Shown here: piece by piece, positions 1 to 64,000 of the stretch
Layout: the number at the start of each line of letters is the position of its first letter
How positions within the stretch are numbered: position 1 is the stretch's first letter
Assembly (NCBI GenBank): GCA_002299555.1
Contig: DBOL01000025.1
Span: 817-64,816 of the forward strand
From: Candidatus Aminicenantes bacterium UBA647
GTDB lineage: Bacteria > Acidobacteriota > Aminicenantia > UBA2199
Direction of reading: 5' to 3'
DNA length: 64,000 bases
Notes under the pieces: model-generated
Database searches by the model: none
The model's input: the letters and a program-made list of their open reading frames with translations, nothing else
What the model was told of the DNA's origin: nothing
Translations under genes and position numbers: made by a program

Positions 1-905
1 GACTTTCCTGCCAGGTACCGGTCAAACAGAACATGAAAATAGAGATAGACCCGGAAGTTTTCAATGTGCAGAAATGGGAATGTACAGTCCGGTCAAATCA
101 TAATGTTGCGACTTTTATCAAGGAACTTGTTCTCGAACTTCCGAAAGAAGAGGAGATCGATTTCAGAGCCGGAGGATACATTCAGATCGAAGCACCTCCG
201 CACAAGTTAAATTATAAAGATTTCATTATTGAGGAAGAATATAGAGATGACTGGGACAAATATGACCAGTGGAAATTTGAGTCAAAGGTATCGGAAGATA
301 TAATAAGAGCCTACTCCATGGCCAGTTTCCCCCTCGAAAAAGATGTTATCCTTTTAAATGTAAGGATTGCTTCTCCACCACCATCACTCCCTAACGTACC
401 TCCCGGACAGATGTCCTCATTTATTTTTGACCTGAAACCCGAGGACAAAGTTATTGTTTCCGGACCTTATGGTGAGTTTTTCGCAAAAGAGACTGAAGCA
501 GAAATGGTATTCATCGGCGGTGGCGCAGGAATGGCTCCGATGAGATCACACATCTTTGATCAACTGATAAGACTGAAAAGCAAAAGAAAGATATCCTTCT
601 GGTATGGAGCAAGGAGTTTTCGTGAAATGTTCTATGTGGATGAATTCGACAAGTTAGCAAAAGATCACAAAAATTTCGAATGGCATATCGGATTGTCCGA
701 ACCTCTGCCTGAAGATAAATGGACAGGTTATACAGGTTTTATTCACCAGGTCATTTATGAAAACTACCTCAAGAACCACCCCGCTCCGGAGGATTGTGAA
801 TTCTATATGTGCGGACCTCCAATGATGAATACTGCTGTCATAGGTATGCTGGAAAACCTCGGAGTAGAACCTGAAAATATAATGCTTGACGATTTCGGAG
901 GTTAA
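1..905 (+). CDS. nqrF: Na+-translocating NADH:quinone oxidoreductase subunit F, C-terminal FAD/NADH-binding part (5' end lies upstream of the window)
   Basis: The frame stays open to the window edge (..[10 protein letters not shown] then [10 protein letters not shown]). It shows [28 protein letters not shown] and CGPPMM motifs of the NqrF ferredoxin-reductase-type domain. It is followed by apbE, as in nqr operons. Confidence 0.9.
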
Positions 906-922
906 TTCCGGATCTGTAACTA

Positions 923-1996
923 ATGAGGCCTGAAATGAATTTCAGAGGGGTCTTGGCATCGATCGTATTTCTCTATGCTGTTTTTTTTTCGTCGTGCTCC
1001 ACTCCGGGAAAACAGGGTGATAATCACCTTGTCATTTCCGGTAACACAATGGGAACTACTTATACGGTCAAGATAGTTAAGAATAACTTTCTCCTCCTTG
1101 GTGATACTGCAAAAAAAATAAAAGAACTTGAAGATGGTATCACATCACTTTTACGTGGCATCAACATGAAAATGTCCACCTATATTCCCGATTCAGAGAT
1201 ATCATTATTCAACAATTCAAAAAATAACTCATGGATGGATATATCACCCGAAACAGCATTTGTGTTATCAAGTGCAGTCAGGATAAGTGAGATGACCGGA
1301 GGGGCTTTTGATATTACAATAGGGCCTCTGACAAACCTTTGGGGATTCGGTCCTGACAGGAAACCGGTAAAGATCCCCTCAGATATTGAGATCGATCGGG
1401 CGAGGGAAATGATAGGTTATAGAAAAATATCAATAAAAAACAATCCTTCCTCGGTAAAAAAAGATGCTGATGAAGTTTTTTGTGACCTGTCAGCCATTGC
1501 CAAGGGCTATGGGGTTGATATGGTAGCATCACTTCTTGATTCTTTCGGTTTTTATAATTATCTTGTCGAGATCGGAGGGGAAATCAGTGTCAGAGGAAAA
1601 AATGCCGGTGGAAAAGAGTGGCGATTGGGTGTTCTTGCTCCCGACGGTTCTAACGATATAAAAGAGATCATATCGATCGGTGACCTGGCTATGGCTACTT
1701 CCGGTGATTATCATAACTATTTTGAGGAGAATGGGATCAGGTATTCTCACACAATCGATCCGGAGACAGGCAGGCCGATCACTCATAAGCTTGTGTCTGT
1801 AACAGTCATAATGAGATCCTGTATGGAGGCTGATGCTCTTGCAACTGCCATAGATGTAATGGGACCTTTAAAAGGATATGAATTTGCTGTAAAAAATTCT
1901 ATCCCGGTATATATGATTGTAAAAGAGGGCGATAAGTATAAAGATAAAATATCCCCGGATTTTTTAGTTTTTCAGGTTGATAATCGAAAAAACTGA
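923..1996 (+). CDS. apbE: FAD:protein FMN transferase (ApbE family) lipoprotein
   Basis: Signal peptide with lipobox (FFSSC). ApbE-like motifs are GTTYTVKI, FDITIGPL.NLWGFG, AIAKGYGVD, ATSGDY and SHTIDP.TG. The position directly after nqrF fits. Confidence 0.85.
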   Translation: MRPEMNFRGVLASIVFLYAVFFSSCSTPGKQGDNHLVISGNTMGTTYTVKIVKNNFLLLGDTAKKIKELEDGITSLLRGINMKMSTYIPDSEISLFNNSKNNSWMDISPETAFVLSSAVRISEMTGGAFDITIGPLTNLWGFGPDRKPVKIPSDIEIDRAREMIGYRKISIKNNPSSVKKDADEVFCDLSAIAKGYGVDMVASLLDSFGFYNYLVEIGGEISVRGKNAGGKEWRLGVLAPDGSNDIKEIISIGDLAMATSGDYHNYFEENGIRYSHTIDPETGRPITHKLVSVTVIMRSCMEADALATAIDVMGPLKGYEFAVKNSIPVYMIVKEGDKYKDKISPDFLVFQVDNRKN

Positions 1997-2029
1997 TATA
2001 ATATTAATGAATATAATGAGGAGTTTAAA

Positions 2030-2218
2030 ATAAAACTATTAATAGTAATTCTTTTTGTGCTCGGAGCATTCGCAATTATGCTCTTTGGAATGTTCTTCGG
2101 TGACTACAAAAAGGTAAGAACAAGACACAAAAAAGAGAAGAGCAAGATCGATATTGCAAAGGAAGAAAGCGGTTTTTCATCCTGTGCCGGGTGTACCGGC
2201 ACAGATTGTAATAATTAA
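2030..2218 (+). CDS. Possible NqrM-like small membrane protein (one TM helix plus C-terminal CxxCxxxxC); start codon uncertain
   Basis: An open frame runs 1997-2218 and is absent from the ORF track because it has no upstream ATG. GAGGAG at 2018-2023 lies 6 nt before ATA 2030. The product is a hydrophobic helix LLIVILFVLGAFAIMLFGMFFG, then a K/R-rich linker, then SCAGCTGTDCNN. The position after apbE mirrors Vibrio nqrM. Confidence 0.3.
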   Translation: MKLLIVILFVLGAFAIMLFGMFFGDYKKVRTRHKKEKSKIDIAKEESGFSSCAGCTGTDCNN

Positions 2219-2240
2219 TATCTCACTTATTAAAAAAATA

Positions 2241-3041
2241 TTACTTTTTCCCTGTCCAGGTCCCGGTGTCTGTCCCTTTCAGAAGTGTCCCTGATATATC
2301 ATCAGCGCTACTGAACTCACCCCAATATGTAGTTCCATCTACACCATAAAGTATGAGATCTTTTGAATTGGAAACAACAAAACTTCCGGAGCCCTCGGCC
2401 TTACCGGAACCGACATTGTAGATAACAAAGCTACCTGATGTTTTTGTTCCGACAAAAGTGATCTTCTGTGTAGCCTTTACATCTCCGTTCACTATCCGGT
2501 TAAATACCCAATCTCCGAGGACATTATACTTATCACTGTCAAATAACCCCTTCTCATAAGTATAGGAACCTCTCTTCGTCACGGTGTATGCATTGCCGGC
2601 AGCATCTGTTACCTGCAGATCAAGAATGATCTCGGTCGGTGTATAAGGATCAAAGGACAACATATCATTGGGAACGGCATTTGCACTGAATGGCAGTGGC
2701 GTATTGATATAAATCTCTGAAACCTCATCCACAGGAATAGATAAATTTCCTGAGAGTTCGAGGTTATAATTTCCATAATTATTATTGTCGATCTCAACAA
2801 GAGTTACGATGTTATGCATTATCCTGAATTTCCAACTGGTTATAGTTCCTGTCTCATCACCTTTATTAGCTACAGAAAGGAATATGTTAATACTTGTAAG
2901 TCCATTTTCTCCTATGTCAGCAAATGAATACCCTGTAACAGCGAGAACCTGAAAGTTGTTAGCATCCGAATCAGATGTTTTACAGCCGGAAATGGAAAAA
3001 AGAAATGCGACCGTTATAACTGCTATTAATAATCTTCTCAT
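2241..3041 (-). CDS. Hypothetical lipoprotein
   Basis: Signal peptide with lipobox (SISGC), a 266 aa ORF, and an AGGAG upstream. I recognise no catalytic motif. Confidence 0.55.
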   Translation of the reverse strand: MRRLLIAVITVAFLFSISGCKTSDSDANNFQVLAVTGYSFADIGENGLTSINIFLSVANKGDETGTITSWKFRIMHNIVTLVEIDNNNYGNYNLELSGNLSIPVDEVSEIYINTPLPFSANAVPNDMLSFDPYTPTEIILDLQVTDAAGNAYTVTKRGSYTYEKGLFDSDKYNVLGDWVFNRIVNGDVKATQKITFVGTKTSGSFVIYNVGSGKAEGSGSFVVSNSKDLILYGVDGTTYWGEFSSADDISGTLLKGTDTGTWTGKK

Positions 3042-3185
3042 AAACTCCTCCTTGTTGAGAAATACTTAATCAATATCTAAATATACGTGAACAAGAAGAA
3101 AAGGTTTCCCTATTCATTAAATTATTGAACTTATTTATCCCCCATTTCGTATATAGTCTATCATCGAATTAATAAGGAGTTTTTT

Positions 3186-3800
3186 ATGAACAAAAAAGTG
3201 ATAATTATTCTGGTCCTGGCACTTACTGCACTTCCGGTTTTCTCTTCCAATTTCGGGTTAGTATTCAACATTAACTATAACATCGGAAGTTCCGATTTCT
3301 TCGAAAGAAATGAAATAATCTACCAGAGCGGAGGATATAATTTCCTTGAAAGCCAAAAAAACAAACTTGGAATGGGCTTCAATGTAGGAATTATCATCCC
3401 GATCACTTCAAAATTATCCGTCCTGCCTTCATTTACGATCAACTTTGGACATCAGAATTATGAATTCCTCAGGCAGGAAGGCACATCTGATTCAGATATC
3501 AAGGACAATTACTCCTTCCTGATTTACAGTGGTGCAGTAAAGATACATTATGACCTGTTTGTTTTGAAGAACGGTTGGAGGATCACCATGCTGTTAGGTG
3601 CAAATCATAATAGCTTTAAGGCTGATGGCGAGTCCGGTCTGAAAGATATGGAATTCTGGGGAGCTGAAGCAGGGATCGGCACAAAATTCTTCCAGATGGA
3701 GAACTTCGGATTCCAGACATTTCTGATATACAAATATCCTTTCAGCGAAGAAAATTATAGATATCTGACCCTACAGGCAGGGATCATTTACAGATTTTAA
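3186..3800 (+). CDS. Small outer-membrane beta-barrel (porin-family) protein
   Basis: Signal peptide, alternating hydrophobic beta-strand pattern, Gly/Asn/Tyr-rich composition, and a C-terminal ..GIIYRF ending in Phe. AAGGAG lies upstream. Confidence 0.55.
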   Translation: MNKKVIIILVLALTALPVFSSNFGLVFNINYNIGSSDFFERNEIIYQSGGYNFLESQKNKLGMGFNVGIIIPITSKLSVLPSFTINFGHQNYEFLRQEGTSDSDIKDNYSFLIYSGAVKIHYDLFVLKNGWRITMLLGANHNSFKADGESGLKDMEFWGAEAGIGTKFFQMENFGFQTFLIYKYPFSEENYRYLTLQAGIIYRF

Positions 3801-3807
3801 GTTTTAT

Positions 3808-5331
3808 TTATTCCAGGCTTCCTATTTCTTTTTCTACTTCTTCAAGGATCTCACACGATTTCACCAGTTTCTGCATTGCAGTATGATCCGGATAGAGCGG
3901 CCTGTCGATCTCGAGAAAATCAACATACCTTCTGATTACTTCCTTTGCCTTTGTAACACCTTTACCGAATTTAAATTCTCTGAAATCAAGCGCCTGAGCA
4001 GCAGCCATTAATTCTATACCAAGAATACCATAAGCATTATCCAGGATCTGGAAATTTTTGATGGCTGTATTCATACCCATCGAGACAAAATCCTCCTGAT
4101 CCGCAGCAGCCGGGATCGATTGAATTGATGCCGGGGTACAAAGTATTCTCTGTTCCACTATCTGCATGTCAGCAGTATATTGAGAAAGCATAAGACCGGA
4201 GAACATACCCCCTCCCTTTGTCAAAAAAGCAGGAAGGCCAACACTTAATGCAGGATGGTTAAGTCTGTTCATTCTTCTCTCAGACATTACACTCACCATT
4301 GTAATTGCAGCTCCAACCATATCCATGGGAAGTGATACAGGTGAACCCTGAAAATTTGCTCCTGAGATCTGAATATTTTTATCCGGGAAAAAGATCGGGT
4401 TGTCACCAACGCCATTAAGTTCTATCTCAACCTGAGACTTTGCATATTCAAGAGCATCATGAGCCGCACCGATAACCTGAGGTGTTGATCTCATGGAATA
4501 TGCATCCTGAACTTTACATTTTATCTTTCCTTCTACAAGGTCTCCACCTTCTACAAGTTTTCTTATTGACTTAGCACCCCGCACAGCCCCTTTGAATCCA
4601 CGTACTTCATGCAGAAGTGGCGTATATGGTTTCATATTAGCCTTCAGGGCCTCCAATGACATTGCAGCAGCTATCTCAGCCTGTTTCAACCAGTTGTTCG
4701 TATCATTTATTAAAATTGCTGACATTGCAGTCATAACATTAGATCCGTTTATTGTAGCCAAGCCGTCACGGGCCTCAAGACCGGGAATCTCTATACCGGC
4801 TTTGTCCATAGCTTCCTTTCCATCGAGAAGCTCACCTTTATAATATGCCTGCCCTTCTCCCATCAACAGAAGTGCGATCTGGGACATAGGAGCCAGGTCA
4901 CCTGAAGCACCAACTGAACCTTTCTGGCAGACAAATGGTGTAACGCCTTTGTTCAGCATTTCCATAAGTGTCTGGGTTATTATTGGCCTACAGCCTGAAT
5001 TTCCATGGGCATGGACATTTATTCTTCCGACCATTGCACCCCTTACGTATTCGATAGGTGCCGGATCACCTATACCTGCTGCATGATTATAAACTAAATA
5101 TTTCTGGAAATCTTTTACCTGATCATCATCCAATACAACTTCGGAGAACTCTCCAATTCCGGTATTAACTCCATACATTATTTCGCCGGCATCGATCTTT
5201 TTCTCAAGCATTGCTCTGCATACTTTGATCCTTTCCAGAGCATCCTCACTCAATTCTACTTTTTCATTGTGTCTGGCAATTCTTACCACTTTTTCTACGG
5301 TAAGTCCTGATCCTGTTAATACTATAGACAT
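3808..5331 (-). CDS. MIO-dependent aromatic amino acid / histidine ammonia-lyase family protein (paralog 1, NH variant)
   Basis: GSVGASGDLAPMS carries the Ala-Ser-Gly MIO precursor triad. Also present are YGVNTGIGEF, NHAAGIG and QDAYS.R. The length (507 aa) is typical of HutH/PAL/TAL. Confidence 0.85.
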   Translation of the reverse strand: MSIVLTGSGLTVEKVVRIARHNEKVELSEDALERIKVCRAMLEKKIDAGEIMYGVNTGIGEFSEVVLDDDQVKDFQKYLVYNHAAGIGDPAPIEYVRGAMVGRINVHAHGNSGCRPIITQTLMEMLNKGVTPFVCQKGSVGASGDLAPMSQIALLLMGEGQAYYKGELLDGKEAMDKAGIEIPGLEARDGLATINGSNVMTAMSAILINDTNNWLKQAEIAAAMSLEALKANMKPYTPLLHEVRGFKGAVRGAKSIRKLVEGGDLVEGKIKCKVQDAYSMRSTPQVIGAAHDALEYAKSQVEIELNGVGDNPIFFPDKNIQISGANFQGSPVSLPMDMVGAAITMVSVMSERRMNRLNHPALSVGLPAFLTKGGGMFSGLMLSQYTADMQIVEQRILCTPASIQSIPAAADQEDFVSMGMNTAIKNFQILDNAYGILGIELMAAAQALDFREFKFGKGVTKAKEVIRRYVDFLEIDRPLYPDHTAMQKLVKSCEILEEVEKEIGSLE

Positions 5332-5578
5332 TTAGTCCTCCTGTGTTGTTAAGGTTAATAACAAAAAATTATTATACAGAAAAACTTTCCAAATTAAAAC
5401 AAATTCCAACCAGTTTATATATTTAAACCGGATCATATGATCTACAGGATGTCCGGATAGTTTTTTGAAGCGATCCCTGCCCAGAAAAGAGAGAGTTGAG
5501 TCAGGCATAAGGATTATATATGGGACTCAAAGATTTGTTTTGTTGAATTTTCCTGAATTTTATTAATACTAATAAGTA

Positions 5579-6127
5579 ATGAGACTCTTTATCGGGATAA
5601 AGTTATCTGAAAAAATAAGAGGAAATCTATGTGATGTGTGCAGAGAACTCAAGGAGAGAGCATCACAAATGAAATGGGTAAAGGAGGACAATGTTCACAT
5701 TACCCTGAAATTTCTGGGAGAAACAGAAAAAAGAGATCAAATAATTGAAGTACTTGACAACAATATATCATCCTCAGAATTCAATCTTAGATTTACCGGA
5801 CTGGGGAGGTTCGGGAGAGGGGATGAATTGAGAATATTATGGGCAGGTATTGAAAATTCAGAAGAGTTAAATTCACTATTCAATAAGATCGAATCCCGAT
5901 TGGAGCCCCTCGGATTCCCGAAGGAGAAGAGGAATTTTTCACCGCATATAACACTCGGAAGAAATAGATACGGGAAAGTACACCAGGATCTCATAAGTGA
6001 GATTGAGAGATTATCTGATCATTCTTTCGGAGAACAGGAGATATCCTCAATCCAACTAATGAGCAGCACTCTCACCCTCTCCGGCCCCGTCTATAAAACC
6101 CTCTCCCATTTTTCAACAGGAAAATAA
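5579..6127 (+). CDS. thpR: RNA 2',3'-cyclic phosphodiesterase (2H phosphoesterase, ThpR/LigT)
   Basis: Two H-x-T-x motifs (HITLKF and HITLGR) at the spacing typical of the 2H family. Size is 182 aa. Confidence 0.8.
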   Translation: MRLFIGIKLSEKIRGNLCDVCRELKERASQMKWVKEDNVHITLKFLGETEKRDQIIEVLDNNISSSEFNLRFTGLGRFGRGDELRILWAGIENSEELNSLFNKIESRLEPLGFPKEKRNFSPHITLGRNRYGKVHQDLISEIERLSDHSFGEQEISSIQLMSSTLTLSGPVYKTLSHFSTGK

Positions 6128-6132
6128 TATAT

Positions 6133-6411
6133 TTATTTTTTGAGGCGGGAGATGTATTCTTCTCTGCACTTATCTGAGCAGAAGTGATACATAGTACCTT
6201 CTGATTTCAACTTGAGAGAAGTTTTTTCAAGAATGTAGGTGCCGCAGACAGGATCTTTTTCCATCTTCTCTACATTACTATTGCTTTCACTTTCCTGTTT
6301 TTTCCCCCGGGAAAAGAAGATATTTTCACCCTTGATAACTTTTTTGTAAAAGACTAAGCCGATCAATACAAAGATAACAAATGAAATTATCCTTTTTATA
6401 AGAATTATCAT
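6133..6411 (-). CDS. Membrane-anchored YHS/TRASH-type metal-binding domain protein
   Basis: N-terminal TM helix followed by DPVCG....YHFCSDKCREEY, the YHS-domain pattern. It lies 8 nt downstream of the HAL paralog on the same strand. Confidence 0.6.
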   Translation of the reverse strand: MIILIKRIISFVIFVLIGLVFYKKVIKGENIFFSRGKKQESESNSNVEKMEKDPVCGTYILEKTSLKLKSEGTMYHFCSDKCREEYISRLKK

Positions 6412-6418
6412 AATATTT

Positions 6419-7924
6419 TTATTTGGCAGCTTCTACTATCTCACCACTAATGATCATATCCACTATATTATCAAAAAGAACATCCATTCTCGAATCCTGT
6501 TCCAGAAAAGGGACCTTGCTTCTGACAACACTTTTTACTTTCTCAAGTTTCGGAGATGTTTTTTCTTCATAAAAATCGAGGGCCTGGAGTGAAGCCATCA
6601 GTTCAATAGCCAGAATATATTTCACATTCCCGACTATCTCTCCTGCTTTTCTTGCTGCAAAATTACCCATGCTGACATGATCCTCCTGATTTGCCGAGGT
6701 CGGGATGTTATCGACAGAAGCAGGATGTGCCAGGGTTCTGTTTTCTGATGTCAAAGCTGTAGCAGTAACATGAGCGATCATAAATCCTGAATTTAGCCCG
6801 TTATCCTCGATAAGAAAAGGCGGCAGATCCATATTTGTAGCCGGATTTATAACCCTGTCTATCCTCCTCTCAGAAATATTCCCAAGCTCGGTCATGGCAA
6901 TTGCCATAAAATCCATCGCAAAGGCAACCGGAGCGCCGTGGAAATTCCCACCGGACAGAATTTCTCCTTTTTCGGGGAATATAAGAGGATTTTCGGTAGC
7001 AGAATTTATTTCAATCTCAAGAATTCCTCTCACATGATCAAGTGTGTCACGGACAGCTCCATGAACCTGAGGAATGCAACGGACAGAATATGCATCCTGG
7101 ACCTTATTCTTCCCGCTATGCGAAGCCCATAAAGGAGAATCCTTGATTAGCCTCATAATATTCTTTGCAGTATTGATCTGGCCGGAATATGGTCTTACCA
7201 TCTGAATCTCTTCAAAAAATGGTGACGGGTTACCGAGTTGAGCTTCGAATGTCAATGCACCTGCAATGTCTGCAGTTTTAACCAGATTTTCACTATCAAC
7301 AAGATTAAATATCCCTATTGCAGTAAGAACCTGTGTACCATTGATCAATGCAAGGCCCTCTTTTTCAACCAGTACAAGAGGAGTTATCCCTTCTTCCCGG
7401 AATACATCAGAGGTTTCCCTAACCTCTCCCTTAAACTTCACATTTCCTTCTCCCAGAAGTGCTAAAGCGAGGTGAGATAGAGGTGCGAGATCTCCTGAGG
7501 CTCCTACTGATCCTTTCGCAGGAAGGATAGGGAGGATATCCCTGTTCAATAATTCAAGCAGCAACTCAACCACTTTCAGTCTTACTCCGCTATAACCTTT
7601 GGCAAGTACATTTGCCCTCAACAGGATCGTACCTCTGACAACATGATCCGGCAAAGGATCGCCAACACCCGCTGTGTGACTCTTTATAAGATTACGCTGA
7701 AGTTGTTTTAGATCAGAACTGTTTATCTTTTTAGATGCAAGAGCACCGAAGCCGGTATTTATTCCATAATAGGCTTTGCCTGTCTTTATAAAATCCTCAA
7801 GAGTCTTCCGAGCCAGCTGAACTCTCGATTTTGAGTCATCAGTTAATCCAACTATTGCATGATCTTTTGATATCTTAATAAATTCGTCAATTGTAAGTTT
7901 GTTTCCATCAATATTTATAAGCAT
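6419..7924 (-). CDS. hutH: Histidine ammonia-lyase (paralog 2, canonical SH variant)
   Basis: GSVGASGDLAPLSH MIO triad, YGINTGFG, KSHTAGVG and QDAYSVRC. Size is 501 aa. Confidence 0.85.
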   Translation of the reverse strand: MLINIDGNKLTIDEFIKISKDHAIVGLTDDSKSRVQLARKTLEDFIKTGKAYYGINTGFGALASKKINSSDLKQLQRNLIKSHTAGVGDPLPDHVVRGTILLRANVLAKGYSGVRLKVVELLLELLNRDILPILPAKGSVGASGDLAPLSHLALALLGEGNVKFKGEVRETSDVFREEGITPLVLVEKEGLALINGTQVLTAIGIFNLVDSENLVKTADIAGALTFEAQLGNPSPFFEEIQMVRPYSGQINTAKNIMRLIKDSPLWASHSGKNKVQDAYSVRCIPQVHGAVRDTLDHVRGILEIEINSATENPLIFPEKGEILSGGNFHGAPVAFAMDFMAIAMTELGNISERRIDRVINPATNMDLPPFLIEDNGLNSGFMIAHVTATALTSENRTLAHPASVDNIPTSANQEDHVSMGNFAARKAGEIVGNVKYILAIELMASLQALDFYEEKTSPKLEKVKSVVRSKVPFLEQDSRMDVLFDNIVDMIISGEIVEAAK

Positions 7925-8118
7925 ATTTTCTTCCTTATAAGAAAAACTATCACCAGGCCGGTAATCATCATAACAAAAGCTAGAATTTGTAGAGTTCTGG
8001 GATCTGAATCTGCGATCTTCCTGTAGTATTCCTTCATCTTTAAAGGAGCAATAAACAATGGAAGTGCTTCTATTATCATGATAGAACCAAAGATTATCAG
8101 TATCAGCCAGATAGTCAT
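7915..8118 (-). CDS. DUF2065-like small membrane protein
   Basis: 67 aa with two TM helices flanking a ..EALPLFIAP..M......D.R.LQI.. pattern. It is wedged between the FAD oxidoreductase and hutH with a 10 nt overlap. Confidence 0.5.
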   Translation of the reverse strand: MTIWLILIIFGSIMIIEALPLFIAPLKMKEYYRKIADSDPRTLQILAFVMMITGLVIVFLIRKKICL

Positions 8119-8120
8119 AG

Positions 8121-9251
8121 TTACTTCATAATTTCTTTTCTGGAAAAATCCCTTTCAAGCTTGAATTCATCCCAGTCAAAAGGATATGTTCCTTCTGTGA
8201 TTATCTGAGCAAGATATTTACCGATGGCAGGCCCGAACATAAATCCGTGACCCGACATTCCTGCAGCCACATAGAATCCTTTAGTTCCGGTCCTGTCAAT
8301 TATGGGACTCCCATCAGGGGTCATTGAATAGCTCCCCCCCCAATGTCTGAGCACATTAAGATCTTTAAGTTTTGGAATTAGCCTGGATGTCCTTTTCGAC
8401 ATCTCAAGGAGAAATTCAGAACTTGAAGAAGTGTGTTTCCCTGGTTTGTTGGGAACAGGTGTATAGCATCCAATGATCTGCCCTGTTACCATCTGTTGAA
8501 AGTAACAACCATCAGGCCTGTAATCAACCACCATCGGATCAAACAAATGTTCATATCGGTCAGAAATAAGAGCTTCATGCTCCTCAGGGAAGATAGGAAG
8601 TTCCACTCCGGCCATTTTACCCACTTCCACCGCCCAGGGGCCTGCAGCATTAACAACAACCGGAGACGCAAGAAATTCTCCATTTTCAAGTTCAACACCT
8701 GTAACAATTCCATCAACACTTTTTATCCCGGTAACTTCAGTGTAAGTCCTCACAACAGAACCATTGTCTCTGATTCCATTTATATACCCTTTGAGAACCT
8801 TGAAGGGATAAGCCTGCCCATCATCCGGGGAATAAACTCCACCTTTCAATCCTTTAGTGTTAATTCCAGGGACAAGTTTTTCACATTCTTCAGGATCGAG
8901 TTCTCTTACATTAAGACCGAGTTTTTTCTGGAGGGCAATAACACTTCTGAAAGCATCAAGTTTATCCTCCGTATGTGCAAGAAAAAGATATCCTCCGGCA
9001 AGGAACTCAACAGAAAATCCAAACGCCTTTTCCATCCCTGTGAAGTGGGCCATACTCTCCTGCATCAACTTTATCGAAGCCTCAGTGGAGAATTGCATCC
9101 TTATCCCGCCAATACATCTTCCGGTTGAACCTGAGCCTGTATATTTCTTCTCGACCACAATGGTTTTCAAACCTTTTTTAGTCAGGTGATAACCTACAGA
9201 AAGGCCTACTATCCCGCCCCCTATGATCACTGCATCAAAACTTTTACTCAA
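8121..9251 (-). CDS. FAD-dependent oxidoreductase (DAO family; sarcosine/glycine/D-amino-acid oxidase-like)
   Basis: N-terminal DAVIIGGGIVGLSVGYHL dinucleotide-binding motif, 376 aa, and a C-terminal GHGFM motif typical of the DAO family. Confidence 0.8.
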   Translation of the reverse strand: MSKSFDAVIIGGGIVGLSVGYHLTKKGLKTIVVEKKYTGSGSTGRCIGGIRMQFSTEASIKLMQESMAHFTGMEKAFGFSVEFLAGGYLFLAHTEDKLDAFRSVIALQKKLGLNVRELDPEECEKLVPGINTKGLKGGVYSPDDGQAYPFKVLKGYINGIRDNGSVVRTYTEVTGIKSVDGIVTGVELENGEFLASPVVVNAAGPWAVEVGKMAGVELPIFPEEHEALISDRYEHLFDPMVVDYRPDGCYFQQMVTGQIIGCYTPVPNKPGKHTSSSSEFLLEMSKRTSRLIPKLKDLNVLRHWGGSYSMTPDGSPIIDRTGTKGFYVAAGMSGHGFMFGPAIGKYLAQIITEGTYPFDWDEFKLERDFSRKEIMK

Positions 9252-9252
9252 T

Positions 9253-10407
9253 TTATCCTACATTCTTTATTGAACCCAGGATCTCCAATGAGATAACATG
9301 CCTTTGGATCTCATTTGTCCCTTCATAGATCTGAAGAAGCTTAGCATCTCTCATCATCTTCTCAACAGGATATTCTTTCATATATCCATATCCACCCAGA
9401 ATTTGAACTGCTTCAGAAGTTGTTTTCATCGCTACATCCGTTGCAACTACTTTAGCCATTGCAGATTCTTTTGATGCTTTCATGTTGTTGTCAAGCATCC
9501 AGGCGGACCTGTGAACAAGAAGCCTTGAGGCATCTATATCTGTTGCCATATCAGCAAGTTTAAAAGCATTATGCTGGAATGAAGCAATGGGTCTCCCGAA
9601 TTGTATCCTGGTCTGAGCATAGGCCAAGGCTTCTTCATAAGCGGCTCTTGCAAGACCAACTCCGCCGGCTCCTACTGAAGGCCTTGCAAAGTCGAGTGTT
9701 CGAAGAGCAATAATAAAACCAAATCCCTCTCTTCTAAGCAGATTTTTTGCAGGTACCTTTACATCATCAAAGTATAATTCAGTAGTATTTGAAGCCCTGT
9801 GTCCCATTTTATTTTCATGTTTCCCGGCGGATACTCCGGGAAGATCCATCGGAACTATAAACGCAGAGAGTCCCCTTGCACCTCGGTCACGGTCAGTCGA
9901 GGCAAATATTACACCAATTTTAGAGATACCACCATTTGTAATAAAGGTTTTTGAACCATTTAAAATATAGTAGTCACCTTCTTTCTTTGCTGTTGTCTTT
10001 ATTGCTGAATTATCGGATCCTGCCTCTCTTTCAGTAAGGCCGAAACATGCATATGTGAGCTCTTTCGTCATCGGCTCGAGAAATTCTTTCTTCTGCTCGT
10101 CATTCCCAAACAGGACAATAGGCATTGTTGCAAGAGTATTTGCCATTATAGATGTATACATCCCTGCACAGCCCCAAGCCAGCTCTTCACACACAACTGC
10201 ATTTTGAACATTGTTAAACTCAAGCCCGCCTAAATCTGCTGGAATATTTGAGGTTAAAAATCCTATTTCAAAGGCTTTCTTCATTACATCATGTGGAAAT
10301 TCATTTTTTTCATCGTACTCACCGGCAACAGGCCTTATTTCATTTTTTGCAAATTGATGTGTAAGGTCCTTCAATTCTACAAGGTCTTCGCTTAATCCAA
10401 AATCCAT
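9253..10407 (-). CDS. Acyl-CoA dehydrogenase (short-chain/butyryl-CoA type)
   Basis: CFGLTEREAGSD, TFITNGG, ARGLSAF and the C-terminal YEGTNEIQ catalytic-Glu motif. Size is 384 aa. Confidence 0.9.
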   Translation of the reverse strand: MDFGLSEDLVELKDLTHQFAKNEIRPVAGEYDEKNEFPHDVMKKAFEIGFLTSNIPADLGGLEFNNVQNAVVCEELAWGCAGMYTSIMANTLATMPIVLFGNDEQKKEFLEPMTKELTYACFGLTEREAGSDNSAIKTTAKKEGDYYILNGSKTFITNGGISKIGVIFASTDRDRGARGLSAFIVPMDLPGVSAGKHENKMGHRASNTTELYFDDVKVPAKNLLRREGFGFIIALRTLDFARPSVGAGGVGLARAAYEEALAYAQTRIQFGRPIASFQHNAFKLADMATDIDASRLLVHRSAWMLDNNMKASKESAMAKVVATDVAMKTTSEAVQILGGYGYMKEYPVEKMMRDAKLLQIYEGTNEIQRHVISLEILGSIKNVG

Positions 10408-10417
10408 GATAACTCTC

Positions 10418-12775
10418 CTATATCTTAATTAATTTTATATCATTCAGTATTTCTTGAGCACTTTGATACCGTTCTTCCCTTTTTTTGTTCATGGTCTTTT
10501 CTATTATATATACCAGTTTGTCCGGTATATCAGGAACAATACTTTTTAAAGATGGGAGCGGTTCGAAGAGATGCTGATAAAACACATTCTCTCCTTTAAA
10601 TGGTACACGACCTGAGATCAGATGAAATAGTGTTGCTCCGGTGGAATAAATATCCGTCCTGTGATCTGCATTGATTCCCTGAATCTGTTCCGGAGACATA
10701 TAGTACGGAGTTCCTGTAACAACCCCTGTCTCACCTTTCTTCTGTTCACCCCTGATTATGGCCAGACCGAAGTCCATGATCTTTATCTCCTTCTGCTTGG
10801 TAATCATGATATTATGAGGTTTGATATCTCTATGAATTATCCCTTTTCTATGTGAATAGTCCAGAGCTTTTAATAATTTTATCGCAACAAAAAGGATCTG
10901 GGGGATCGTGAATTTATTCTTCCTTCTGAGGATTGTCATGAAATTCTCACCCTCAATAAATTCCATCGATATAAAATAATCATCGTTAATCTGCCCTACA
11001 TCATAGACAGTTACGATATTTGAGTGGGATAGTGATGCTGTGGATCTTGCTTCAGTGAAAAATCTTTCAAGATTAATCTTGTCTTTAACCAGACTTTTAT
11101 TCAGTATCTTGAGGGCAACTATCCTCTGCAGAACTGTATCCTCCGCTTTGAAAACGACCCCCATTCCGCCCTCACCCACTTTTCTTACGATCTTATACCT
11201 TCCCTGTGAGTTATCGGCAACAAGGTCAATTTCTTTATACTTCTTGATCAGCTTTTCAACTTCCTTTATCTTCTGATGAATATCCTTGAAGGAATAATTT
11301 TCTGTCAATATACCCTGATAAATTTCGTAGGCTTTTTTAAAATTCCCGAGATTCTCTTCTGCCTGGCCAAGTAGGAAATACCACTCAAGGTTATTTTTAT
11401 TGATAGACTGATTCATCAACAATTTCCCGATCTTTTCAACAACCAGCTGAGGTTTGTTGTTGTTCAGAAAAATGCCGGCCATCTGAATAACAGCCTTCTC
11501 AAATCCCTCAGCTTCCATCTGGACTTTCTGGAAATTTGCCAGCGCCCTCTTCTCATCATCTACTTTCTGGAAAGATATCCCGGCATTATAAAAATCTCCG
11601 GACTTTTCAAACAACTCACCTGCTTTCTGATATTTTTTATATTTGAATGAGAGGTCCGCTGCGGTCTTCCAGTCTCTCCCGAGCTCGAACATTTTTGCTG
11701 CTTCTTCTTCATTTGCTGTTTTAAGATAATTATCAGCAGCAGCCAGATAATTCTGATTCATAAAATAACAATGAGCAGCTTTATCAAATAATTTGTTCCA
11801 TTCAAATAATTCAGCGGCTCTGATAAAATCATCTCCTTTGAGAAACCATTCTGCTGCATCTGTCGTATTTCCTCTTGCAAATGCATCCTCACCCCTTAAT
11901 TGAAAAGCAGTTTTCGGATTACCGATCTTTTCATACAATGGAGCTGCCATCAGAGGTAACTGAGCTTTTTCATACAAATTAGCGGCCTCTTCAAACTTCT
12001 CAAGCTTAACCGCAAGTTCTGCAGCTTTTTCAAACTTATTATTCTTGAGCAACAAGCTGTATGCCCTCTCAGTTTCACCAACTTCAGCCCACATGTTCGA
12101 AGCTTTTATAAGATCATCATCAAGTTCCGCCGCCCCTTTAACTCCGATCGAAGAGCCCGAGGTCGATTCAAACCATTTTTCAAAACAGAGAGCTGCCTTC
12201 CTTTTATTGCCTGATTTTTCATATATTATTCCGGCCTTTTTGTAGAACCCTCTTTTCTCATAGATCTGAGCGGCTTTTTCATATTTGCCGTGATTGTAAT
12301 ACAACTCTGCAGCTTCCTGATGCCTGCTGTTATTCTCAAGGAGCATCCCCGCTGTATCTATGTTCTTCCTTTTTGTGTAGAGTTTGACAAGACTGTCAAA
12401 GTTTCCGGTCTTTTTATATATCTCAATAGCAAGACTCTCTTTGTTAAGCTTCTCATAAAGTTCACCGATTTCGTTAAACTGGTTCCCTTCTTCATAAGCT
12501 TTTACAGCCTTTTTGAAGTCACCGATATCTTCATATATCTTTCCTGCCTTAAGGAAATTACCCTGCTTGATCGCTTTTTTTGCCTGTGAAGTGATATATG
12601 CTTTTTTGAAAAATATGGAATAAAATGTATCAAACAAGGACTTATCCTGAATATTTAATACCTGAGAAACTTTTAACCCCTCATACACTATTTTGAATAT
12701 CAGAAAAATTCCGATTAATATAAGTCCGAATTTCAGTAGTGGATATTCTTTAATGAGATCTAATATCTTATCCAT
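10418..12775 (-). CDS. Membrane-anchored Ser/Thr protein kinase with a long array of 13-residue helical repeats
   Basis: C-terminal Hanks kinase motifs: GEGGMGVVFKA, VALK, HRDIKPHN, DFGLA and TPYYMSPE. One N-terminal TM helix. Residues ~71-417 form the tandem 13-aa repeat. Confidence 0.85.
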   Translation of the reverse strand: MDKILDLIKEYPLLKFGLILIGIFLIFKIVYEGLKVSQVLNIQDKSLFDTFYSIFFKKAYITSQAKKAIKQGNFLKAGKIYEDIGDFKKAVKAYEEGNQFNEIGELYEKLNKESLAIEIYKKTGNFDSLVKLYTKRKNIDTAGMLLENNSRHQEAAELYYNHGKYEKAAQIYEKRGFYKKAGIIYEKSGNKRKAALCFEKWFESTSGSSIGVKGAAELDDDLIKASNMWAEVGETERAYSLLLKNNKFEKAAELAVKLEKFEEAANLYEKAQLPLMAAPLYEKIGNPKTAFQLRGEDAFARGNTTDAAEWFLKGDDFIRAAELFEWNKLFDKAAHCYFMNQNYLAAADNYLKTANEEEAAKMFELGRDWKTAADLSFKYKKYQKAGELFEKSGDFYNAGISFQKVDDEKRALANFQKVQMEAEGFEKAVIQMAGIFLNNNKPQLVVEKIGKLLMNQSINKNNLEWYFLLGQAEENLGNFKKAYEIYQGILTENYSFKDIHQKIKEVEKLIKKYKEIDLVADNSQGRYKIVRKVGEGGMGVVFKAEDTVLQRIVALKILNKSLVKDKINLERFFTEARSTASLSHSNIVTVYDVGQINDDYFISMEFIEGENFMTILRRKNKFTIPQILFVAIKLLKALDYSHRKGIIHRDIKPHNIMITKQKEIKIMDFGLAIIRGEQKKGETGVVTGTPYYMSPEQIQGINADHRTDIYSTGATLFHLISGRVPFKGENVFYQHLFEPLPSLKSIVPDIPDKLVYIIEKTMNKKREERYQSAQEILNDIKLIKI

Positions 12776-12941
12776 AGGTTAAAAAATTATATCAGACCTC
12801 CCTTAAAAAATCAATAAAAAGCAAGCGCCTGAAATTGACATTCTCTCCTTATATAATTATAATTTTTTCAGTTGCAAACACGACAATAGGGGAATGGGAA
12901 CAGAATGAATATCAGTGATGACAAAAAGGAGAGAACTGGAA

Positions 12942-14264
12942 ATGGATAAGATCTTAATAATAGATGATGAAAAAAACATTCAGGTTTCACTTGCATCTAT
13001 CCTGGAAGATGAGGGATTCAAAGTATATTTTGCATCTACCGGGGAGGAAGGATATGAGAAATTCCTTAACCTGAGACCGGATATCATTTTTCTGGACATA
13101 TGGCTCCCGGGGATCGACGGTCTGGAAACAATGAAGAAGATCCTGAATGACGACAAATTCCAGGTCATTGTTATGATCTCCGGTCATGGTAACATCACAA
13201 CCGCAGTTCAGGCTGTAAAGGATGGAGCATATGATTTTCTGGAAAAACCTTTAAGTCTTGAGAAAGTACTATTGTCTGTGAAAAAAGGGTTGTCCTATAA
13301 AAAAGTTTTGGATGAGAACAAAAGGCTGAAAACAATAATCAGCCAGAATACAGATGATCTCGAAGATACAAAAAGCCTTAAAAAAGAAAATACAGGACAG
13401 ATACAATTTGAAATTGATAATGCCGAATATCTTAAAAAGCAGAAAACAGTGGAACGTAGCAACATATTTTACGGAATAGGACTCCATTCAGGAGAAAAAA
13501 CAGGAATGTCGATCAGCCCGCTTCCAGTTGGAAAAGGGATCAGATTTGAAAACATATCTTCTCCCGGATATATACCCGCGAGGATCGAGTTTATTGACAG
13601 AACAAATTATGCTACATCTATCATGAAAGATGGCCTCGAGGCCAAAACTATCGAACATTTGATGGCAGTTCTTCACGCATTCGGGATCACTAACCTTGCA
13701 ATAAAGATCACCAAGGAAGTTCCGATCGATGATGGGTCCGCTACAAAATTCTGCAAGTTCATTAGAGATTCCGGTATCGTCGAACAAGACGATTATATTC
13801 CTGAGATCGTTATAAAAGAACCTATTGTCATTGGGGATGAAAGTGAGGACGGGAAATTCATAAAAGTGGAGCCGGCTGATGTTTTCACTGTAAAATACAC
13901 AACTGTTTATCCGGAACCTCTGGGGATACGGAGCCATGAGATAGTATTGAACTCTGAGGAAGATTTCGAGAATGATATTGCGCCGGCCCGAACATATGGA
14001 TTTGTGAGTGAATTCAACAAGTTGTCTGAACTGGGTCTGGTGGAAGGTGGTCGTCTCAACAATTTCATTCTTATAGATAACGGCAAAGTTCTCAACACAG
14101 AACTACGATTTGAAAATGAGATGGCGAGACACAAGATCCTTGACATATTTGGAGATTTCTATCTGCTTGGCAGGCCGCTAAGAGCAAAAATAACAGCCCA
14201 GAAGACAGGACATTCAGATAATGCGGAAATGGTGAATGCAATAAAGGAAAAATACCTGACCTGA
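12942..14264 (+). CDS. lpxC: Response-regulator receiver domain fused to UDP-3-O-acyl-N-acetylglucosamine deacetylase
   Basis: N-terminal REC motifs: IIDDE, FLDIWLPG.DGLE, MISGHG and FLEKP. C-terminal LpxC motifs: GIGLHSG, TIEHLMAVL, VPIDDGSA, ARTYGF, RHKILDIFGDFYLLG and TGHSDN. AGGAG lies 8 nt before ATG 12942, whereas the ORF track starts at GTG 12915. Confidence 0.85.
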   Translation: MDKILIIDDEKNIQVSLASILEDEGFKVYFASTGEEGYEKFLNLRPDIIFLDIWLPGIDGLETMKKILNDDKFQVIVMISGHGNITTAVQAVKDGAYDFLEKPLSLEKVLLSVKKGLSYKKVLDENKRLKTIISQNTDDLEDTKSLKKENTGQIQFEIDNAEYLKKQKTVERSNIFYGIGLHSGEKTGMSISPLPVGKGIRFENISSPGYIPARIEFIDRTNYATSIMKDGLEAKTIEHLMAVLHAFGITNLAIKITKEVPIDDGSATKFCKFIRDSGIVEQDDYIPEIVIKEPIVIGDESEDGKFIKVEPADVFTVKYTTVYPEPLGIRSHEIVLNSEEDFENDIAPARTYGFVSEFNKLSELGLVEGGRLNNFILIDNGKVLNTELRFENEMARHKILDIFGDFYLLGRPLRAKITAQKTGHSDNAEMVNAIKEKYLT

Positions 14265-14268
14265 CCTG

Positions 14269-15273
14269 TCAGTTTACGGTTATTTCTCCTGCAAGTGACT
14301 TCCTGAAATTCTTTTTAATTAAAGAGAGATTTTTGTAATGGCCCAGGAGGAACATCACCTTTGTTATTGCTGCCTCAAATGTCATATCTCCGGAATCGAC
14401 CGCACCGAGTTCAAGAAGTTTTTTTCCGGATTCGTATATTCCCGGATCAAGTTTCCCGGCCTTGGTTTCAGACATGAGGACAACCAGCTTCCCCTCAGAT
14501 ACCCATTTCTCTATTTTTTCTGGAATACCGGAATTATCTATCGGAATTGTGCCTGCACCATAACCTATAACGATTACTGCTCTTATGTTCTCTCCCGGTT
14601 CAAAACATGAATGGGAAAACCCGGGGAATATTTTCATAACTGAAACGGCATTATCGAACCCTTCAAATATATGAAACAGTCCGTCATGTTTTAGGATGTT
14701 TTTTTTGTAGACCTCAATATCTATACCTGTTTTAGCAAGCAGCGGGTAGTTCGGGGATGAGAATGCATCAAAGTGATTTATATGGCTTTTGATTGTACGG
14801 TTCCCTCTCATCAACTTGTCATCAAAAAGGATGGCCACTTCTTCAATATTCATTGTCGATAATTCTATTGCATTGATCAGATTCGCTCTTGCATCACTTC
14901 TGATCTCACTCAGTGGTTTTTGTGCCCCGGTCAGTATCACGGGAAAAGTAGGATTCATTAGCATATATGATAGTGCAGATGCGGTGTATGCAAGTGTATC
15001 AGTGCCATGAGAGATAACGAAACCTGAATATTTGTCCACATTTTTTTTTATCGTTCTAACTAGTTTTCTGAGATGGTCTGTCGTTAATTCTGAACTATCG
15101 ATCATATAAGGTATCTCTATGTCAATATCAGCTATTTCCGATAATTCAGGAATAAATCCGGTCAGGCTGTCGTAAAGTTTATCAGTTCTCAGGGTGCCTG
15201 AGTCGTCATCCCTCGACATACCTAACGTACCACCGGTGTGAATTAGAAGGACCTTTTTACTCATTCGGAGCAC
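14269..15273 (-). CDS. ansA: L-asparaginase, type I (cytoplasmic)
   Basis: Asparaginase/glutaminase active-site signatures LIHTGGTLGM and SHGTDTL. Size is 334 aa. Confidence 0.85.
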   Translation of the reverse strand: MLRMSKKVLLIHTGGTLGMSRDDDSGTLRTDKLYDSLTGFIPELSEIADIDIEIPYMIDSSELTTDHLRKLVRTIKKNVDKYSGFVISHGTDTLAYTASALSYMLMNPTFPVILTGAQKPLSEIRSDARANLINAIELSTMNIEEVAILFDDKLMRGNRTIKSHINHFDAFSSPNYPLLAKTGIDIEVYKKNILKHDGLFHIFEGFDNAVSVMKIFPGFSHSCFEPGENIRAVIVIGYGAGTIPIDNSGIPEKIEKWVSEGKLVVLMSETKAGKLDPGIYESGKKLLELGAVDSGDMTFEAAITKVMFLLGHYKNLSLIKKNFRKSLAGEITVN

Positions 15274-15516
15274 CTATTCATCAAAGCTCTTATTAAACAG
15301 ATCTTCAGCTTTTTTTTTCTTTTCTTCTTCCAGTTTTTTTGCTGAACTAAAAGTTTCCTCGGTAGATTCCTTTTTTTTCTTCTCCTTTGCCAGAAGATCT
15401 TCAAAAGAACTCAATTGTTTCTTACCCTTCTTATGCTGAACAACCTCTCTTTTATCCACATCTATCCAGAGACTGAAATTGCACTTTGGACAAGTTACTT
15501 CGATAATATTTCCCAT
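15274..15516 (-). CDS. Small zinc-ribbon protein with Lys/Glu-rich tail
   Basis: The only recognisable element is CPKC. The C-terminus is a highly charged, coiled-coil-like stretch. It abuts ansA with no gap on the same strand. Confidence 0.45.
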   Translation of the reverse strand: MGNIIEVTCPKCNFSLWIDVDKREVVQHKKGKKQLSSFEDLLAKEKKKKESTEETFSSAKKLEEEKKKKAEDLFNKSFDE

Positions 15517-15628
15517 GCAAGTATTTTAGAATATGTACGGTCCGAATTCAATACTGTTAAAAATCTTACGAATACAAGGTAAAACATAGTAATGATACGG
15601 AACTTCCGGTTTTGTGATACAATATATT

Positions 15629-17809
15629 ATGCTTAAGACCATTCATAAAATAGTTGTTTTTTCACTCCTGATTAATCTATTTGTAAACCTGTCTGCCCTG
15701 GATCAAAAGAAGATAGATGTAGTCAGGATAGACTCAAGTCCTAAAATGGACGGACTCCTCGATGATAAAGTGTGGGAGAAAGTTCCTGTTTCCACCAATT
15801 TCAGAATGATAATTCCCGAGACCGGGAAAGAACCTTCCGAAAGAACCGAACTTAGAATTGCATATACATACAGATCTCTTTACATTGGTTTAAAATGTTA
15901 TTCATCAGAACCGAAAAAAATTTCCGTTAATACGCTTAAATATGATCAGCATGGACGGTGGTCCAATGGAGATGATATTGTCAGAATCCTGATCGATCCA
16001 TTTCTGGATATGAGAAATGCTTATGTTTTTATAGTCAACCCGAAAGGTGCAAGGACAGACGGCCTGGCGTCAGGTGAACATTTCAGTTCAAATTGGGATG
16101 GAATATGGGATGCAGCTACCTCGATGAACGGGGATAGCTGGAGTGCTGAAATAGAGATACCTTTCAAAACCCTTACTTTCAACTCCGAAATAAAAAAATG
16201 GGGTATTAATGTAGAAAGATATATTGCGCGAAAAATGGAGACCATAAGGCTGAGCGGTATAAGTAAGGACAGTTTTTTCTACAACCCTTCAATTGCTGCA
16301 AAGGCCGGGGATTTCATCGGATTAAAACAGGGGCTGGGACTCACATTCAAACCATACATGATCCTATCCACTGTGAAAAACATCTCTGAAGGGACAGAGC
16401 GGAAATGGAAACTCGATGGAGGTTTTGATCTTTATAAGAATTTCACATCCAATCTGGTTGGAGTTTTTACATACAATACAGATTTTGCAGAAACTGAAGT
16501 TGATGAGAGGAGGATAAACCTCACAAGGTTCTCTCTTTACTATCCTGAAAAAAGGTCTTTTTTTCTTGAAGGATCAGATATTTTTTCATTCGGGAGCGGA
16601 CTACATAGAACATTCGTACCATTCTTCTCAAGATCAATTGGAATATACGATTCCGAATATATTGTCCCTATCGATTATGGGATGAAAGTTTTCGGAAAAG
16701 TCGGAAAAACAAATCTGGCGCTGCTGAATGTTAAGACCAGGGACAGTGAGTGGATCCCCGGTAATAATTTTATCGCAGGAAGGGTGTACCAGAATATTTT
16801 TGCCCAGAGTAAAGCAGGGATGATTTTCACAAAAGGAGATCCGGACAGTATTGAAGATAATTCCATGCTTGGTTTTGATTTCAATTTTTCTACTTCAAAA
16901 TTTTTAAAGAATAAGAACCTAATGGCCGGTGGCTGGTGGGTATACAATTGGAACTCCATAAAAGAAGGCAAGCATTACGGATATGGTTTTAAGATAGATT
17001 ATCCTAATGATCTGTGGAATATGGCATTTACATATAATTTTTTCGGAGATTCTCTGGAACCCGGATTGTCATATCTTCCCAGAAATGGAGTTCACAAGAT
17101 CAGCCCTATGGTCCAATTCAAACCGAGGCCGGAAAGGGGATTTGTCGGAAAAATGGTCCGCCAATTTTACTTCGAATTTTTCGGTTCCATATATCTCGAC
17201 CTGGAGGGCAAAGTGATCTCATCCAGGATCTTTACTGCACCGATAAACTTCAGAACAGAATCCGGAGATCATTTTGAGTTCAATATAATCCCGGAGAAAG
17301 AGGTTTTAGATGAACCTTTTGAACTTTCGGAAGATATAATTTTTCCTGTAGCTGAATACTCCCACACCCGATTCAGAGCTCAATTCCATTCTGCTTCTCA
17401 CAGGAAGGTCGATCTGGCTGTAAATTATACATTTGGAAGTTTCTACTCCGGAGATCTTTCGGAATTAAAGATCGGATCCTCTTACAAGCATGGTGGAAAT
17501 TTTAAGGCCGATGTTAGTGCTCTTTTTCTCAGAGGGGACTTCCCGGAAGGCAAATACAGTAAAAACCTTTTCAGATTAAGCGGTGATTTTTTCCTTAACC
17601 CAGACATGGGCATTATAGGATTACTCCAATTCGATGATGATTCAAATGAGATGGGAGTAAATCTCAGATTCAAATGGAGAATATCCCCCGGAAACGTAGT
17701 CTATCTTGTATATAACAAGAATTGGGAAAGGATCTGGGACCCTGCAGCAAGATTTCAAATGATAAATGATCTGGGTATATTCAAACTCCAATTCAGTATC
17801 AGGCCCTGA
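15629..17809 (+). CDS. CBM9-like / DUF5916-type large secreted or outer-membrane protein
   Basis: Signal peptide, then DG.LDD.VW......F....P..G..PSERTE..I.Y....LYIG, as in carbohydrate-binding-family-9 plus DUF5916 proteins. The C-terminal half is beta-rich and ends ..KLQFSIRP. I prefer ATG 15629 to GTG 15614. Confidence 0.5.
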   Translation: MLKTIHKIVVFSLLINLFVNLSALDQKKIDVVRIDSSPKMDGLLDDKVWEKVPVSTNFRMIIPETGKEPSERTELRIAYTYRSLYIGLKCYSSEPKKISVNTLKYDQHGRWSNGDDIVRILIDPFLDMRNAYVFIVNPKGARTDGLASGEHFSSNWDGIWDAATSMNGDSWSAEIEIPFKTLTFNSEIKKWGINVERYIARKMETIRLSGISKDSFFYNPSIAAKAGDFIGLKQGLGLTFKPYMILSTVKNISEGTERKWKLDGGFDLYKNFTSNLVGVFTYNTDFAETEVDERRINLTRFSLYYPEKRSFFLEGSDIFSFGSGLHRTFVPFFSRSIGIYDSEYIVPIDYGMKVFGKVGKTNLALLNVKTRDSEWIPGNNFIAGRVYQNIFAQSKAGMIFTKGDPDSIEDNSMLGFDFNFSTSKFLKNKNLMAGGWWVYNWNSIKEGKHYGYGFKIDYPNDLWNMAFTYNFFGDSLEPGLSYLPRNGVHKISPMVQFKPRPERGFVGKMVRQFYFEFFGSIYLDLEGKVISSRIFTAPINFRTESGDHFEFNIIPEKEVLDEPFELSEDIIFPVAEYSHTRFRAQFHSASHRKVDLAVNYTFGSFYSGDLSELKIGSSYKHGGNFKADVSALFLRGDFPEGKYSKNLFRLSGDFFLNPDMGIIGLLQFDDDSNEMGVNLRFKWRISPGNVVYLVYNKNWERIWDPAARFQMINDLGIFKLQFSIRP

Positions 17810-17826
17810 AAAAGAATAAAAAAATC

Positions 17827-19200
17827 TTAATATTTATAATCTGTCAGGAAAATTCTCTCATTCGTTTTCCATGCTCCCCTGGTGAAATTAGGAAATGCCA
17901 CCGGTTTCCCATTTGAAGCAACAGATATTTCAGATAAGTGGGAAATACTGCTCCAAAGCGCGGCATCATAAACATCCATGTCGGGGAGACGTCCTTTCTG
18001 CAAGGCATCGATCAGTCTGTGATCCTCGAGGTAATCCATCCCGCCATGGCCTGCCCCCGTCGCACTTTCACCCATCTCCTTCCAGAGCGGATGTTTATAG
18101 TCATGTAGATATCTGTCAAAATCCTCCCACTTGTCATCTGTCCAGCTCAAACCCTCAATATATATCCTGTCGGGATATCCTTCAAAAATTCCCTTCGTAC
18201 CCTGGATCATATTTATTCTGCTATAAGGCCTGGGAAGATTGCAATCATGATACAAAGTTATAGTCTCACCATTATATGTTTTAATCAGGCTTACATTTAC
18301 ATCACCAAGTTTGTACTTCATTTTTGCCTGTGGACTATCTTTCCCGAATTTTTTATTAGCAAATTCAGTAAGGCCCCGGGACTTTGAGCTCATGGATATC
18401 ATATAGTCAAAATTATTCCCCCTGTTGATATCCATACACTCAGCAATAGGTCCAAGTCCATGGGTCGGGTAAAGGTTGCCGTCCCTTTTTTCAGAATGAT
18501 CGATCCTCCACAATCCTTCTCCTTTATCACTGAACTTAATTGCTCTCAGATCATGAAGATATCCACCGGCACCATGGATCAATTCTCCGAACAACCCCTT
18601 TCTAACCATATTCAACACAACGAGCTCACTCCTGTCATAGCAACAATTTTCCAGCATTACACAATACTTCCCCTCTTTCTCTGCTGTTTCAACCAACTCC
18701 CAACATCCATCCAATGTTAAGGCTGCAGGGACTTCAATGGCCATATGCTTGCCGGATCTCATCGCAGCAACAGCAACAGGGACATGCCATTTCCATGGAG
18801 TTGCAGTTATAACCAGATCCAGGTCATCTCTCTCACACATCCGCTTAAAATCAAATTTTCCTTTCGTATAACCTGCCGGCTTTTCAAATCCCGCTTCAAC
18901 ACACAATTCCTGTATCCGCTCTACCTTTTCAGGAACAATATCGCACACAGCCCTTATCTCCGCGCCTGGAATTCCAAGAAAATTCCTGCAATGTGCAGAG
19001 CCCATTCCCCCTACACCTACAAATCCGATCCTGACGTTTTCAATAGGCGGGTTTTTTTTTACTCCCGGTTGAGTTAAAAGATTTTTTCTCTTTTCAGCAA
19101 GCAGCGGGGACATTACAACACCGGCTCCCAAAATTGAACTTTTCTTTATGAACTCTCTCCTGTCCATTTTGCCTTGTCCATTCTTCTTCATATCATTCAT
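17827..19200 (-). CDS. Gfo/Idh/MocA-family NAD-binding oxidoreductase with twin-arginine signal (GH109-like)
   Basis: Tat-type signal DRREFIKKSSILGAGVV, then the Rossmann motif IGFVGVGGMGSAH. GGAGG lies 7 nt before ATG 19200; the ORF track is extended to 19245. Confidence 0.75.
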   Translation of the reverse strand: MNDMKKNGQGKMDRREFIKKSSILGAGVVMSPLLAEKRKNLLTQPGVKKNPPIENVRIGFVGVGGMGSAHCRNFLGIPGAEIRAVCDIVPEKVERIQELCVEAGFEKPAGYTKGKFDFKRMCERDDLDLVITATPWKWHVPVAVAAMRSGKHMAIEVPAALTLDGCWELVETAEKEGKYCVMLENCCYDRSELVVLNMVRKGLFGELIHGAGGYLHDLRAIKFSDKGEGLWRIDHSEKRDGNLYPTHGLGPIAECMDINRGNNFDYMISMSSKSRGLTEFANKKFGKDSPQAKMKYKLGDVNVSLIKTYNGETITLYHDCNLPRPYSRINMIQGTKGIFEGYPDRIYIEGLSWTDDKWEDFDRYLHDYKHPLWKEMGESATGAGHGGMDYLEDHRLIDALQKGRLPDMDVYDAALWSSISHLSEISVASNGKPVAFPNFTRGAWKTNERIFLTDYKY

Positions 19201-19311
19201 TTTTAACCTCCGGAAAACCTGATCATTTTGAATATATGCAATCACAGATTTTTTATCAATAAAAATATATTTATTTCAAATTATTCAGGAATTGCTGCAT
19301 TACCCCTGACC

Positions 19312-19340
19312 TTGAATTGAATTGTGATTCGATATATAAT
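19312..19340 (+). promoter_or_regulatory. Sigma-70-type promoter for tRNA-Arg(ACG): TTGAAT-N17-TATAAT
   Basis: TTGAAT at 19312-19317, a 17 nt spacer, then TATAAT at 19335-19340, which is 12 nt before the tRNA 5' end. Confidence 0.55.
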
Positions 19341-19352
19341 GAAAGTAATAAT

Positions 19353-19425
19353 GCGCCTGTAGCTCAATGGATAGAGTGCTCGACTACGAATCGATAGGTT
19401 GGGGGTTCAAGTCCCTCCAGGCGTA
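19353..19425 (+). tRNA. tRNA-Arg (anticodon ACG)
   Basis: Cloverleaf folded by hand: acceptor GCGCCTG/CAGGCGT, D arm GCTC-AATGGATA-GAGT, anticodon loop CTACGAA, T arm GGGGG-TTCAAGT-CCCTC. It closely resembles E. coli tRNA-Arg(ACG). Confidence 0.9.
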
Positions 19426-19444
19426 TTTTTTTTAAGGAGTCTCA

Positions 19445-20038
19445 ATGCCAGATTCAGAAAACAAGAAAGACCTTCCGTTCATTACTGCCGGTGAAGATAT
19501 TGATGTCAATGAGATCATGGAGTATATCGAAAAACGGATCGAGGAAAAAAAGAATTCCGGAGTATTGAAACAAAAAGAGATCGATGAGATCGAGGATATG
19601 GAGCTTCAGCCGCTCCCTGATTTCCTGGAGATTCCCAACGTTTATGAACAACACCTCTTCAATGAAGAAATAGTAAAAAATTATGACCCCCCATCCATAG
19701 AACTGGAGTCAGATGGAGGAAGCGGAGCGAAAGGACTGATGAAAAAGGTTTTCAGGATCATAAGGAAACCGCTCATGCCATTCATCAGAAGTATGGTCAG
19801 GCCGATCAACAATGAACTCAAGGCCCAGATCAACATAGACAGGAAATACATTCACCAGTTCGCAGCCGGGATCGAGTATATAAAACTGCTTCATAACACA
19901 TCAAACAACCTGATAGTAGAACTTTCAAAACTGAAAATTGAAGAGGAACTCCTTAAAACCAAGATCAAGGTTTTAGAGGATAAGATGGAATTTCTTGAGA
20001 ACAGGGAAAGAGCGATCGAGAAGAAATTGTATCAATAA
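19445..20038 (+). CDS. Hypothetical coiled-coil protein
   Basis: 197 aa, with AAGGAG upstream and a charged heptad-like C-terminus. Its stop overlaps the start of the following glycosyltransferase (TAATG). Confidence 0.5.
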   Translation: MPDSENKKDLPFITAGEDIDVNEIMEYIEKRIEEKKNSGVLKQKEIDEIEDMELQPLPDFLEIPNVYEQHLFNEEIVKNYDPPSIELESDGGSGAKGLMKKVFRIIRKPLMPFIRSMVRPINNELKAQINIDRKYIHQFAAGIEYIKLLHNTSNNLIVELSKLKIEEELLKTKIKVLEDKMEFLENRERAIEKKLYQ

Positions 20039-21111
20039 TGGCGATCCATCAGTTTCTCACTTCATATTCTTACGGGGATGCGATCGGTAATGAAGCACTT
20101 GAGATCAGGAATTATTTAAGAGAAAAAGGATATGAATCTGAAATATTTGTCCTCTTCTATCACCCGAAATATTCTGATCAGGTAATAAATTATCTTGAAT
20201 ATGATAAATACTCATCTGAAGAGAATATTGTTATTTATCACTTTTCGATCGGATCGAAAATAACAAAGAAATTTTTAAGAGTTCCTGACAAGAAGGTCAT
20301 AATCTACCACAATATAACTCCACATCATTTTTTCCTGGACTACCACAGGATCCTGGCGAAGGATTGCTACAAGGGGAGAGTAGAGCTAAAGAGCCTGAGT
20401 GATAAAGTAGACCTTGCGCTCGGCGACTCGGAATATAATGAGTCTGAACTAAAAGAGGTCGGGTTTAAAAAGACCGGAGTACTTCCTCTGGTAATGAACT
20501 TTGACAAATTTGATGCTCCGGCAATTCCGGTTTTTAATGATATGTTCAATGATGGCAAGACCAACATTCTGTATGTAGGGAGAATTATCCCCAACAAAAA
20601 GATCGAGAATGTGATCAGAGTTTTTCACCTATACAACAAATATTTCAATAAAAATTCAAGGCTCTTCGTCGTCGGGGAGAACAGGGGATTTGAAAGATAT
20701 TATTCAGCTTTACTTAATATGGTGGAAAAATTTAAAGTAAAGAACATCCATTTCACAGGACATATTCCGGAAGATGAGCTAATATCATATTTTAAATTGG
20801 CTGACATCTATCTCCACATGAGCGAACATGAAGGATTTTGTGCACCGGTTCCCGAAGGGTTTTTCCTCAATATACCGGTCATCGCATATAATGAGGGCGC
20901 TGTAAAAGAGACAATGAACAAAGGAGGTATTCTTCTGAATAAAAAAGAATTCCTCAAGACTGCAGCTCTCATTGATAAGATCGTTTCTGACAAGGAGCTA
21001 AAGGAAAAGATCCTTAAGACTCAGAAAGAATCATTAAAAAAATATTTTAAGGACAGAACAGGAAAAATACTGCTCGATCATCTTAAGAGTGTCGGCCTTA
21101 CCGGTTCCTGA
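20038..21111 (+). CDS. Glycosyltransferase, GT-B fold (family 1/4)
   Basis: C-terminal ..VGRIIPNKK.., ..LFVVGE.. and the SEHEGFC.P..EG (E-x7-E-like) motifs typical of GT4. Confidence 0.75.
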   Translation: MAIHQFLTSYSYGDAIGNEALEIRNYLREKGYESEIFVLFYHPKYSDQVINYLEYDKYSSEENIVIYHFSIGSKITKKFLRVPDKKVIIYHNITPHHFFLDYHRILAKDCYKGRVELKSLSDKVDLALGDSEYNESELKEVGFKKTGVLPLVMNFDKFDAPAIPVFNDMFNDGKTNILYVGRIIPNKKIENVIRVFHLYNKYFNKNSRLFVVGENRGFERYYSALLNMVEKFKVKNIHFTGHIPEDELISYFKLADIYLHMSEHEGFCAPVPEGFFLNIPVIAYNEGAVKETMNKGGILLNKKEFLKTAALIDKIVSDKELKEKILKTQKESLKKYFKDRTGKILLDHLKSVGLTGS

Positions 21112-22161
21112 TCATTTATCTTCTTCAGGTATCCCCTTTTCAGCCCCCGCTTTATTTGAGATTGTTTTTTTTATATCACGGGAAAGAATTTCGTTAAGAG
21201 GTATGGAGCCGTAATAAGAGAGATGAGAATTATTATGTCCGTATCTTCCATTCTTATAGAAACGGCGGTTATGGAGATCAAATTTATCGGGATGGTTATA
21301 ATTCAGGAACCGGAATTTTTTCCTCCCATTGATAAGACTTTGCATATCCTTTTCAAACCGGTCTTTTTCCGATGTAGATTCATAAGTTCCGATATAATCC
21401 GGAATCCCGACAAGAAAAACAATAACACCGTCAGTTTCAAGCTCATCAAAGAGTTTTTTCAGATATTTCCCCTCTCCGTTATCTGAATCCAGATATGGAA
21501 ATTTTTCCCAGGTGGCCGGTCTGTTATCCGGATTAAGTTCAAGCGTTGTTTTATTGCCGGTAAAATTACTTATTCCTGCAGCATTTGTAGAATTTTTATC
21601 CGGCCTGTCCATATCAAGGGAATACTTATACAATACATCTTCAACAGTTTTGTCCAGTTTCTTTTTCCATCTTAAGAGGAGAGATATTTCTTTTAAAAAT
21701 CCCGCATCCTTTTCCGGCCTTTTTGAAAGATCGATCTTTTTTATCTTTCTTTTTTTTCTGGATGCAGATATCAGAAGAAACTTTGAAGTTTTCAAAGTGA
21801 ACATAAAATAATCAACTCCGTAAATAAGATATTCCGGCTTTCCGAATTGTTTTTTGAACAGTTTGTACAACAGGTAGAAATAGTGCGGATATCTGTCGTT
21901 TTTGGCTGAAGTATACGCTTTTAGCCCAAGATGATTAAAAAGATAGAGGGGATGTATTGCGGCAATGGTTCTCGACGAACCGAATATGAGGGTGTCATAA
22001 AAATCTTTTTTTATAACTTCCCTCTTCCCGAATACACTCTTTTTTATTTTTACATTTGAATAAAAGGAAAAACTTGCCTCGCGGAACAGCATAACTCCTC
22101 CCCTGTCAAAGAGGAAAAAAAATACAGCTAGGAGAAAGATCAGAAAAAGTTTTCTTTTCAT
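21112..22161 (-). CDS. Membrane-anchored accessory protein of the MBOAT acyltransferase (DltD/DUF1574-like)
   Basis: N-terminal TM anchor. An FGSSRT block resembles the Ser block of DltD/SGNH-like partners. It lies 7 nt downstream of the MBOAT gene on the same strand. Confidence 0.4.
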   Translation of the reverse strand: MKRKLFLIFLLAVFFFLFDRGGVMLFREASFSFYSNVKIKKSVFGKREVIKKDFYDTLIFGSSRTIAAIHPLYLFNHLGLKAYTSAKNDRYPHYFYLLYKLFKKQFGKPEYLIYGVDYFMFTLKTSKFLLISASRKKRKIKKIDLSKRPEKDAGFLKEISLLLRWKKKLDKTVEDVLYKYSLDMDRPDKNSTNAAGISNFTGNKTTLELNPDNRPATWEKFPYLDSDNGEGKYLKKLFDELETDGVIVFLVGIPDYIGTYESTSEKDRFEKDMQSLINGRKKFRFLNYNHPDKFDLHNRRFYKNGRYGHNNSHLSYYGSIPLNEILSRDIKKTISNKAGAEKGIPEEDK

Positions 22162-22167
22162 AACAGA

Positions 22168-23607
22168 TCAGAAATTAAAATATATGAACTCATTGGTGCT
22201 GTCTACAGCAAAAATGATTATAAATACGATTGCGAAGGCATATCCCGCCATTTTTAATTCGGTTGGAATATTTACGATCCATCTGAACCGATTTATATTC
22301 TTGTTAATATAATCGAGTAACAAAAATAATATTAAAAACCCGAGTGAAAATAAAAGATTAGGAATTCCGGTCTTGGGAAGAGTGAATCCTATATTTTTTA
22401 TGTATTCCACAGCGCTTTCAAATGTCCCTGCCCTGAAAAATATCCATGCGAAAGAGACAAAGTGAAAAGTTATAAATATCTGAATAAAACTTCTCAGGCC
22501 GGATCCCTTTTTCATACCCGCCCTCTTCCATAATTTCTTCCTGGATCTTTCTGTTATATGGCCGAATACCAGATACAACCCGTGCAATGTCCCCCAGACC
22601 ACAAATGTCCAGGACGCTCCATGCCACAACCCGCCAAGGAACATCGTCACAAAAATGGCCGTCACATATCCGATACTTGTAATATTAACTCCTGCAAATT
22701 TATCCTTTTTAAAAAGTCTCATTACCGGATATGCAACAGGGAGAAATATATAATCCCTCAACCATGTTGACAATGAGATATGCCACCTGTTCCAGAAGTC
22801 TTTCAGGTTTCTGCTGAAGTATGGGAAATTAAAATTTTCTATGGACCTGAACCCGAATATTTTCGAGATCCCGATAGCGATATCCGTATAACCCGAAAAA
22901 TCGCAATATATCTGAAAGGAGAAGAAATAAACTCCAAGCAGTAAATGGATCCCTGAATAATCTGTCGGATTATTGTAAATCTGGTCCACAAATTCGCCCA
23001 TTCTGTCTGCAATAACGATCTTCTTGAAAAGTCCCCACAGGACAAGCCTTAATCCCCCCACAAATTTATCCCAATCGAATGAAAATTTTTTTTTTATCTG
23101 AGGAATAATATTCCCGGCTCTGTCGATCGGGCCGGCAAGTAATTGAGGGAAAAAAGATACATAGAGGGCAAAGTGACCGATATGTTTTTCCGGCACTATC
23201 TTTCCTCCGTAAACATCAACTATATAACTGATCAGCCTGAACGAATAGAATGATATTCCCACAGGGAATAAAAGATTCAGGGGGTCGATACCTCCTTTGG
23301 AGAAGAGATGGCTGAATGTTGTCAGGAACAGATCCAGATATTTAAAAGTAAAGAGAAGGCCCAGCGGTACAAGGATTCCTGCAAAGAGGACCATCCCCTT
23401 TTTCCCCGATCTGTTTATACCTAAACCGGCAATATAAACCACAATTGTAGGAAAAATAAGAAACAGAAGATATTCAGGTTTTATACTACCGTAAAAATAG
23501 TATCCGGCCCCCAGAAGGACCATCCATCTGAACCTGTCCGGAGTGATCAGGTAAATTGCAAAAACAGTAATTACAAAATATAAGAAATTGAAAGATATAA
23601 ACTGCAT
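22168..23607 (-). CDS. MBOAT-family membrane-bound O-acyltransferase (AlgI/DltB-like)
   Basis: Polytopic membrane protein of 479 aa. It has the signature FWNRWHISLSTWLRDYIF and a later GLWHG histidine motif. Confidence 0.85.
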   Translation of the reverse strand: MQFISFNFLYFVITVFAIYLITPDRFRWMVLLGAGYYFYGSIKPEYLLFLIFPTIVVYIAGLGINRSGKKGMVLFAGILVPLGLLFTFKYLDLFLTTFSHLFSKGGIDPLNLLFPVGISFYSFRLISYIVDVYGGKIVPEKHIGHFALYVSFFPQLLAGPIDRAGNIIPQIKKKFSFDWDKFVGGLRLVLWGLFKKIVIADRMGEFVDQIYNNPTDYSGIHLLLGVYFFSFQIYCDFSGYTDIAIGISKIFGFRSIENFNFPYFSRNLKDFWNRWHISLSTWLRDYIFLPVAYPVMRLFKKDKFAGVNITSIGYVTAIFVTMFLGGLWHGASWTFVVWGTLHGLYLVFGHITERSRKKLWKRAGMKKGSGLRSFIQIFITFHFVSFAWIFFRAGTFESAVEYIKNIGFTLPKTGIPNLLFSLGFLILFLLLDYINKNINRFRWIVNIPTELKMAGYAFAIVFIIIFAVDSTNEFIYFNF

Positions 23608-23778
23608 CCGCTTTTCCCTCCAACCGGAGAATGGTCAAAACTGACATTCAGGCCGGTTTTTATCAATTCTACATTTACATGTCCGGAGTGTCAAATTCAT
23701 TCACTTCTATTTTATATTGAAGAATAGTCTTGAAAGCATCGGATATTTTTAATAAAATTTCCTATGAACGGAGGAAAC

Positions 23779-24816
23779 ATGGAAATAAAATTATCCGAAC
23801 TAGAAAAATATCTTGAAATTGAGATCCCTGCAGGAAGTGAGAATATTAAAATCAGCGGAGTTGCTCCTGTTGACACTGCAGGAAAAACTGACATCACTTT
23901 TATAACTGGTGAAAAATTTCTGAAGAAACTGGAAAATTCGAATGCAGCCGCGGTACTGATACCAAAAGGATTTGTCCCCCCCGACAATATAATCCCTTTA
24001 TATGTTGACGATCCTTTTTATTCTTACATAAAAGTACTCGAATATTTCAGTCCCAGGAGATCAGCAGATATAGCCTCAGGTATGAGCCCACTTTCATTTA
24101 TAGATGAAAGTGCAGAATTGGGTAAAGATGTCTCCATCGCACCTTTTGTTTTTATAGGAGAGGGAGTGATAATCGGAGATAACACAACCATCGGGGCAGG
24201 AACTGCAGTTCTTAAGGGTTCCAGTATCGGGTCCGGATGCCTTATATATCCGAATGTATCAATAATAGACAGAACCTCAATAGGAAACAATGTGATAATT
24301 CATGCCGGTGTAGTGATCGGTTCGGACGGATTCGGTTTCTATCCCTATAAAAATACCATCGTTAAGGTACCGCAGATCGGCAGAGTTGAGATCGGTGATA
24401 ATGTTGAGCTCCAGGCAAACACCTGTATCGACAGAGCAGTTATGGGAGTGACAATGATCGAAGCAGGTGTAAAACTGGACAACCTGGTTCATGTGGGACA
24501 TAATGTCCGGATCGGCACGAATACCGTATTGGCAGGCCAGGTTGGGATCGCAGGCTCGGTCATGATAGGCAAAGGTGTGCAGGCGGGTGGCCAGGCAGGA
24601 TTCGCAGAACATATTAAAGTGGGAGACAGGGCAGGAATTGCGGGTCAGGCAGGTGTGACAAAAGATGTCCCCCCGGGAATTATAGTATCCGGATATCCGG
24701 CAAAAGAACATATGAAAGCAATCAAAGAAGAGATACATATTCGCAATCTTCCCGATCTGAAAATGAGAGTAAAAGAACTCGAAAAGCGGATCAATGAGTT
24801 AGAAAATAAAGAATAG
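23779..24816 (+). CDS. lpxD: UDP-3-O-(3-hydroxyacyl)glucosamine N-acyltransferase
   Basis: N-terminal LpxD domain, then a long left-handed beta-helix of hexapeptide repeats (IG.N..I), then a C-terminal coiled coil. GGAGGA lies before ATG 23779. Confidence 0.9.
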   Translation: MEIKLSELEKYLEIEIPAGSENIKISGVAPVDTAGKTDITFITGEKFLKKLENSNAAAVLIPKGFVPPDNIIPLYVDDPFYSYIKVLEYFSPRRSADIASGMSPLSFIDESAELGKDVSIAPFVFIGEGVIIGDNTTIGAGTAVLKGSSIGSGCLIYPNVSIIDRTSIGNNVIIHAGVVIGSDGFGFYPYKNTIVKVPQIGRVEIGDNVELQANTCIDRAVMGVTMIEAGVKLDNLVHVGHNVRIGTNTVLAGQVGIAGSVMIGKGVQAGGQAGFAEHIKVGDRAGIAGQAGVTKDVPPGIIVSGYPAKEHMKAIKEEIHIRNLPDLKMRVKELEKRINELENKE

Positions 24817-24825
24817 GAAACCTCA

Positions 24826-26457
24826 ATGCCTGGTTATGATATTATTTTTGTTCTTCCCTATCCTTTCTCAGATCATCCATCTTTTCCGGAGGGGATATTA
24901 AAAAGGACCCTCGAATCAGAAGGGTTTTCAGTTGGCGTGATCGAAAGACCATTCTGGCAGAAAAAAGAATCATTCTCAGTTCTGGGCAAGCCCAATCTTT
25001 TCTTCGCCATAATTTCAGGGCCGGTGGATTCGATAGTTCTTAATTATACTTCATCAAGAAAACGGAGAGTTGAAGACCAATACCAGAAGGCAGGAAAAGG
25101 ATTCTTTGATAATTATCCACCCTCCATAAAGTACAGGATCCGCCCCGACAACACCACAATAGTTTTTGCAAACAGAATAAAGGAAAGTTTCAAAGATGTC
25201 CCGATCATTATCGGAGGTGTCGAAGCCTCCCTGAGGAGATTTGCCCATTACGATTTTCAAAAAGATAAGATACGGCGGTCAATTCTTTTCGATTCAAGAG
25301 CCGACCTGCTTGTCAACGGGCCCGGTGAGAAGCAGATAATAAATATAGCGGAAGATCTCAAAAACGGAAAGAAGATAATTGATCTCGAATTAAATGGAAC
25401 ATCCAGGATCATTAAAAGTATCTCAGATATTGATAAAAAAATAGAATTACCCTCACTTGAGGATATACTCGGAGATAAAAAAAAACTGCTGGAAGCATAC
25501 CTCCTGAAAGAAAAAGGGATGAAATCCGGTAAAACGATTTGTCAGAAGAATGGGGACAGGTACGTTGTGAGCTTCCCGGCTGAAGCATATTCAGGAAATG
25601 ACCTTGACAGGTTTTACTCATATGATTACTCAAGAACACATTTTGGATCCGAAGGGTATTCTCCTGCTTTAAGAATGAACCTTTTCTCCATTACTTCCCA
25701 CAGAGGTTGCGGTGGCGGTTGTTCATTTTGTTCGATCACCCAGAGCGAAGGTAAGAAGATAATCTCAAGGTCAACTGAATCTATATTTAAGGAAGCACAT
25801 TTACTGATGCGTCACAAAGAGTGGAAAGGAGTTATCTCAGATGTTGGCGGACCCTCAGCGGAAATGTACGGATATGGCTGTGTAGTTTCAGGCTGCATGA
25901 AAAATTCCTGCCTTTTCACAACACACTGCTCATCTTTGAAAAAAGGGGACAGTTACAGAGAACTTTTGAAAACTCTCAGGAATACAAAAGGTATCAAAAA
26001 TGTTTTTATCGGGTCGGGAGTAAGATATGATAATCTGACCGTGAATCCCGGACTTCTGGAGGATATCCTTGAATACCACTCCGGCAAATTTTTAAGGATC
26101 GCTCCCGAACACACTGAAGATCATGTCCTGGATATAATGAGGAAACCCGGTTTCGGATCTCTAAAGAAATTCACGGAATTATTCTACGAGATCAACAATA
26201 AAATGAGAAGGAGGATCCAGTTATCCCCCTACATCATCATCGGCCATCCGGGAGAAACCTTCGAAGATATCAGGATAATGAAAGAGAAGCTCAGATCGAT
26301 CGGACTTGCAACTGATGATGCCCAAATATTCACGCCAACCCCGGGAACTTATTCCACAGCTCTCTATTATTCAGAGATCACCCCCGACGACAAACCTCTG
26401 TTAGTAGAAAAAAACATCAAAGAATTAATAAAACGAAAAAAATATTTAAGCGATTAA
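24826..26457 (+). CDS. YgiQ-family (UPF0313) radical SAM protein
   Basis: CGGGCSFCS is a CX3CX2C cluster motif. The N-terminal PYPFSDHPSFPEGIL block is typical of YgiQ. Size is 543 aa. Confidence 0.85.
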   Translation: MPGYDIIFVLPYPFSDHPSFPEGILKRTLESEGFSVGVIERPFWQKKESFSVLGKPNLFFAIISGPVDSIVLNYTSSRKRRVEDQYQKAGKGFFDNYPPSIKYRIRPDNTTIVFANRIKESFKDVPIIIGGVEASLRRFAHYDFQKDKIRRSILFDSRADLLVNGPGEKQIINIAEDLKNGKKIIDLELNGTSRIIKSISDIDKKIELPSLEDILGDKKKLLEAYLLKEKGMKSGKTICQKNGDRYVVSFPAEAYSGNDLDRFYSYDYSRTHFGSEGYSPALRMNLFSITSHRGCGGGCSFCSITQSEGKKIISRSTESIFKEAHLLMRHKEWKGVISDVGGPSAEMYGYGCVVSGCMKNSCLFTTHCSSLKKGDSYRELLKTLRNTKGIKNVFIGSGVRYDNLTVNPGLLEDILEYHSGKFLRIAPEHTEDHVLDIMRKPGFGSLKKFTELFYEINNKMRRRIQLSPYIIIGHPGETFEDIRIMKEKLRSIGLATDDAQIFTPTPGTYSTALYYSEITPDDKPLLVEKNIKELIKRKKYLSD

Positions 26458-26512
26458 GAGTTCTTTGGAAGAGGTCGATCGGTTTTTTCTTCTTACCTCT
26501 GACTCCTGAATT

Positions 26513-27352
26513 CTAGAATTGCATCGCTCTCAATCTTGCTACCCTCTCCTCGATCGGAGGATGGGTGGAGAATAATTTGGAAAGGCTTTTCCCGGAGAAT
26601 GGATTGACAATAAACATATGAGCGGTCTGTTTAGTTGCTTTCAATGGGATCCTCTTAGAGTACCGGCCTAATTTCTGCAGCCCCGAGGCAAGTCCTTCAG
26701 GGTTGTTCGTAAGGTGTGCACCTCCGCTATCAGCTTTATATTCCCGGGATCGGGAAATAGCCATCTGTATTATAGTTGCAGCAAGTGGTGCCAGTACAGC
26801 CATCAGGATCAGGCCCAATACACCGCCATTGTCATCATCATCCCGTCCTCCACCAAGAATGGCAAACCATCTCATCTGGTAGGCCAGGAACATTATTGCT
26901 CCGGAGATCGTTGCTGCGACAGTAGACACAAGGGTGTCCCTGTTAATTATATGGGTAAGTTCGTGTGCGATCACACCTTCAAGTTCCTCCCTTTTCATAA
27001 GATTTATTATCCCTTTTGATAATGCGATCGCTGAGTTTTCCGGATTTCTACCCGTTGCAAAAGCATTAGGTGAATCCTGGTTTAGATAATAGATCTTCGG
27101 CATGGGAATGTTTGCTTTTTCCGTAAGCTGTCTGACCATCCTGTAAATATCAGGGGAATCTGATTCAGGAAGTTCTACAGCTTTATATGCTTTTAAAACA
27201 ATTTTATCTGAGAACCAGTATGCTCCGACATTCATTACAGCAGCAAAAATAAAGGCGATAAGCATTCCACTCTCGCCTCCTGCCATACCGCCAACAAACA
27301 GGAATATACCGGTCATTGCACCTAATAATATAACGGTCTTTAAATTGTTCAT
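26513..27352 (-). CDS. htpX: Zinc metalloprotease HtpX
   Basis: HELTHI zinc motif, four TM segments, NAFATG, EY.AD and a C-terminal STHPP..ERV. Confidence 0.9.
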   Translation of the reverse strand: MNNLKTVILLGAMTGIFLFVGGMAGGESGMLIAFIFAAVMNVGAYWFSDKIVLKAYKAVELPESDSPDIYRMVRQLTEKANIPMPKIYYLNQDSPNAFATGRNPENSAIALSKGIINLMKREELEGVIAHELTHIINRDTLVSTVAATISGAIMFLAYQMRWFAILGGGRDDDDNGGVLGLILMAVLAPLAATIIQMAISRSREYKADSGGAHLTNNPEGLASGLQKLGRYSKRIPLKATKQTAHMFIVNPFSGKSLSKLFSTHPPIEERVARLRAMQF

Positions 27353-27522
27353 CTCTACTCCCTGACTAACACATATATTCTATTTAAAATACAGCCGAAT
27401 TTCAACTTCAGCTAAAATATCATTCATTTTTTTCTTGTAATTTTGATTATGGTGTATTAAAATACTACGATTTGAATATTTATGGTTAATTTTTAACAAA
27501 AATTGCTCATTTGGAGATAAAC

Positions 27523-27699
27523 ATGATCTGTGATATTTGCGGTAGAGAAAAAGATGAAAATACAGTGCTTTGTACAAATTGCGATCCCCAATGTGATTGC
27601 GGTGGATCTTGCGGTTCGCACTCAGGAGAAAAAAAGAAAGAGAAAAGTATAGTAGAAAATATAAAAAACAAATTCAGAAGAGGATACTTAAAAGAATAA
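27523..27699 (+). CDS. Small Cys-rich (zinc-ribbon-like) protein with basic tail
   Basis: GGAG lies 7 nt before ATG 27523. The sequence MICDICG..VLCTNCDPQCDCGGSCGSH has 9 Cys in 33 residues, followed by a Lys-rich tail. Confidence 0.4.
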   Translation: MICDICGREKDENTVLCTNCDPQCDCGGSCGSHSGEKKKEKSIVENIKNKFRRGYLKE

Positions 27700-27756
27700 A
27701 ACAAATTTTTCAATATTTCGTATAAACGATCTTAAATCCAACTACAGGAGATTCTT

Positions 27757-28815
27757 ATGAAAAAGTTTAATTTGTTAATACTATTTTTATTGTTTTCTTC
27801 GCTGATTTTTCCCAGACTGATCGGCACTCTTCCGGATGTGATGAGACCTTCTATGATAGTAGTAAAAAATAATAAATTATATATAGCTGAAGGTGCAATT
27901 TTTTCGGTATATTCAATTAATGATCAGAAATTATTACATAAGTTTGGGAAAAAAGGAGAGGGCCCGGGAGAACTTATTGAAATTCCACACATCCCTAACA
28001 AGATATCAGTACAGAAAGGGAATATATTCGTTACAGGAATAGGAAAAGCTATCTCATTTTCAAAAACAGGAAAATTTATCAGTGAGTTCAAAACAACTCA
28101 GTCTGTATTCCAATTGATCCCGGCAGGAAACAATTTTATCGCAAAAGAGTTTGCTCAATCAAAGGACGGAAAAACAAGATATATGACCATAACCCTTTAC
28201 AACTCCGACATGAAAAAGCTTAAAGAACTCTACCGTCAGCCATTTGTTCAGCAACAGGGATCTCCAGGGATCGTCCTGGATATGACCATGGAATTTGTTT
28301 CGATTGTGATTACAGAAGAAAAGATATTTCTGGAGGAGAGTCCGAAAGGATTCCTTATCGAAGTATTTGATTTTGATGGAAACAAACTCTATGACATAAA
28401 AAAGGAGTATAAGAAAATTCCTGTAACAGCAAAAGACAGAGAAGAGCAGGAAAATAAATTGAAAAATGACCCACAGGTAAAACAACAGGCCAACAGAATG
28501 GGCGGATGGAACGAAATGAAAAAATTTATTAAGATGACTTTCTCTGCATATTTCCCCCCCATTAAGGGAATTGAAGCTTCAGGTAACAGACTTTATGTCC
28601 GGACTTATAATGTGAAAGATGGAAAAGATGAGTACATAGTTATGGACCTGAAAGGAAATGTAAAGAAAAAGGTCTATATTTCAAACTCCTTTGAGCCCAG
28701 CATCAATTCACAGATCGCAGGAGGAAGACTCTCGAGCATAGAGAACGGGAAGTTATACTTTCTGCTGGAGAATGAGGATGATGAGGAATGGGAACTCCAT
28801 GTAGAGTCCCTGTAA
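27757..28815 (+). CDS. Secreted hypothetical protein, probably a 6-bladed beta-propeller
   Basis: Signal peptide, AGGAG upstream, and repeated ~45-50 aa beta-rich units with an [IV]..D..G pattern. No catalytic motif. Confidence 0.45.
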   Translation: MKKFNLLILFLLFSSLIFPRLIGTLPDVMRPSMIVVKNNKLYIAEGAIFSVYSINDQKLLHKFGKKGEGPGELIEIPHIPNKISVQKGNIFVTGIGKAISFSKTGKFISEFKTTQSVFQLIPAGNNFIAKEFAQSKDGKTRYMTITLYNSDMKKLKELYRQPFVQQQGSPGIVLDMTMEFVSIVITEEKIFLEESPKGFLIEVFDFDGNKLYDIKKEYKKIPVTAKDREEQENKLKNDPQVKQQANRMGGWNEMKKFIKMTFSAYFPPIKGIEASGNRLYVRTYNVKDGKDEYIVMDLKGNVKKKVYISNSFEPSINSQIAGGRLSSIENGKLYFLLENEDDEEWELHVESL

Positions 28816-28824
28816 CCTGAAAAA

Positions 28825-29166
28825 TTATTTTTCAGATTCCTTTTTTTCTTCCTTTATAACATCCTGGCCTTTATCAATAATCATCCCGGCTTCTTTAACT
28901 TTGGTAAAATCAATATCAAAGCCATTGTCTTTCATTCCGGGGTGACAGTCCAGGCAAGTTGTTTTAACAATATTCCCGGAGAATTCCATTGAAGAATCTG
29001 AAATATCGTTCTTCACTTCAGAAGTAGTCTCGATATCAGCTTTTTTGTTGTTGTCATCAGAACCGGAACAGGAAGTAAAAACAAAAACAGTAAATATCAC
29101 AACCATTAAAACCACCAAAACTGACAATTTTGAAAAACCATTTTTTACATTATTATTTTTATTCAT
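28825..29166 (-). CDS. Small lipoprotein with a single CXXCH heme-binding motif
   Basis: TM/signal segment ending in a lipobox-like FTSC. One CLDCH motif. Acidic/Lys-rich C-terminus. Confidence 0.45.
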   Translation of the reverse strand: MNKNNNVKNGFSKLSVLVVLMVVIFTVFVFTSCSGSDDNNKKADIETTSEVKNDISDSSMEFSGNIVKTTCLDCHPGMKDNGFDIDFTKVKEAGMIIDKGQDVIKEEKKESEK

Positions 29167-29658
29167 TTCACTCACTTTTTTCTTATCCTTTCTTTATTCA
29201 CAATCATATTTACGAAGACCATGAAACACTATTTTATCTCAATTGTATGAAATCTCAAAATCATAACCATGAAAAAAATATTTATTGATATCAACCCAAC
29301 AACTTATACTGTTGAGAATCTCACCGGGCACTTCAGACTCATAGATAATGTCGCATGAATCTTGCCATATTAGCGAAAATAGATTTAATTCCGTAAAATT
29401 GATTAGTTATTTTAAATATGTTAGTATATAAATTACAATTGATACAATGAGAGATGGAATGAGAAAGCTCATTTCATAAATATTCTGCATATTCTTCATT
29501 TCAATTTTCCTACGGGAAAGTCCTTTTAATTGAAAAAGAAGCTCTATACACTTAATATTCAATTATTAAAAAGGGATTTTAATTTATGCTTGGAGATGTC
29601 TGATTTTTTGGACAGGATATATTTCCATGCGCTGTGTAGACAAGAATTGAGATGGAAT

Positions 29659-29697
29659 GATACTTAACATTAAGTATCCGGCAAATATATATTTGCC
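29659..29697. promoter_or_regulatory. Two abutting perfect palindromes upstream of the DUF1611 gene
   Basis: GATACTTAA-CA-TTAAGTATC at 29659-29678 and GGCAAATATATATTTGCC at 29680-29697. Both were verified by reverse-complementing by hand. Confidence 0.3.
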
Positions 29698-29819
29698 CTA
29701 TATTCAGGTTCCCGATAATTCTTCTTTTTACATCACGTGAACTCCGATCAGCAAGTTATTAGACAGCTGTCTCAGCTATTAAATCGGGGATAGCTTCTAT
29801 ATTGTCAAGGAGAAGACAA

Positions 29820-30899
29820 ATGAGAGAAAAGGCGTTGATTTACAGTGAAGGTCAGTTGGGGAAATTGGACGGAAAAGTTGCGAATGGTCTTGTCAGACAT
29901 TCAGAAAAGTATAATATTGTTGGTGTCATTGACAGTAACAAAGCCGGAATTGATGCCGGTGAGTTCCTTGACGGGAAAAAGAATGGTATCCCGGTGTTTA
30001 GAAATATTGATGAATTAATAAGAGAATTAAACTATACACCCAAATATTTTATATATGGGATCGCACCATTGGAATCATTTCTTCCGGTTAAACAAAGAGA
30101 AGTTATTATTTCTGCAATGAAACTGGGAATGGATATTATAAACGGCCTACCTGAATTCTTTACCGAAGATGAGGAGTTTATTCAAAAAGCATTTGAATAT
30201 GGTGTTGAAATTAATGATATAAGAAAGCCGCCACCCAGGAAGGGGCTTCACAATTTCAAAGGGAGTATTTTTAATATTAAAACACCTGTAATAACTGTAT
30301 TCGGGACAGACTGTGCTGTCGGGAAAAGAACGTCTGCCGTTAATCTTGTAGAAGCGCTTACTAAAAAAGGCTTAAATGCAGTGTTTATTGCAACGGGTCA
30401 GACCGGATTAATTCAGGGTGCCAAATATGGAATCGCTGTGGATGTTCTGAGCTCAGGATTTCAAAATGGTGAGGTTGAAAATGAGATCATGAAAGCCGAT
30501 GCAGCAGAAAACCCCGACATCATTGTTGTAGAAGGCCAGGGAGCACTCAGTCATCCGGCATTTACATCATCTACAGCTATCATGAGAGGTGCGAGACCTC
30601 AGGCGATCATACTCCAGCATCCTCCGAAGAGAAAGGACCGGTGCGATTTCCCCGGAATCCCCATGCCGACACTTCAGAGCGAAATTGACCTGATTGAAAT
30701 AATTTCAGGATCCAAAGTCATTGCGATCACCTTAAATCATGAAGATATGACAGATAAAGAAATAGATGAGACTGTTAAAGATTATGAAGAAAAATATGAA
30801 TTACCGACGATGGATGTTTTGAAACATGGATGTGGGAAAATTGTCGACAGGTTGTTGCAGATGTTCCCGTCCCTATTGATCGGGAAGCAGATCGCCTGA
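29820..30899 (+). CDS. DUF1611-domain protein (DgcN-like family)
   Basis: GTDCAVGKRT P-loop-like block, and EGQGAL.HPA, as I remember them for DUF1611. AGGAG lies before ATG 29820; the ORF track starts at TTG 29802. Confidence 0.7.
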   Translation: MREKALIYSEGQLGKLDGKVANGLVRHSEKYNIVGVIDSNKAGIDAGEFLDGKKNGIPVFRNIDELIRELNYTPKYFIYGIAPLESFLPVKQREVIISAMKLGMDIINGLPEFFTEDEEFIQKAFEYGVEINDIRKPPPRKGLHNFKGSIFNIKTPVITVFGTDCAVGKRTSAVNLVEALTKKGLNAVFIATGQTGLIQGAKYGIAVDVLSSGFQNGEVENEIMKADAAENPDIIVVEGQGALSHPAFTSSTAIMRGARPQAIILQHPPKRKDRCDFPGIPMPTLQSEIDLIEIISGSKVIAITLNHEDMTDKEIDETVKDYEEKYELPTMDVLKHGCGKIVDRLLQMFPSLLIGKQIA

Positions 30900-31996
30900 T
30901 GGAAACTCCAAGGATTGAAATCGATCTGGGAAAAATATCCTATAATGCCAATAAACTTAAAGGATTATATGGGTCCAGGGGGATTTCCATTATGGGGGTT
31001 ACAAAAGTTGTTTGTGGAGATCCGAAAGTCGCTGAAACTCTGGTGAGATCAGGCCTGAATATACTTGCTGATTCCCGTTTATCAAACATAAAAAGAATGC
31101 AGGACGCAGGAATAAGAGCCCGGTTTGTTTTGTTGCGATCACCAGCACTCAGCCAGGTTGAATCCGTTGTAAAACATGTTGATATCAGTCTGAATTCAGA
31201 ATTGGTAGTCATTGAAGAACTATCTAAATATGCGCTTCAGAATAATATCCGGCATAAAATAATCCTCATGGTGGAATTGGGCGATCTGAGAGAGGGCATA
31301 ATACCGGAAGTACTTTTGGATACCGTAAAGAAAGTGAAAAAAATGAAAGGGATAGTCATTGCCGGGATAGGGACCAATCTCACCTGCTACGGAGGAGTTG
31401 CTCCCGATAGTGAGAAAATGAGGACCCTGTCTGCATTGGCCCGGGACATCGAAGATATATTTAATTTAGAATTAGAATTTATTTCCGGCGGAAATTCTGC
31501 GAATTATTTGTGGTTTGTTTCATCTGAAAATTTGGAAAGAATAAACAATTTGAGAATCGGGGAATCAATTTTTTTAGGATGTGAGACTGTGGAGGGTAAA
31601 CCGATCCCCTTATTATTTACAGATGCATTCATACTTGTGGCAGAAGTCATTGAAGTGAAGGACAAGCCTTTAAAATCCTATGGAACGATCAATCAGGATG
31701 CATTTGGGAACACTCCCGAATTCGCTGATACGAAAACTATGCGAAGAGCTATTCTTAATATTGGATTGCAGGATGTCATTCTATCTGATCTGAAACCTTC
31801 TATAAATATTGGTGCCCTGGGTGGCAGCAGTGATCATATGATCGTGGAGGATTTTGACCAGGTGTTGAAAGTGGGAGATGAAGTCATGTTTACTTTGAAT
31901 TATGAAGCACTTCTGAGGGTAATGACCTCATCTTCTGTAATAAAAAATTATAATCAAGTGAAAGAGAAGCAATATATCCAAAGTTTTTACCACTAG
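30899..31996 (+). CDS. Alanine/ornithine racemase-family PLP-dependent enzyme
   Basis: N-terminal TIM-barrel with a GVTKV PLP-lysine context. It has the size and architecture of YhfX/Orr-type racemases. Its ATG overlaps the upstream stop by 1 nt (TGATG). Confidence 0.7.
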   Translation: METPRIEIDLGKISYNANKLKGLYGSRGISIMGVTKVVCGDPKVAETLVRSGLNILADSRLSNIKRMQDAGIRARFVLLRSPALSQVESVVKHVDISLNSELVVIEELSKYALQNNIRHKIILMVELGDLREGIIPEVLLDTVKKVKKMKGIVIAGIGTNLTCYGGVAPDSEKMRTLSALARDIEDIFNLELEFISGGNSANYLWFVSSENLERINNLRIGESIFLGCETVEGKPIPLLFTDAFILVAEVIEVKDKPLKSYGTINQDAFGNTPEFADTKTMRRAILNIGLQDVILSDLKPSINIGALGGSSDHMIVEDFDQVLKVGDEVMFTLNYEALLRVMTSSSVIKNYNQVKEKQYIQSFYH

Positions 31997-32127
31997 ACTC
32001 TAAATCTGTGAATAGAGAAATTTAGATATATTAATCAAAAACAGAAAAAAAATATTTAAGAAGAATCTTATATATAATATTGAAAAAACCGCTTTGGGTA
32101 AACAATATATTCTTAAAGGAGTAAAAA

Positions 32128-33825
32128 ATGAAAATCACCAGAATTGTATTAACATTATTAATAGTACTGAGTATAATTCAATGTACGAGCGAAGAACAGA
32201 ACCCGGTTCCGCAGATACTGTCGGTATCACCAGCCTCTATAGTCGCTCACCTTCCTGAATTCACCATGACAGTAAACGGTCAGGATTTTGTGGAAGGATC
32301 AGCAATAATTTTTGACGGAAAGGAAAAGCCGTCCACATTCATAAGCACAACTCAACTTTCATGCATCATCAGTCCTGAAGACACAATGATGGAGATTACA
32401 AGCAACAACACAAATGCTGATGAAATTAAGAACATGGAAAAACAAGTTTCTATAACCGTAAGAAATCCTGCCCCGGGTGGTGGAGACTCTTCACCGGTCA
32501 ACTTTACACTAAAGGAAAACTTTGACTTCGAATCCCCCCGCAGATTGTTCGACTCGATAGCCAACGGGTGGGCCGGTCCCCTTATCATAGACAAAGATGA
32601 TGATATGTATGTAAATATTTCAGATGTCGAGATTAATAAATATAATTTAAATGTTAAAAATTATTTATCAACTTCTGATGATGGAGGGGACACCTGGAGT
32701 ACAATTGAAAATATTGTTAATAAATCAGATTCAAATATAGAACATTTATTGGTTGATGATTATGGAAATGTCCACTTCTTTTATACAGATTATAGGTCAA
32801 ATATTTCCGCTATATTTTATAAACGGAAAAATAAAGGAGATGACACCTGGAGTGAACCGGTCAATATAGTTGGAGTAGACAAAAGTATGTATCGTACTTA
32901 CCTGGAAGAGGGAGTAGCAATCAGGGGAGACAAAATGTTTATTTTCTGGGCAGTTACCACATGGACTTATGACTATTATATTGCATTTTCATTTTCAGAG
33001 GACAACGGAAAATCATGGTCGTCACCACAAAAATTAAAGGACCTTGGGTATATAGGTTGGATACAGGCTCTTTTAACTGAAAACGGGACACTTCACATCG
33101 TGTATGGGAATGCAATCAGAAAAGCGTCCTGGGAATTCTATGTCGATATCCACACAACAAGATCATCTGATAACGGGAAGACCTGGTCAGACCAGGTAAT
33201 GCTCTCCAACGGAGCGGGACGTTCATACTACCCTCAGATAGCATACGGAGGATCGGGGGGAAATTTTAATATTTTCTGGATACTTAAGAAAACCGGGCAG
33301 ATCACCCAGGATATAGTGACTAATTTTAATAGAAAAAAAGGAGAGATAATAAAAAAAATGTCAGAAGGATTCTCTCCGGACACAGATCGACCGGTCCAAT
33401 CGAATATGGCAATTCCCCCTTCCTACCATTTAAAAATAAGGGATACTGAAGATGACGGAAATAATTGGGGAATAGAGAGGAACATCGTTGATTTCGTTAC
33501 CACAGATGATTATTTCAACATGCATTTTTTCGTTAAAACCGATATCGCAGGAAATATGAACCTGGTTGTTAATGAAGAAGGAAGTTTCTATGGAGTAGCA
33601 TCCGGAAGCAATAGCAGTTCCGAAAGTATTGCAGCATACTTTACCAGATCTCTCGATGGCGGGCTCAACTGGACCACACCTGTTTATTTCTCGGATGACC
33701 CTGAGATGATTGCCGAATACCTGAATGTAGACTCAAAGGGGAATGTCTACATTTTACTTAATAAATATGATTTTTCTGAATATTTTAAGGTTGAGCCATA
33801 CTTTAGCAGAAGTATCAGGGATTGA
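32128..33825 (+). CDS. Lipoprotein with IPT/TIG-like domain and BNR (Asp-box) sialidase-like beta-propeller
   Basis: Signal peptide plus Cys (IIQC). Four Asp-boxes: STSDDGGDTWS, SEDNGKSWS, SSDNGKTWS and SLDGGLNWT. Confidence 0.7.
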   Translation: MKITRIVLTLLIVLSIIQCTSEEQNPVPQILSVSPASIVAHLPEFTMTVNGQDFVEGSAIIFDGKEKPSTFISTTQLSCIISPEDTMMEITSNNTNADEIKNMEKQVSITVRNPAPGGGDSSPVNFTLKENFDFESPRRLFDSIANGWAGPLIIDKDDDMYVNISDVEINKYNLNVKNYLSTSDDGGDTWSTIENIVNKSDSNIEHLLVDDYGNVHFFYTDYRSNISAIFYKRKNKGDDTWSEPVNIVGVDKSMYRTYLEEGVAIRGDKMFIFWAVTTWTYDYYIAFSFSEDNGKSWSSPQKLKDLGYIGWIQALLTENGTLHIVYGNAIRKASWEFYVDIHTTRSSDNGKTWSDQVMLSNGAGRSYYPQIAYGGSGGNFNIFWILKKTGQITQDIVTNFNRKKGEIIKKMSEGFSPDTDRPVQSNMAIPPSYHLKIRDTEDDGNNWGIERNIVDFVTTDDYFNMHFFVKTDIAGNMNLVVNEEGSFYGVASGSNSSSESIAAYFTRSLDGGLNWTTPVYFSDDPEMIAEYLNVDSKGNVYILLNKYDFSEYFKVEPYFSRSIRD

Positions 33826-33871
33826 TAACAGAATTGAATATGACACATTTGATAAATCATAGGGGGACTTA

Positions 33872-34180
33872 ATGAAAAAAATTATTCTGTATTCAATAGT
33901 ATTAATACTGGTATTGTCTTTAACAGCATGTGTGGCAGGGCCGAACCCAATGAAAGACAAAGCAGATGAAGATGGGAAAATTGCAGGATTCTGGAGAGGT
34001 ATGTGGCACGGTTTCATTGCCCCTGTCACCTTCATCATTTCCATCTTTAGTAGTAAGGTTACATTTTATGAAGTTCACAACAACGGTGCCTGGTACAATT
34101 TCGGGTTCGTCCTCGCAGCCGGTCTTTTCTTAAGCGGCGGAATTCTGGGACGAAAGAAAGATAAAAAAAAGAAGTGTTGA
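33872..34180 (+). CDS. Small membrane lipoprotein, hypothetical
   Basis: Lipobox LTAC, two further hydrophobic helices and a Lys-rich tail. GGGGGA lies upstream. Confidence 0.45.
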   Translation: MKKIILYSIVLILVLSLTACVAGPNPMKDKADEDGKIAGFWRGMWHGFIAPVTFIISIFSSKVTFYEVHNNGAWYNFGFVLAAGLFLSGGILGRKKDKKKKC

Positions 34181-34224
34181 AAATAAAAATATAAATTGTT
34201 TCTTATTGATTTGAGTGGAAAAAG

Positions 34225-34297
34225 TACACCCGGAGAGACTCGAACTCCCAGCCTACTGATTAGAAGTCAGTTGCTCTATCCATTGAGCTACGGGTGC
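34225..34297 (-). tRNA. tRNA-Arg (anticodon TCT)
   Basis: The reverse complement GCACCCGTAGCTCAATGGATAGAGCAACTGACTTCTAATCAGTAGGCTGGGAGTTCGAGTCTCTCCGGGTGTA folds as a cloverleaf with anticodon loop CTTCTAA. Confidence 0.9.
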
Positions 34298-34312
34298 ATT
34301 GTGAATTAAAAA

Positions 34313-34386
34313 TCGGGGCGGCAGGGTTCGAACCTGCGACCCTCGGTTCCCAAAACCGATACTCTACCAGACTGAGCCACGCCCCG
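34313..34386 (-). tRNA. tRNA-Pro (anticodon TGG)
   Basis: The reverse complement CGGGGCGTGGCTCAGTCTGGTAGAGTATCGGTTTTGGGAACCGAGGGTCGCAGGTTCGAACCCTGCCGCCCCGA has anticodon stem-loop TCGGT-TTTGGGA-ACCGA. Confidence 0.9.
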
Positions 34387-34394
34387 AAATGTTT

Positions 34395-34598
34395 TTACAG
34401 GTCAGTTATCTCTCTACGCATTCTTTTGCGCATTCTTTTCTGTGCCTGGGCTATCTTCAGTCTTTTCCGTTCACCCGGTTTTAGGTAAACTGCATGTTTT
34501 TTGATCTCTTTGATTATTGCTTCAGTCTGTACTTTTCTCTTGAATCTTCTGAAAGCGCCATCAAACGATTCACCCGGTCTTACTTCAACACTAGCCAA
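34395..34598 (-). CDS. rpsU: 30S ribosomal protein S21
   Basis: The sequence ..VEVRPGESFDGAFRRFKRKVQTEAIIKEIKKHAVYLKPGERKR.K is a classical S21 sequence. The start is TTG. Confidence 0.9.
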   Translation of the reverse strand: MASVEVRPGESFDGAFRRFKRKVQTEAIIKEIKKHAVYLKPGERKRLKIAQAQKRMRKRMRREITDL

Positions 34599-34748
34599 GA
34601 TTAATCACCACCTTTTTTTTAAGAATGGGATATTTATACTCTATTTCCTATACCCTGTCAAGAATTATGGCCCCCTCGTTTCATGGGACGCTGACTTCTT
34701 TATCCCTGTTCACCTGTATATAAAATAACTCAGGCAAAGGGTGGGGGG

Positions 34749-37490
34749 TTATTTGATCTTCCACCCTTTTTTATTAAATATATCTTCTATCTTTTTGCTC
34801 TTATATTTTTTTACAAAATCATCCCACTTCCCGGAAATATTCCTGAAGTAATTTTCTGCTTCCTCCTTTTCAAAGAAGTGTTTCAAAAAAACTTTTTCCC
34901 CCTCAAACTCCGGCACAGAATAGAAAAGGAATTTTTCCTTCTCTTTACCTTTTCCTCCTGTAAATTCTACCGGGAAAGGAACATCCTCAATCAACTCCAT
35001 CTCCCCCGGCTTCCTTTCTGTTTTCCATTTCTCCATAAATAATTTTTCTTTTTTCCACCGGTTGAATGAATAGACCGCATAATCCCAGTCCTCAAATTTC
35101 CTTTTTCCGAGGACAACACCACACGGTTCTCCTGTCGGTAGGAGCAGGGCTTCCCTTTCAATATTTTCAAACCCGGCAAAACTGAAATTGAGGAATGGTT
35201 TTCCCCTGAAATATTCCACTTTATGCATTTTCTCTTCTATTTCAACCTCTTCCGGCCAGTTCATCTTTTTTAAATTCGAAATAATCAGAGGAGGAAGGAT
35301 CTCCCCGAGGGTAACTGTTGAGAATTCAGTATGGAAATTAAAAAATATATCCAGATCGGGATTGTTAAGATCATTTTGTATTTTATTAATAAGATATTGT
35401 TCCCAATAAAATTTAAACGGCCTGAAATTATATTTTACCAGCCTCTTAACTTCATTATATTTTTTTTCCAACAATACACTTCTTTCTGATAACTTATACT
35501 TCCTCCCGTTATCTTCCCACCATATCAATACTTCCGGGGCAACACTTTTTCTGACATCCGGATCCTTCAGGTCAGGAACTGTGCTGAATTGAGATAAACA
35601 CTTTCCACCGAACCAGATCGAATTATAAAGTGAGATAATATTTTTTTCCGATCTGACCTCCGTTTCCTTCTTATAACTAAAGGGCTTAAGTTCATCCAAT
35701 ATTTTAAAAGATATTTCTGATGAAAAAGTTATTAATGCTATTGTATATTTCTCCCTCTCTCCACTGAACCGGTTCTCCCTCTCAATGGTAAGATCAAAAG
35801 GATATCCGGCAACCATTTCCGGGAGGGTTTCGAACATGACCGATTTTCTGTCAAGCTGCCTCTCTTCTTCACCCTCAAAATAGCTCTTCCCTGTTTTTGT
35901 ATATACATGATCAATAAATGAAGAAAGAATACTCCTGTAAAGATCTTTATAATTAACATCACTTTTATTCGTCTGTTTCCATGAATCAATGAACAACCGC
36001 TTCTTAAGCTCTTTGTAAATATCTTTTGCGAGAGAAAGACTTTTAAAATTTATGATCTTTTTATATTTTGATGAAGAATTCCAGAGATGAAGCTGATTGA
36101 TAAGGTCTGACAACCATAAGTCGGAATATGTTTTCTCTCCTGCAAAATCTTTACTGACTATCCCTTTGGACTCCAGTATGGCTATCAATTTCAGGCCCAT
36201 ATCCATTGTTCCGGGAGTACTTTTCTGAACCTCGATCAGGAATCTTGCTCCTCTGGTAGAGACAGGAAGTTCAGCCATCTTTTTCCCGTCCTCTGTTATT
36301 TCCCCTTCATCTGAAACGGCTCCGAAGATCTTCAGATTATCGATAGCCTTATAAATCAGGGTTTTTTTTGGAGAGTGAAAATATGGAAAGTCAAGTGGAG
36401 AGATCCCCCATTTTAGCAACCTTAAAACTACAGATTCCAGATTTAATCTTCTGATCTCAGGCTCGGGGAATTCTTCTCTCTCCTCTATCGGGATATCTGA
36501 GCAAAGAATATATGTCCCATCTTTAACCCTTCCGGCCCGTCCTGCTCTCTGCAGACAATCAGACCTTGATATTTCAACCGGGTGTAACCCCTCAATACCT
36601 TTTATGTTATGGATCTCTTTTTTTACGCCATCATCAATTACACCATCAATATCATCGATCGTAAGGCTGGTCTGTGCAATATCGGTCGCCACAACCACTT
36701 TCGGGTCCTTGTAATGTGCAAATACCTTTGACTGTTCATTTATGGTCAGTCCGGAATGAAGAGGGAGAATAACAACTCTCATCTCATCTTCATCCAGAGT
36801 TCTTTTTAAAAGATCGATGAACTCACTGATCTCCCCTTTGCCAGGAAGGAAAACGAGGACATTCTTCCCCGCTTCAACCATCTGTATTGTATCTGAAAGC
36901 AAAAAGTGGGAACTATTATTGTGAATAGTTACCGGGAATCCCCTCCCCGGAACAGAAATAACAGGGGCATTATTAAAATATTTTGAAAGCTTTGCAGCCT
37001 GAAGCGTAGCACTCATTATTACAACTCTTTTGTTACGCTTTTTATAGAAACCGTTAACAAGTCTTTTTTTTACTATTCCGATAAGAACTTCCTGATTAAG
37101 ATTCCATTCATGGATCTCATCAAGCAGCAGCACATCATAATCAAGTTTTCCCCTGATCTCATTGATCATCTGAACACCATCGGTAAGATAGAGTAAAGTA
37201 GTTTTTTTTGTCTTTTTCTTTTCGAAACCTGTCTGAAAACCAATCTCATCTCCCCACTTTGTCCCTGTATATCCTGAAAGAAAGTACGAAAGCGATCTGG
37301 CTGCTATCCTTCTCGGCTGGGTAATGTTTACCTTCCTGCCACTTTCATGGAGCCAGAGTGGAACTCTTGTGGATTTACCTGCACCGGTCTCAGCAGTCAG
37401 GATAGTTATTATATTTGTTTTGATACTATCTTCGATCTCAGATCGATAATTATCGATCGGCAGGAGAGAGGTCTCTTCACTCATCACCAT
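34749..37490 (-). CDS. DEAH-box ATP-dependent RNA helicase (HrpA/HrpB family) with a divergent ~450 aa C-terminal region
   Basis: Helicase motifs TAETGAGKST (I), DEIHE (II), SATL (III), TDIAQTSLTIDGV and QRAGRAGR (VI). I do not recognise the C-terminal half. Confidence 0.8.
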   Translation of the reverse strand: MVMSEETSLLPIDNYRSEIEDSIKTNIITILTAETGAGKSTRVPLWLHESGRKVNITQPRRIAARSLSYFLSGYTGTKWGDEIGFQTGFEKKKTKKTTLLYLTDGVQMINEIRGKLDYDVLLLDEIHEWNLNQEVLIGIVKKRLVNGFYKKRNKRVVIMSATLQAAKLSKYFNNAPVISVPGRGFPVTIHNNSSHFLLSDTIQMVEAGKNVLVFLPGKGEISEFIDLLKRTLDEDEMRVVILPLHSGLTINEQSKVFAHYKDPKVVVATDIAQTSLTIDDIDGVIDDGVKKEIHNIKGIEGLHPVEISRSDCLQRAGRAGRVKDGTYILCSDIPIEEREEFPEPEIRRLNLESVVLRLLKWGISPLDFPYFHSPKKTLIYKAIDNLKIFGAVSDEGEITEDGKKMAELPVSTRGARFLIEVQKSTPGTMDMGLKLIAILESKGIVSKDFAGEKTYSDLWLSDLINQLHLWNSSSKYKKIINFKSLSLAKDIYKELKKRLFIDSWKQTNKSDVNYKDLYRSILSSFIDHVYTKTGKSYFEGEEERQLDRKSVMFETLPEMVAGYPFDLTIERENRFSGEREKYTIALITFSSEISFKILDELKPFSYKKETEVRSEKNIISLYNSIWFGGKCLSQFSTVPDLKDPDVRKSVAPEVLIWWEDNGRKYKLSERSVLLEKKYNEVKRLVKYNFRPFKFYWEQYLINKIQNDLNNPDLDIFFNFHTEFSTVTLGEILPPLIISNLKKMNWPEEVEIEEKMHKVEYFRGKPFLNFSFAGFENIEREALLLPTGEPCGVVLGKRKFEDWDYAVYSFNRWKKEKLFMEKWKTERKPGEMELIEDVPFPVEFTGGKGKEKEKFLFYSVPEFEGEKVFLKHFFEKEEAENYFRNISGKWDDFVKKYKSKKIEDIFNKKGWKIK

Positions 37491-38805
37491 CTTTCCCCTT
37501 CAACTCTTCTTTAATTTTTTTCCAGTATTCGAGTCTCTCCCTGATCTTCTTTTCAAATCCCATCATGTTAGGTTCGAAAAATCCTGATTCATCCACACCT
37601 TCGGGCATTGTATTCATGGCAGTTGTTCTCTTGGGGTGATCATGCGCATATTCGTACCCCTTCCCCGCCCCTTTCCTTTTATTGAGAAAATTTGACGGAT
37701 TTATTATATGGAAAGGCACTTTCGCATCTCCATACTTATCAATGAGCTTTTTCATCTTCTTTTCTGTCTTATATATAGAATTACTCTTTGGAGCTGATGA
37801 AAGATATATAATTCCCTGAGCAAGAAAAAGATCTCCCTCCGGTGATCCCAAAGATTCGTATGCCTCTTTTATGTTCAGGCACAAAGGTAATGCTTCAAGA
37901 TCAGCAAAGCCTATATCCTCAACTGATATTCTTATCATTCTCCTTATTATGAACAGAGGGTCCTCTCCACCCTCCATCATCCTGTAAAGCCAGAAAAGGG
38001 AAGCATCCGTGTCTGAATTCCGGACAGCTTTATGAAGAGCTGAAATATAAGCATATCTGTCATCGCCTGTCCTGTCATAAGATCCTATCTTCTTCTGAAC
38101 AATATCCTGAACAAGCTGCCTGTCAGGTTCCTTCCCGTCTGATGCTGAATTAACGACCAATTCCAGAATGTTCAGCAGCCTCCTGCCGTCACCATTGCTA
38201 TGATCAATGATCAGATCTCTTACATCGCTACCGACCTTGATTTTTATATCAGTTTTGTCACCGATGAACTTAATCCCTCTTTCAAAAATACTAACCAGGT
38301 TCTCCCGGGATAAGGGTGAAAATTCCAAGATCCTCAATCTTGACAGGAGAGCCCGATTCATCTTGTAAGCAGGATTTTCAGTTGTGGTCCCCATGAGGAT
38401 CACATCTCCACTCTCTGCATAAGGGAGGAATGCGTCCTGGATATGCCTGTTAAAATGGTGAATCTCATCAACAAAAAGGACAAGTGGTTTCCCACCTACC
38501 TTCTTCATATCCGCCGCCTTTTTCATCAGTTCCCTGATCTCACCGATCTTTGACACTGTGGCGGAAAATTCAGATGAAGGGAGATCCAGTTGTTTAACCA
38601 ATATTCTGGATAATGTTGTTTTCCCGGTCCCGGGAGGCCCCCAGAATATCACAGAGCTGAGATATCCCCTGTCAATAAACGATCTTACGATCTTACCTTG
38701 TCCTGTCAGGTGTTCCTGACCGATAAATTCAGATATATTTTCAGGTCTGAGTTTGTCAGCCAGGGGAAATATATCTGCTCTTTCTTTTTTCTTACTCATG
38801 TTCAA
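37477..38805 (-). CDS. rarA: Replication-associated recombination protein A (AAA+ ATPase)
   Basis: GPPGTGKTT Walker A, VDEIHHFN Walker B, and the MgsA C-terminal block YDR.GD..Y..ISA.HK..R.SD.DA.L.W. Size is 442 aa. Confidence 0.9.
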   Translation of the reverse strand: MNMSKKKERADIFPLADKLRPENISEFIGQEHLTGQGKIVRSFIDRGYLSSVIFWGPPGTGKTTLSRILVKQLDLPSSEFSATVSKIGEIRELMKKAADMKKVGGKPLVLFVDEIHHFNRHIQDAFLPYAESGDVILMGTTTENPAYKMNRALLSRLRILEFSPLSRENLVSIFERGIKFIGDKTDIKIKVGSDVRDLIIDHSNGDGRRLLNILELVVNSASDGKEPDRQLVQDIVQKKIGSYDRTGDDRYAYISALHKAVRNSDTDASLFWLYRMMEGGEDPLFIIRRMIRISVEDIGFADLEALPLCLNIKEAYESLGSPEGDLFLAQGIIYLSSAPKSNSIYKTEKKMKKLIDKYGDAKVPFHIINPSNFLNKRKGAGKGYEYAHDHPKRTTAMNTMPEGVDESGFFEPNMMGFEKKIRERLEYWKKIKEELKGKDGDE

Positions 38806-38806
38806 A

Positions 38807-41800
38807 TTATTTAAAATATTCTATTCCAGACTCAAATATCTTCTGAAATTTGTTTCCGGGAATGTTTTTAAAAGTACCGTAAGTCACCCTCTCCGAGTGT
38901 CCCATTTTCCCTAATATCCGGCCATCCGGGCTAGTCATTCCTTCTACCGCATAGTCTGAACCATTAGGGTTGAATTTGATATCATAAGTTAGATTACCAT
39001 CAGGATCGGTATATTGTGTCGCGATCTGTCCGCTTGTCTCCAATTGCATTATCAAATTATCATCTGCAGAAAAACGCCCTTCACCATGTGAAACAGGAAT
39101 AGTATGTATGTCCCCGACTTCAGACCGGAGGAACCAGGGAGACAGAACAGATGTTACTCTTGTGTTGACCATTGTTGAAACATGGCGCCCGAGTGAATTA
39201 AACGTAAGAGTAGGTGAATCCTCGTTCAGATCTCTTATTTCTCCATACGGGAGTAGTCCCAATTTGATCAATGCCTGAAAACCATTACAAATCCCCAACA
39301 TCAATCCACCCCTTTTATCAATTAGTCCGGAAACAGCTTCATTTACATGTGGATTCCGGAATACTGCGGCTATAAATTTCCCGGAACCATCCGGTTCATC
39401 TCCTGCGGAAAAACCGCCGGGAATCGATATAATCTGGGAGTTGTCAATAGCATCAGTAAGCCTGGCAATAGAGATTTTAATATTTTCAGCATTCAGGTTA
39501 TTAAAAACGAGTATCTCTGCAATACCACCTGCCCTCTCAAATGCTCTGGCAGTATCATATTCACAATTCGTTCCGGGAAAAACAGGTATAACGATCCTGG
39601 GCTTCCCGAATTTCGAAATAGTTTTTACAGTTCCTCTTTTTGTGTACAATCTTGTTTCCGGACTCTCTTTCTTTGACGAGATCATTGTAGGAAATACTTT
39701 TTCAAGTGTTACTCCGGAAACATTTATCAGATCTTCAACATTTAAACTTTCCTCTCCGGATTCAATAACCCCTGTGTTTGTCACTTTCCCCAATAGTTTA
39801 CAATTTCCCGGATCATGATCGAGATCCCCTTCAACTTCAAAGATTATCGATCCATAGTCAGGAGAAAATAATTTTTCATGTTCAATATCCTTTTCAAATC
39901 TGAACCCCTTTTTATTTCCTTTACACATTCTGAACAATGAGTATGCGACCCCGCCTTCACCTACACTTGCAGCGGAGACGATCTTCCCCTTCTTTATCTG
40001 CTTATTTATATATTTGTACCCTTCTTTTAAGCATTTATAGTCTGGCATTTCAAATATATCTCTTTCACACTTGAACAGGTAGACCTGGTTCTTTCCATTT
40101 TTAAATTCAGGAGAAATTATATCTTTTACATCTGCTGTTTCTACTGCAAAAGTGATCAAAGTAGGAGGCACATTCAAATCCATGAATGATCCTGACATAC
40201 TGTCCTTCCCCCCTATTGCAGCAATACCGAAATGGCGATGAGCCGTGAACGCACCTGTAAGAGCTGAAAATGGTTTTCCCCATTTCGCCGGGTCCTTTCC
40301 TAATTTTTCAAAATATTCCTGCAACGATGTCCTTATTCCTGAGAAATCCCCTCCGGTTGCAACGATTTTTGAGATTGCCTCCACTACAGAATAATAAGCT
40401 CCATGAAACGGACTCCACGATGATAGCCTGGGGTTGAATCCAAAACTCATAAGTGTCGCTGTCGTTGTCTCACCATTCAATACGGGAATCTTTGCCGCCA
40501 TTGCATCAATATCTGTGTTCTCATATCTCCCGCCCAACGGCATCAATACAGTACCCGCACCTATGGTACTGTCAAACCTCTCGATCAGCCCTTTCTGACT
40601 TCCACGATTGAGATCCGACAGCATATTGATCCATGTACTCCTGGAAAACCCGTTTTTCTGACTCAGGTCATATTTCCTGAAATAATTATCCTTTTCTTCA
40701 GGTGGATCAACAAAAACAGATGTAGACTGTCTGACTCCGTTAGAATCAAGAAACTGTCTCCCGATATCTACGATAAGATCTCCTCTCCAATACATCTTCA
40801 ATCTGTTTTCATCAGTAACTTCCGCTATCTGAACAGCAATAAGATTCTCATCTTCAGCAAATTCAAGTGCCTTCTTTACGTCTTCACTTTTTATGACTAC
40901 AGCCATCCGCTCCTGAGATTCTGAAAGTGCAAGTTCTGTACCGTCAAGACCTTCATATTTTTTTGGAACTTTGTCCAGATCTATCCTCAAGCCCGAAGCC
41001 AGTTCACCGATCGCAACTGAAACTCCTCCTGCACCAAAATCATTTGATTTTTTTATAAGTCTTGTAAAACCTGGTTCACGAAACAGCCTCTGCAACTTCC
41101 TCTCTTCAGGTGGATTTCCCTTTTGTACTTCTGCTCCTGCTGTAATGATCGAACTTTCATCATGTCCCTTCGATGATCCTGTAGCACCACCAATTCCATC
41201 CCGCCCGGTTTTCCCGCCAATCAGAAGGATCACATCTCCTTTTTCCGGTTCCTCTCTTACAACATTCTCTTTAGGAACCGCACCGACCACTGCACCGACC
41301 TCCATCCTTTTCGCTACATAACCATCATCATATATTTCAAATACTTTACCTGTTGCCAATCCGATCTGATTCCCATATGAGCTATAGCCTCTGGCCGCTT
41401 CAGTAGTGATCTTTCGCTGAGGCAATTTCCCCGGGATCGTTTCAGAAACACTCTTTCTGGGATCACCTGACCCGGTTACCCTCATCGCCTGATAAACATA
41501 TGACCTGCCGGAGAGTGGATCACGAATTGCGCCTCCTAGGCAGGTCGCAGCTCCCCCGAAGGGTTCTATTTCCGTGGGATGATTATGGGTCTCATTCTTG
41601 AACATTATAAGCCATCTTTCTCTATTACCATCTACAATAACATCTCTCTCAATACTACAGGCGTTTATTTCACCGGAGATCTCCATGTCATCCAGCAACC
41701 CATCCGCCCTGAGCTCTTTCATACTCAGAGTTGCAATAGACATCAGTGTTAACTTTCTCTCTTTACCACTATAGACCTTGCTGAAAGATCTAAGCAGATC

Positions 41801-42565
41801 GTCATAACTATTCTTTACAGGTTCGTTAAAATGGCCCGACCCGATCTTCACTTTCTCAATCTCTGTCTCGAAAGTTGTATGCCTGCAATGGTCAGACCAA
41901 TATGTATCAAGGATCTTTATTTCTGTTATTGTAGGATCTCTCTTCTCTTCCTCTGAAAAATATTCTCTGGTGAAAATAATATCATCAAGCGACATTGCCA
42001 GTCCATTGGTCTTTCTGAACTCGTCAAGTTCAACATCCCCCATTATTCTGAATGAATCAATGATCTTTATATTTTCCGGTTTTCTGAATGACCTTGCCAG
42101 ACTTTCAGGCTTTTCAAATGCTGCCTCCCTGGAATCAACAGGGTTTATCAGATATTTTTTTATTTTTTTTAATTCTTTACCGTCCGGAATGCCGGTGAAA
42201 ACATAGATCCTTGCTGTCAGAACAACAGGCCTCTCCTGAAGAGTTATTATCTGGATAGCTTGTGATGCAGAGTCTCCCCGCTGGTCATACTGGCCGGGAA
42301 GATATTCAACACCAAGCATAGATTCGGCCTCTTTAAGTTCAAGTTGTTCAAAATGGACAATATCAACCGGAGGCTCTGAAAAAACCTGTGTAACTGCATT
42401 GGAAAATTCTTCATCTATAAGTCCTGACACATCATATCTGGAAATTATCCTGAGTGAATTCAGGTTCTCGATCTCAAGATTTTCTCTAATATCATTTAAA
42501 AGATTTTGAGACTCTGTATCATATCCTGATTTTTTTTCTACAAATATCCTTCTCACTTCCGGCAT
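38807..42565 (-). CDS. purL: Phosphoribosylformylglycinamidine synthase, single-chain large form
   Basis: 1252 aa. It contains the ETHNHPT block, AIR-synthase-like duplicated domains, and a C-terminal glutaminase with GICNGFQ and the catalytic HGEGR. Confidence 0.95.
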   Translation of the reverse strand: MPEVRRIFVEKKSGYDTESQNLLNDIRENLEIENLNSLRIISRYDVSGLIDEEFSNAVTQVFSEPPVDIVHFEQLELKEAESMLGVEYLPGQYDQRGDSASQAIQIITLQERPVVLTARIYVFTGIPDGKELKKIKKYLINPVDSREAAFEKPESLARSFRKPENIKIIDSFRIMGDVELDEFRKTNGLAMSLDDIIFTREYFSEEEKRDPTITEIKILDTYWSDHCRHTTFETEIEKVKIGSGHFNEPVKNSYDDLLRSFSKVYSGKERKLTLMSIATLSMKELRADGLLDDMEISGEINACSIERDVIVDGNRERWLIMFKNETHNHPTEIEPFGGAATCLGGAIRDPLSGRSYVYQAMRVTGSGDPRKSVSETIPGKLPQRKITTEAARGYSSYGNQIGLATGKVFEIYDDGYVAKRMEVGAVVGAVPKENVVREEPEKGDVILLIGGKTGRDGIGGATGSSKGHDESSIITAGAEVQKGNPPEERKLQRLFREPGFTRLIKKSNDFGAGGVSVAIGELASGLRIDLDKVPKKYEGLDGTELALSESQERMAVVIKSEDVKKALEFAEDENLIAVQIAEVTDENRLKMYWRGDLIVDIGRQFLDSNGVRQSTSVFVDPPEEKDNYFRKYDLSQKNGFSRSTWINMLSDLNRGSQKGLIERFDSTIGAGTVLMPLGGRYENTDIDAMAAKIPVLNGETTTATLMSFGFNPRLSSWSPFHGAYYSVVEAISKIVATGGDFSGIRTSLQEYFEKLGKDPAKWGKPFSALTGAFTAHRHFGIAAIGGKDSMSGSFMDLNVPPTLITFAVETADVKDIISPEFKNGKNQVYLFKCERDIFEMPDYKCLKEGYKYINKQIKKGKIVSAASVGEGGVAYSLFRMCKGNKKGFRFEKDIEHEKLFSPDYGSIIFEVEGDLDHDPGNCKLLGKVTNTGVIESGEESLNVEDLINVSGVTLEKVFPTMISSKKESPETRLYTKRGTVKTISKFGKPRIVIPVFPGTNCEYDTARAFERAGGIAEILVFNNLNAENIKISIARLTDAIDNSQIISIPGGFSAGDEPDGSGKFIAAVFRNPHVNEAVSGLIDKRGGLMLGICNGFQALIKLGLLPYGEIRDLNEDSPTLTFNSLGRHVSTMVNTRVTSVLSPWFLRSEVGDIHTIPVSHGEGRFSADDNLIMQLETSGQIATQYTDPDGNLTYDIKFNPNGSDYAVEGMTSPDGRILGKMGHSERVTYGTFKNIPGNKFQKIFESGIEYFK

Positions 42566-42614
42566 GGGTTCCCTCTGATAAAATTATACCACAGGGCTTC
42601 AATTTTAACATTCT

Positions 42615-43478
42615 CTAACTACCGTCCCATCCGGAGATTCTGGCCATCAGCCACCAGAAAGCTTTCCCTTTGTTTTCACAGCTTTTATAAGTAGTATGAC
42701 CTGCTTCATCTCCATTATATTCAGGATGCTCAAGTGGGATTCCATTCTCCATGTGCTGTTCTCCGTTGTACCAGCAGTCAAGATCAGCAAAATCAAAAAG
42801 TACTTTGTTATTATCCCTGCAATATTGCCGGATCTGTTCATTCCGGTCATACCTGTTCCTGTCATTGGATTGAGCATTTCCCGTCATATAGACAAAAATA
42901 ACATCAGGATATTCTTCCTCAAGTTCAGATATATTCTGAAGATAATTCTCAACTTCAGAGGAGGAATAATAGTCCATTTGAGAGCACCAGGCAAAGATGC
43001 TCACATTAGCATTGTGAGTATTCAGCATATTCCTGGTCAAACCCAAACCCTCGGAAGATTCCCAGTACAGGCCGGGTGAAACATAAGTTTCGCAATAACC
43101 CGAATAGGATTGTCCATCCATTAGAGACAGATATTCTGTTGTATCAGGCATTGTGCAATTATCAGGATAATAATTATATTTCTGACTTTTTTGTATTGAT
43201 CCGGAAAAACTTCCACTCATCAGCCTTTCAAGGCCTGTTTTTATTTGACTGCCGTGAGAGGTATGACAATAATGGACATTTATTATTTCTTTCACTTTAT
43301 CGATCCATTCATCAGGTATTGAGGCCAGATCATTGGACGTATGATCAGCAATTATTGCTACAGTATCACCGGGAAGTTCACCACTGTTATTATCTGCGGC
43401 CGGAGCTTCATCGACACTGCAATTTGTAACAGGAATAATCAATATAAAAATTAGAATGAAAAAATATATGAATTTCAT
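42615..43478 (-). CDS. Hypothetical lipoprotein rich in Cys/Tyr/Trp
   Basis: Signal peptide with lipobox-like VTNC and GGAG upstream. 287 aa. I recognise no motif. It lies between purL and purB. Confidence 0.5.
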   Translation of the reverse strand: MKFIYFFILIFILIIPVTNCSVDEAPAADNNSGELPGDTVAIIADHTSNDLASIPDEWIDKVKEIINVHYCHTSHGSQIKTGLERLMSGSFSGSIQKSQKYNYYPDNCTMPDTTEYLSLMDGQSYSGYCETYVSPGLYWESSEGLGLTRNMLNTHNANVSIFAWCSQMDYYSSSEVENYLQNISELEEEYPDVIFVYMTGNAQSNDRNRYDRNEQIRQYCRDNNKVLFDFADLDCWYNGEQHMENGIPLEHPEYNGDEAGHTTYKSCENKGKAFWWLMARISGWDGS

Positions 43479-43531
43479 GAGATCTCCTCCGAGAATTAAA
43501 TAAATATCCCGGAAAAATCTCTCAAATAAAA

Positions 43532-44830
43532 TTAAAGATCTTTCCTGAACCTGTCAAAGATCTTATCTATACCCGACATCATGGCTTTTTCTGAGAAAGC
43601 CTCCTCGAGTTCTTCTTTAGAACAAAGTTCGTTTATATTGTCATCATTCATTATCAACTCTCTGAAACCTGATTTTTCTGTCCATGATCTCATGGCATTA
43701 TCCTGAACAAGTTCATATACTTTTTGCCGTGGTATCCCTTTTTCCAGCAATAGTGTCAATACTCTTTGTGAATAATACACTTCATTTGTAATATCGAGAT
43801 TCCTCTTAACATTTTCAGGATAAACAACAAGACCTTCAAGGACAAATTTTATATCATCGGTCATAAGGTCAACAAGGTGGAATGAATCAGGGAAGATCAC
43901 CCTCTCCGCTGAGGAGTGGGAAATATCTCTTTCATGCCAGAGGACGTTATTTTCCATTGCCACCGAGAGATTTCCCCGGAGAATTCTGGCAAAGCCCGAA
44001 ATCCTCTCGCATTTTACCGGATTTCTTTTATGTGGCATTGAGGAAGAACCTTTCTGCCCCTTAGTGAATGGTTCTTCCGCTTCAAGAACATCTGTCCTCT
44101 GAAGGTGTCTTATCTCAACTGCGATCTTTTCAAATGCACTTCCAAGAGATGCAATAGCAAACATCACTTCCATGTGCCTGTCCCTCTGAATTATTTGAGT
44201 AGAAACTTTGCAGGGCTTCAGGTCAAGTTTTTTCAATGCTTTATCTTCACCTTCAGGAGGGAAATGTATATATGTCCCGACAGAGCCTGATATCTTCCCT
44301 ACTGAAATTGTATCCAGAGCCTTTTTCAGCCTTTCAATATTTCTGATCAATTCTTCGTACCAGATAAGATATTTTATCCCGAAAACAACCGGCTCTGCAT
44401 GGATCCCATGAGTCCTTCCAATTGACACAAGATCCTTATATTTAAAAGCTCCGCTCAGCATTGTTTTTTTCAGGGATTCACATTTACTGATTATATTTTC
44501 GAGAGATTCTCTCATAAGAAGTGAGAGAGCAGTATCGACTACATCATATGAAGTTATTCCTTTGTGAACATAAGCAGAATCCTGTCCGATCGACTCCTCA
44601 ACAGAAGTTAGAAAAGCGATCACATCATGTTTTACCCGCTTTTCTATCTCATCTATCCTCGCAATATCAAACGAAGCATTCTCCCTGATATTCTTCATGC
44701 TTGCATCAGGTACTTCCCCCCATCCGTGCCAGACCTCGGTGATAGCTATCTCAACATCAAGCCACTTTCTGAATTTGTTTTCGGGACTCCATATCTTCTT
44801 TATCACATCCGATTCATATCTTTCTATCAT
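43532..44830 (-). CDS. purB: Adenylosuccinate lyase
   Basis: Fumarate-lyase signature SSSMPHKRNP. Size is 432 aa, with PurB-type N- and C-termini. Confidence 0.95.
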   Translation of the reverse strand: MIERYESDVIKKIWSPENKFRKWLDVEIAITEVWHGWGEVPDASMKNIRENASFDIARIDEIEKRVKHDVIAFLTSVEESIGQDSAYVHKGITSYDVVDTALSLLMRESLENIISKCESLKKTMLSGAFKYKDLVSIGRTHGIHAEPVVFGIKYLIWYEELIRNIERLKKALDTISVGKISGSVGTYIHFPPEGEDKALKKLDLKPCKVSTQIIQRDRHMEVMFAIASLGSAFEKIAVEIRHLQRTDVLEAEEPFTKGQKGSSSMPHKRNPVKCERISGFARILRGNLSVAMENNVLWHERDISHSSAERVIFPDSFHLVDLMTDDIKFVLEGLVVYPENVKRNLDITNEVYYSQRVLTLLLEKGIPRQKVYELVQDNAMRSWTEKSGFRELIMNDDNINELCSKEELEEAFSEKAMMSGIDKIFDRFRKDL

Positions 44831-44856
44831 AATGCCCCCGGTAATTCAGAAAAAAA

Positions 44857-46017
44857 TTATTTAGCTTCTACCTTTGAGAGTGCTTCTCCGACAAGCTCAT
44901 CATATTTTTTAAGCGAATAGTTTTTATTACAAAATTTAACGGCATTCTCTGAAATAGTTTTACCTTTCGCAGATGCCGCCACCCTGATCCCATCTGCAAA
45001 ATCTTCTGCTTCCGGGTTTCTCAGGATCGCTATATCATGCGTAATACTCTGGGTATGAGTATATAGGTTTGTTGCAACAAGAGGGACACCGCTTTTAAGA
45101 TATGAATAAACTTTTAATGGAATATTCGTTCCGAGGATCCTGGGAGAAACAAGAATGTCAGAAATGTTCAGAAAATATGGGATATCCTCAGGAGCTTTGG
45201 TGCCCAGAAGGATCACTTTGTCCTCAAGGCCTCTCTCTTTTACTTCCGCTACTATATTCTGCACCTGAGCCGGCTTCCCACCGATCAGTACTAATTTGAA
45301 TTTATCATCAAGTATATCCATGCAGTCAAGAAGGAGAGGAATCCCCTGATATGTTTCAAGAGTACCTGCATATGTAATAATCTTCTTCCCTTCCGCATTC
45401 ACCTCTTTTTTAATTTTTTTCAACTTTGATCTATCAAGCTTTTCAGGAGTTTCATCAATAAAATTCTCAATTATCGTTAATTTTTTATTCCCGGTAATAG
45501 TTGATGCATAATCATAAAGTGCTTTACAGATAACAATAACTGATCTTGCATTGTTCAGGGATATCTTCTCTGTCTTCCTGAAGATAGAAGTGATAAATTT
45601 TGACTTTGTGAACTTGAAATTTTCCATCTGCTGCACCAGTGAGGAATGCATATCGTACAGATGGGGAGTACCTGTCATTCTGCTGAAGAGGGCACCCATT
45701 ATGTTGGCCTCTTCATGTGTATGTATCAAGTCATACTTTTTCCTGAATAACCTTCCTGCTGCTTTAAAAAATAGAAACAGATCAAGGAATATTTTTGCTG
45801 CTGAAGGCCCGGTCTTAACAGATTTCACAAAGGGTGGCTTCAAACATCTATAGATCTTCAGGCCTTTAATATCCTTGTCTTCACCAATCGGGTAGGTCAC
45901 AAGGTCGATCTCATGCCCCAATCTGGAGAGTGATCTTATTCTAAAATATTCTGAAAATGGAGTACCCCTGGGCTCGAAGAACGGCTCAGGTGCGATCATC
46001 AATATTTTCATCTTCAA
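44857..46017 (-). CDS. Glycosyltransferase family 4 (GT-B)
   Basis: N-terminal ILMIAPEPFFEPRGTP and HTHE blocks. The C-terminal GT1 domain has LVLIGG and VSPR....N.PLK motifs. Confidence 0.8.
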   Translation of the reverse strand: MKMKILMIAPEPFFEPRGTPFSEYFRIRSLSRLGHEIDLVTYPIGEDKDIKGLKIYRCLKPPFVKSVKTGPSAAKIFLDLFLFFKAAGRLFRKKYDLIHTHEEANIMGALFSRMTGTPHLYDMHSSLVQQMENFKFTKSKFITSIFRKTEKISLNNARSVIVICKALYDYASTITGNKKLTIIENFIDETPEKLDRSKLKKIKKEVNAEGKKIITYAGTLETYQGIPLLLDCMDILDDKFKLVLIGGKPAQVQNIVAEVKERGLEDKVILLGTKAPEDIPYFLNISDILVSPRILGTNIPLKVYSYLKSGVPLVATNLYTHTQSITHDIAILRNPEAEDFADGIRVAASAKGKTISENAVKFCNKNYSLKKYDELVGEALSKVEAK

Positions 46018-46960
46018 ATCCGTAAGTTTCTCTTATAGTATAAACGTTTTTGTTAAGTCCCTCATGATAAACCCTTGTCAACATTTCAGCCAGTAATCCC
46101 AGAGTTATTATCTGGAAACCCAGGAACAGAACTAATACTGTAAATGTCAGGAGCGGCCTGTCTGCAGATTTCCCAAGAAAATACTTCTCATAAGTAATAT
46201 ACAACCCTGTTAAAACCCCGGAACCCATCATGAACATCCCCAGGCTACCGAAGATCTGGAGAGGACGGTGAGAGAAAGAGAGGAGATATTTTATTGAGAT
46301 AAGATCTAGAATAACTCTGAAAGTCCTTCCAAGTCCGTACTTTGATTTTCCGAATCTCCTTTCACGGTGATTAACCTGGATCTCGATCGATTCAATACCG
46401 ATCCTCGATGCGATAGCAGGAATATACCGGTGCATTTCTCCATATAATTTAAGTGTTTTTACAACATCTTTTTTAAATCCTCTTAACGTGCATCCATAAT
46501 CATGAAGCTTCACTTTCGTTATAAATGAGACCAGTTTGTTTCCAAAAAAAGAGGGGATCTTTTTTGTCAGACTGTCCTTTCTCTTCTTTCTCCAGCCGTT
46601 AACAATATCAAATCCTTCATCCAATTTTGCAATTACATCAGGAATGTCCGCCGGGTCATTCTGAAGATCCGCATCCAGGGTTATTACATAGTCACCACTA
46701 CAAAGTTCAAAACCTGCTGATATTGCAGAACTCTGACCGAAATTTTTTCTAAAACTAATTATCCGGACAGATTTATCCTTTTCCCTTAACTTTTTTAATT
46801 TATTCAGGGAATTATCTGTACTTCCGTCATTTATAAATATGATCTCATATTTTTGTACAAACCCTTTCAATACTTTCTTTATTTCATCGAAAAGAATTGC
46901 AACATTTTCTTCCTCGTTATATACAGGTATAACAATTGATAGTGATCTATTTTTTTTCAT
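45986..46960 (-). CDS. Glycosyltransferase family 2, polyprenol-phosphate sugar transferase type (ArnC/DPM1-like) with two C-terminal TM helices
   Basis: LSIVIPVYNEEENV, INDGSTD, LDADLQNDP (the DxD motif) and two C-terminal TM segments. I prefer the start at MKKNRS (46960). Confidence 0.85.
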   Translation of the reverse strand: MKKNRSLSIVIPVYNEEENVAILFDEIKKVLKGFVQKYEIIFINDGSTDNSLNKLKKLREKDKSVRIISFRKNFGQSSAISAGFELCSGDYVITLDADLQNDPADIPDVIAKLDEGFDIVNGWRKKRKDSLTKKIPSFFGNKLVSFITKVKLHDYGCTLRGFKKDVVKTLKLYGEMHRYIPAIASRIGIESIEIQVNHRERRFGKSKYGLGRTFRVILDLISIKYLLSFSHRPLQIFGSLGMFMMGSGVLTGLYITYEKYFLGKSADRPLLTFTVLVLFLGFQIITLGLLAEMLTRVYHEGLNKNVYTIRETYGFEDENIDDRT

Positions 46961-47246
46961 CAATAAACTCCAATTCATTCAATTTTTTCATTACATCACC
47001 TGCATCAATCCCAGGCTTAAGCACAATATGAGAAAGGGGATTGAGTATCTTACCAATATTTATTCTGACCCAAATCCTTTCATGAAAAAAGTAGGCTATC
47101 AATTTTATGACCATATCAAGTGCACCAATTTCAAGTGCAACAGTAATTTCTCCTGTAAACATGTATGCAATGCTGAAAGTAATAGAAGTGGCAATTACCC
47201 TCCAGCTGATTGCTTTTGCAAGGCTTCTTGTGTTAGTTTCTCTCAT
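46947..47246 (-). CDS. DUF2061-domain membrane protein
   Basis: RSLAKAISWRVIATSITF....TGE......IG..D...K...YF.HERIW matches my memory of DUF2061. I prefer ATG 47246 to TTG 47300. Confidence 0.55.
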   Translation of the reverse strand: MRETNTRSLAKAISWRVIATSITFSIAYMFTGEITVALEIGALDMVIKLIAYFFHERIWVRINIGKILNPLSHIVLKPGIDAGDVMKKLNELEFIDEKK

Positions 47247-47391
47247 TAGATTTTCTCTGATTTTAAAAATGATTATACATTTTTTGTAAGTACTTTTCAA
47301 TAAAGATTCACTCTGTTCATTCAGAGAAATGTAAATCTCGTTATTGTATCTTTTTTTTTAAAAAAATAATATAATAGCCCGAGGAGATAGC

Positions 47392-47946
47392 ATGAGAGAT
47401 ATTGACGAATTAATCTTAAAATTAAAGATCGAGCTGGGCAAAGCAGTTCCAAAAGACAAATTCAGGATCGCAATAGATGCTATCGCTGATTTTTACATGT
47501 CAAATTATAAAATATCAAAAAATGAGATTGCACTTTTATTTGCAAATAAGCATAGGACAGTTCTCTTTTTTGCCCATCCATCTTACCTTATAAATGCAGG
47601 AATGATCCCTGTAAATCTCAGCGAAGCTATCGCATCAAGGATCTTCAGAAGCGGGAAGGGTTTTATAGATAACAATCTTCAGCAACAGAGACACCTTTTC
47701 ATTTTTGAGAGTATAAAAACACCTGACAACAAGATCATGCCGATCTGGAAAATGATCGCCTCGCGGATATCCCATTCTGACAATCATTTAGGTATTATAG
47801 AGATCTCAAAAAGATCTGTAGACTTTGCAGAAGCCGGAGAGGATTTTTCCCCCTCGGATCTGCATTTCCTTGAAGAATCAATAAAAAAAGTTGCCCCTTT
47901 GATCAGTGAAGTAATGCCTGATGATTTCAGGGGACAATTCAAATGA
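47392..47946 (+). CDS. Hypothetical protein, possibly GAF-like domain
   Basis: 184 aa with GAGGAG upstream. Its end overlaps the pyrE start by 4 nt (ATGA). The GAF assignment rests only on a loose pattern (..PIWKM....I......LGIIEISK..). Confidence 0.4.
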   Translation: MRDIDELILKLKIELGKAVPKDKFRIAIDAIADFYMSNYKISKNEIALLFANKHRTVLFFAHPSYLINAGMIPVNLSEAIASRIFRSGKGFIDNNLQQQRHLFIFESIKTPDNKIMPIWKMIASRISHSDNHLGIIEISKRSVDFAEAGEDFSPSDLHFLEESIKKVAPLISEVMPDDFRGQFK

Positions 47947-48476
47947 AAGCACGTCTAAAAGAAATCCTTTTAGAACTCTCCGTTATCACCGACAGAGAAT
48001 TTACTCTTGCTTCCGGGAAAAAAAGCAATTTTTATGTTGATGCAAGGATCACTACACTACATCCTGAGGGAGCATTTATAATCGGAAAAATTTTCCTTGA
48101 TATGCTCGAAAATATCGAAGTGGACTCCATTGGCGGCTATTCTATCGGTGCAGACCCTATAGTTTCATCTATTTCAGTTCGCAGCTTCATTGAAAAGAGG
48201 CCGATCCCTGCATTTATAATAAGAAAACAGGAAAAAACTTACGGCACCGGAAAGATAATTGAAGGGAATTTTAAAAAAGGGGACAGGGTAGTTATCTTTG
48301 ATGATGTTGTGACCTCTGGAGGATCGATCCTTAAAGGTGCTGCCGAAGTTGAAAAGGCAGGGGGGACAGTGTTAGGAGTTATGGCAGTTATAGATAGAGA
48401 AGATGGTGGCAGAGAGACAATTGAAACTGCCGGCTATCCTTTCAGTTCAATATTTACGAAGAGCGATCTGCTCTAA
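47943..48476 (+). CDS. pyrE: Orotate phosphoribosyltransferase
   Basis: PRPP-binding motif VVIFDDVVTSGGS. The N-terminal F.L.SG..S..Y.D pattern is present. Size is 177 aa. Confidence 0.9.
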   Translation: MKARLKEILLELSVITDREFTLASGKKSNFYVDARITTLHPEGAFIIGKIFLDMLENIEVDSIGGYSIGADPIVSSISVRSFIEKRPIPAFIIRKQEKTYGTGKIIEGNFKKGDRVVIFDDVVTSGGSILKGAAEVEKAGGTVLGVMAVIDREDGGRETIETAGYPFSSIFTKSDLL

Positions 48477-48492
48477 GATTAATTAAAAAAAA

Positions 48493-48526
48493 AAGGCGGC
48501 ATCAGAAACAATACCGCCTTTTTCTT
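48493..48526. terminator. Bidirectional rho-independent terminator between convergent pyrE and the cytochrome operon
   Basis: Stem AAGGCGG (48493-48499) pairs with CCGCCTT (48514-48520). It is flanked by an A-run upstream and a T-run downstream. Confidence 0.6.
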
Positions 48527-48555
48527 TATTGTAATAAACTTTTAACGTCTTTTTA

Positions 48556-50706
48556 CTACCTCCATGTATAAGGAGATAAGTTACCGCCAAGATCTCCTAT
48601 AGAATCAACCAGTAACTGAGCAACATATCTGGCATTATGAATATATCCGTGAGGTTCTTTCTTTGACAGCTGAAAGTTATAGGCAGCTTTCAAAAGGTTC
48701 GCAGAAAATCTGTATCCATTTGAATATGATGCCTCTCCACTATCCACAATACCGTTATTGTTAAGATCTTTGAAGAAATACGGATAGGTATGAGAGTCAT
48801 AAACTAGTGGTGCTTTCGACTGACTTCCAACTCTTTGCATTTGCGCATACAGGCTGTCTTCAAGTCCTATGATCTCGTATTTCATTGCTTCAGTTGTATT
48901 CCCGTCTCCATCATAATCGGGAATATTTGCAGGCCTTATTCCACTGAACTTGAACTTGGACGGATCTGCACCCGGATTCGGCTGGGCAATATCCTGTCCG
49001 TGACAATCGACACAATCAGCCTGGTTGGGTTTCTGAACATTATGACCTGTATTAGGTGATTTACCTTTTGTACCCATATGACACTCGATACAAGTTACAA
49101 ATTTGTTGTCATGGTTCGGGTACATCTGGCGTCCTGCATATACTTTCCCCGGATATTCATACCCACCCTGAACCTCGGTACCGAATAGTACAGCAGCTGT
49201 CGGGAAATAGTGGATATTTGTAAATGAATAATTTCCGGTTCCACCGGCTATCTTGCTGTCAACCGAAGCTTTTGAAGCGCGTCCCTGGTGACAGGCCATA
49301 CATAAGTTACTTGCGTCTCCCAAACTGACAACATCCCCTGATGGGAATTTCACGTCTGCCAGCTGCAGCAATGCGGGAGGGCCGGTATGACATGTAGTGC
49401 AAAGCATACCATTGGCGATCGGTTCAGGATCTTCATTGGTTCCGTCAGCAACATATTTAGCAAGTCCTGTCGCGCTATGACATCTTGCACAACTTGATTG
49501 AACTTCACCGTCTCCATCCCAATGTCTCCAGGCTTCCTGTGAACCGGCAAAATGACCTTCATCATTTCTGGTCATTTTTGACATATCAACTCCTCCAGTC
49601 ACAGAATTCATGTCAGCAATAGAATCATACATAAGTTGGATAAGGTATTTGCCTCCGTGAGCAAAAGCCCCCGGATCTTTTTGAGAAGTCTGGTAGTTAT
49701 ACGCAGCTTTTGCCAATCTTGGTGTAAATTTCTTATAACTATTTGCATACACAGCTTCACCCTCATCAATAACACCATCATTATTTGTATCAGTGAAAAA
49801 ATATGGATATGTATGTGATTCATAACCGATAGTTGTTCCAACTACATTTCTGGAGTATACCAGCATCCCGTTAAAGAGGGCATCCTGAAGGCCCTTCAGT
49901 TCATAATAGATCCCTTCAGTTGTATTCCCGTCACCGTCATAATCGGTAAAAGAACCGAAATACCTGATGTTGTGGAGATCCTCTTTACTCTCAATCCCGC
50001 TATGGCATGTATCACATTGTTCAATTTTGATCTCCAATGAATGGGGATCGTGACAATCAGTACAAGAGTTGTATCCGGTTACATGACCGAATTTCCCGTC
50101 ATATGTCTGCCCTGCATATTCATAACCGCCTTTGGCAAGAGTACCGTAAAGGATAGCTCCAGCCGGGAAATAATGGATATTTGAGAACCTGATAGATGAA
50201 GAGGGTGTATCCAATGCTTTGCCGGCAAGTCCTGCCATGACTGAAGGACCTGAAGATCTTCCCTGGTGACAATTCATGCAAATACCTTCATTTCCAAGAG
50301 GTTCATATGTTCCATCTTCATTCATCTCCCCTTTCACTTCGATACCTGAAGGAAATGTCACACCGGCAAAAACCTTCGGAGTCCCATTCTCAACATTAGT
50401 GTGACAGGTTTCGCAGGTAAAGGCTCCCGGTTCATGTCCATTCGCAACAGCACCGGTATTAGTAAATTCTTCGAATCCACCTGCACTGTGACATTTTGCA
50501 CAGCTGGATGGTACAACTGCCGGTTCATCCTCATCCCAATGGACAAATGCTTCCGACGTTGAATCATTATGGCCTGAATCGGCAAATAATGAATCCTGAA
50601 CAGTTTCGAACATAGCTTTATCCATATTACAGGACTGCAGAACAAACAATCCTGTTATAAAGACAAAACAGATTCCGATTATTGATAAATTTTTTCTTTT
50701 ATTCAT
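48556..50706 (-). CDS. Decaheme c-type cytochrome lipoprotein with internal 5+5 duplication (functional analogue of MtrC/OmcA-type surface cytochromes)
   Basis: Ten CXXCH motifs: CAKCH, CETCH, CMNCH, CTDCH, CDTCH, then CARCH, CTTCH, CMACH, CIECH, CVDCH. Lipobox-like LQSC after the signal peptide. GGAGG lies before ATG 50706; the ORF-track extension to 50805 would overlap the upstream gene. Confidence 0.85.
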   Translation of the reverse strand: MNKRKNLSIIGICFVFITGLFVLQSCNMDKAMFETVQDSLFADSGHNDSTSEAFVHWDEDEPAVVPSSCAKCHSAGGFEEFTNTGAVANGHEPGAFTCETCHTNVENGTPKVFAGVTFPSGIEVKGEMNEDGTYEPLGNEGICMNCHQGRSSGPSVMAGLAGKALDTPSSSIRFSNIHYFPAGAILYGTLAKGGYEYAGQTYDGKFGHVTGYNSCTDCHDPHSLEIKIEQCDTCHSGIESKEDLHNIRYFGSFTDYDGDGNTTEGIYYELKGLQDALFNGMLVYSRNVVGTTIGYESHTYPYFFTDTNNDGVIDEGEAVYANSYKKFTPRLAKAAYNYQTSQKDPGAFAHGGKYLIQLMYDSIADMNSVTGGVDMSKMTRNDEGHFAGSQEAWRHWDGDGEVQSSCARCHSATGLAKYVADGTNEDPEPIANGMLCTTCHTGPPALLQLADVKFPSGDVVSLGDASNLCMACHQGRASKASVDSKIAGGTGNYSFTNIHYFPTAAVLFGTEVQGGYEYPGKVYAGRQMYPNHDNKFVTCIECHMGTKGKSPNTGHNVQKPNQADCVDCHGQDIAQPNPGADPSKFKFSGIRPANIPDYDGDGNTTEAMKYEIIGLEDSLYAQMQRVGSQSKAPLVYDSHTYPYFFKDLNNNGIVDSGEASYSNGYRFSANLLKAAYNFQLSKKEPHGYIHNARYVAQLLVDSIGDLGGNLSPYTWR

Positions 50707-50719
50707 CGTTTTTCCTCCG

Positions 50720-52582
50720 TTATTTCCAACTGTAACCAAAGGAAATTTCAAATATATTGGCCTTGTAATCATTATAGCCAAAATCATTTTCCTTAAAATC
50801 AACATATCTGTAATTCAACTGACCGATAAAACCTTTTTCACAAAAATACTTGAAGAAGAGTTTAAAGTTAGTTCTTGTTAATTCCCATGATCCGTTGTTC
50901 TTGTAGTAGTTTAGATAAGCTCCGAGACCAGTCTTATCACTTAGTTTTGAGTAGACATAAAGGTCGAAAAGGTTTGAAGTCCCTTCGAAGAGTATATCCC
51001 AGACATAGGTCCCCTCGCCTCCGCTCCATGATGGCGGATAATAGATTGACCTGTCCCCTTTTCTGGTAACATCGATCAGAGAATATCCGGCTGAGAAATG
51101 AAGTTTTTTCTTGTAAATTCCAAGTCTGAGGTTCAGTTGATTCTTATCCGATGTCCACATCTCACCATTTTGATCACTTTCCGACTTATTGAACAAATAT
51201 GAACCACTGAAGTAAAGATTCTTGTTCTTGTATTTGGCAGTAAGCCTGAATCTGTGAAAATCAGTAGGTGAGATAAGAGTTAACGGATTATCATAAGTCC
51301 CATATTGATAATCTGCTGTTACTCTGAATTTTTTATTAAGCCTCAAGTTCAAATTTCCGAATATTCCGGTTTTGGATGTGGGTTCATTTACATCTTCGAT
51401 AACAATTGCATCTTCCACATCTCTCTGCTCCATTCTGTATCCGATAGTGAATCCGAATTTAGTGTTTGGTTGATACTGAAGCCCTGCTTCAACTCCTCCA
51501 GTTTCATATTTAAGATCCATTGAAGTTTTCTCCCCATCAATGGTCATAGATCCGGTCTGGTCAAAATTATTATAAAAAGTAGTTCCCACCAGAGCCATCT
51601 TATCATTCAGGAAGTAGGTAAAATCGAGATCATAGACCTGAGATTTTCTTGAGAAATCGCCATCTCCAGTATAGTCATATGAAAAACCTGCACCAACATA
51701 ATCGATACCCATTGCACTTTCATCATATGTGAACTCTGTATCCTGGTTCATGATCATAAAGCTGCCTTTCAGGAGAAGCCTTTTAATTGGATTAAATGTG
51801 AATTTTGCAGTGTGCGTAATGCCTTTCATATCATACGGCATATCAAGATGGAAATAATTAAGAGCTGTCGGATATCTGGCGAAATCACCACCGTCAGCAT
51901 ATCCGGGCAGGAACATGCTTGTTGCATTCTCAAAATCAGTAAATTTTTCTTCGATCACAAATGCAAAGCTCTTTCCGCTATAATCAAACCCGAGAGTTAC
52001 TTCAGTTGACATCTCATCTATTGGTTTTTCAAACTCAAACTCAACTCTTCCGATATCAAGTGTATTAACGCTCGATCCTTTCTTTGTGTAGCTGTTAAAA
52101 TCTATATATGCATGAGCACTTTTTCCCAGCCATACTTTGAAAAGGCCTGAATCGTTTATCCGGTCAAATGCATAAGTGTGAAAATCATGTCCTTCAAGAT
52201 GGTCATTATAAAAATATTCTGATTTTCTTCTGTTAAACTTAAACTTGTACTTCCCGTTTTTCACAATATCGAGACCCATACTTTCAAATGGGTCGCCGCC
52301 AAAATTGTGAATATAGACATTCATGTAATCAAAATATTTGTTCATTTTCCCGGCGGGGGCGAAATGAATATTGAAATCGAACAATCTGACCCCATCACCA
52401 AGGTTAATATCCTCTTTGTATTTTGATTCAACTCCGCTTACATCAACATACCTGTACCCTACCAGGAATTTTCCGTAAAACTCATCCTCACCTTGTTCTC
52501 CGGCAGAAAGGGATATTGATGACACAAATCCACAGAACAGGATAACCATTAAAATTGTTAAAAATGATTTATTTATTTTCAT
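50720..52582 (-). CDS. Large outer-membrane beta-barrel, MtrB/PioB-like position in a porin-cytochrome module
   Basis: Signal peptide and 620 aa of alternating aromatic/Gly/Asn/Asp-rich strand-like sequence with no Cys-rich or catalytic motif. It sits between two decaheme genes with 10 and 13 nt gaps. Confidence 0.6.
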   Translation of the reverse strand: MKINKSFLTILMVILFCGFVSSISLSAGEQGEDEFYGKFLVGYRYVDVSGVESKYKEDINLGDGVRLFDFNIHFAPAGKMNKYFDYMNVYIHNFGGDPFESMGLDIVKNGKYKFKFNRRKSEYFYNDHLEGHDFHTYAFDRINDSGLFKVWLGKSAHAYIDFNSYTKKGSSVNTLDIGRVEFEFEKPIDEMSTEVTLGFDYSGKSFAFVIEEKFTDFENATSMFLPGYADGGDFARYPTALNYFHLDMPYDMKGITHTAKFTFNPIKRLLLKGSFMIMNQDTEFTYDESAMGIDYVGAGFSYDYTGDGDFSRKSQVYDLDFTYFLNDKMALVGTTFYNNFDQTGSMTIDGEKTSMDLKYETGGVEAGLQYQPNTKFGFTIGYRMEQRDVEDAIVIEDVNEPTSKTGIFGNLNLRLNKKFRVTADYQYGTYDNPLTLISPTDFHRFRLTAKYKNKNLYFSGSYLFNKSESDQNGEMWTSDKNQLNLRLGIYKKKLHFSAGYSLIDVTRKGDRSIYYPPSWSGGEGTYVWDILFEGTSNLFDLYVYSKLSDKTGLGAYLNYYKNNGSWELTRTNFKLFFKYFCEKGFIGQLNYRYVDFKENDFGYNDYKANIFEISFGYSWK

Positions 52583-52592
52583 GATTCTGCTC

Positions 52593-53402
52593 CTATTTCA
52601 AAAATAATTTATCCAGGTTGGAACCATGGATGGATGAATGGCAATTAGCACAATTTGTATCATTAGCAAGGAATCTCAAATGCCAGTCCGGTGCAACTGA
52701 ATGACAGCTGAAGCATAATTCCCTTACACTCTGATGTTTAAGCATATGCCTGTTCGGTGACCCGTGGACATCATGACAAGCTGTACAGCCTTCAACGCTG
52801 GATGCTTCATGTTCATGCATGAAAGGGCCGCCTTTATCACGGTGACATTTCAAACATGATTCCTGCTTAAAACCACCGAGTCTCTGACGTGCCGCACTCT
52901 CATGAGGATTATGGCATGAAGTACACTCAAGGATCCCTTCTGCAAGGCGGTGTTTTTCATTCAGCATGAATTCCGTGGCAACATCCTGATGACAGGATGT
53001 ACAAAGTTTTGTGTTAAGTTTTGCCATTGAATTCACTTTTTTATGAACTCCATGACACTTGGTACAATCTATACCTGCTTTTGAATGTTCACCATTCATA
53101 AAACCTCCAACAACCGTTTTATGACAGGACAAACATTGTTTGGATTTCTGAAGTGCAGTCTCATTTTTGAATGAGAATATATTCCCGGACTCAGCATTAT
53201 CCAGATGCTTTGCAGCATTTCCATGACAGTCGATACATTTTGCGCTGGAAATACCATGAGCTGTTCCGATAAACTTCACGGAAACTTCATCATGGCACTC
53301 AGCACAAACATTTCCGGCACCCTCTTCTCCGAAAATATCAACCGAAAGGAACACTGTCAGACAGAACGTCATTAACAATACTCCGAAGATTCGTTTATTC
53401 AA
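52593..53402 (-). CDS. Periplasmic decaheme c-type cytochrome (MtrA/DmsE-like size and heme density)
   Basis: Ten CXXCH motifs in 269 aa: CAECH, CIDCH, CLSCH, CTKCH, CTSCH, CTSCH, CLKCH, CTACH, CFSCH and CANCH. It has a signal peptide but no lipobox. The start is TTG, with AGGAGG 8 nt upstream. Confidence 0.85.
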   Translation of the reverse strand: MNKRIFGVLLMTFCLTVFLSVDIFGEEGAGNVCAECHDEVSVKFIGTAHGISSAKCIDCHGNAAKHLDNAESGNIFSFKNETALQKSKQCLSCHKTVVGGFMNGEHSKAGIDCTKCHGVHKKVNSMAKLNTKLCTSCHQDVATEFMLNEKHRLAEGILECTSCHNPHESAARQRLGGFKQESCLKCHRDKGGPFMHEHEASSVEGCTACHDVHGSPNRHMLKHQSVRELCFSCHSVAPDWHLRFLANDTNCANCHSSIHGSNLDKLFLK

Positions 53403-53471
53403 TTTTCCTACCTCCTAATATTTATTTTGTTAATCTTTAACTTTATAGTTAAAGTCTTAACAATTAAAAGA

Positions 53472-53487
53472 AGCATTAAACTTGCCA
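53472..53487 (-). promoter_or_regulatory. Candidate sigma-54 (-24/-12) promoter: TGGCAAG-N4-ATGCT
   Basis: The minus strand reads TGGCAAGTTTAATGCTT. The invariant GG and GC lie at the consensus spacing of TGGCACG-N4-TTGCW, with 2 mismatches. It is about 70-85 nt upstream of the decaheme start codon. Confidence 0.4.
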
Positions 53488-53560
53488 CGCCTTGTTAATG
53501 TAACTGGTTTTGTTTTATTTGAATTATAGGGATTCTTCAATACTGCAACAATTCATCAGT

Positions 53561-53595
53561 GTGTTCAAAACCGAACACATGTTCAATTTTGAACA
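53561..53595. promoter_or_regulatory. Two tandem inverted repeats TGTTC-N6-GAACA (TGT-N10-ACA type), a candidate enhancer-binding-protein UAS
   Basis: GTGTTC-AAAACC-GAACAC at 53561-53578 and TGTTCAA-TT-TTGAACA at 53580-53595. Their centres are 18 bp apart and lie about 80-105 bp upstream of the candidate -24 element. Confidence 0.4.
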
Positions 53596-53616
53596 ACCAC
53601 TATGCCAATAAAGTAT

Positions 53617-54561
53617 TTACTTATTTCTCCGATAGGTCCTTAATAACACTCTGTAACTTCGTTTAAATATTTTATTGCTCAGCTCTATTTTCCCATTACT
53701 TTCAAGGATCTCCGCAGCTTTGTAAATTGCAGGGAAGAAAGATGGTTCTATAAGAGAAAATCTTGAAAGGTTTTTAATGTTTTCCGGTGAAGGATCAGTT
53801 ATTGATCTTCCTAAATAGAGACCTAATTTCAATCTTTTTGAATCCTTTGCTTTTAAAGCCTCTGTAAAAAAAAATTCTGACTCCATTATTTTATCCTGCA
53901 TAATGAGAGCATATCCATAACCGAGTCCGGCTTCCTCATTTTCACTATCCTTTTCTACAGCTTTTTTGTATATATTCTCTGCAAGTTGATAATTTCCGTC
54001 TATTATCAGAGTAAAAGCCTGCTTTGTTATCCGGTTGAGTTTCCTTTGCTCAAGTTTTTTATCAAACTCTTTGTATACATCACCCGGAGCCTCTCCTTTT
54101 CCAAGAGCCAGTAAATGATTTTTAAAGAATAGACTCAAATTTGATCTGTAACTGACGATCAATGAGTTCAGAATTCCTGCCTCGTTAATAAAGAGCACCG
54201 TGGGCATAACTATGATCCCGAGATTACCATAAATTTTTCTTTCAGGATCATTGAGATTTTTCTTCTCTCCTTTAATTTTGTTAAAAAGGATCATCACCCT
54301 TTTGTCAGTTTCATTATTAACATCAACAAGGAGAAAATAAAGATTTTTTCTTGAATTATATACTTTGCTGAATTGTCTGAAGAATGCAATGGATCTGGGC
54401 TCATCCGATTTCAAATACAGCAAAACCGACTTCTCTTTTCCCTCGAGAAACTTCAACTCATTGACCAGAGGGATATTATCGCCGGTCTTTATCTCCCGCA
54501 AGCCTTCAACATCTGCAGGAAACATATAAAAAGTTAAAAGCAGTAAAACTATTGCTTTCAT
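53617..54561 (-). CDS. Secreted protein with a Cys-less thioredoxin-like N-domain and TPR-like C-domain (function unknown)
   Basis: Signal peptide. A TlpA/redoxin-like strand-helix pattern (SVLLYLKSDEPRS..FF......LYFLLVDVN....MPTVLFI) lacks the CXXC. The C-terminus is a helical repeat region. An ATGA overlap links it to the upstream cytochrome gene. Confidence 0.4.
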   Translation of the reverse strand: MKAIVLLLLTFYMFPADVEGLREIKTGDNIPLVNELKFLEGKEKSVLLYLKSDEPRSIAFFRQFSKVYNSRKNLYFLLVDVNNETDKRVMILFNKIKGEKKNLNDPERKIYGNLGIIVMPTVLFINEAGILNSLIVSYRSNLSLFFKNHLLALGKGEAPGDVYKEFDKKLEQRKLNRITKQAFTLIIDGNYQLAENIYKKAVEKDSENEEAGLGYGYALIMQDKIMESEFFFTEALKAKDSKRLKLGLYLGRSITDPSPENIKNLSRFSLIEPSFFPAIYKAAEILESNGKIELSNKIFKRSYRVLLRTYRRNK

Positions 54562-55844
54562 AACCCCTTAACCTTTTTATTTCTGTCATATGAATATTCT
54601 TTGTGACATCCTGGTGCACAACTTCCACCGGTTTTTGTCTTTTCAAATCCAACCGGCAGGCTCCATTTCCCAAATGGTGTCTCTTTTCTAATGTGTTTGG
54701 GCAGATTACTGGCATGGATCTCATGACATGCCCGGCAAGTCCTCCCCTTTGTCATGTTCACATGAACATAATGGAGATTCCAGTCACCATCTCTAAAATT
54801 TGTAAGAGCTACGGTTCTTTCAACCTTTGCCAGTTTGCTCTCATGACATTCGAAGCAGGAAGCATATTTTTTCTCTTCATAAGCAGTATAGAATTCTTTC
54901 GGGAATTCATCCTTAAGGATCATATAAAAATCAGAACCATGAGGATCATGACACCCGGTACAATTACCATCCTTAATAGGACCGTGTTTGAATTTGTTTC
55001 TGTTCACGATCTTAAAAATATTGTAATCCTTACCATCCGTTCCAATTAATTTTTTGTCATGGCAATTAAGGCAAAGTTTAAGTGGAGAAATTTTGAGGTT
55101 ATTATCATAAAGAGAGCCGTGTGCATCATGGCAGTTGTAGCATTTCTTATTCTCATTTACTACAGCATGTTTGAACTTTACTGAATCAACTTTATCTGTT
55201 ATTTTTTTGTGACATTCACTACAGAGTTTTTCACGATCTGCAATTAATTGAAATTCATGGCCGGAGGAGTGAGGGCTGTGACATTTTGAACAACCCTCTT
55301 TCATAGGAGAGTGCATTTTCTGATCCGCACCTGAAAAATCCTTATCAGAATGACACCTTGTACATATTACTTTCATAGGCTCGACAAGGAGAAATTTATT
55401 ATTTGAACTGTGGGACTCATGACATAACGAGCAATTTCCCGAAGCGTTGGGTCCATGAACAAATTTTTTGTTCATCGGGTCTTCATCATGGCAGTCAAAG
55501 CATACCTTGTCGATCCTCTTATGCTTTAAAAAGGCTTTGTAATCTCCGCCATGCGAAAAATGACAATCTGTACAATCGCCTGAGGAGACAGCATCATGCA
55601 CATTTTTTTTGTCGGTCTGATCGTCATGACACTCATTACAATGTTCATTAATATTTGCGATCTTTGTAAATTTGTGATCGCCTGTCTTTTCATGACAGGT
55701 AAGGCAATCATCATCAACAGGTGCATGGATCACTTTGTAATCTTTCATATCCTTATGACACTCTGAAGTCACACAACTTTTTTCTGCACCGCCTGCAAAA
55801 GAAAAAAGAAATAAAACAGCTAATAATGCATAAAATAATTTCAT
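54558..55844 (-). CDS. Periplasmic multiheme c-type cytochrome, 13 CXXCH plus CX4CH and CX3CH variants (c7/c3-type repeat architecture)
   Basis: Canonical motifs: CLTCH, CNECH, CTDCH, CFDCH, CSLCH, CTRCH, CSKCH, CSECH, CYNCH, CLNCH, CTGCH, CFECH and CRACH. Variants: CVTSECH and CAPGCH. Signal peptide present, with GGAGG upstream. Confidence 0.85.
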   Translation of the reverse strand: MKLFYALLAVLFLFSFAGGAEKSCVTSECHKDMKDYKVIHAPVDDDCLTCHEKTGDHKFTKIANINEHCNECHDDQTDKKNVHDAVSSGDCTDCHFSHGGDYKAFLKHKRIDKVCFDCHDEDPMNKKFVHGPNASGNCSLCHESHSSNNKFLLVEPMKVICTRCHSDKDFSGADQKMHSPMKEGCSKCHSPHSSGHEFQLIADREKLCSECHKKITDKVDSVKFKHAVVNENKKCYNCHDAHGSLYDNNLKISPLKLCLNCHDKKLIGTDGKDYNIFKIVNRNKFKHGPIKDGNCTGCHDPHGSDFYMILKDEFPKEFYTAYEEKKYASCFECHESKLAKVERTVALTNFRDGDWNLHYVHVNMTKGRTCRACHEIHASNLPKHIRKETPFGKWSLPVGFEKTKTGGSCAPGCHKEYSYDRNKKVKGL

Positions 55845-55855
55845 CCTAATACCTC

Positions 55856-57538
55856 CTATTTTTCATAATCTTCCGGAGAATGATCTTCTCCATGACATTG
55901 CAGATAGCAATATCCTTTATTTCCTACGACTTCAAATTTTAACTCACCATCTAAATTCGGAAAAACAACACTCGTATCAAAATTAATTAATCCGATATTT
56001 TGCCTTGACCCATGAGGATCATGACATACTGAACATGGGGTGCTCTCTTCATTAATATGTTTCTTGTGATATTTAAAGGTTGTCAGATTTTCACTCATTA
56101 TGATCTCCGGCCTGTGACACTTCCAGCAAAGATCATAATTTGATTGTTGATAAGGCATCCCGGATGCAATCAAATACCTTCTTTCCAATAAGTTCTCATG
56201 AATTGAACCATGAGGCCCTTCAGGGCCACTACCACCTGCTTTCATTGAATTATTATTGTTATGACAATCGGTACAATTCATTATCGACGCAACATTCCAT
56301 GCAGGTCGCAAAGAGGGGACACCTGAAATTCCTCCTTTTTGTACAACACTATGAAAACTCTTATTGGAGGGGAGAAAGGCTTCCCTCATATTAGAATTCT
56401 GATATTGTCTGCTGACATCAAAACTATTGTATTTATCCTGCCCGTGACATTTCAAGCAAACCTCAAATTCAAATTGTGATTCTTCAATAATTGATCCGGT
56501 AATATTCATCCCTGATACGCCCGCCAACCGCCCATTAACCTGAGGGGCAACTGATTTTAATGAATTTACTCTGTGAGGATTATGGCAGTCAACACACTGA
56601 ACGTGAATATTGTTTAATAATATATTCTCTTTTGCATCGTGAATATTGCTGTATAAAGCAGAATCAACTGAATGAGATACATTTTTTCTCAACTCAGATC
56701 TAATATCAATACCGGTATTACCATTGTGACAAGCTAAACACGATTCCGAATCAGGGCCCTTTAGTAATAAATGGTGACTCCCCTCTGCATTATGACTTTG
56801 ATGACAATTCATACAGGAATTCTCAGTTACAGACTTATTGTTCGTATGAAACCACGGGTTCTTTCCAACTCCACTCCACGTCTTAGCCGAAATATCGTGA
56901 GTGGAAAGTCCATTATATCCTATAGGATCATGACATGATTTACACAAGGCTCCACCTGAAATATCTTTAACCAGAAATTTCGGGAAATTATCATGGTGAG
57001 GATCGTGACAGGTTGTACATTGGATCTTCCCATTCTTATCATATCCCACTTTATCATCAAGAGAAGGGTGCTTATACTCCGGAGAGGATGAAACAACGTT
57101 ATTACTACTAAAAGATATGGGATGATCATCTGAGATATTTTCTCCCAGGTTAGCAGAATGACCCCTTGGGAATCTTCCTGCATCTGTATTAGTTACAGAC
57201 ATATTTTCTGATCGGTTCAGCACTCTCCCCAATGCTATTGTCCCATCGTGACATGAAAGGCAAAGTTTCGAAGCTCCGTCAGGTTGTCCCAGAACAGAGT
57301 ACAATGTGGAGCTGCTGTAAAGTGTGTATTGAACCGAAGAACTTTCACGATTCCACAGAGGGAAATTCTTACCTTTTGTGTGAGAAGTGTGGCAAAAAAT
57401 ACAAATTTGACTGTCACTTGTGGCTTTGATATTGCCAGCACTGGAACTTGACAAATTGTGCTTTGAATTCTTTATACTTCTCGATGAAGCAAAAAATCCT
57501 AAAATAAAAATTAATGAAAAAATCGCAAGTCTCTTCAT
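55856..57538 (-). CDS. Multiheme c-type cytochrome, 11 CXXCH plus one CX3CH (doubled-CXXCH / Geobacter-type family)
   Basis: Canonical motifs: CIFCH, CLSCH, CTTCH, CKSCH, CMNCH, CLACH, CVDCH, CLKCH, CTDCH, CWKCH and CSVCH. Variant: CYLQCH. The N-terminal SKHNLS....CIFCHTSH...PLWN pattern is present, with a signal peptide. Confidence 0.85.
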   Translation of the reverse strand: MKRLAIFSLIFILGFFASSRSIKNSKHNLSSSSAGNIKATSDSQICIFCHTSHTKGKNFPLWNRESSSVQYTLYSSSTLYSVLGQPDGASKLCLSCHDGTIALGRVLNRSENMSVTNTDAGRFPRGHSANLGENISDDHPISFSSNNVVSSSPEYKHPSLDDKVGYDKNGKIQCTTCHDPHHDNFPKFLVKDISGGALCKSCHDPIGYNGLSTHDISAKTWSGVGKNPWFHTNNKSVTENSCMNCHQSHNAEGSHHLLLKGPDSESCLACHNGNTGIDIRSELRKNVSHSVDSALYSNIHDAKENILLNNIHVQCVDCHNPHRVNSLKSVAPQVNGRLAGVSGMNITGSIIEESQFEFEVCLKCHGQDKYNSFDVSRQYQNSNMREAFLPSNKSFHSVVQKGGISGVPSLRPAWNVASIMNCTDCHNNNNSMKAGGSGPEGPHGSIHENLLERRYLIASGMPYQQSNYDLCWKCHRPEIIMSENLTTFKYHKKHINEESTPCSVCHDPHGSRQNIGLINFDTSVVFPNLDGELKFEVVGNKGYCYLQCHGEDHSPEDYEK

Positions 57539-58470
57539 TCCGTCTCCTGAATTACCTTGAAAATTTGTATCCTGCTGTTGTAAGTATCTAAAACAAAGAT
57601 TCTTCCCGCTTTATCTAATAGTATCCCGCTTGGCATCCAAAAATTTAAGTCTCCACTTCCGGGGCCACCAAAATAATGCAAAAACTGTCCGGAACTATCA
57701 AAAATCTGGATATTGTCAAACATTACATCAGTTACATATATCCTCTTTTCGGAATCAACAGCTATACCTTTAGGCTTCGAAAATTCGCCCCCACTTCGCC
57801 CGTTTCTACCAAATGTGGCGACAAACTCTCCACTATGATCAAATATCTGAACTCTGAAATTTAATGCATCAGTGATATATATGCTATCTGTATCAACAAC
57901 AATATGTGTAGGATAATTGAACTTCCCGATTTCACTTCCACGATCTCCAAAATGGAGAATCTCTTTACCTTCCAGATCATAAATTACAACCTGATGATTT
58001 TGTGTGTCAGTACAAAATAATTTTCCAAGATAAAAATATATCCCGGTTATCCTTCTGTTCTGGTCACTTATTAAAATTCTTTTATATTTCAGATCCTTTC
58101 CAAATTCAATGACAGACCTGTAATATGAGTCCGAAACATAAAATCCCCCTGAATTCCCCCTGGCACAACTTACAGGTGAAATAAAATTCTTCCCATTGAA
58201 AGTTGAAATGTTTTTTTTCCTGTCTCCTTTCTCATTGATGATAACGATACGACCATTTGACTGATCTGTGACACAATACAGCCCTTTATCTATTTCCACA
58301 ATTGAGACCGGTTTGATCAGGAGGTCAGGTTTTTTCCCGAATAAAACCTCTACAATATTTTTTTTCTTCTTACCTTTTAGATCAATTATTTTTTCAAGCT
58401 TAACGGTCTCACCGGAAGCAAAAGTGCTGATCAGTAAAATTGAAAGTATTAATGAAATTAGATTTTTCAA
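57535..58470 (-). CDS. NHL-repeat six-bladed beta-propeller protein (periplasmic)
   Basis: Signal peptide. Repeated ~45 aa units have F..P.GI..D..G.IYV.D..N.RIQ.F (for example YPTHIVVDTDSIYITDALNFRVQIFD and PKGIAVDSEKRIYVTDVMFDNIQIFD). The start is TTG, overlapping the upstream stop (TTGA). Confidence 0.8.
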   Translation of the reverse strand: MKNLISLILSILLISTFASGETVKLEKIIDLKGKKKKNIVEVLFGKKPDLLIKPVSIVEIDKGLYCVTDQSNGRIVIINEKGDRKKNISTFNGKNFISPVSCARGNSGGFYVSDSYYRSVIEFGKDLKYKRILISDQNRRITGIYFYLGKLFCTDTQNHQVVIYDLEGKEILHFGDRGSEIGKFNYPTHIVVDTDSIYITDALNFRVQIFDHSGEFVATFGRNGRSGGEFSKPKGIAVDSEKRIYVTDVMFDNIQIFDSSGQFLHYFGGPGSGDLNFWMPSGILLDKAGRIFVLDTYNSRIQIFKVIQETE

Positions 58471-60425
58471 AAAAGCCTCCTTATAATTATACTGAAATAT
58501 GTGTGCTTCTTATTCGCTAAATAGTAATCATTCAGGAAATGTTCAAAGAACAGATCGATCACCACTTTTCTGATCGTCCAATTGAATTTGATTATAAGGC
58601 TTTCTCTTTCTGCCAGATATACCGAGGTTTTATTACTTAAATATCTGTATATGGCATTGAACCTGACTCCGTGCCTTGGATTAAAAGTCAGATCTCCCAT
58701 ATACAATTTATAATCTCCTCTCAGATCACCATTATCATAATGTGTTATTTTTGAGATAAAGTTACCTGAAAATTTAAAATATTTCAAAAATCCAAATCCT
58801 GAATTGAGCCTGAAGTATCTTGAACGATATCCTGAAAAAGATGAACTATACCTGTCAATCATGTATTCACAATTGACCAGCCTTGCATCTACGCGAAATC
58901 CATAGTTTTCACTTTCAAAATCTTCGTACGGTTGAACAAGATATTCAGAACTAAGAAACATATCATTATCATACTTCCTGTAAAACAGATGGAAATATTT
59001 CAAAAAATATAAAGAAGCACTGATCTGAGTGTAATCATTCCTCAGCTTATGATCCGGGAAGGTCTGATAATGATAATAGATAGCCACCCTCTCTCCGGAC
59101 GACATTGCGCCTCCGGGGATCCTGAGGATATTAATAACATTGTCAACAATAGTAATTTCATAATCGATGTATTCAATGTATATTCTGGTCAGATCCACAT
59201 TGGTTATTCGGATACTGTCAACTTGAATTCCCGGAATTGATAATAAGATCGTATCTGAAAAAGTAAACTTCCTGAATTCACTTACTTCAGAGATATCACT
59301 TTTTGAAATAAAATCACGATTTTCAATGCTTTTCCCCAAATTAAAATTTATTGCTCCATTTTTGATCTTTTTTGTGTAATTAATCGTCAATTGACCTTTA
59401 TAAGACTTGATATCCTGGAAAGAAGAATTCTCAAGTCTTCCTGACAATGAAGCTGTTGTTGTGAGACTGTCAAAAAGTTTATGTCTTAACGAAGATACAA
59501 GTTCCCCTTTCTGATAGGAATTATTATTTGACAGATCATTTGAATATGAAAATAAATTAAGTGAGAACAGGCCCTTCCGGATGAAGTTACTGGTATTAAA
59601 TGTGAAACCTAAGGTTTCCAGTGAAAGATCTTCTGTCATTTTCCGGTATGACACATTTGATATAACAAAGTTCCTCTTACTATTCCCGTAAAAATAGGAA
59701 AAATCATTCCGGATATCAAATGATTGAAAATTCAGACCATAAACCTTTTCTGAAAAATCTTTCCAATTTGATCTGAGCGTTAACTTACCGTTCTTAATAC
59801 GTGCAAGATCGGAATAAAATTCTATATTTTTGCTTTCTTCATTTCTCTCTTCATAAGATATCGATTCCGATAAACTTTTACTTTTGTATGCTTTCAACCT
59901 GAAAGGTAATAATTTTGTCCCGTTGCTGATCGCGAATCCAATACTTTCATTCAACAGATATTTCCTCTCAAAATAGTTTCGGTCCGATGTACTGAAACCT
60001 TTCATTGCAAAAATATCAAAATGTATTTTCTTCTTCTTAAATAAATTCAGGACAATATTGTAAGTGTTGTTGACAGAATTGTTAATGTCAGAATCTGAAA
60101 ACAATGTCCTTTTTGCTCTATAACCTACCAGACTAAAATTTATATTAAATGTCAACAGATTGGGATGGTAAATGCTTCCACTGGAATTTATCTGAATTCC
60201 ACCTTCAAAATACTTTCGAAAAATATCACTGCTAACAAGACCGTCAAATGAATCAATATCGCTGGTTGACTCATATTTAAGGATAAATGCTCCCGAAAAA
60301 TCGGATAGTTTAAATAAAGAAATTTCCTGTGCTGACAAATAATTAAAAGGAATAAACAACAAATTCAATACAACAATAACTTTCAAAAGGGATTTATTCC
60401 GGATAGCCTTAAAAAATTTTCTCAT
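58467..60425 (-). CDS. Large outer-membrane beta-barrel candidate of the second cytochrome module
   Basis: Signal peptide (..NYLSAQE). 652 aa of Tyr/Phe/Asn/Ser-rich alternating sequence ending ..IIIRRLF, with a C-terminal Phe typical of OMPs. ATGA overlaps occur on both sides. Confidence 0.55.
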   Translation of the reverse strand: MRKFFKAIRNKSLLKVIVVLNLLFIPFNYLSAQEISLFKLSDFSGAFILKYESTSDIDSFDGLVSSDIFRKYFEGGIQINSSGSIYHPNLLTFNINFSLVGYRAKRTLFSDSDINNSVNNTYNIVLNLFKKKKIHFDIFAMKGFSTSDRNYFERKYLLNESIGFAISNGTKLLPFRLKAYKSKSLSESISYEERNEESKNIEFYSDLARIKNGKLTLRSNWKDFSEKVYGLNFQSFDIRNDFSYFYGNSKRNFVISNVSYRKMTEDLSLETLGFTFNTSNFIRKGLFSLNLFSYSNDLSNNNSYQKGELVSSLRHKLFDSLTTTASLSGRLENSSFQDIKSYKGQLTINYTKKIKNGAINFNLGKSIENRDFISKSDISEVSEFRKFTFSDTILLSIPGIQVDSIRITNVDLTRIYIEYIDYEITIVDNVINILRIPGGAMSSGERVAIYYHYQTFPDHKLRNDYTQISASLYFLKYFHLFYRKYDNDMFLSSEYLVQPYEDFESENYGFRVDARLVNCEYMIDRYSSSFSGYRSRYFRLNSGFGFLKYFKFSGNFISKITHYDNGDLRGDYKLYMGDLTFNPRHGVRFNAIYRYLSNKTSVYLAERESLIIKFNWTIRKVVIDLFFEHFLNDYYLANKKHTYFSIIIRRLF

Positions 60426-60973
60426 ATCTTTTTCAGGAAAAATTTGTTGTCAGAGATATGGGGATCATGACATTCAAGGCAATTATCTCCTTTACAGGGG
60501 AGTGACGCTCCTGTTATTGGAGTTCTGTGGCATAAAACACATAGTTTCTTCCCATCTGCCAGCAGGAGTTTTCTGTTCTCGGATTGATGAGGGTTATGAC
60601 ATGTATTACATGCCCTTACTGCAACCGGCCCATGAACATATGGCCCTTCGAATTTTTCCTCCTTATGACAGATAAAACAGAGCTCTTTTTTCCCTGCTCT
60701 CAGAAAATTTGAAACATCTCTGGTATGACATTTGGTACACTCTTTTGTTTTATAATCGGGATGAGTTGATATGAATCGAACCTTAACGACTTTACGCCGA
60801 TCCTGCCCGGCAATATTTTTATCCTCAGTTTTAATTACTTGCCCGACCTCTGGCCCGGGGACACCATCAAAAAAAACCGAAAGAACTTTTCTATGCTTTT
60901 GAACAACGCAGGAACTCAATAAAATGAGGTTGATTAAAAAAAATACTACTAAAACAGAATTATTTTTCTTCAT
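60422..60973 (-). CDS. Pentaheme c-type cytochrome lipoprotein
   Basis: Motifs CTKCH, CFICH, CNTCH, CVLCH and CLECH. The signal peptide has lipobox-like LLSSC when started at MKKNNS (60973); the ORF-track extension to 61012 is unlikely. Confidence 0.8.
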   Translation of the reverse strand: MKKNNSVLVVFFLINLILLSSCVVQKHRKVLSVFFDGVPGPEVGQVIKTEDKNIAGQDRRKVVKVRFISTHPDYKTKECTKCHTRDVSNFLRAGKKELCFICHKEEKFEGPYVHGPVAVRACNTCHNPHQSENRKLLLADGKKLCVLCHRTPITGASLPCKGDNCLECHDPHISDNKFFLKKI

Positions 60974-62066
60974 ATTCTCCAAATGCATATACATTAACTT
61001 TATTTTTCCCAAAATTAGAAGTTATATACAATAAATATTCGGCTTTAAAATCCGGAGAAATATATTTGGAAAACAAAGATAAATTTTCATAATCAATTGT
61101 AATCGCCGCCGGCATATAAAGGTTATACCTCTCCCTTCCGGGCCCAAGCATGTGAAGGAGTAATTTCTTTTCTTTATTAAATATCTGTACATTCTGAAAT
61201 GCAGAATCGATTACATATATCCGCCCCTGTTTGTCAATATCGATCCCCTTCGCTCTGACAAAATTTCCCGGGCGATCACCGATACGCCCCAGACTGTCAA
61301 TATATTTTCCATTGATATCAAAGATAGATACTCTGTTATTTGTTGAGTCAACAATAAAGATTTTGTTCTCAAAAATTTTTATACTTGTCGGATGATACAA
61401 TTGCCCTTCCATCCTCCCCTTTTCACCGATCCGCCTTAAAATTTCCCCTGTCCTGATATCCAACACAAGAATCTGATGGGCTTTTACATCACTGACAAAC
61501 AGTTCATCTCCTCTAATATCAATATCAGATGGAGAAAACTCCCTCTTTTCACCATATACTTTCAGCAGATCACCATCAATATTATAAGCAAGAACCTGCT
61601 TTCTTAACATGTCTGCAACATATATAATGTTATTTTCTTTATCAATTGTTATATTCACGGGCTTTAAAAGTCTGCCCTGACCTTTATATCCCAAAAATCC
61701 AAGTTTCCTTTTTACCAGATCCAGAGTAACAACAACGTTGCTTCTGGAATCACATACATATATAACTCCTCTGTATGAATCAACACCATGTGCCTTTTTT
61801 ATTACAAAATCTTTCTTTGTCTCAGAACCGGCAACAAATCTAAAGAATTTACTTTTCTTTTTCTCAATATCACTTGAAGTAGTGAAAGTTGTCAGATATT
61901 GATATCTGGGTTTTGCCGGCAAAGGCGGAAAAAAAACATATTTTTTTTTGTTATCAGGGGAAGTTTTCAGTGTATTATACTTTGAGCAGAAAGGGAATAG
62001 CGTCACCAATAACATAATCATTACAAGTGATAGTGTTTTCCCGATTCTCATGTCCAAGGGATGCAT
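60960..62066 (-). CDS. NHL-repeat beta-propeller lipoprotein
   Basis: Lipobox LFPFC. NHL units include AHGVDSYRGVIYVCDSRSN.VV, PVNITIDKENNIIYVADMLRKQVLAY, HPTSIKIFENKIFIVDSTNNRVSIFD and AKGIDIDKQGRIYVIDSAFQNVQIFN. AGGAG lies 6 nt before ATG 62066. Confidence 0.8.
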   Translation of the reverse strand: MHPLDMRIGKTLSLVMIMLLVTLFPFCSKYNTLKTSPDNKKKYVFFPPLPAKPRYQYLTTFTTSSDIEKKKSKFFRFVAGSETKKDFVIKKAHGVDSYRGVIYVCDSRSNVVVTLDLVKRKLGFLGYKGQGRLLKPVNITIDKENNIIYVADMLRKQVLAYNIDGDLLKVYGEKREFSPSDIDIRGDELFVSDVKAHQILVLDIRTGEILRRIGEKGRMEGQLYHPTSIKIFENKIFIVDSTNNRVSIFDINGKYIDSLGRIGDRPGNFVRAKGIDIDKQGRIYVIDSAFQNVQIFNKEKKLLLHMLGPGRERYNLYMPAAITIDYENLSLFSKYISPDFKAEYLLYITSNFGKNKVNVYAFGEYEEK

Positions 62067-62131
62067 TTCTCTCTCCTTCAATGAAACTATAAAACAATAT
62101 TACCAAAAGGAATTATAAAATTAAAGAATCC

Positions 62132-62167
62132 TAAAAAAAAAGCCCCGATCGTAACCGAGGCTTTTTT
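62132..62167 (-). terminator. Rho-independent terminator after the tetraheme gene
   Basis: The imperfect GC-rich hairpin AGCCCCGATCGTAACCGAGGCT at 62141-62162 is flanked by A9 on one side and T6 on the other. Read on the minus strand, the hairpin is followed by a T9 run. Confidence 0.55.
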
Positions 62168-62197
62168 GTTACTTTTTAACTTAATACAACAATAAAA

Positions 62198-62839
62198 TTA
62201 TTTGTTATGACAGGTCAGACAAAGAGCACTCTGAACATTGCTCTTTCTGAGAAGATTTGCTACATTTGCAGTATTGTGAACATCATGACAAGACGAGCAC
62301 TCAAGAAGGTTATTACCGGCACCCTCTAGCATATCATCATCGATATTCGCTCCCAATCCGGACGCAGTCAAAGTCGGATCATGAAGTTCGGTATCCAGAG
62401 CAACTAAAGCTACATCGTAAGCAATGGAGATCGGATGATCATTTGACAAATCCAGACCTACATTAGCAGCACCTGTTAAAGGTACCGTTCCAACTGTACC
62501 GCCAAAGCTGTCCAGTGCAGTAACGCCATCATGACATGATAAACACAGCAATGAAACCCCGGCAGGATCCCCTACTGTTGCATTCATATCATATCCTGCT
62601 CCATAATTTACGAATGTTTGAGTTGATTCTGTATGATTCCATAGTGGAGCATCTGTAATTGTTGCGTCACCATTATGAGGAGTATGACATGGCTGACATA
62701 ACTCGCCTCCAGTCCCACTATTCCATGCATCTGCATTAAATCCGGTTCCGTCGCTAAAATCATGAGCTGAACCACCAATCAGAGCATAAAGACCTGCTGC
62801 AACCGTGATCGAAAGTAAAATAAATAATACTTTTTTCAT
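62198..62839 (-). CDS. Tetraheme c-type cytochrome (doubled-CXXCH family), secreted
   Basis: Motifs CQPCH, CLSCH, CSSCH and CLTCH. The pattern SAHDF....CQPCHTPHN....APLWN is present. There is a signal peptide from MKKVLF (62839), with AGGAG upstream. Confidence 0.85.
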   Translation of the reverse strand: MKKVLFILLSITVAAGLYALIGGSAHDFSDGTGFNADAWNSGTGGELCQPCHTPHNGDATITDAPLWNHTESTQTFVNYGAGYDMNATVGDPAGVSLLCLSCHDGVTALDSFGGTVGTVPLTGAANVGLDLSNDHPISIAYDVALVALDTELHDPTLTASGLGANIDDDMLEGAGNNLLECSSCHDVHNTANVANLLRKSNVQSALCLTCHNK

Positions 62840-62892
62840 TATAAACTCCTTTAAAATTAATTTAATATGACATTTCCATGACATACAAAGAT

Positions 62893-62921
62893 AATATAGA
62901 TTCAAATCGTTTATATGTCAA
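62893..62921 (-). promoter_or_regulatory. Sigma-70-type promoter for the tetraheme gene: TTGACA-N17-TATATT
   Basis: On the minus strand, TTGACA lies at 62921-62916, followed by a 17 nt spacer and TATATT at 62898-62893. This is about 55 nt upstream of the start codon. Confidence 0.5.
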
Positions 62922-62963
62922 TTATATCGAGTCCTATTTACGGTTTGATTTATGAAAAATCTA

Positions 62964-62983
62964 TTTGCAACTTTAGTTGCAAA
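62964..62983. promoter_or_regulatory. Perfect 9-2-9 palindrome TTTGCAACT-TT-AGTTGCAAA in the divergent intergenic region
   Basis: Verified by hand. It lies between the divergent tetraheme gene and the 63047 gene, with no T-run that would make it a terminator. Confidence 0.35.
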
Positions 62984-63046
62984 AAAAAAGCAAACATGGT
63001 ATTAAATATTTAATGAAGTTGACAATCTATAAAGGGAGAAATTATT

Positions 63047-63793
63047 GTGAATATTTTTAAAAATAAAGGAAGTATTGTGACAGCAATGCTGATGATAGGA
63101 TTCCTGGCCTTCTCCGGGTCGGGAACCGAACTCTCCGCAGAAAATAAAATTGAACCCAAGATCCATAACGGGAAACTTCTGCAGATGTTCAAGTCGGGAG
63201 GATACACCTATCTGGAATATGAATCAGATGGTAAGAAGTTCTGGGCTGCATCAAAAATGGTCGTTGCAAACATCGGAAATATCATTGAATTCAACAATCC
63301 TCTGGAAATGAAGGACTTTTATTCAAAATCATTGAAAAGAAAGTTCGAGCTCATTTATTTTGCAGGAATGGTGAGAGCTGTCGGCAAACCGGGAGAACTT
63401 TCCATGAAATCAATGCAGAGCATGACGGGACACAAAAAAATGGGCACCGAAAAAAAAGTTATTGTTGTCAATGCCGGCTCTGTAAAAAAAGCAGACAGCG
63501 GGTACACAATAGCAGAGTGCTTCTCGCAAAAGGATGCATTAAAAGGAAAAACGATACTGATACGGGCAATAGTAGTGAAATTCTCCCCGAAAATAAAAGG
63601 GAGAAATTGGGTCCATATAAGGGACGGAAGCGGGATTGCAGGCACGAACGATATAACGTTTACAACAAAGGAAACTTTAACTCCGGGAGATCTTATTCTG
63701 GTTAAGGGGATTCTCTTACTTAACAAGGATATTGGCTCAGGATATTTATTCCCGGTATTTTTGGAAGATCCGGAGGTTGTAAAGGAGAAATAA
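63047..63793 (+). CDS. Secreted hypothetical protein with two OB-fold-like modules
   Basis: Signal peptide. The patterns SGGYTYLEYESDGKKFWAA and KGK.I.IRA.VVKF.P.I.GRNWVHI.DGSG recall a family I remember from metal-reducing and anaerobic bacteria. The start is GTG, with AAGGGAG upstream. Confidence 0.5.
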   Translation: MNIFKNKGSIVTAMLMIGFLAFSGSGTELSAENKIEPKIHNGKLLQMFKSGGYTYLEYESDGKKFWAASKMVVANIGNIIEFNNPLEMKDFYSKSLKRKFELIYFAGMVRAVGKPGELSMKSMQSMTGHKKMGTEKKVIVVNAGSVKKADSGYTIAECFSQKDALKGKTILIRAIVVKFSPKIKGRNWVHIRDGSGIAGTNDITFTTKETLTPGDLILVKGILLLNKDIGSGYLFPVFLEDPEVVKEK

Positions 63794-63797
63794 TAAA

Positions 63798-64000
63798 TTG
63801 CCCGAAAAAAAGACCCCCACAATCCTGGTCATCGATGACGAAAAAAGTGTACTCGATTCCTTCAGGCTGATCATGGAAAAGGAGGGGCTGATTGTATTTA
63901 CATCTGAAGATTCTGAAAATGCATTGTCCATTTTAAAAACCTTCACTATTAATGTAGTACTCCTTGACCTGAAGCTGGGGAAAGAGGATGGCCTTGCAGT
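63798..64000 (+). CDS. Response regulator, receiver domain (3' end beyond the window)
   Basis: The frame is open to the window end. Receiver motifs include TILVIDDEKSVLDSF and VVLLDLKLGKEDGL (phospho-acceptor Asp context). The start is TTG, 11 nt after AAAGGAG. It is not in the ORF track because it has no stop. Confidence 0.65.
   Translation, partial: MPEKKTPTILVIDDEKSVLDSFRLIMEKEGLIVFTSEDSENALSILKTFTINVVLLDLKLGKEDGLA

Follow-up and report, generated by a model that had tools for sequence, protein, structure and literature searches.

The receiver-LpxC gene and its product

The window, that is, the whole 64-kb stretch of DNA that was analysed, encodes on its forward strand a protein in which a two-component receiver (REC) domain is followed by a linker and by a full LpxC, the enzyme of the committed reaction on the way to lipid A. 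The reading frame is single and unbroken up to the stop codon at 14262-14264, and the gene and its surroundings comprise the following features:

10418-12775, reverse strand: Ser/Thr kinase with TPR repeats, predicted to be membrane-anchored (Pkinase, 2e-55, and TPR families)
12835-12863, forward strand: candidate sigma-70-type promoter (TTGACA, 17 nt, TATAAT; 12 of 12 consensus matches)
12867-12939, forward strand: deletion scar of 73 nt, in place of the ClpA-like AAA+ gene (about 3 kb) of sister species
12927-12931, forward strand: Shine-Dalgarno-like AGGAG, 10 nt 5' of the ATG (sequence reading)
12942-14264, forward strand: whole REC-linker-LpxC gene (440 aa plus stop)
12942-13256, forward strand: REC domain of the NtrX/NtrC type, aa 1-105 (PF00072 match; codon of the phospho-acceptor D52 at 13095-13097)
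13257-13361, forward strand: long helix extending REC alpha5, aa 106-140 (AlphaFold2 secondary structure)
13362-13430, forward strand: variable charged tether, aa 141-163, putatively disordered (mean column identity 0.43)
13431-14261, forward strand: LpxC domain, aa 164-440 (PF03331, TIGR00325 and a fold match to Aquifex LpxC)
23764-24816, forward strand: lpxD (Pfam: N-terminal domain of LpxD at 61 bits, cut-off 30.8, and hexapeptide repeats)

The ATG at 12942 is favoured over an upstream GTG at 12915 because the homologues begin at the same MxKILIIDDE. The promoter-like site lies 79 nt 5' of the start codon, within the segment 12602-12866 that aligns to the intergenic region between the kinase and the clpA-like gene of the relatives, and its match to the consensus makes it a candidate rather than a proven functional promoter. 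No Rfam match to a structured RNA leader was obtained 5' of the gene, the window giving just three tRNAs elsewhere, and open reading frames are present at 29176-30829 and 50806-52592. The lpxD gene in the window codes for the next enzyme of lipid A synthesis, indicating that this genome has the pathway.

A reading of the locus made from the sequence only had proposed a complete CheY-like receiver joined to a full LpxC with intact catalytic residues, and the HMM domain scan that it called for found Response_reg and LpxC in a single continuous frame. The Pfam family PF00072 covers aa 4-111 (3e-26, 92 bits against a cut-off of 30.2), and the motifs named in that reading are all present, with the acidic pocket D8 and D9 in IIDDE, the phospho-acceptor D52 in FLDIWLPG, S80 in MISGHG and K102 in LEKP, besides F99. 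In the family alignment of 117 sequences (the window protein and 116 homologues) D8, D9, D52, S80 and K102 are invariant and F99 is conserved in at least 90%. D9 is likewise without exception in 18 distant REC-LpxC clusters, where D8 and D52 are nearly invariant. The AlphaFold2 model has the (beta-alpha)5 topology, with five strand-helix units over aa 3-105 at a pLDDT of about 90. The nearest solved structures to the receiver are the Aquifex NtrC4 and NtrC1 receivers, NtrX and DctD (1NY5, 1ZY2, 3DZD and 1L5Y for NtrC1, NtrC4 and DctD, at 1e-25 to 1e-19; Brucella NtrX, 5M7N, also among the top matches), and the top NCBIfam response-regulator model is NtrX itself (NF051870, 119 bits over aa 2-138, its cut-off being 600). 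The mean column identity is 0.85 for REC, 0.81 for LpxC and 0.43 for the tether, so that REC is the best-conserved segment of the protein, and its conservation to the same degree as LpxC argues that it is under selection.

The catalytic half matches Pfam PF03331 over aa 167-435 (9e-76, 255 bits against a cut-off of 27; model positions 1-267 of 268), the NCBIfam lpxC equivalog TIGR00325 (224.5 bits against a cut-off of 187.25) and Aquifex aeolicus LpxC (1.5e-51). The general base and zinc ligand E238-H239 (TIEHL), T351, the zinc motif H397-K398-x-x-D401 followed by D405 (RHKILDIFGD), and H424 (TGHSDN) align with the Aquifex aeolicus residues, and the catalytic and zinc residues are invariant in the 117 sequences. 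Residues 164-440 are modelled as the two-domain LpxC fold with a pLDDT mostly of 85-97, superposing on Aquifex LpxC with a target-normalised TM of 0.92-0.93 and an rmsd of 1.9 A (Foldseek on the AlphaFold2 model). Both halves of the protein look functional.

The halves are joined by a linker of about aa 106-163, the spacing from P103 to K166 being 61-69 residues across the homologues. Its description from the sequence, as a charged linker of about 60 residues, has to be amended: in the AlphaFold2 model aa 106-140 form one helix that extends alpha5. The column conservation of this helix reveals a heptad-like core, Y119-V122-N126-L129-I133, with a conserved 3-4-3-4 hydrophobic pattern; E125, N126 and L129 are invariant or nearly so, the Asn at a core position being invariant. 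By its likeness to the receiver linkers of NtrC1 and DctD, the helix is a probable dimeric coiled coil. The tether behind it is without predicted structure at about aa 141-163, the pLDDT being below 50 for aa 136-151.

Distribution and NtrX-type relatives of the fusion

A continuous frame in one contig might still have been produced by an assembly or frameshift error uniting two genes, and a check for such a chimera and a survey of the architecture had both been advised. The artefact is refuted, as the frame is continuous in the window and the same fusion is intact in 26 independent species-representative genome assemblies, mostly labelled Aminicenantes, and in 120 of the 120 best protein database matches, the full-length homologues being 63-93% identical. 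The fusion protein, of 437-456 aa, occurs in these 26 genomes and in more than 100 metagenome clusters that come from varied projects and assemblers, the longest contigs reaching megabases. About 65 of the 150 best cluster representatives at 50% identity carry a regulatory N-terminus; they are made up of about 43 REC-LpxC, 15 REC-AAA(-HTH)-LpxC and 2 REC-HTH-LpxC proteins and of 6 that have AAA and/or HTH with REC not detected. The labels recovered for the REC-LpxC clusters are Aminicenantes/Acidobacteriota, Nitrospinota and 'Deltaproteobacteria' only; the labels 'uncultured Clostridia' and 'Omnitrophota' of metagenome-assembled genomes were judged unreliable and left out.

The regulatory part of the nearest LpxC relatives is thus a full NtrX-type regulator (REC, AAA+ and Fis-type HTH) or else just REC-HTH or REC, and the long forms have been named NtrX by JGI. 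All three regulatory parts are present in two of the long proteins (P0121 and P0123), with an AAA+ domain that lacks GAFTGA, a motif absent from 20 of 20 AAA-containing LpxC fusions. Such NtrX-like relatives are encoded right after DUF4390 and ntrY. The gene for REC-HTH-LpxC in loci L046-L048, like that for REC-AAA-HTH-LpxC in L049, lies 10 nt downstream of an NtrY-type kinase gene, and the 440-aa REC-LpxC P0126 (locus L053) overlaps the upstream NtrY-type histidine kinase gene by 4 nt; the kinases in these loci have the domains NtrY_N, HAMP, PAS, HisKA and HATPase_c. At a further locus, L030, a stand-alone lpxC is situated directly upstream of DUF4390-ntrY-ntrX. In the window protein, Pfam detects neither AAA+ nor HTH, so that the REC part alone corresponds to NtrX, and the protein does not belong to the sigma-54 enhancer-binding (NtrC) family, which has an AAA+ domain with a GAFTGA loop. 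Because the relatives are NtrX-LpxC fusions, some of them coupled to ntrY, the window protein is best regarded as a stripped NtrX-LpxC fusion. Its receiver would be the NtrX-type remnant of a larger REC-AAA+-HTH-LpxC protein, of which only the phospho-switch and the probable coiled-coil helix appear to have been kept.

In a neighbour-joining tree the fused LpxC domains cluster apart from stand-alone LpxC, and the fused relatives are 45-50% identical to the window LpxC, against 35% for one stand-alone LpxC; a single origin of the fusions is provisional, since the method is neighbour-joining and the set was picked by similarity to the query. This separate branch may also be read in another way, namely that the fused enzyme is a specialised paralogue acting on another substrate or, in the long forms, serving NtrX as a ligand sensor of lipid A precursors, while a separate lpxC does the main LpxC job. 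The long forms do retain the DNA-binding domain, and therefore the enzyme domain could inform a transcription factor. However, no DNA-binding part that could be informed exists in the window form, its score exceeds the trusted cut-off of TIGR00325, the lpxC equivalog, all catalytic and zinc residues and the close fit to the Aquifex fold are kept, and a scan by query-specific peptides, of low sensitivity, gave no second LpxC in the same genomes. A specialised paralogue is considered very improbable.

Kinases and a ClpA-like ATPase near the fusion

The absence of an adjacent histidine kinase, noted in the sequence-only reading, extends to the whole window, as no histidine kinase domain was found by tblastn or in the open reading frames of at least about 90 aa over the 64 kb, and no HisKA/HATPase_c or NtrY gene stands beside the fusion. 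Within 10 kb of the fusion no histidine kinase was found in 25 of the 26 Aminicenantes loci. This orphan state, together with the loss of AAA+ and HTH, which suggests an ancestral protein in decay, might mean that the receiver is a relic of the NtrX fusion that is no longer signalled to in Aminicenantes and is retained only for constitutive dimerisation or for solubility. Pseudo-receivers, however, usually lose the residues of the acidic pocket, and here the pocket and switch residues D8, D9, D52, S80 and K102 are held without exception in the family alignment and nearly so in the distant clusters, within the most conserved segment of the protein. It is therefore unlikely, and by a wide measure, that the receiver is a relic.

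The divergent neighbour had been rightly identified as a Ser/Thr kinase, and 16 related loci have such a kinase gene upstream, pointing away from the fusion or its operon. Since Hanks-type kinases phosphorylate some response regulators, such as CovR, WalR and DosR, the input may be imagined to come from this TPR kinase, by Ser/Thr phosphorylation of the fusion instead of, or besides, that of Asp52. The kinase is missing upstream in L016-L022, L010-L011, L021 and L026, though, and where present it forms a conserved block with genes for a lyase, an oxidase and an acyl-CoA dehydrogenase, and may be there through plain synteny. Its direct adjacency to the fusion arises only in the window lineage, through the deletion of the ClpA-like gene of about 3 kb: the window segments 12602-12866 and 12940-13100 match by blastn the positions 6717-6980 and 9999-10159 of a related locus (L003), which carries the ClpA-like reading frame at 7018-10008 in between. 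Furthermore, the invariant Asp pocket would be left unexplained, and the kinase is a weak lead to the input of the fusion, its role as that input appearing very improbable. A comparison of its TPR region with the N-terminal region of the ClpA-like protein gave no significant similarity, the best match having an E of 0.009 over short stretches of TPR type, and the kinase gave no NCBIfam match to LapB.

Of 27 related Aminicenantes loci, 19 have the ClpA-like gene directly upstream of the fusion, and it stands between the kinase and the fusion in 15 of these 19, the remaining 4 having no kinase match or a contig that ends within the ATPase gene. The gap to the fusion, from -8 to +48 nt, indicates an operon. 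The gene encodes a two-ring Hsp100 resembling ClpA/ClpC, the N-terminal region of which, about 390 aa long, is novel. A motif search found in this protein a hydrophobic-Gly-Tyr/Phe tripeptide, at a position tentatively assigned to the ClpP-docking loop of ClpA. Among other REC-LpxC lineages, a Lon substrate-binding-domain protein is encoded directly upstream in L056, and clpX lies close by in L055. These neighbours bring up the possibility that REC, phosphorylated or not, is a recognition handle for an AAA+ unfoldase or protease and governs the lifetime of LpxC and not its rate, the level of LpxC being set by regulated degradation as by FtsH/LapB in E. coli, with a built-in phospho-degron. RssB, a receiver that delivers its substrate to ClpXP, offers a precedent, and the LpxC of model bacteria is under FtsH or Lon proteolysis (PMC12444477). 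On the other hand, the window genome and the three relatives closest to it have lost the ClpA-like gene from this locus with REC-LpxC unchanged, the clpX and Lon-domain neighbours were each seen once, no ClpP gene or adaptor was seen beside the operon, and the ClpP loop is a tentative assignment and not a tool output. Control by degradation is thus a reading to which we give only a minor chance, though a real one; it is compatible with a direct control of activity, to which it may be an addition.

A proposed response regulator with LpxC as its output

The reading that we prefer, with a probability of roughly 55%, is that LpxC serves as the output domain of a response regulator, which is descended from an NtrX-LpxC fusion and controlled at Asp52. 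According to this scheme, an NtrX with REC, an AAA+ domain lacking GAFTGA and a Fis-type HTH would have been fused to LpxC, and both the AAA+ and the DNA-binding part would then have been lost in the Aminicenantes lineage. Asp52 would be phosphorylated by a histidine kinase, by ancestry an NtrY-type envelope or redox sensor, whose gene lies elsewhere in the genome. The linker helix would thereby be rearranged together with the alpha4-beta5-alpha5 face, and the dimer state of the protein would shift; this change would in turn raise or lower the activity or the availability of LpxC, giving a post-translational setting of the lipid A flux. The architecture, the intact residues, their conservation, the ancestry and the ntrY coupling of the relatives come out of the present analysis, while the phosphorylation, the action via dimerisation and the effect on LpxC are the steps that we infer. 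Some of the closest solved receivers (NtrC1, NtrC4, DctD and NtrX) do signal through linker helices. Since LpxC is normally a monomer, an effect of dimerisation on catalysis is speculative, and as the AlphaFold2 model leaves the orientation of REC to LpxC unfixed (pTM 0.65, with the disordered tether), no allosteric interface is demonstrated by it. The initial suggestion of a possible phosphorylation control of the committed step nevertheless gains support from the relatives coupled to ntrY, both the REC-LpxC of L053 and the longer NtrX-LpxC fusions, and a sensor kinase may act directly on LpxC.

Several known systems share parts of this arrangement. Response regulators with enzyme outputs, such as the methylesterase CheB, the cyclases PleD and WspR, RpfG and PorX, have their activity governed by Asp phosphorylation and are likewise built of an N-terminal receiver, a linker and a catalytic domain; the NCBIfam models of PorX and CheB match the window protein in the receiver only, and the output here differs in being an enzyme in the biosynthesis of an essential envelope lipid, of which no description as a response-regulator output was found in the literature searched. 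As in NtrC1, NtrC4 and DctD, a long helix extends alpha5 in the AlphaFold2 model with a conserved heptad pattern, but the helix of those proteins holds the AAA+ ring in an off-state dimer, while that of the window protein leads via the disordered tether to LpxC. LpxC is known to be controlled by FtsH-LapB-YejM proteolysis in E. coli, by Lon in alphaproteobacteria and by MurA activation in Pseudomonas. The proposed control would also be post-translational and on the same committed enzyme, with a ClpA-like AAA+ partner encoded together with the fusion in most Aminicenantes; however, the regulatory element lies within the polypeptide, the partner is a Clp-type and not an FtsH-type ATPase, and the protein ends at the last LpxC helix, without the C-terminal degron region of the FtsH type. 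A natural fusion is also formed by LpxC-FabZ (NCBIfam PRK13188), the model of which matches the LpxC part only (200 bits, well short of its cut-off of 465), the window protein having no FabZ domain; there, two enzymes are joined, and not a signalling domain and an enzyme.

With NtrY/NtrX, the likeness lies in the NtrX-type receiver and in the relatives that are full NtrX-like proteins encoded after DUF4390 and ntrY, while the known NtrX acts on transcription, LpxC is here covalently attached, and the window protein lacks AAA+, the DNA-binding part and an adjacent ntrY. Repression of lpxC by NtrYX is known from Caulobacter and from Rhodobacter sphaeroides, where it is 8.8-fold, and NtrYX affects lpxC expression and the cell envelope, the link to lpxC having been reported as indirect (PMC7240162, PMC12444477). 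In Desulfovibrio vulgaris, lpxC is the sole mapped target of the two-component regulator DVU2934, and in Syntrophobacter lpxC lies directly upstream of the operon orthologous to that of DVU2934 (PMC3333781). This arrangement resembles the L030 locus, though for DVU2934 lpxC is a separate gene, upstream of which the regulator binds DNA. A wider proposal, tentative and rather doubtful as it stands, is that NtrY/NtrX acts physically and directly on the LpxC enzyme itself, besides its control through transcription. The fusions may then be a 'Rosetta stone' for an NtrX-LpxC partnership, possibly existing also between separate proteins, e.g., in alphaproteobacteria, and shrunk in Aminicenantes, as it would seem, to a pure phospho-switch attached to LpxC.

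No description of a REC-LpxC or NtrX-LpxC fusion, nor any experiment on a member of the family, was found in the literature searched, in agreement with the initial reading, which was aware of no characterised REC-LpxC fusion; the Galperin response-regulator censuses lay outside its coverage, and a passing mention is possible. What is new beyond the fusion itself is the apparent NtrX origin of the receiver, to which the relatives point, and a direct action of a sensor kinase on LpxC through the fused NtrX-type receiver may be new and undescribed. The family is large, with the above clusters spread over several phyla, and as the databases annotate it simply as 'LpxC', its regulatory half is easily missed. 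LpxC, a target of antibiotics, is the point at which outer-membrane lipid synthesis is controlled, and the modes of its control known so far are proteolysis (FtsH/LapB, Lon), a partner enzyme (MurA) and transcription. If the proposed reading is true, REC-LpxC would represent a fourth, with the lipid A flux set by a sensor kinase in a direct and reversible manner. The relatives tie the fusion to NtrY/NtrX, a widespread system known to reshape the envelope and alter lpxC expression, and the fusions therefore give a concrete testable prediction on the route by which it does so.

Domain composition, conservation and predicted structure

A single uninterrupted ORF on the plus strand ends at the stop codon 14262-14264 and has two possible starts, GTG 12915 and ATG 12942, the latter of which was taken (440 aa), because it is preceded by AGGAG (12927-12931) and the homologues share the start MxKILIIDDE. 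Two Pfam domains were found in its product:

aa 4-111, Response_reg (receiver, REC), 3e-26
aa 167-435, LpxC, 9e-76, nearly complete model covered

The NCBIfam lpxC equivalog TIGR00325 scored 224.5 bits (trusted cut-off 187), and among the solved structures the C-terminal part matched Aquifex aeolicus LpxC (1.5e-51), while the N-terminal part matched the receivers of Aquifex NtrC4 and NtrC1, Brucella NtrX and DctD (1e-25 to 1e-19). The aligned functional residues are D8, D9, D52, S80 and K102 in the receiver and E238/H239, T351, H397/K398/D401/D405 and H424 in LpxC. Thus, the sequence-only reading, which had described a complete CheY-like receiver joined in frame to an intact LpxC, was borne out, with each motif that it listed lying at the expected functional residue. 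The protein is a member of both the LpxC and the receiver-domain families on all tested features; an LpxC-FabZ fusion was ruled out as its identity.

In a search of a 5.8-billion-protein collection, both Pfam domains were present in all of the best 120 matches (63-93% identity to the query), with lengths of 436-456 aa, apart from a single partial protein (P0030, 339 aa), and the contigs that encode some of these homologues reach megabase size. When one genome per species was scanned, the complete fusion was recovered from 26 genomes (L001-L026), mostly labelled Candidatus Aminicenantes or Acidobacteriota and originating from many different projects and assemblers. The architecture, whose spread and authenticity had been proposed for checking, is therefore widespread, and an assembly or sequencing artefact is excluded. 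In an alignment of 117 sequences, the five receiver residues and every catalytic or zinc residue of LpxC are invariant; that the fused LpxC would be a non-housekeeping paralogue appears improbable. Judged from the sequences, the receiver keeps its phospho-acceptor chemistry and LpxC its catalytic chemistry, and the two are conserved together in the lineage.

Mean column identity by segment
REC: 0.85
helix, aa 106-140: 0.64
tether, aa 141-163: 0.43
LpxC: 0.81

By these values (0.85 vs 0.81) the receiver is constrained no less than the enzyme, and its being a relic is very unlikely.

The AlphaFold2 model built from the same alignment (mean pLDDT 85, pTM 0.65) comprises a (beta-alpha)5 receiver (aa 1-105), a single long helix extending alpha5 (aa 106-140), a low-confidence segment (aa 136-151, pLDDT <50) and a confidently modelled LpxC domain (aa 164-440), which superposes on Aquifex LpxC with a target-normalised TM of 0.92-0.93 and an rmsd of 1.9 A; the relative orientation of REC and LpxC is not fixed by the model. 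The conserved hydrophobic positions of the linker helix are spaced 3-4-3-4 (Y119, V122, N126, L129, I133), N126 and L129 being invariant and E125 almost so, and the P103-K166 spacing is kept at 61-69 residues despite the freely varying tether sequence. Parallel dimeric coiled coils typically carry Asn at a heptad core position, and by this analogy the helix may form such a coiled coil.

NtrX ancestry and kinase partners in relatives

A HMMER search, run without a profile against 1.84 billion 50%-identity representatives and followed by domain scans, placed the window protein as the shortest type within a wider range of LpxC fusions.

Architectures among the best 150 representatives
REC-LpxC: about 43
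REC-AAA+(-HTH)-LpxC: 15
REC-HTH-LpxC: 2
AAA+ and/or HTH preceding LpxC, REC undetected, probably truncated: 6
stand-alone LpxC: 71

The AAA+ module of the fusions belongs to the Sigma54_activat family with its lid, and the GAFTGA loop was found in none of the 20 AAA-containing LpxC fusions; absence of this loop is a hallmark of NtrX. The long forms (labelled 'Deltaproteobacteria' or Nitrospinota) are named NtrX by JGI and plain LpxC by NCBI. NtrX is also the top response-regulator model for the window receiver (119 bits, with AtoC second at 92), which shares 51-54% identity with the long-form receivers and with that of one unfused NtrX-type regulator. The window LpxC domain shares 45-50% identity with most fused LpxCs, 37-39% with the most distant REC-LpxC clusters (proteins P0154, P0179) and 35% with one stand-alone LpxC, and the fused LpxCs cluster together, apart from the stand-alone enzymes, in a neighbour-joining tree, a grouping that is provisional because the sampling was by similarity to the query. 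As far as sequence comparison can tell, the receiver is shown to be NtrX-derived, although the protein stands outside the NtrX family proper, because it lacks the AAA+ and HTH parts and has no ntrY next to it.

Consistent with the earlier remark that no histidine kinase is adjacent, neither HisKA/HATPase_c nor a second receiver domain was detected among the ORFs of at least about 90 aa in the 64-kb window, and tblastn with two NtrY queries gave no match either in the window or in the flanking sequence of 25 related loci (L001-L025); in L026 an unrelated kinase lies 1.1 kb downstream of the fusion. In Nitrospinota (L046-L048, on contigs reaching 157 kb), the REC-HTH-LpxC gene lies 10 nt 3' of an NtrY_N/HAMP/PAS/HisKA/HATPase_c gene, itself preceded by DUF4390, and a REC-AAA-HTH-LpxC form (P0121, locus L049) is arranged likewise. 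The 440-aa REC-LpxC protein P0126 (L053), of window-like architecture, is encoded with a 4-nt overlap with an upstream NtrY-type kinase gene. By this gene organisation, at least some REC-LpxC proteins are cognate to NtrY-type sensor kinases; other REC-LpxC lineages are orphans in diverse contexts.

An unfused counterpart of the lpxC-NtrYX association is found in a locus labelled Deferrimicrobia (L030 1546-6680), in which a stand-alone lpxC, DUF4390, ntrY and an NtrC/NtrX-type regulator with GAFTGA follow on one strand. The gene lolA, for the outer-membrane lipoprotein carrier, follows the fusion in Nitrospinota (L046 11594-12881) and in another REC-LpxC lineage (L050 9378-11214, with a PDZ-domain Peptidase_M50, RseP-like, gene next); both surroundings are envelope-biogenesis neighbourhoods.

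The window locus and the ClpA-like gene

A sigma-70 promoter-like site perfectly matching the consensus lies upstream of the fusion gene (12835-12863), and the gene is convergent with an asparaginase gene, the stop codons being 4 nt apart. Beyond the asparaginase gene stands an 80-aa protein gene with homologues near the fusion in two related loci (L012 1479-1730, L019 3102-3353). The presence of lpxD, 9.5 kb downstream of the fusion, indicates a genome with the lipid A pathway; the usual lpxD-fabZ-lpxA neighbours are absent around it in its cluster (19445-24816). Other features of the window are:

3808-5331 (-) and 6419-7924 (-), paralogous aromatic amino acid ammonia-lyases (Lyase_aromatic 7e-162 and 1.5e-193), ~40% identical by cross-hits, with small YHS-domain and LigT-like phosphoesterase genes between them
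15274-15516 (-), the 80-aa protein, CPxC motif, Lys/Glu-rich tail, no Pfam match
19353-19425 (+), 34225-34297 (-) and 34313-34386 (-), tRNA genes; Rfam gave no other match in the window
19445-24816, envelope-related cluster: 20038-21111, group-1 glycosyltransferase; 21112-22161, ORF without Pfam match; 22168-23607, MBOAT acyltransferase; 23764-24816, lpxD, with a YgiQ-type radical SAM gene next
44857-47300 (-), GT4 and family-2 glycosyltransferases and a DUF2061 membrane protein in overlapping frames, adjoined by purB and purL
48556-62905 (-), large multihaem c-type cytochrome cluster (4 to 13 CxxCH each; Paired_CXXCH_1, MtrC/MtrF-like domains), in which NHL-repeat beta-propeller proteins are interspersed, as are two large ORFs that Pfam did not match (50807-52591, 58467-60425); it looks like an extracellular electron-transfer module

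The TPR Ser/Thr kinase, earlier named as the divergent neighbour, is indeed divergent and is kept, with the genes beyond it, in 16 related loci; its direct adjacency to the fusion is the product of a lineage-specific deletion. In the window and in its nearest relatives L001, L002 and L005, 73 nt (12867-12939; compared with 6981-9998 of L003) stand in place of a 3-kb gene kept by such sister species as L003, L004 and L006, and blastn homology restarts precisely at the fusion start. That this kinase would provide the input to the fusion is accordingly given little credence. In 19 of 27 related loci (L003, L004, L006-L009, L013-L020, L022-L025, L045), the replaced gene (~990 aa) shares an operon with REC-lpxC, lying directly 5' of it at a distance of -8 to +48 nt, and stands between kinase and fusion in the 15 of these that also have the kinase. 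Its product is a two-ring Hsp100 (AAA, AAA_lid_9, AAA_2, ClpB_D2-small), nearest to ClpC and ClpA with scores far under their trusted cut-offs, and has a novel N-terminal region of ~390 aa. The D2 ring carries an (M/L/P/V)-G-(Y/F) tripeptide at what we take to be the position of ClpA's ClpP-docking loop. In one Aminicenantes subgroup (L011 6555-9938, also L010), a large LRR-Roc-COR GTPase of 1127 aa is upstream of the fusion instead, with an AAA_15/AbiEii-like ATPase before it, an arrangement that resembles an inserted island for defence or signalling.

The operon, present in most Aminicenantes, would fit a receiver that sets LpxC stability while the ClpA-like ATPase serves as unfoldase, as would the general control of LpxC by AAA+ proteolysis (PMC12444477). 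The neighbours of other REC-LpxC genes fit this too: a Lon substrate-binding-domain protein gene lies directly upstream with a 61-nt gap (L056 3227-4219) and a divergent clpX at ~870 nt (L055 3913-5130), single cases each, both echoing the AAA+ protease theme. However, the window lineage has lost the ClpA-like gene and retained the fusion unchanged, and such control, which could coexist with control of activity, is the main alternative, though a tentative one.

Proposed control and relation to known systems

The NtrX ancestry makes a concrete mechanistic hypothesis available, and we infer a regulatory effect of the receiver on LpxC, with a probability of roughly 55% that Asp52 phosphorylation alters LpxC activity or availability through the alpha4-beta5-alpha5 face, the helix and the dimer state. 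Asp52 would be phosphorylated by a kinase encoded elsewhere in the genome, by descent an NtrY-type sensor, or alternatively by acetyl phosphate or another kinase; phosphorylation would act on the alpha4-beta5-alpha5 face together with the putative coiled-coil helix and thereby shift the dimer state, in the manner of NtrC1/DctD-type receivers, and might change LpxC activity or availability in either direction.

The protein is functionally grouped with such enzyme-output response regulators as CheB and PleD, compared with which LpxC is a previously undescribed output. Full-text literature searches turned up no account of a REC-LpxC or an NtrX-LpxC protein, in agreement with the sequence-only reading, which was aware of no characterised example, and the words fusion, fused and receiver are absent from a 2025 review on how lipid A is regulated. 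The fusion is genuine, broadly distributed and uncharacterised. In Rhodobacter sphaeroides, NtrYX represses lpxC (transcript up 8.8-fold in the mutant, with LPS up), an effect judged indirect because no NtrX site lies upstream of lpxC (PMC7240162), and Caulobacter lpxC is likewise repressed by NtrYX (reviewed in PMC12444477). The single mapped target of the Desulfovibrio vulgaris regulator DVU2934 is lpxC, which in Syntrophobacter lies just upstream of the operon orthologous to that of DVU2934 (PMC3333781). The fusion also provides a 'Rosetta stone' linking NtrY/NtrX and LpxC, which could explain the unresolved regulatory connection between them in other bacteria.

Follow-up and report, generated by a model that had tools for sequence, protein, structure and literature searches.

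A multiheme cytochrome island of an Aminicenantes bacterium as a probable composite of an OmcE-type filament cassette and a porin-cytochrome conduit

Organization of the Island

The window analyzed here, a 64,000-nucleotide stretch of DNA from Candidatus Aminicenantes bacterium UBA647, contains a 14 kb island (48556-62905) in which all 11 ORFs are co-directional on the minus strand (Table 1). A preliminary description of the sequence had reported these ORFs together with 53 CXXCH motifs (10+10+13+11+5+4) and three CX3CH/CX4CH variants; the ORFs were reproduced, and a script count of the motifs agrees exactly. The variants are a CX4CH at residue 24 and a CX3CH at residue 409 of ORF5, and a CX3CH at residue 544 of ORF6, while a fourth, a CX4CH at residue 7 in the ORF11 frame, precedes M23, the probable start. 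The 53 CXXCH motifs fall within 4,785 aa of island frames, compared with one in the 20,417 aa of the window's remaining stop-free segments of at least 100 aa, an enrichment that far exceeds chance. Each of the 11 island proteins begins with a hydrophobic, signal-like segment. Purine synthesis genes, glycosyltransferases, and helicases flank the island.

Table 1. Positions of genes and other features in and beside the island
Feature	Position	Strand	Basis or remark
ORF1, surface decaheme lipoprotein, two tandem ~330-aa pentaheme modules	48556..50706	-	lipobox VLQSC
ORF1 start, likely corrected	M34, 50706	-	gives lipoprotein signal ending VLQSC
ORF2, MtrB/PioB-like outer-membrane barrel	50720..52582	-	AF2 model, Foldseek
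ORF3, MtrA/DmsE-like periplasmic decaheme	52593..53402	-	TIGR03508, 6R2Q
15-bp perfect hairpin in 214-bp ORF4-ORF3 spacer, at module boundary	53558..53601	-	z -2.9
ORF4, Cys-free periplasmic protein, C-terminal TPR repeats	53617..54561	-	TPR_19; no cysteine
ORF5, 13 CXXCH plus two variant motifs, signal peptide	54558..55844	-	six doubled-CXXCH units
ORF6, probable dodecaheme, 11 CXXCH plus invariant C-terminal CX3CH	55856..57538	-	motif count, family alignment
ORF7, second NHL beta-propeller, signal peptide, no lipobox	57535..58470	-	Pfam NHL E 1e-24
ORF8, large outer-membrane beta-barrel, rare fast-evolving family	58467..60425	-	AF2 model, Foldseek
ORF9, pentaheme lipoprotein, LLSSC lipobox, doubled-CXXCH units	60422..60982	-	motif count, Pfam
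ORF9 start, likely corrected	about 60982	-	
ORF10, NHL six-bladed beta-propeller, signal sequence, non-canonical lipobox-like Cys (FPFC)	60960..62081	-	Pfam NHL and DUF5128
Intrinsic terminator, GC-rich hairpin then nine U	62133..62161	-	directly 3' of ORF11, z -2.7
ORF11, OmcE-like tetraheme cytochrome, candidate filament (nanowire) subunit	62198..62839	-	full-length OmcE matches
ORF11 start, likely corrected	M23 (MKKVLF...), 62839	-	mechanical ORF extends to 62905
Sigma-70-like promoter match TTGACA-17-TATATT, best of region	62893..62921	-	11/12 matches, just 5' of ORF11 M23 start
Divergent 248-aa secreted protein, no known family	63047..63793	+	then start of response-regulator gene

The OmcE-Like Cytochrome

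Two OmcE filament structures have been solved by cryo-EM, and ORF11 matches both over its full length: 9YUQ (D. soudanensis; E 6e-31) and 7TFS (G. sulfurreducens; E 4e-25). It is 37% identical to the omcE product of the G. sulfurreducens locus (L032). Its four CXXCH motifs, four further (distal) histidines, and a PLWN motif are invariant in an alignment with both solved proteins (alignment A4), and thus 8/8 heme-ligand histidines are retained. Neither ORF11 nor ORF6 has an OmcS structure among its PDB matches. Homologs of OmcE are very numerous (1,346 clusters), and not all of them need polymerize.

The promoter match upstream of ORF11 is only suggestive, since sigma-70-like sites in the region do not exceed the number expected from shuffled sequence. 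A hairpin and T-run equivalent to the terminator lie 3' of the OmcE-like gene in eight related loci, and also 3' of genuine omcE genes, in G. sulfurreducens and in two loci from proteobacteria. This terminator would separate the subunit gene from the accessory genes.

Accessory Proteins of the Cassette

The two NHL-repeat proteins of the preliminary description are recovered by Pfam as ORF7 and ORF10. ORF10, collinear across all related loci, is 28% identical (E 2e-31) to the NHL protein adjoining omcE in Geobacter, and ORF7 is 31% identical (E 3e-34) to the NHL protein of the Geobacter omcE cluster. Two of the cytochromes also have relatives in that cluster: the best Geobacter match of ORF9 is a 330-aa 8-heme cytochrome (E 2e-19), and ORF5 is 36% identical to a 370-aa 9-heme cytochrome (E 1e-56). 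ORF5, which has local similarity to MtrA as well, is a candidate periplasmic heme wire.

Residues 9-204 of ORF6 match 7TFS (E 1e-27) with the OmcE ligand set invariant (alignment A4); judged by sequence, the first ~200 residues are a complete OmcE-like domain. The family comprises 433 representatives at E<=1e-30, and across 17 members, drawn from at least five phyla, 12/12 heme motifs are invariant. Direct comparison with Geobacter loci finds no counterpart of ORF6 in the Geobacter-type cluster. ORF6 is a candidate base or adaptor joining the barrel to a filament.

The two large, Cys-poor ORFs, earlier proposed as outer-membrane barrels, are both predicted to be so. The first of these, ORF8, has no match in Pfam or NCBIfam, and at least 11 homolog clusters were found among 5.8 billion in a word-index search that scored the 8000 candidates sharing most words. 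Its AF2 model consists entirely of beta-hairpins and is only moderately confident (pLDDT 69.6 overall, >80 in the C-terminal half). The best 50 Foldseek matches are all big outer-membrane barrels (FimD usher, MtrB, PapC, TonB-dependent transporters, and LptD), with TM-scores to solved barrels of only 0.2-0.28. ORF8 and every protein at the same position in related loci end in RRLF. No sequence similarity is detectable between ORF8 and the barrel of the Geobacter omcE cluster (hhalign probability <=1%). ORF8 is a candidate secretion or anchoring pore for a filament or for ORF6.

ORF4 had been labeled a Cys-less thioredoxin-like/TPR protein. The lack of cysteine and the TPR repeats (Pfam) stand, while the thioredoxin-like label is weakly supported: the N-terminal domain has no Pfam match even at E 10, and a five-sequence profile searched against the PDB gives solely thioredoxin-fold matches, all non-significant (best ResA, E 0.14). 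This domain may therefore have a thioredoxin/ResA-like fold, and the protein may act as a chaperone in the maturation or assembly of cytochromes. ORF4 occurs in Aminicenantes loci, and a single match from L013 is weak and partial (41 bits, 24% identity).

The gene order ORF11-10-9-8-7-6 is conserved across genomes; it is collinear in MAGs labeled Aminicenantes, Omnitrophota, Thermodesulfobacteriota, Verrucomicrobia, and Neomarinimicrobiota, and is found again, with ORF9 missing, in a MAG of Gammaproteobacteria (L036).

The Porin-Cytochrome Unit

ORF3, ORF2, and ORF1 are a true porin-cytochrome unit. ORF3 scores 169 bits against TIGR03508, below the cut-off of 192, and covers profile positions 3-257 of 258; its best PDB match is MtrA (6R2Q chain A, Mtr complex; E 9e-24). 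The AF2 model of ORF2 (pLDDT 81, pTM 0.73) has MtrB (6R2Q_B) as its top Foldseek match (E 9e-16, TM 0.67), with all other barrels at TM <=0.45. PF11854 is present in homologs of ORF2 but is missed by ORF2 itself; one homolog, in Aminicenantales, is named "MtrB/PioB family" by NCBI. The two halves of ORF1 are 39% identical to each other (E 1e-68), and ORF1 has marginal similarity to MtrC domain II/IV and no PDB relative in the searches.

As in MtrCAB, MtoAB, and PioAB (6R2Q), an MtrA-like decaheme gene adjoins an MtrB-like barrel gene, followed by a decaheme lipoprotein gene. In contrast to those systems, ORF3 is shorter (269 aa) and under the DmsE-family cut-off, and ORF1 is a tandem pentaheme duplication outside the OmcA/MtrC family (24 bits versus a cut-off of 209). 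Some relatives (e.g., L003) retain the other unit, ORF11 to ORF4, and the same downstream flank without the porin-cytochrome unit. The preliminary description had proposed two porin-cytochrome modules, and this one fits the pattern of MtrA, MtrB, and a surface cytochrome; the other is no second unit of the Mtr/Pcc type but probably an OmcE-type filament cassette, given the matches of ORF11 to 7TFS and 9YUQ.

Comparison with Known Systems

The invariant minimal omcE cluster comprises OmcE, two multiheme cytochromes, two beta-propeller lipoproteins, and a large barrel (bioRxiv 10.1101/2025.10.22.684050). The island and the Geobacter/Desulfuromonas cluster have homologous tetraheme subunits, identical in their set of heme ligands, as well as homologous NHL propellers and multiheme cytochromes (ORF5 with the 370-aa and ORF9 with the 330-aa protein); in both, a large barrel gene adjoins the subunit gene, and a terminator lies 3' of the latter. 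In the comparison with L032, ORF11 and the N-terminal domain of ORF6 both resemble OmcE. The two systems differ in gene order; the island barrel is about 650 aa and belongs to another family than the ~750-aa Geobacter barrel; and the island has the extra conserved 12-heme cytochrome with its OmcE-like domain, whereas adjacent resB/ccsB genes and a long glycosylation block are absent. The propellers are lipoproteins there, whereas in the island ORF7 lacks a lipobox and that of ORF10 is non-canonical. Hosts of the cassette (Aminicenantes, Verrucomicrobia, Omnitrophota, and others) lie outside the five phyla of that study.

The cluster uetABCDEFGHIJ occurs in Candidatus Tenderia electrophaga and some Gallionella (bioRxiv 10.1101/2022.05.06.490989; PMC10734462), and includes the tetraheme UetA, the barrel UetC, the NHL proteins UetH and UetI, and the undecaheme UetJ (bioRxiv 10.1101/2022.05.06.490989). 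By parts list rather than by sequence, the island matches it in an extracellular tetraheme, a large barrel, two NHL proteins, a cytochrome with 11 CXXCH, and a nearby TPR protein, and the window's cassette is also present in L036; the peptidyl-prolyl isomerase, c7-type trihemes, and cupredoxin of uet are absent from the window. Uet and OmcE are mentioned together in no research paper of the literature searched, the sole co-mention being a 2025 review.

NHL proteins are also named as parts of the Desulfovibrio ferrophilus clusters DFE_0448-0451 and DFE_0461-0465 (PMC5815863), whose authors suggest that the propellers take the stabilizing role in the complex that barrel proteins have in iron reducers. 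By description these clusters share with the island multiheme cytochromes interleaved with NHL propellers in a proposed outer-membrane electron-transfer complex; a beta-barrel gene is not listed there, whereas the window has two. The earlier view that NHL propellers are foreign to characterized conduits is thus wrong. They are a known hallmark and no novelty, since the parts match the minimal omcE cluster and fit the uet parts list. Because the NHL-containing omcE, uet, and DFE gene sets are already published, the claim of an undescribed combination largely fails for the filament cassette; the thioredoxin-like/TPR protein ORF4 and the joining of the two modules are details so far undescribed.

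Compared with the G. sulfurreducens osc (omcS-companion) cluster, the island subunit is OmcE-like, not OmcS-like, and a prolyl isomerase is absent. Shen et al. reportedly found OscEFG to be channel-like and OscD propeller-like. By the summary of Shen et al. 2025 in PMC13194489, osc combines a filament cytochrome gene with paralog cytochromes and with dedicated factors for secretion (OscEFG), folding (OscH), and morphology (OscD); the island follows the same logic.

Proposed Mechanism and Alternatives

The island is a real extracellular electron-transfer system of a kind already described, in a new lineage and layout, which bears out the earlier view that the multiheme-cytochrome genes form a coherent island serving electron transfer through the outer membrane and past it. 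It is probably a composite locus of two evolutionarily separable units, an OmcE-type filament cassette (ORF11 to ORF6, with ORF5 and ORF4 as an extension) and the porin-cytochrome conduit; the observations behind this reading are the homologies, barrel predictions, conserved synteny, and terminator.

In the mechanism that we infer, the promoter and terminator of its own would isolate ORF11 and allow the subunit to be produced in excess. ORF11 would polymerize extracellularly into a heme wire via OmcE-like inter-subunit histidine-heme ligation, and the wire would be exported through, or anchored at, the barrel ORF8, with ORF6 the likely adaptor between wire and cell. Electrons would cross the periplasm via ORF9 and ORF5 (13-15 hemes), and the two NHL propellers and ORF4 may serve in assembly or as scaffold. 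In the conduit unit, ORF3 would be threaded into ORF2 and touch the surface lipoprotein ORF1. The link to metabolism is missing, because the island encodes neither an inner-membrane quinol oxidoreductase nor cytochrome-maturation genes. We favor an outward flow, with minerals, humics, or partner cells as acceptors, since Aminicenantes are anaerobes.

Electrons might instead run inward, with Fe(II) minerals, metallic iron, cathodes, or a syntrophic partner as their source; this alternative bears on direction alone and agrees with the filament and conduit architecture. Uptake is the proposed role of Uet in Tenderiales and of the NHL-containing D. ferrophilus clusters, the nearest named analogues outside Geobacter, and Mtr/Mto-type conduits are considered reversible; yet the window holds no pointer to lithoautotrophy or a terminal oxidase, and Geobacter OmcE has been linked to the reduction of Fe(III) oxide and to electron transfer between species, which leaves uptake unlikely.

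Close to the preliminary description is a non-filamentous conduit on the Uet model, in which a heme wire made of ORF6, or of ORF9 and ORF6, would cross the membrane inside ORF8, ORF11 would be a monomeric surface cytochrome, and the NHL proteins would merely stabilize the complex. The parts list fits uet of Ca. Tenderia, whose authors propose such a conduit, the 12 invariant heme motifs make ORF6 long enough to span the membrane, and MtrB is among the best Foldseek matches of ORF8. However, ORF11 retains all residues of the OmcE heme chain, including the four non-CXXCH histidines, it shares its terminator-isolated layout with true omcE, and the uet authors themselves allow polymerization (bioRxiv 10.1101/2022.05.06.490989). 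We regard this reading as unlikely, although it and the filament reading are not fully exclusive, because a filament needs a conduit too. Even in Geobacter, the physiological importance of cytochrome filaments is disputed (PMC11077965).

A reading of the cytochromes as multiheme enzymes with catalytic function, of the NrfA, HAO, or octaheme-reductase type and served by accessory proteins, is effectively refuted: ORF1 has a marginal similarity to hydroxylamine oxidoreductase (E 0.008 over ~35 residues) and ORF6 a below-cut-off match to Cytochrom_C552 (E 0.002), but a motif count finds no CXXCK in any island ORF, the closest PDB relatives are OmcE and MtrA, and all enzyme-family scores are far under curated cut-offs; no cytochrome is closely homologous to an enzymatic multiheme protein.

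Beside the filament cassette, the divergent 248-aa secreted protein has no match in Pfam or NCBIfam. Its homologs adjoin the cassette in Aminicenantes and Verrucomicrobia loci, and it is possibly an associated part because of this conservation. Translation of a receiver domain begins past 63.8 kb, and response regulators occupy the equivalent position in L001 and L003.

Gene content of the cytochrome island

The island is a real and coherent unit composed of one Mtr-like conduit and one OmcE-type nanowire cassette. Its 11 genes (ORF1 to ORF11, numbered by coordinate, with ORF11 first in the direction of transcription) are separated by short gaps or overlap by 4 bp, and every product begins with a hydrophobic signal-like segment. 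The CXXCH motifs of the cytochromes (10, 10, 13, 11, 5, and 4) total 53 and are accompanied by three CX3CH/CX4CH variants; this script count reproduces exactly the manual tally for 11 minus-strand reading frames in the preliminary description. The motif density is 53 in the 4,785 residues of the island frames versus 1 in 20,417 residues of the window's other long stop-free segments. Lipobox-like cysteines occur in ORF1 (VLQSC) and ORF9 (LLSSC). Pfam searches confirm the NHL repeats reported in ORF7 and ORF10 and the TPR reported in ORF4, a protein that lacks cysteine.

The electron-transfer reading also holds up against catalytic multiheme cytochromes. An enzymatic identity (NrfA, HAO, or octaheme reductases) is rejected, as the script motif count finds no CXXCK in the 11 island ORFs, the family scores are below threshold, and the matches are local. 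The island encodes no inner-membrane quinol oxidoreductase. An Rfam search over the window finds three tRNAs only, all distant from the island, and the flanking genes are of the housekeeping type (purL, purB, glycosyltransferases, a helicase, and an MgsA-type ATPase). The omcE cluster of Desulfuromonadia also adjoins purine genes, and behind it there are often GT2/GT4/GT39 glycosylation genes with a link to the glycosylation of OmcE; this shared neighbourhood may be a coincidence.

Coordinates of features in the window and at one related locus
Feature	Position	Strand	Description
Ammonia-lyase gene	3808-5331	-	Aromatic amino-acid ammonia-lyase (Lyase_aromatic, E 1e-162), paralogous to the next and about 1 kb from it
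Ammonia-lyase gene	6419-7924	-	Second paralog (Lyase_aromatic, E 1e-193)
TPR-kinase gene	10418-12775	-	785-aa protein with long N-terminal TPR arrays and a C-terminal eukaryote-type Ser/Thr kinase domain
Downstream flank	38807-46978		purL, purB, and GT2 and GT4 glycosyltransferase genes
Island	48556-62905	-	ORF1 to ORF11
Spacer hairpin	53558-53601		15-bp perfect AU-rich hairpin (z -2.9) in the 214-bp ORF4-ORF3 spacer
ORF6 end	55856-55930	-	C-terminal CX3CH motif (CYLQCH)
Cassette	55856-62839	-	Segment compared with four related loci
248-aa gene	63047-63793	+	Secreted protein, divergent from the island
Regulator gene	63.8-64.0 kb	+	Start of a response regulator, after the 248-aa gene
Related locus L036	9261-10190		Cassette, then two additional cytochromes and a membrane cytochrome b (Ni_hydr_CYTB)

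A porin-cytochrome conduit

In MtrAB, MtoAB, and PioAB systems a barrel of the MtrB/PioB type is encoded beside an MtrA-like decaheme cytochrome, and ORF2 and ORF3 are arranged in the same way. ORF3 (269 aa, 10 CXXCH) scores 169.3 bits against TIGR03508, the DmsE/MtrA model, with near-full coverage of the profile and under the cut-off of 192.2; its best PDB match is MtrA of the Mtr complex (6R2Q chain A, E 9e-24). This chain is named "Cystathionine beta-synthase" in the PDB sequence file, and a reading based on names could miss matches to MtrA. ORF2 belongs to a family of more than 300 homolog clusters. PF11854 (MtrB_PioB) is matched by eight of 39 family members and not by ORF2 itself, and one homolog from Aminicenantales is named "MtrB/PioB family" by NCBI. 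ORF2 is 100% identical to protein P0012 of GCA_030626715.1, and the identical protein also occurs in run SRR1971621; for ORF3, a look-up by exact sequence had no match. A profile of ORF2 finds no match among PDB sequences, so that fold comparison alone is informative. The AlphaFold2 model built from 39 homologs (pLDDT 81, pTM 0.73) contains some 28 long strands, and its top fold match is MtrB (E 9e-16, TM 0.67), with all other barrels at TM 0.45 or less.

The two halves of ORF1 are tandem pentaheme modules of about 330 residues each (39% identity, E 1e-68) with no solved relative in the PDB search. Membership of the OmcA/MtrC family is rejected by a TIGR03507 score of 24.5 bits against a cut-off of 209.3; ORF1 is nevertheless a surface decaheme lipoprotein in the functional slot of MtrC. 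Given the similarity of ORF3 to MtrA, the predicted MtrB-like fold of ORF2, and the position of ORF1, these three genes (module 1) can therefore be assigned, by homology and modelled structure, to the genuine porin-cytochrome conduits of the Mtr/Mto kind. Module 1 would provide the cell with a second, short-range electron outlet.

A probable OmcE-type nanowire cassette

The preliminary description proposed two porin-cytochrome modules, and this stands for module 1; module 2 (ORF11 to ORF6) is instead, by homology, an OmcE-type nanowire cassette. ORF11 matches over its full length the cytochromes of two filaments solved by cryo-EM, OmcE of D. soudanensis (9YUQ, E 6e-31) and OmcE of G. sulfurreducens (7TFS, E 4e-25). 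Both solved OmcE sequences were aligned with ORF11, the N-domain of ORF6, and four homologs encoded at other loci; invariant across them are the four CXXCH motifs, the motif PLWN, and four additional histidines that serve as heme ligands. ORF11 would polymerise outside the cell, as OmcE does.

The transcriptional layout provides independent support for ORF11 as a structural subunit, as the gene is isolated by a terminator. Directly 3' of ORF11 lies an intrinsic terminator made of a GC hairpin and a run of nine U; it was revealed by folding and missed by a generic promoter and terminator scan whose site numbers did not exceed shuffled expectation. Equivalent hairpins with T-runs, unrelated in sequence, stand 3' of the OmcE-like gene at eight related loci and 3' of true omcE in G. 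sulfurreducens and two proteobacterial loci. Such a layout would be expected of a major filament subunit that is produced in larger amounts than the proteins that assemble it. No promoter-like site in the region is stronger than the one immediately 5' of the M23 start of ORF11, and a promoter at this position is suggestive only.

The minimal OmcE cluster consists of OmcE, two multiheme cytochromes, two beta-propeller lipoproteins, and a large barrel (Petersen et al. 2025, bioRxiv 10.1101/2025.10.22.684050). The Geobacter example (L032) was reached with an OmcE sequence rebuilt from a printed alignment, followed by a protein search; this locus comprises purHDE, ppcA, resB, ccsB, a 370-aa 9-heme cytochrome, a 330-aa 8-heme cytochrome, an NHL protein, omcE, a 752-aa protein of no family, and glycosyltransferases. 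The tetraheme subunit of the minimal cluster, with its four CXXCH and four ligand histidines, is matched by ORF11. The two further multiheme cytochromes are matched by ORF5 (E 1e-56 to the 9-heme protein) and ORF9 (E 2e-19 to the 8-heme protein), whereas ORF6 is additional. The two propellers are represented by homologs, ORF7 and ORF10 (E 1e-34 and E 1e-31 to the Geobacter NHL protein), but ORF7 lacks a lipobox and that of ORF10 is non-canonical; their counterparts in L036, a locus of a Gammaproteobacteria metagenome-assembled genome (MAG), have canonical lipoboxes. The large barrel gene next to the subunit corresponds by class to ORF8. ORF9 and ORF5 may relay electrons across the periplasm, and the NHL propellers and ORF4 may aid assembly.

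A second described system, the uet cluster of Ca. Tenderia, contains the tetraheme UetA, the barrel UetC, the NHL proteins UetH and UetI, and the undecaheme UetJ (bioRxiv 10.1101/2022.05.06.490989). The likeness is one of parts lists: a tetraheme, a barrel, two NHL proteins, and an 11-CXXCH cytochrome occur together in both, but the peptidyl-prolyl isomerase UetB, the c7 trihemes UetD/E/G, and the cupredoxin UetF have no counterpart domains in the window's 11 ORFs. NHL proteins are also named in the DFE clusters of D. ferrophilus (PMC5815863). The propellers had been taken as foreign to characterised systems; because they are named in omcE, uet, and DFE clusters, the argument for novelty based on them fails. 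The uet and DFE analogues have been linked to electron uptake (bioRxiv 10.1101/2022.05.06.490989; PMC5815863); OmcE, for its part, has been associated with the reduction of Fe(III) oxide and with interspecies transfer. The comparison suggests a single machine in two versions, one encoded by the uet clusters of electron-uptake bacteria and the other by the omcE clusters of metal reducers. Within the searched literature Uet and OmcE are mentioned together in one review only, and an eLife paper on OmcZ and a 2025 review contain no description of the omcE cluster.

The kind of system is thus already represented by the omcE and uet clusters, whose descriptions date from 2022 to 2025. New here are the lineages beyond the five phyla reported for OmcE clusters, the different barrel family, the OmcE-like fusion domain on ORF6, and the linkage of the cassette with an Mtr-like module and with a TPR protein free of cysteine. 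That protein, ORF4, had been called thioredoxin-like; the TPR and the absence of cysteine are upheld, and the thioredoxin-like part is limited to non-significant fold matches. Its N-domain has no Pfam match even at E 10, phmmer finds TPR proteins only, and a profile search of the PDB gives only thioredoxin-fold matches, none significant, with ResA first. These are a hint of a redox-dead apocytochrome-binding chaperone.

The predicted ORF8 barrel

ORF8 is assigned to no family in Pfam and NCBIfam searches, and a word-index search lists at least 11 clusters of relatives. Its profile likewise matches no PDB sequence, leaving fold comparison as the informative approach. The AlphaFold2 model, computed from an alignment of 10 sequences, reaches moderate quality (pLDDT 69.6 for the whole chain and more than 80 for the C-terminal half) and is made up of long beta-hairpins; the best 50 fold matches are all large outer-membrane barrels (FimD and PapC ushers, MtrB, TonB-dependent transporters, and LptD), at low TM (0.2-0.28). 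The protein ends in RRLF, and a similar basic-basic-x-F ending is found in almost all of 25 related loci at the same position. The earlier prediction of ORF8 and ORF2 as outer-membrane barrels is thus borne out by all-beta models whose fold matches are large barrels, with the low TM noted for ORF8.

Orthology of ORF8 to the approximately 750-aa barrel of the Geobacter omcE cluster is not detected: tblastn is negative, as are two hhalign comparisons, one using a 10-sequence profile and one that sets a 24-sequence profile against a 3-sequence profile. From its modelled fold, ORF8 is very probably the "large barrel" of the omcE cluster by class rather than by demonstrated orthology, and it may act as the export or anchoring pore of the ORF11 filament. 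A second barrel family offers a contrast for studying the export and anchoring of cytochrome filaments.

ORF6, a probable dodecaheme

The first 200 residues of ORF6 match OmcE as well as ORF11 does (E 1e-27). The predicted mature N-terminus (SIKNSKHNLSS) is the same as that of the OmcE-like subunit, and all eight ligand histidines are present. ORF6-type proteins number 433 representatives at E<=1e-30, mostly full length, and are annotated elsewhere as "cytochrome c3 family" and nothing more specific; no counterpart occurs in the Geobacter-type clusters examined. Because 11 CXXCH and the C-terminal CX3CH are invariant in 17 of 17 family members examined, these apparent undecahemes probably bind 12 hemes.

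With an OmcE-like head and a tail of seven or eight hemes, ORF6 could tie the filament to the envelope. A tentative and rather unlikely proposal is that the ORF6-type dodecaheme forms the base (initiator or anchor) of an OmcE-type nanowire, joined to the first ORF11 subunit, with its tail passing through the ORF8 barrel. ORF6 would co-polymerise with that subunit by the same His-heme handshake, and its seven or eight further hemes would extend across the barrel as far as the cytochromes of the periplasm. In the operons that they examined, those who solved the D. soudanensis structure found no candidate for an OmcE-like tip or initiator (bioRxiv 10.1101/2025.10.22.684050). If true, the proposal would account for the wiring between a cytochrome filament and the cell. 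It would also establish a second and widespread design of nanowire machinery, present in at least six phylum-level groups (by MAG labels), with a barrel unrelated in sequence to that of Geobacter. The adaptor role of ORF6 is the part most worth testing.

Conservation and variability of the two modules

A scan with the ORF8 alignment, using one genome per species, yields 25 loci. Nearly all of the closest carry the label Candidatus Aminicenantes, which probably gives the origin of the window; those at greater distance carry the labels Omnitrophota, Thermodesulfobacteriota, Verrucomicrobia (several groups), and Neomarinimicrobiota. Wherever the contig reaches far enough, the genes stand in the order tetraheme-NHL-pentaheme-barrel-NHL-ORF6, and each such locus carries both a stand-alone OmcE-like gene and an OmcE-like N-domain on the ORF6 homolog. 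The co-occurrence of NHL, pentaheme, and barrel genes, raised in the preliminary description, extends across related loci, except that L036 has the same cassette without the pentaheme. The membrane cytochrome b of L036 is a candidate for an inner-membrane partner, a type of protein that the window's island does not encode. For the nanowire field, the cassette represents a simpler six-gene unit, conserved in order in many lineages, with a candidate filament-to-cell adaptor in ORF6.

Aminicenantes are abundant, uncultured bacteria of sediments and the subsurface that are usually described as fermenters. A complete filament cassette together with an Mtr-like conduit would give them an electron dump (to minerals or partner cells) or an uptake route, which would affect the modelling of iron, carbon, and methane cycling in sediments.

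Module 1 is present in some Aminicenantes loci only, and in L003 the genes from ORF11 through ORF5 are followed directly by the window's downstream flank; the modules are therefore separable. The hairpin in the ORF4-ORF3 spacer, at the joint of the modules, may be what is left of a terminator or a scar of recombination. In comparison with four related loci of Aminicenantes MAGs (L005, L007, L008, and L010), the six cassette proteins have diverged far more than the flanks on either side: identities are 30-41% for ORF8 and 50-67% for ORF6, versus 75-94% for module 1 proteins, up to 94% for ORF5, and 68-82% for the upstream 248-aa protein. This pattern looks like a hypervariable surface-structure locus or replacement of the cassette by recombination. 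The 248-aa protein has no Pfam or NCBIfam family and is conserved beside the cassette in Aminicenantes and Verrucomicrobia loci. GerE-type regulators occupy the position of the response regulator in L001 and L003, and the 248-aa protein and the regulator may form a dedicated accessory and regulator pair.

Follow-up and report, generated by a model that had tools for sequence, protein, structure and literature searches.

A candidate MtrAB-type electron conduit with a non-MtrC decaheme lipoprotein partner in Candidatus Aminicenantes

Organization of the locus

The window, which is the whole 64-kb stretch of DNA analyzed here, comes from Candidatus Aminicenantes bacterium UBA647 and carries on its minus strand three co-oriented genes that we call A, B, and C. 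These encode a decaheme cytochrome, a predicted outer-membrane barrel, and a decaheme lipoprotein. Together with the elements around them, they are laid out as follows:

53562..53595, no strand assigned: two adjacent TGTTC-N6-GAACA palindromes, candidate activator sites (a putative upstream activating sequence)
53473..53487, minus strand: TGGCAAGTTTAATGC, a sigma-54-type -24/-12 element (GG-N10-GC) as read from the sequence, putative promoter function
52593..53402, minus strand: gene A, 269 aa, TTG start, AGGAGG ribosome-binding site
50720..52582, minus strand: gene B, 620 aa, AGGAG Shine-Dalgarno sequence, 0 heme motifs
48556..50706, minus strand: gene C, 716 aa, GGAGG ribosome-binding site, lipobox LQSC
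48486..48527, no strand assigned: bidirectional intrinsic terminator between gene C and the phosphoribosyltransferase gene convergent with it
47943-48476, plus strand: phosphoribosyltransferase gene, convergent with gene C

The coordinates and the spacers of 10 nt between A and B and 13 nt between B and C reproduce the original prediction of a three-gene module encoding proteins of 269, 620, and 716 residues. Each gene is preceded by a Shine-Dalgarno sequence, and the short gaps with their ribosome-binding sites indicate that A, B, and C are co-translated. Longer versions of gene C can be read, with 749 aa in the longest open reading frame and 738 aa in public gene calls. The 716-aa start has a ribosome-binding site and gives a canonical lipoprotein signal (…FVLQSC).

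The operon is bounded by promoter elements upstream of A and by a terminator after C. A strong bidirectional terminator had been placed at 48493-48526, and a hairpin is indeed found there, spanning 48486-48527 with a dG of -22.6 kcal/mol (z -5.6). It is flanked by an A-run on its 5' side and a T-run on its 3' side, and none of 200 shuffled sequences folds as well. A simple pattern scan called no terminator at this hairpin, but the terminator is real. The window also holds an LpxC gene, which indicates an outer membrane containing LPS, and contains no gene for an inner-membrane quinol dehydrogenase.

The upstream region

The 214-nt intergenic region upstream of A (53403-53616) had been proposed to hold a separate promoter. 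That proposal holds in the form of the sigma-54-type element and the palindromes but not as a sigma-70-like site, none of which occurs on the coding strand of this region; a scan of the whole region for such sites gave 14 against 19.7 expected. The palindromes, at 53595-53580 and 53577-53562, lie 18 bp apart from centre to centre and are the only 2 copies of TGTTC-N6-GAACA in the window, where 0.05 would be expected. The same or a similar palindrome, GTTC-N6-GAAC, is found upstream of A in seven related loci (L004, L005, L007, L008, L009, L011, and L074). The element TGGCAAGTTTAATGC follows the palindromes after about 84 nt and precedes the start codon of A by 71 nt. A motif of this type is not rare by itself (2 matches against 0.97 expected), but five related loci (L004, L005, L009, L011, and L074) have TGGCA(C)-N-TTGC/ATGC at 74-86 nt upstream of the start of A, and L007 has it 28 nt upstream of an estimated start. 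Judged from these sequence elements, the promoter of the operon looks sigma-54-type with upstream palindromes rather than sigma-70-type.

Gene A encodes an MtrA/DmsE-type cytochrome

The 269-residue product of gene A contains exactly 10 CXXCH motifs following a signal peptide that was read off the sequence, and its length fits the compact size of MtrA/DmsE-type cytochromes (about 250-330 aa). All 10 motifs are invariant across 28 homologues, as are 9 other histidines, with 2 more that are nearly so. Because the heme motifs of A, like those of C described below, are invariant across homologues, they are not a product of chance. Over profile positions 3-257 of 258, A matches TIGR03508, the model covering MtrA, DmsE, PioA, and MtoA, with 169.3 bits (E 1e-49); this full-length alignment nevertheless falls below the curated cutoff of 192.2 bits. 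The best phmmer match in the PDB is MtrA of Shewanella (6r2q_A, E 8.9e-24, residues 51-263), a protein about 60 residues longer than A. Many homologues that are 50-60% identical to A are labelled "DmsE family" decaheme cytochromes by JGI and NCBI.

Matches to other multiheme families are short or partial. NrfH is matched well under its cutoff over only 32 residues (E 1.4e-8), NapC/NirT below threshold over a short stretch (E 0.009), and TmcA partially (E 5e-9). A quinol dehydrogenase of the NapC/NrfH/CymA type is rejected for A on these grounds. The original prediction of an MtrA-like secreted protein is thus borne out, with A grouping with MtrA and DmsE rather than with the quinol dehydrogenases or cytochrome c3. 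By sequence, A is a divergent MtrA/DmsE-type decaheme cytochrome, predicted to be secreted to the periplasm.

Gene B encodes a predicted MtrB-like barrel

The product of gene B has a signal peptide and ends in …FGYSWK. It had been put forward only as a barrel candidate, and the AlphaFold2 model (pLDDT 83.4, pTM 0.73) is all-beta and forms a large β-barrel. The DSSP string of the model, from which strands were counted, lists 28 strand elements, or about 26 once merging accounts for a single bulged strand and a single turn fragment, compared with 26 in MtrB. The top Foldseek match is MtrB itself (6r2q_B, E 3.3e-16, TM 0.68/0.65), with only 12% identity in the structural alignment. Other barrels, including the 22-strand TonB-dependent receptors, reach a TM of at most 0.47. 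The model therefore describes B as a probable outer-membrane β-barrel of about 26 strands resembling the MtrB sheath.

The MtrB/PioB models do not find the sequence of B, with no match to TIGR03509 or PF11854 at E <= 0.01. No PDB sequence is matched either, even by profile search, and the sole family match is to PF13505, at 27.8 bits just below the cutoff of 28.7. Among 35 homologues of B, 4 weakly match TIGR03509 (best E 3.7e-7) and 6 match PF11854, MtrB_PioB (best E 2.8e-10). None of the tested relatives reaches the TIGR03509 cutoff, the highest scoring 28.5 against 240 bits. One distant barrel scores 37.9 with PF11854, above the gathering threshold of 23. A relative that is 49% identical to B carries the NCBI name "MtrB/PioB family". 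Gammaproteobacterial MtrB has an N-terminal CXXC motif, which B lacks.

Gene C encodes a decaheme lipoprotein of a separate family

Gene C encodes the expected decaheme lipoprotein, with exactly 10 CXXCH motifs behind the lipobox LQSC. These motifs and 10 further histidines are invariant among 38 homologues, which suggests that all of its hemes are bis-His ligated and serve electron transfer, none of them offering an open site for catalysis. The protein contains an internal tandem duplication in which residues 42-366 align with residues 381-706 at 39% identity (z 82). Its structural model (pLDDT 82.3) is made up of helices and loops, with β-structure present only as short hairpins, and each module closes in three helices (266-289, 329-343, and 352-370 in one; 608-629, 669-683, and 692-705 in the other).

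The best and only meaningful fold matches of C are two cell-surface cytochromes of Gram-positive bacteria, OcwA from Thermincola potens (6i5b, E 1.4e-4, probability 1.0) and OmhA from Carboxydothermus ferrireducens (6qvm, E 0.028). The match to OcwA is weak (TM 0.25 for query and 0.35 for target over 341 columns) and covers a single module. In OcwA, three long helices come after a globular heme domain (PMC6703420), and the modelled modules of C may be built likewise. All three proteins have been proposed as terminal extracellular reductases. No sequence similarity of C to either protein is detectable, and the hemes and the setting differ as well. C carries 2 x 5 hemes and has a distal His candidate for every one of them; OcwA has 9 hemes, two of them with open coordination, and OmhA has 11 hemes plus an S-layer domain. 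C is also found in a diderm bacterium and is proposed to be coupled to a porin-cytochrome core.

The suspicion that this lipoprotein is unlike MtrC proves correct. C scores 24.6 bits against TIGR03507, where the cutoff is 209.3, and no chain of MtrC, OmcA, MtrF, or UndA is present among its 31 Foldseek matches at E <= 10. Neither phmmer nor a profile of the 38 homologues found a match among the sequences of solved structures. PF22113 gives 31.2 bits, a whole-protein sum in which no single domain passes and which covers about 50 residues; this match is non-specific because unrelated neighboring cytochromes score higher (47.6 and 51.5 bits). Proteins of the MtrC family fold into four domains, with two pentaheme domains alternating with two β-barrel domains. 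In MtrC the β-barrel domains bind flavin, and C has helical domains in their place. An MtrC/OmcA/MtrF/UndA protein is ruled out for C by the TIGR03507 score, the non-MtrC fold, and the Foldseek list. C is a decaheme lipoprotein built of tandem pentaheme-plus-helices modules and belongs to a separate, undescribed family. In about one third of its homologues no cysteine follows the signal peptide, and a lipid anchor is therefore not a constant of the family.

Gene order and relation to known systems

A lies directly upstream of B at 72 of 74 related loci, and C lies directly downstream of B at 48 of 66. Where B is at least 40% identical, C directly follows it at 44 of 46 loci. In distant lineages the C partner is lost or swapped, and Acidobacteriota, Thermoanaerobaculia, and Gammaproteobacteria have distantly related B proteins that occur with A but without a third cytochrome. 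An A gene followed by a B gene is also the arrangement of pioAB and mtoAB and, likewise, of the A-type and B-type genes in dmsEFAB. The original prediction stressed that the A-B-C order differs from that of Shewanella mtrCAB. This is so here, but the order is not unusual, as it is that of Shewanella mtrDEF, and in Halieaceae clusters mtrC also follows mtrAB (Baker et al. 2022, PMC8805035).

The Shewanella MtrCAB and MtrDEF systems (6R2Q) have in common with the window a periplasmic decaheme cytochrome whose ten heme sites are of the bis-His type, a barrel with about 26 strands, and a 1:1:1 gene set, and MtrDEF shares the A-B-C gene order as well. The hosts differ, being Proteobacteria in Shewanella and Aminicenantes here. 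C resembles the MtrC-type partner in being a lipoprotein with ten hemes in two pentaheme halves, but the likeness is one of layout and no evidence of homology. PioAB, MtoAB, and DmsEF(AB) share the decaheme-plus-barrel core in A-then-B order. Unlike these systems, the clade of the window has a dedicated decaheme third gene, and the neighbors of its operon include no HiPIP (PioC), MtoD/CymA, or DMSO reductase.

The Geobacter system OmaB-OmbB-OmcB follows the same logic of a periplasmic cytochrome, a barrel, and an outer lipoprotein cytochrome. The Geobacter Pcc clusters combine an octaheme cytochrome with a porin that has about 20 strands and is not known to be related to MtrB, in the order barrel, cytochrome, outer cytochrome. 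The same order is seen in an Abyssubacteria cluster in which a three-module relative of C stands third, after a 469-aa barrel and a 14-heme lipoprotein (a periplasmic-type cytochrome). Similarity also extends to the uncharacterised GSU2203/GSU2204 pair, with A scoring 149 bits against the GSU2203 model (cutoff 325) and 28 of the 35 B homologues weakly matching the GSU2204 model (cutoff 350), all far under the cutoffs. A CXXCH or a selenocysteine motif is present in proteins of the GSU2204 family, whereas no homologue of B contains CXXCH.

A proposed trans-outer-membrane conduit

It is likely that A, B, and C form an electron conduit across the outer membrane with an MtrAB-type core. The best reading of its outer partner, C, is that of a new class joined to this core. 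By analogy with 6R2Q, A would be exported by Sec, loaded with ten bis-His hemes, and inserted lengthwise into the interior of B, a barrel of roughly 26 strands, giving an insulated heme wire across the membrane. C, anchored by its lipid, would dock on the outer face of B. Electrons could then pass from the distal heme of A to C and on to extracellular acceptors such as Fe(III) and Mn(IV) minerals, humics, electrodes, or partner cells. Transcription would probably start at the sigma-54-type promoter under the control of the two palindromes and end at the hairpin after C. The placement of A inside B, the contact of a surface-exposed C with A, the outward flow, and the regulation are all inferred by analogy.

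In PioAB and MtoAB the MtrAB-type core carries electrons inward. The same A-B-C complex may instead take up electrons outside the cell, from Fe(II), cathodic minerals, or partner cells, and deliver them to the periplasm, an alternative that we regard as rather unlikely. PioAB and MtoAB use such cores for Fe(II) oxidation, these pathways can be bidirectional (PMC8805035, PMC8258643), and the A-B-only layout of PioAB and MtoAB is the one seen in the distant Acidobacteriota, Thermoanaerobaculia, and Gammaproteobacteria. However, the clade of the window adds a large decaheme partner, which the literature ties to outward reduction in characterized systems. Aminicenantes have also been described as anaerobic fermenters or organotrophs (PMC5569505), and no genes for autotrophy or a high-potential acceptor lie beside the operon. 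None of these points against inward flow is decisive.

The place of C within the conduit can also be questioned. C could face the periplasm, or be secreted and free, and feed A or store electrons while A and B alone serve as the conduit. Lipoproteins face the periplasm by default, the lipobox cysteine is missing in the third of C homologues noted above, and many lineages have A and B without C. One member of the C family (P0135) has no barrel nearby and adjoins NrfD and Fe-S quinol-oxidoreductase-like genes. Against this stand the tight linkage of C to B at the closely related loci, the position of a C-type protein as outermost cytochrome in the independent porin-cytochrome cluster of Abyssubacteria, and the surface reductases that are the nearest folds of C. 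The external partner genes dmsAB also follow their A-B genes, which counts against a periplasmic C, and the gene for the external partner MtrF does the same (PMC8805035). We regard a periplasmic or free C as improbable. We propose C as the outermost component of the A-B-C conduit, given its closest folds and its third-gene place in Abyssubacteria, and by analogy it is probably located at the cell surface as the partner of A and B.

It is very improbable that C is instead a catalytic enzyme of the NrfA superfamily, acting on a soluble substrate such as nitrite, hydroxylamine, or sulfur oxyanions and fed by A and B outside the cell as DmsEF feeds DmsAB. Its fold matches do fall within the NrfA/OcwA/OmhA group, and OcwA reduces nitrite and hydroxylamine in vitro (PMC6703420). 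But C has no CXXCK and resembles NrfA itself no better than background (E about 1). Each module also has five invariant histidines at matching positions as candidate distal ligands, one for every heme, which leaves no obvious penta-coordinate heme of the kind found twice in OcwA.

Implications

Aminicenantes (OP8) reach high abundance in anoxic sediments, in aquifers, and in the deep subsurface, and conserved, complete conduit genes of the A-B-C type are present in dozens of their genomes. Such a conduit would suggest that these bacteria use minerals in respiration or engage in direct interspecies electron transfer, which would give them a role in iron and carbon cycling. Marker-gene tools keyed to TIGR03509 and TIGR03507 are expected to miss the locus, as neither B nor C reaches the cutoffs. 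Tentatively, the C family may comprise modular cytochromes for extracellular electron transfer, in which a pentaheme-plus-three-helix unit is used once, twice, or three times and set on differing outer-membrane conduits in diderms of several phyla. It would then be a Gram-negative counterpart, and possibly an evolutionary relative, of OcwA and OmhA, and together with a deep-branching MtrAB clade missed by current models would mean that Aminicenantes, for all their usual description as fermenters, use minerals for respiration or trade electrons with partner cells. We regard this wider picture as possible rather than probable.

The locus also lends itself to testing the proposal that one universal MtrAB core can be combined with a variety of exchangeable outer partners (Baker et al. 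2022, PMC8805035). As compact, repeat-built cytochromes with a probable place at the cell surface, members of the C family could be of use in engineered conduits.

Gene organization

The module is made up of three minus-strand genes in the order A-B-C, each of which is preceded by a Shine-Dalgarno sequence, with spacers of 10 nt between A and B and 13 nt between B and C.

Genes and terminator of the module (CXXCH motifs counted by script)
53402..52593, minus strand: gene A, 269 aa, exactly 10 CXXCH
52582..50720, minus strand: gene B, 620 aa, no CXXCH
start 50706, end 48556, minus strand: gene C, 716 aa, exactly 10 CXXCH
48486-48527, between convergent genes: terminator hairpin 3' of C, dG -22.6 kcal/mol, z -5.6, with flanking A- and T-runs

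These counts and gaps, with the hairpin, bear out the original prediction of a three-gene module closed by a terminator. The hairpin was missed by a promoter/terminator scan and confirmed by direct folding. The longest open reading frame of C encodes 749 aa, and the start backed by a ribosome-binding site, at 50706, gives a 716-aa form that opens with the lipoprotein signal MNKRKNLSIIGICFVFITGLFVLQSC. In public gene calls (JGI, Logan, and NCBI) the start lies 66 nt further upstream, yielding 738 aa and an overlap with the end of B. The ATG at 50706 is preceded by a GGAGG ribosome-binding site and opens a clean signal peptide for a lipoprotein, so the public annotations have probably placed the start wrongly.

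Protein A is a divergent MtrA-type decaheme

The DmsE/MtrA model TIGR03508 aligns with A over profile positions 3-257 of 258 at 169.3 bits (E 1e-49), under its curated cutoff of 192.2 bits. By sequence, the closest solved relative is chain A of 6R2Q, the Shewanella MtrCAB complex (E 8.9e-24, residues 51-263); this chain is MtrA, and the label given by the depositors is wrong. JGI and NCBI give the name "DmsE family decaheme c-type cytochrome" to homologues sharing 50-60% identity with A, and all ten CXXCH motifs, nine other histidines, and a C-terminal HGSN motif are invariant in 28 homologues. Taken together, these sequence comparisons identify A as a compact, divergent MtrA-type decaheme. 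The alternative grouping, with NapC/NrfH/CymA or cytochrome c3, did not materialize, as the NrfH, NapC/NirT, and c3 models gave only short, sub-threshold matches. A CymA/NrfH-type identity was ruled out on these partial matches and on the lack of a membrane anchor beyond the signal peptide.

Protein B has an MtrB-like predicted fold

The only sequence-family match of B is to the generic PF13505, slightly under threshold, and neither phmmer nor a 35-sequence profile returned anything from PDB sequences. The link to MtrB was found by fold comparison only. An alignment-based AlphaFold2 model is confident and all-beta (pLDDT 83.4, pTM 0.73), as expected of the barrel that had been predicted. It has 28 DSSP elements, which would correspond to about 26 strands when 240-247 is merged with 250-266 across a bulge and a 4-residue turn fragment is discounted. 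In a Foldseek search of the PDB, the first match is MtrB (6r2q_B, E 3.3e-16, TM 0.68/0.65), well clear of the 22-strand TonB-dependent receptors next in the ranking, whose TM values are at most 0.47. The model thus suggests that B shares the MtrB fold and would work like MtrB.

By sequence, B falls outside the curated MtrB/PioB family. Among 35 homologues there are weak matches to Pfam MtrB_PioB (6), TIGR03509 (4), and the GSU2204 family (28). When eight distant B-type barrels from other phyla were scanned, none approached the TIGR03509 cutoff and one passed the Pfam MtrB_PioB gathering score, which argues that the B clade is a sister of canonical MtrB/PioB and lies outside it.

Protein C is a tandem pentaheme unlike MtrC

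No family model is passed by C. The OmcA/MtrC model TIGR03507 gives 24.6 bits vs a cutoff of 209.3, and the PF22113 signal is marginal, with neighboring unrelated cytochromes scoring higher. A PDB search with the single sequence found a lone cytochrome c chain, no better than noise (E 0.65), and a 38-sequence profile found only spurious zinc-ribbon uS14 matches. Internally, C is a tandem duplication, with 39% identity (z 82) between residues 42-366 and residues 381-706. In the structural model (pLDDT 82.3, pTM 0.76), each half begins with a heme domain rich in loops and continues into three long helices and a small hairpin.

Foldseek places OcwA of Thermincola potens first (E 1.4e-4, prob 1.0, TM 0.25/0.35, 341 columns), followed by OmhA of Carboxydothermus (E 0.028) and then NrfA enzymes at noise level. 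MtrC, OmcA, MtrF, and UndA are absent from the 31 matches, in keeping with the TIGR03507 result and with the earlier impression that C does not resemble MtrC. OcwA has been described as combining a globular heme domain with a C-terminal three-helix bundle that recalls NrfA (PMC6703420), and the OcwA/OmhA group is reportedly very sparse in databases, its two characterized members being Gram-positive (bioRxiv 10.1101/2022.02.24.481543). The link between C and OcwA is a fold-level lead from the model, short of established homology.

Proposed function

The three proteins probably form a trans-outer-membrane electron conduit in which A passes through B and C serves as the outer partner, touching extracellular acceptors. 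By analogy and gene-neighborhood logic, A would sit inside the B barrel, as MtrA does inside MtrB in the solved complex, C would be exposed on the surface, and electrons would flow outward. The same machine could run inward, a reading we regard as unlikely. It is less likely still that C is not on the surface. The lipid anchor is not universal in the C family, as about a third of homologues have no Cys after the signal peptide. A catalytic role for C is highly improbable: each half contains five CXXCH motifs and five further histidines at equivalent positions, all twenty invariant in 38 homologues, which argues for ten bis-His electron-transfer hemes and no open catalytic site.

Distribution and synteny

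Contigs with an identical B and the gene content and order of the window are found in JGI metagenome 3300031920, a Logan assembly, and GCA_030626715.1. Among named relatives, Candidatus Aminicenantes MAGs come closest, with 83-94% identity in B. A scan with the B alignment against one genome per species returned 79 loci, most of them in Aminicenantes and the others in Acidobacteriota, Thermoanaerobaculia, a few Gammaproteobacteria, Binatia, Nitrospinota, and MAGs labelled Deferrimicrobium and Desulfaltia. Among loci with enough flank, 72 of 74 have A immediately upstream of B, and 48 of 66 have C immediately downstream. The figure for C falls with B identity from 44/46 at 40% or more, through 4/12 at 30-40%, to 0/8 below 30%. 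Loci without C have either A-B alone, which is the PioAB/MtoAB layout, or another cytochrome.

The third gene can be swapped within Aminicenantes, as seen at two loci. In L037 (3843-9868), a 17-heme 670-aa protein follows A-B and an octaheme lipoprotein precedes A, while in L012 (7873-8769, on a closed MAG chromosome) the C-type gene encodes only 298 aa with 5 hemes and may represent one module or a truncated gene.

At E <= 1e-30, an exhaustive search using a single module of C gave 311 clusters defined at 50% identity; the proteins carry one, two, or three copies of the module. A Candidatus Abyssubacteria MAG (L083, BAAHGW010000016.1, 4358-10084) encodes a 469-aa barrel ending …SIEF, a 14-heme 329-aa lipoprotein, and then a 15-heme, three-module relative of C. 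As it follows a different barrel and lipoprotein, this C-type module is joined to a different porin-cytochrome core and takes the outermost-cytochrome slot of that cluster. Another C-type protein has no barrel nearby.

Relation to known systems

The A-B-C order, originally contrasted with the Shewanella mtrCAB order, is one that mtrDEF and Halieaceae clusters already show, and it is an established idea that MtrAB is modular and takes variable outer partners (PMC8805035). Earlier papers have noted, in general terms, MtrB-like porin-cytochrome clusters beyond the Proteobacteria (PMC7399161, PMC7005843). We found no description of the module in Aminicenantes, or of the C family, in the open-access literature, where absence is no proof. 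What appears new is an outer partner from a non-MtrC, tandem pentaheme, OcwA/NrfA-like family, together with an A-B pair in a deep clade outside the curated MtrA and MtrB models. Membership in the Geobacter Pcc systems was ruled out, as A is a DmsE-type decaheme and B is MtrB-like in fold.

Apart from DmsE, the nearest named NCBIfam neighbors of A-B are NF041027 and NF041028, the Geobacter GSU2203 decaheme and the adjacent GSU2204 "CXXCH-containing (seleno)protein". A scores 149 bits on the GSU2203 model, which, with the weak GSU2204 matches of 28 of the 35 B homologues, suggests that GSU2203/GSU2204 is an uncharacterized MtrAB-like pair in Geobacter.

Regulation

No sigma-70-like site was found by a scan of the coding strand in the 214-nt spacer upstream of A, and over the whole region scanned such sites were not enriched (14 vs 19.7 expected). 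Two other elements are present.

Candidate regulatory elements upstream of A
71 nt before the A start codon: sigma-54-type element, GG-N10-GC, TGGCAAGTTTAATGC
about 84 nt upstream of that element: two TGTTC-N6-GAACA palindromes, 18 bp apart

The palindromes occur at these two sites only in 64 kb, vs 0.05 expected; the -24/-12 motif is by itself not significant in the window. Both elements recur at similar distances in related loci L004 and L005 (A 91-93% identical) and L009, L011, and L074 (A 48-54%), and at shorter distances from the estimated start in L007 (A 85%). From this pattern we infer a putative sigma-54 promoter with activator sites upstream of A. A search of the window for the GAFTGA motif of enhancer-binding proteins found none, and the window encodes no such protein. 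TGGCA-N7-TGC has just one further match in the window, TGGCAAGATTCATGC at 29353-29367 on the minus strand, which is intergenic between two plus-strand genes.

Neighboring genes

At 12915-14264 on the plus strand, a 449-aa protein has an N-terminal response-regulator receiver domain fused to LpxC (TIGR00325, 224 bits, above cutoff), an unusual domain arrangement for the enzyme of the committed step in lipid A synthesis. As this fusion, it was ruled out as an NtrC-type activator. The presence of LpxC in the window indicates an outer membrane with LPS, as the barrel requires.

Directly upstream of A-B-C lies a second, separately transcribed cluster (53617-62905, minus strand), with 4-nt overlaps between several genes.

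Genes of the upstream cluster (all minus strand)
235 aa: tetraheme protein
373 aa: NHL beta-propeller lipoprotein
196 aa: pentaheme lipoprotein
652 aa: no family match, ends …RRLF; possible further outer-membrane barrel
311 aa: NHL propeller
560 aa: cytochrome, 11 CXXCH and 1 longer motif
428 aa: cytochrome, 13 CXXCH and 2 longer motifs
314 aa: TPR protein

This cluster adjoins A-B-C only in the closest relatives (L004-L007), and its NHL and multiheme content is similar to that of the Desulfovibrio ferrophilus outer-cytochrome clusters on which FeGenie draws.
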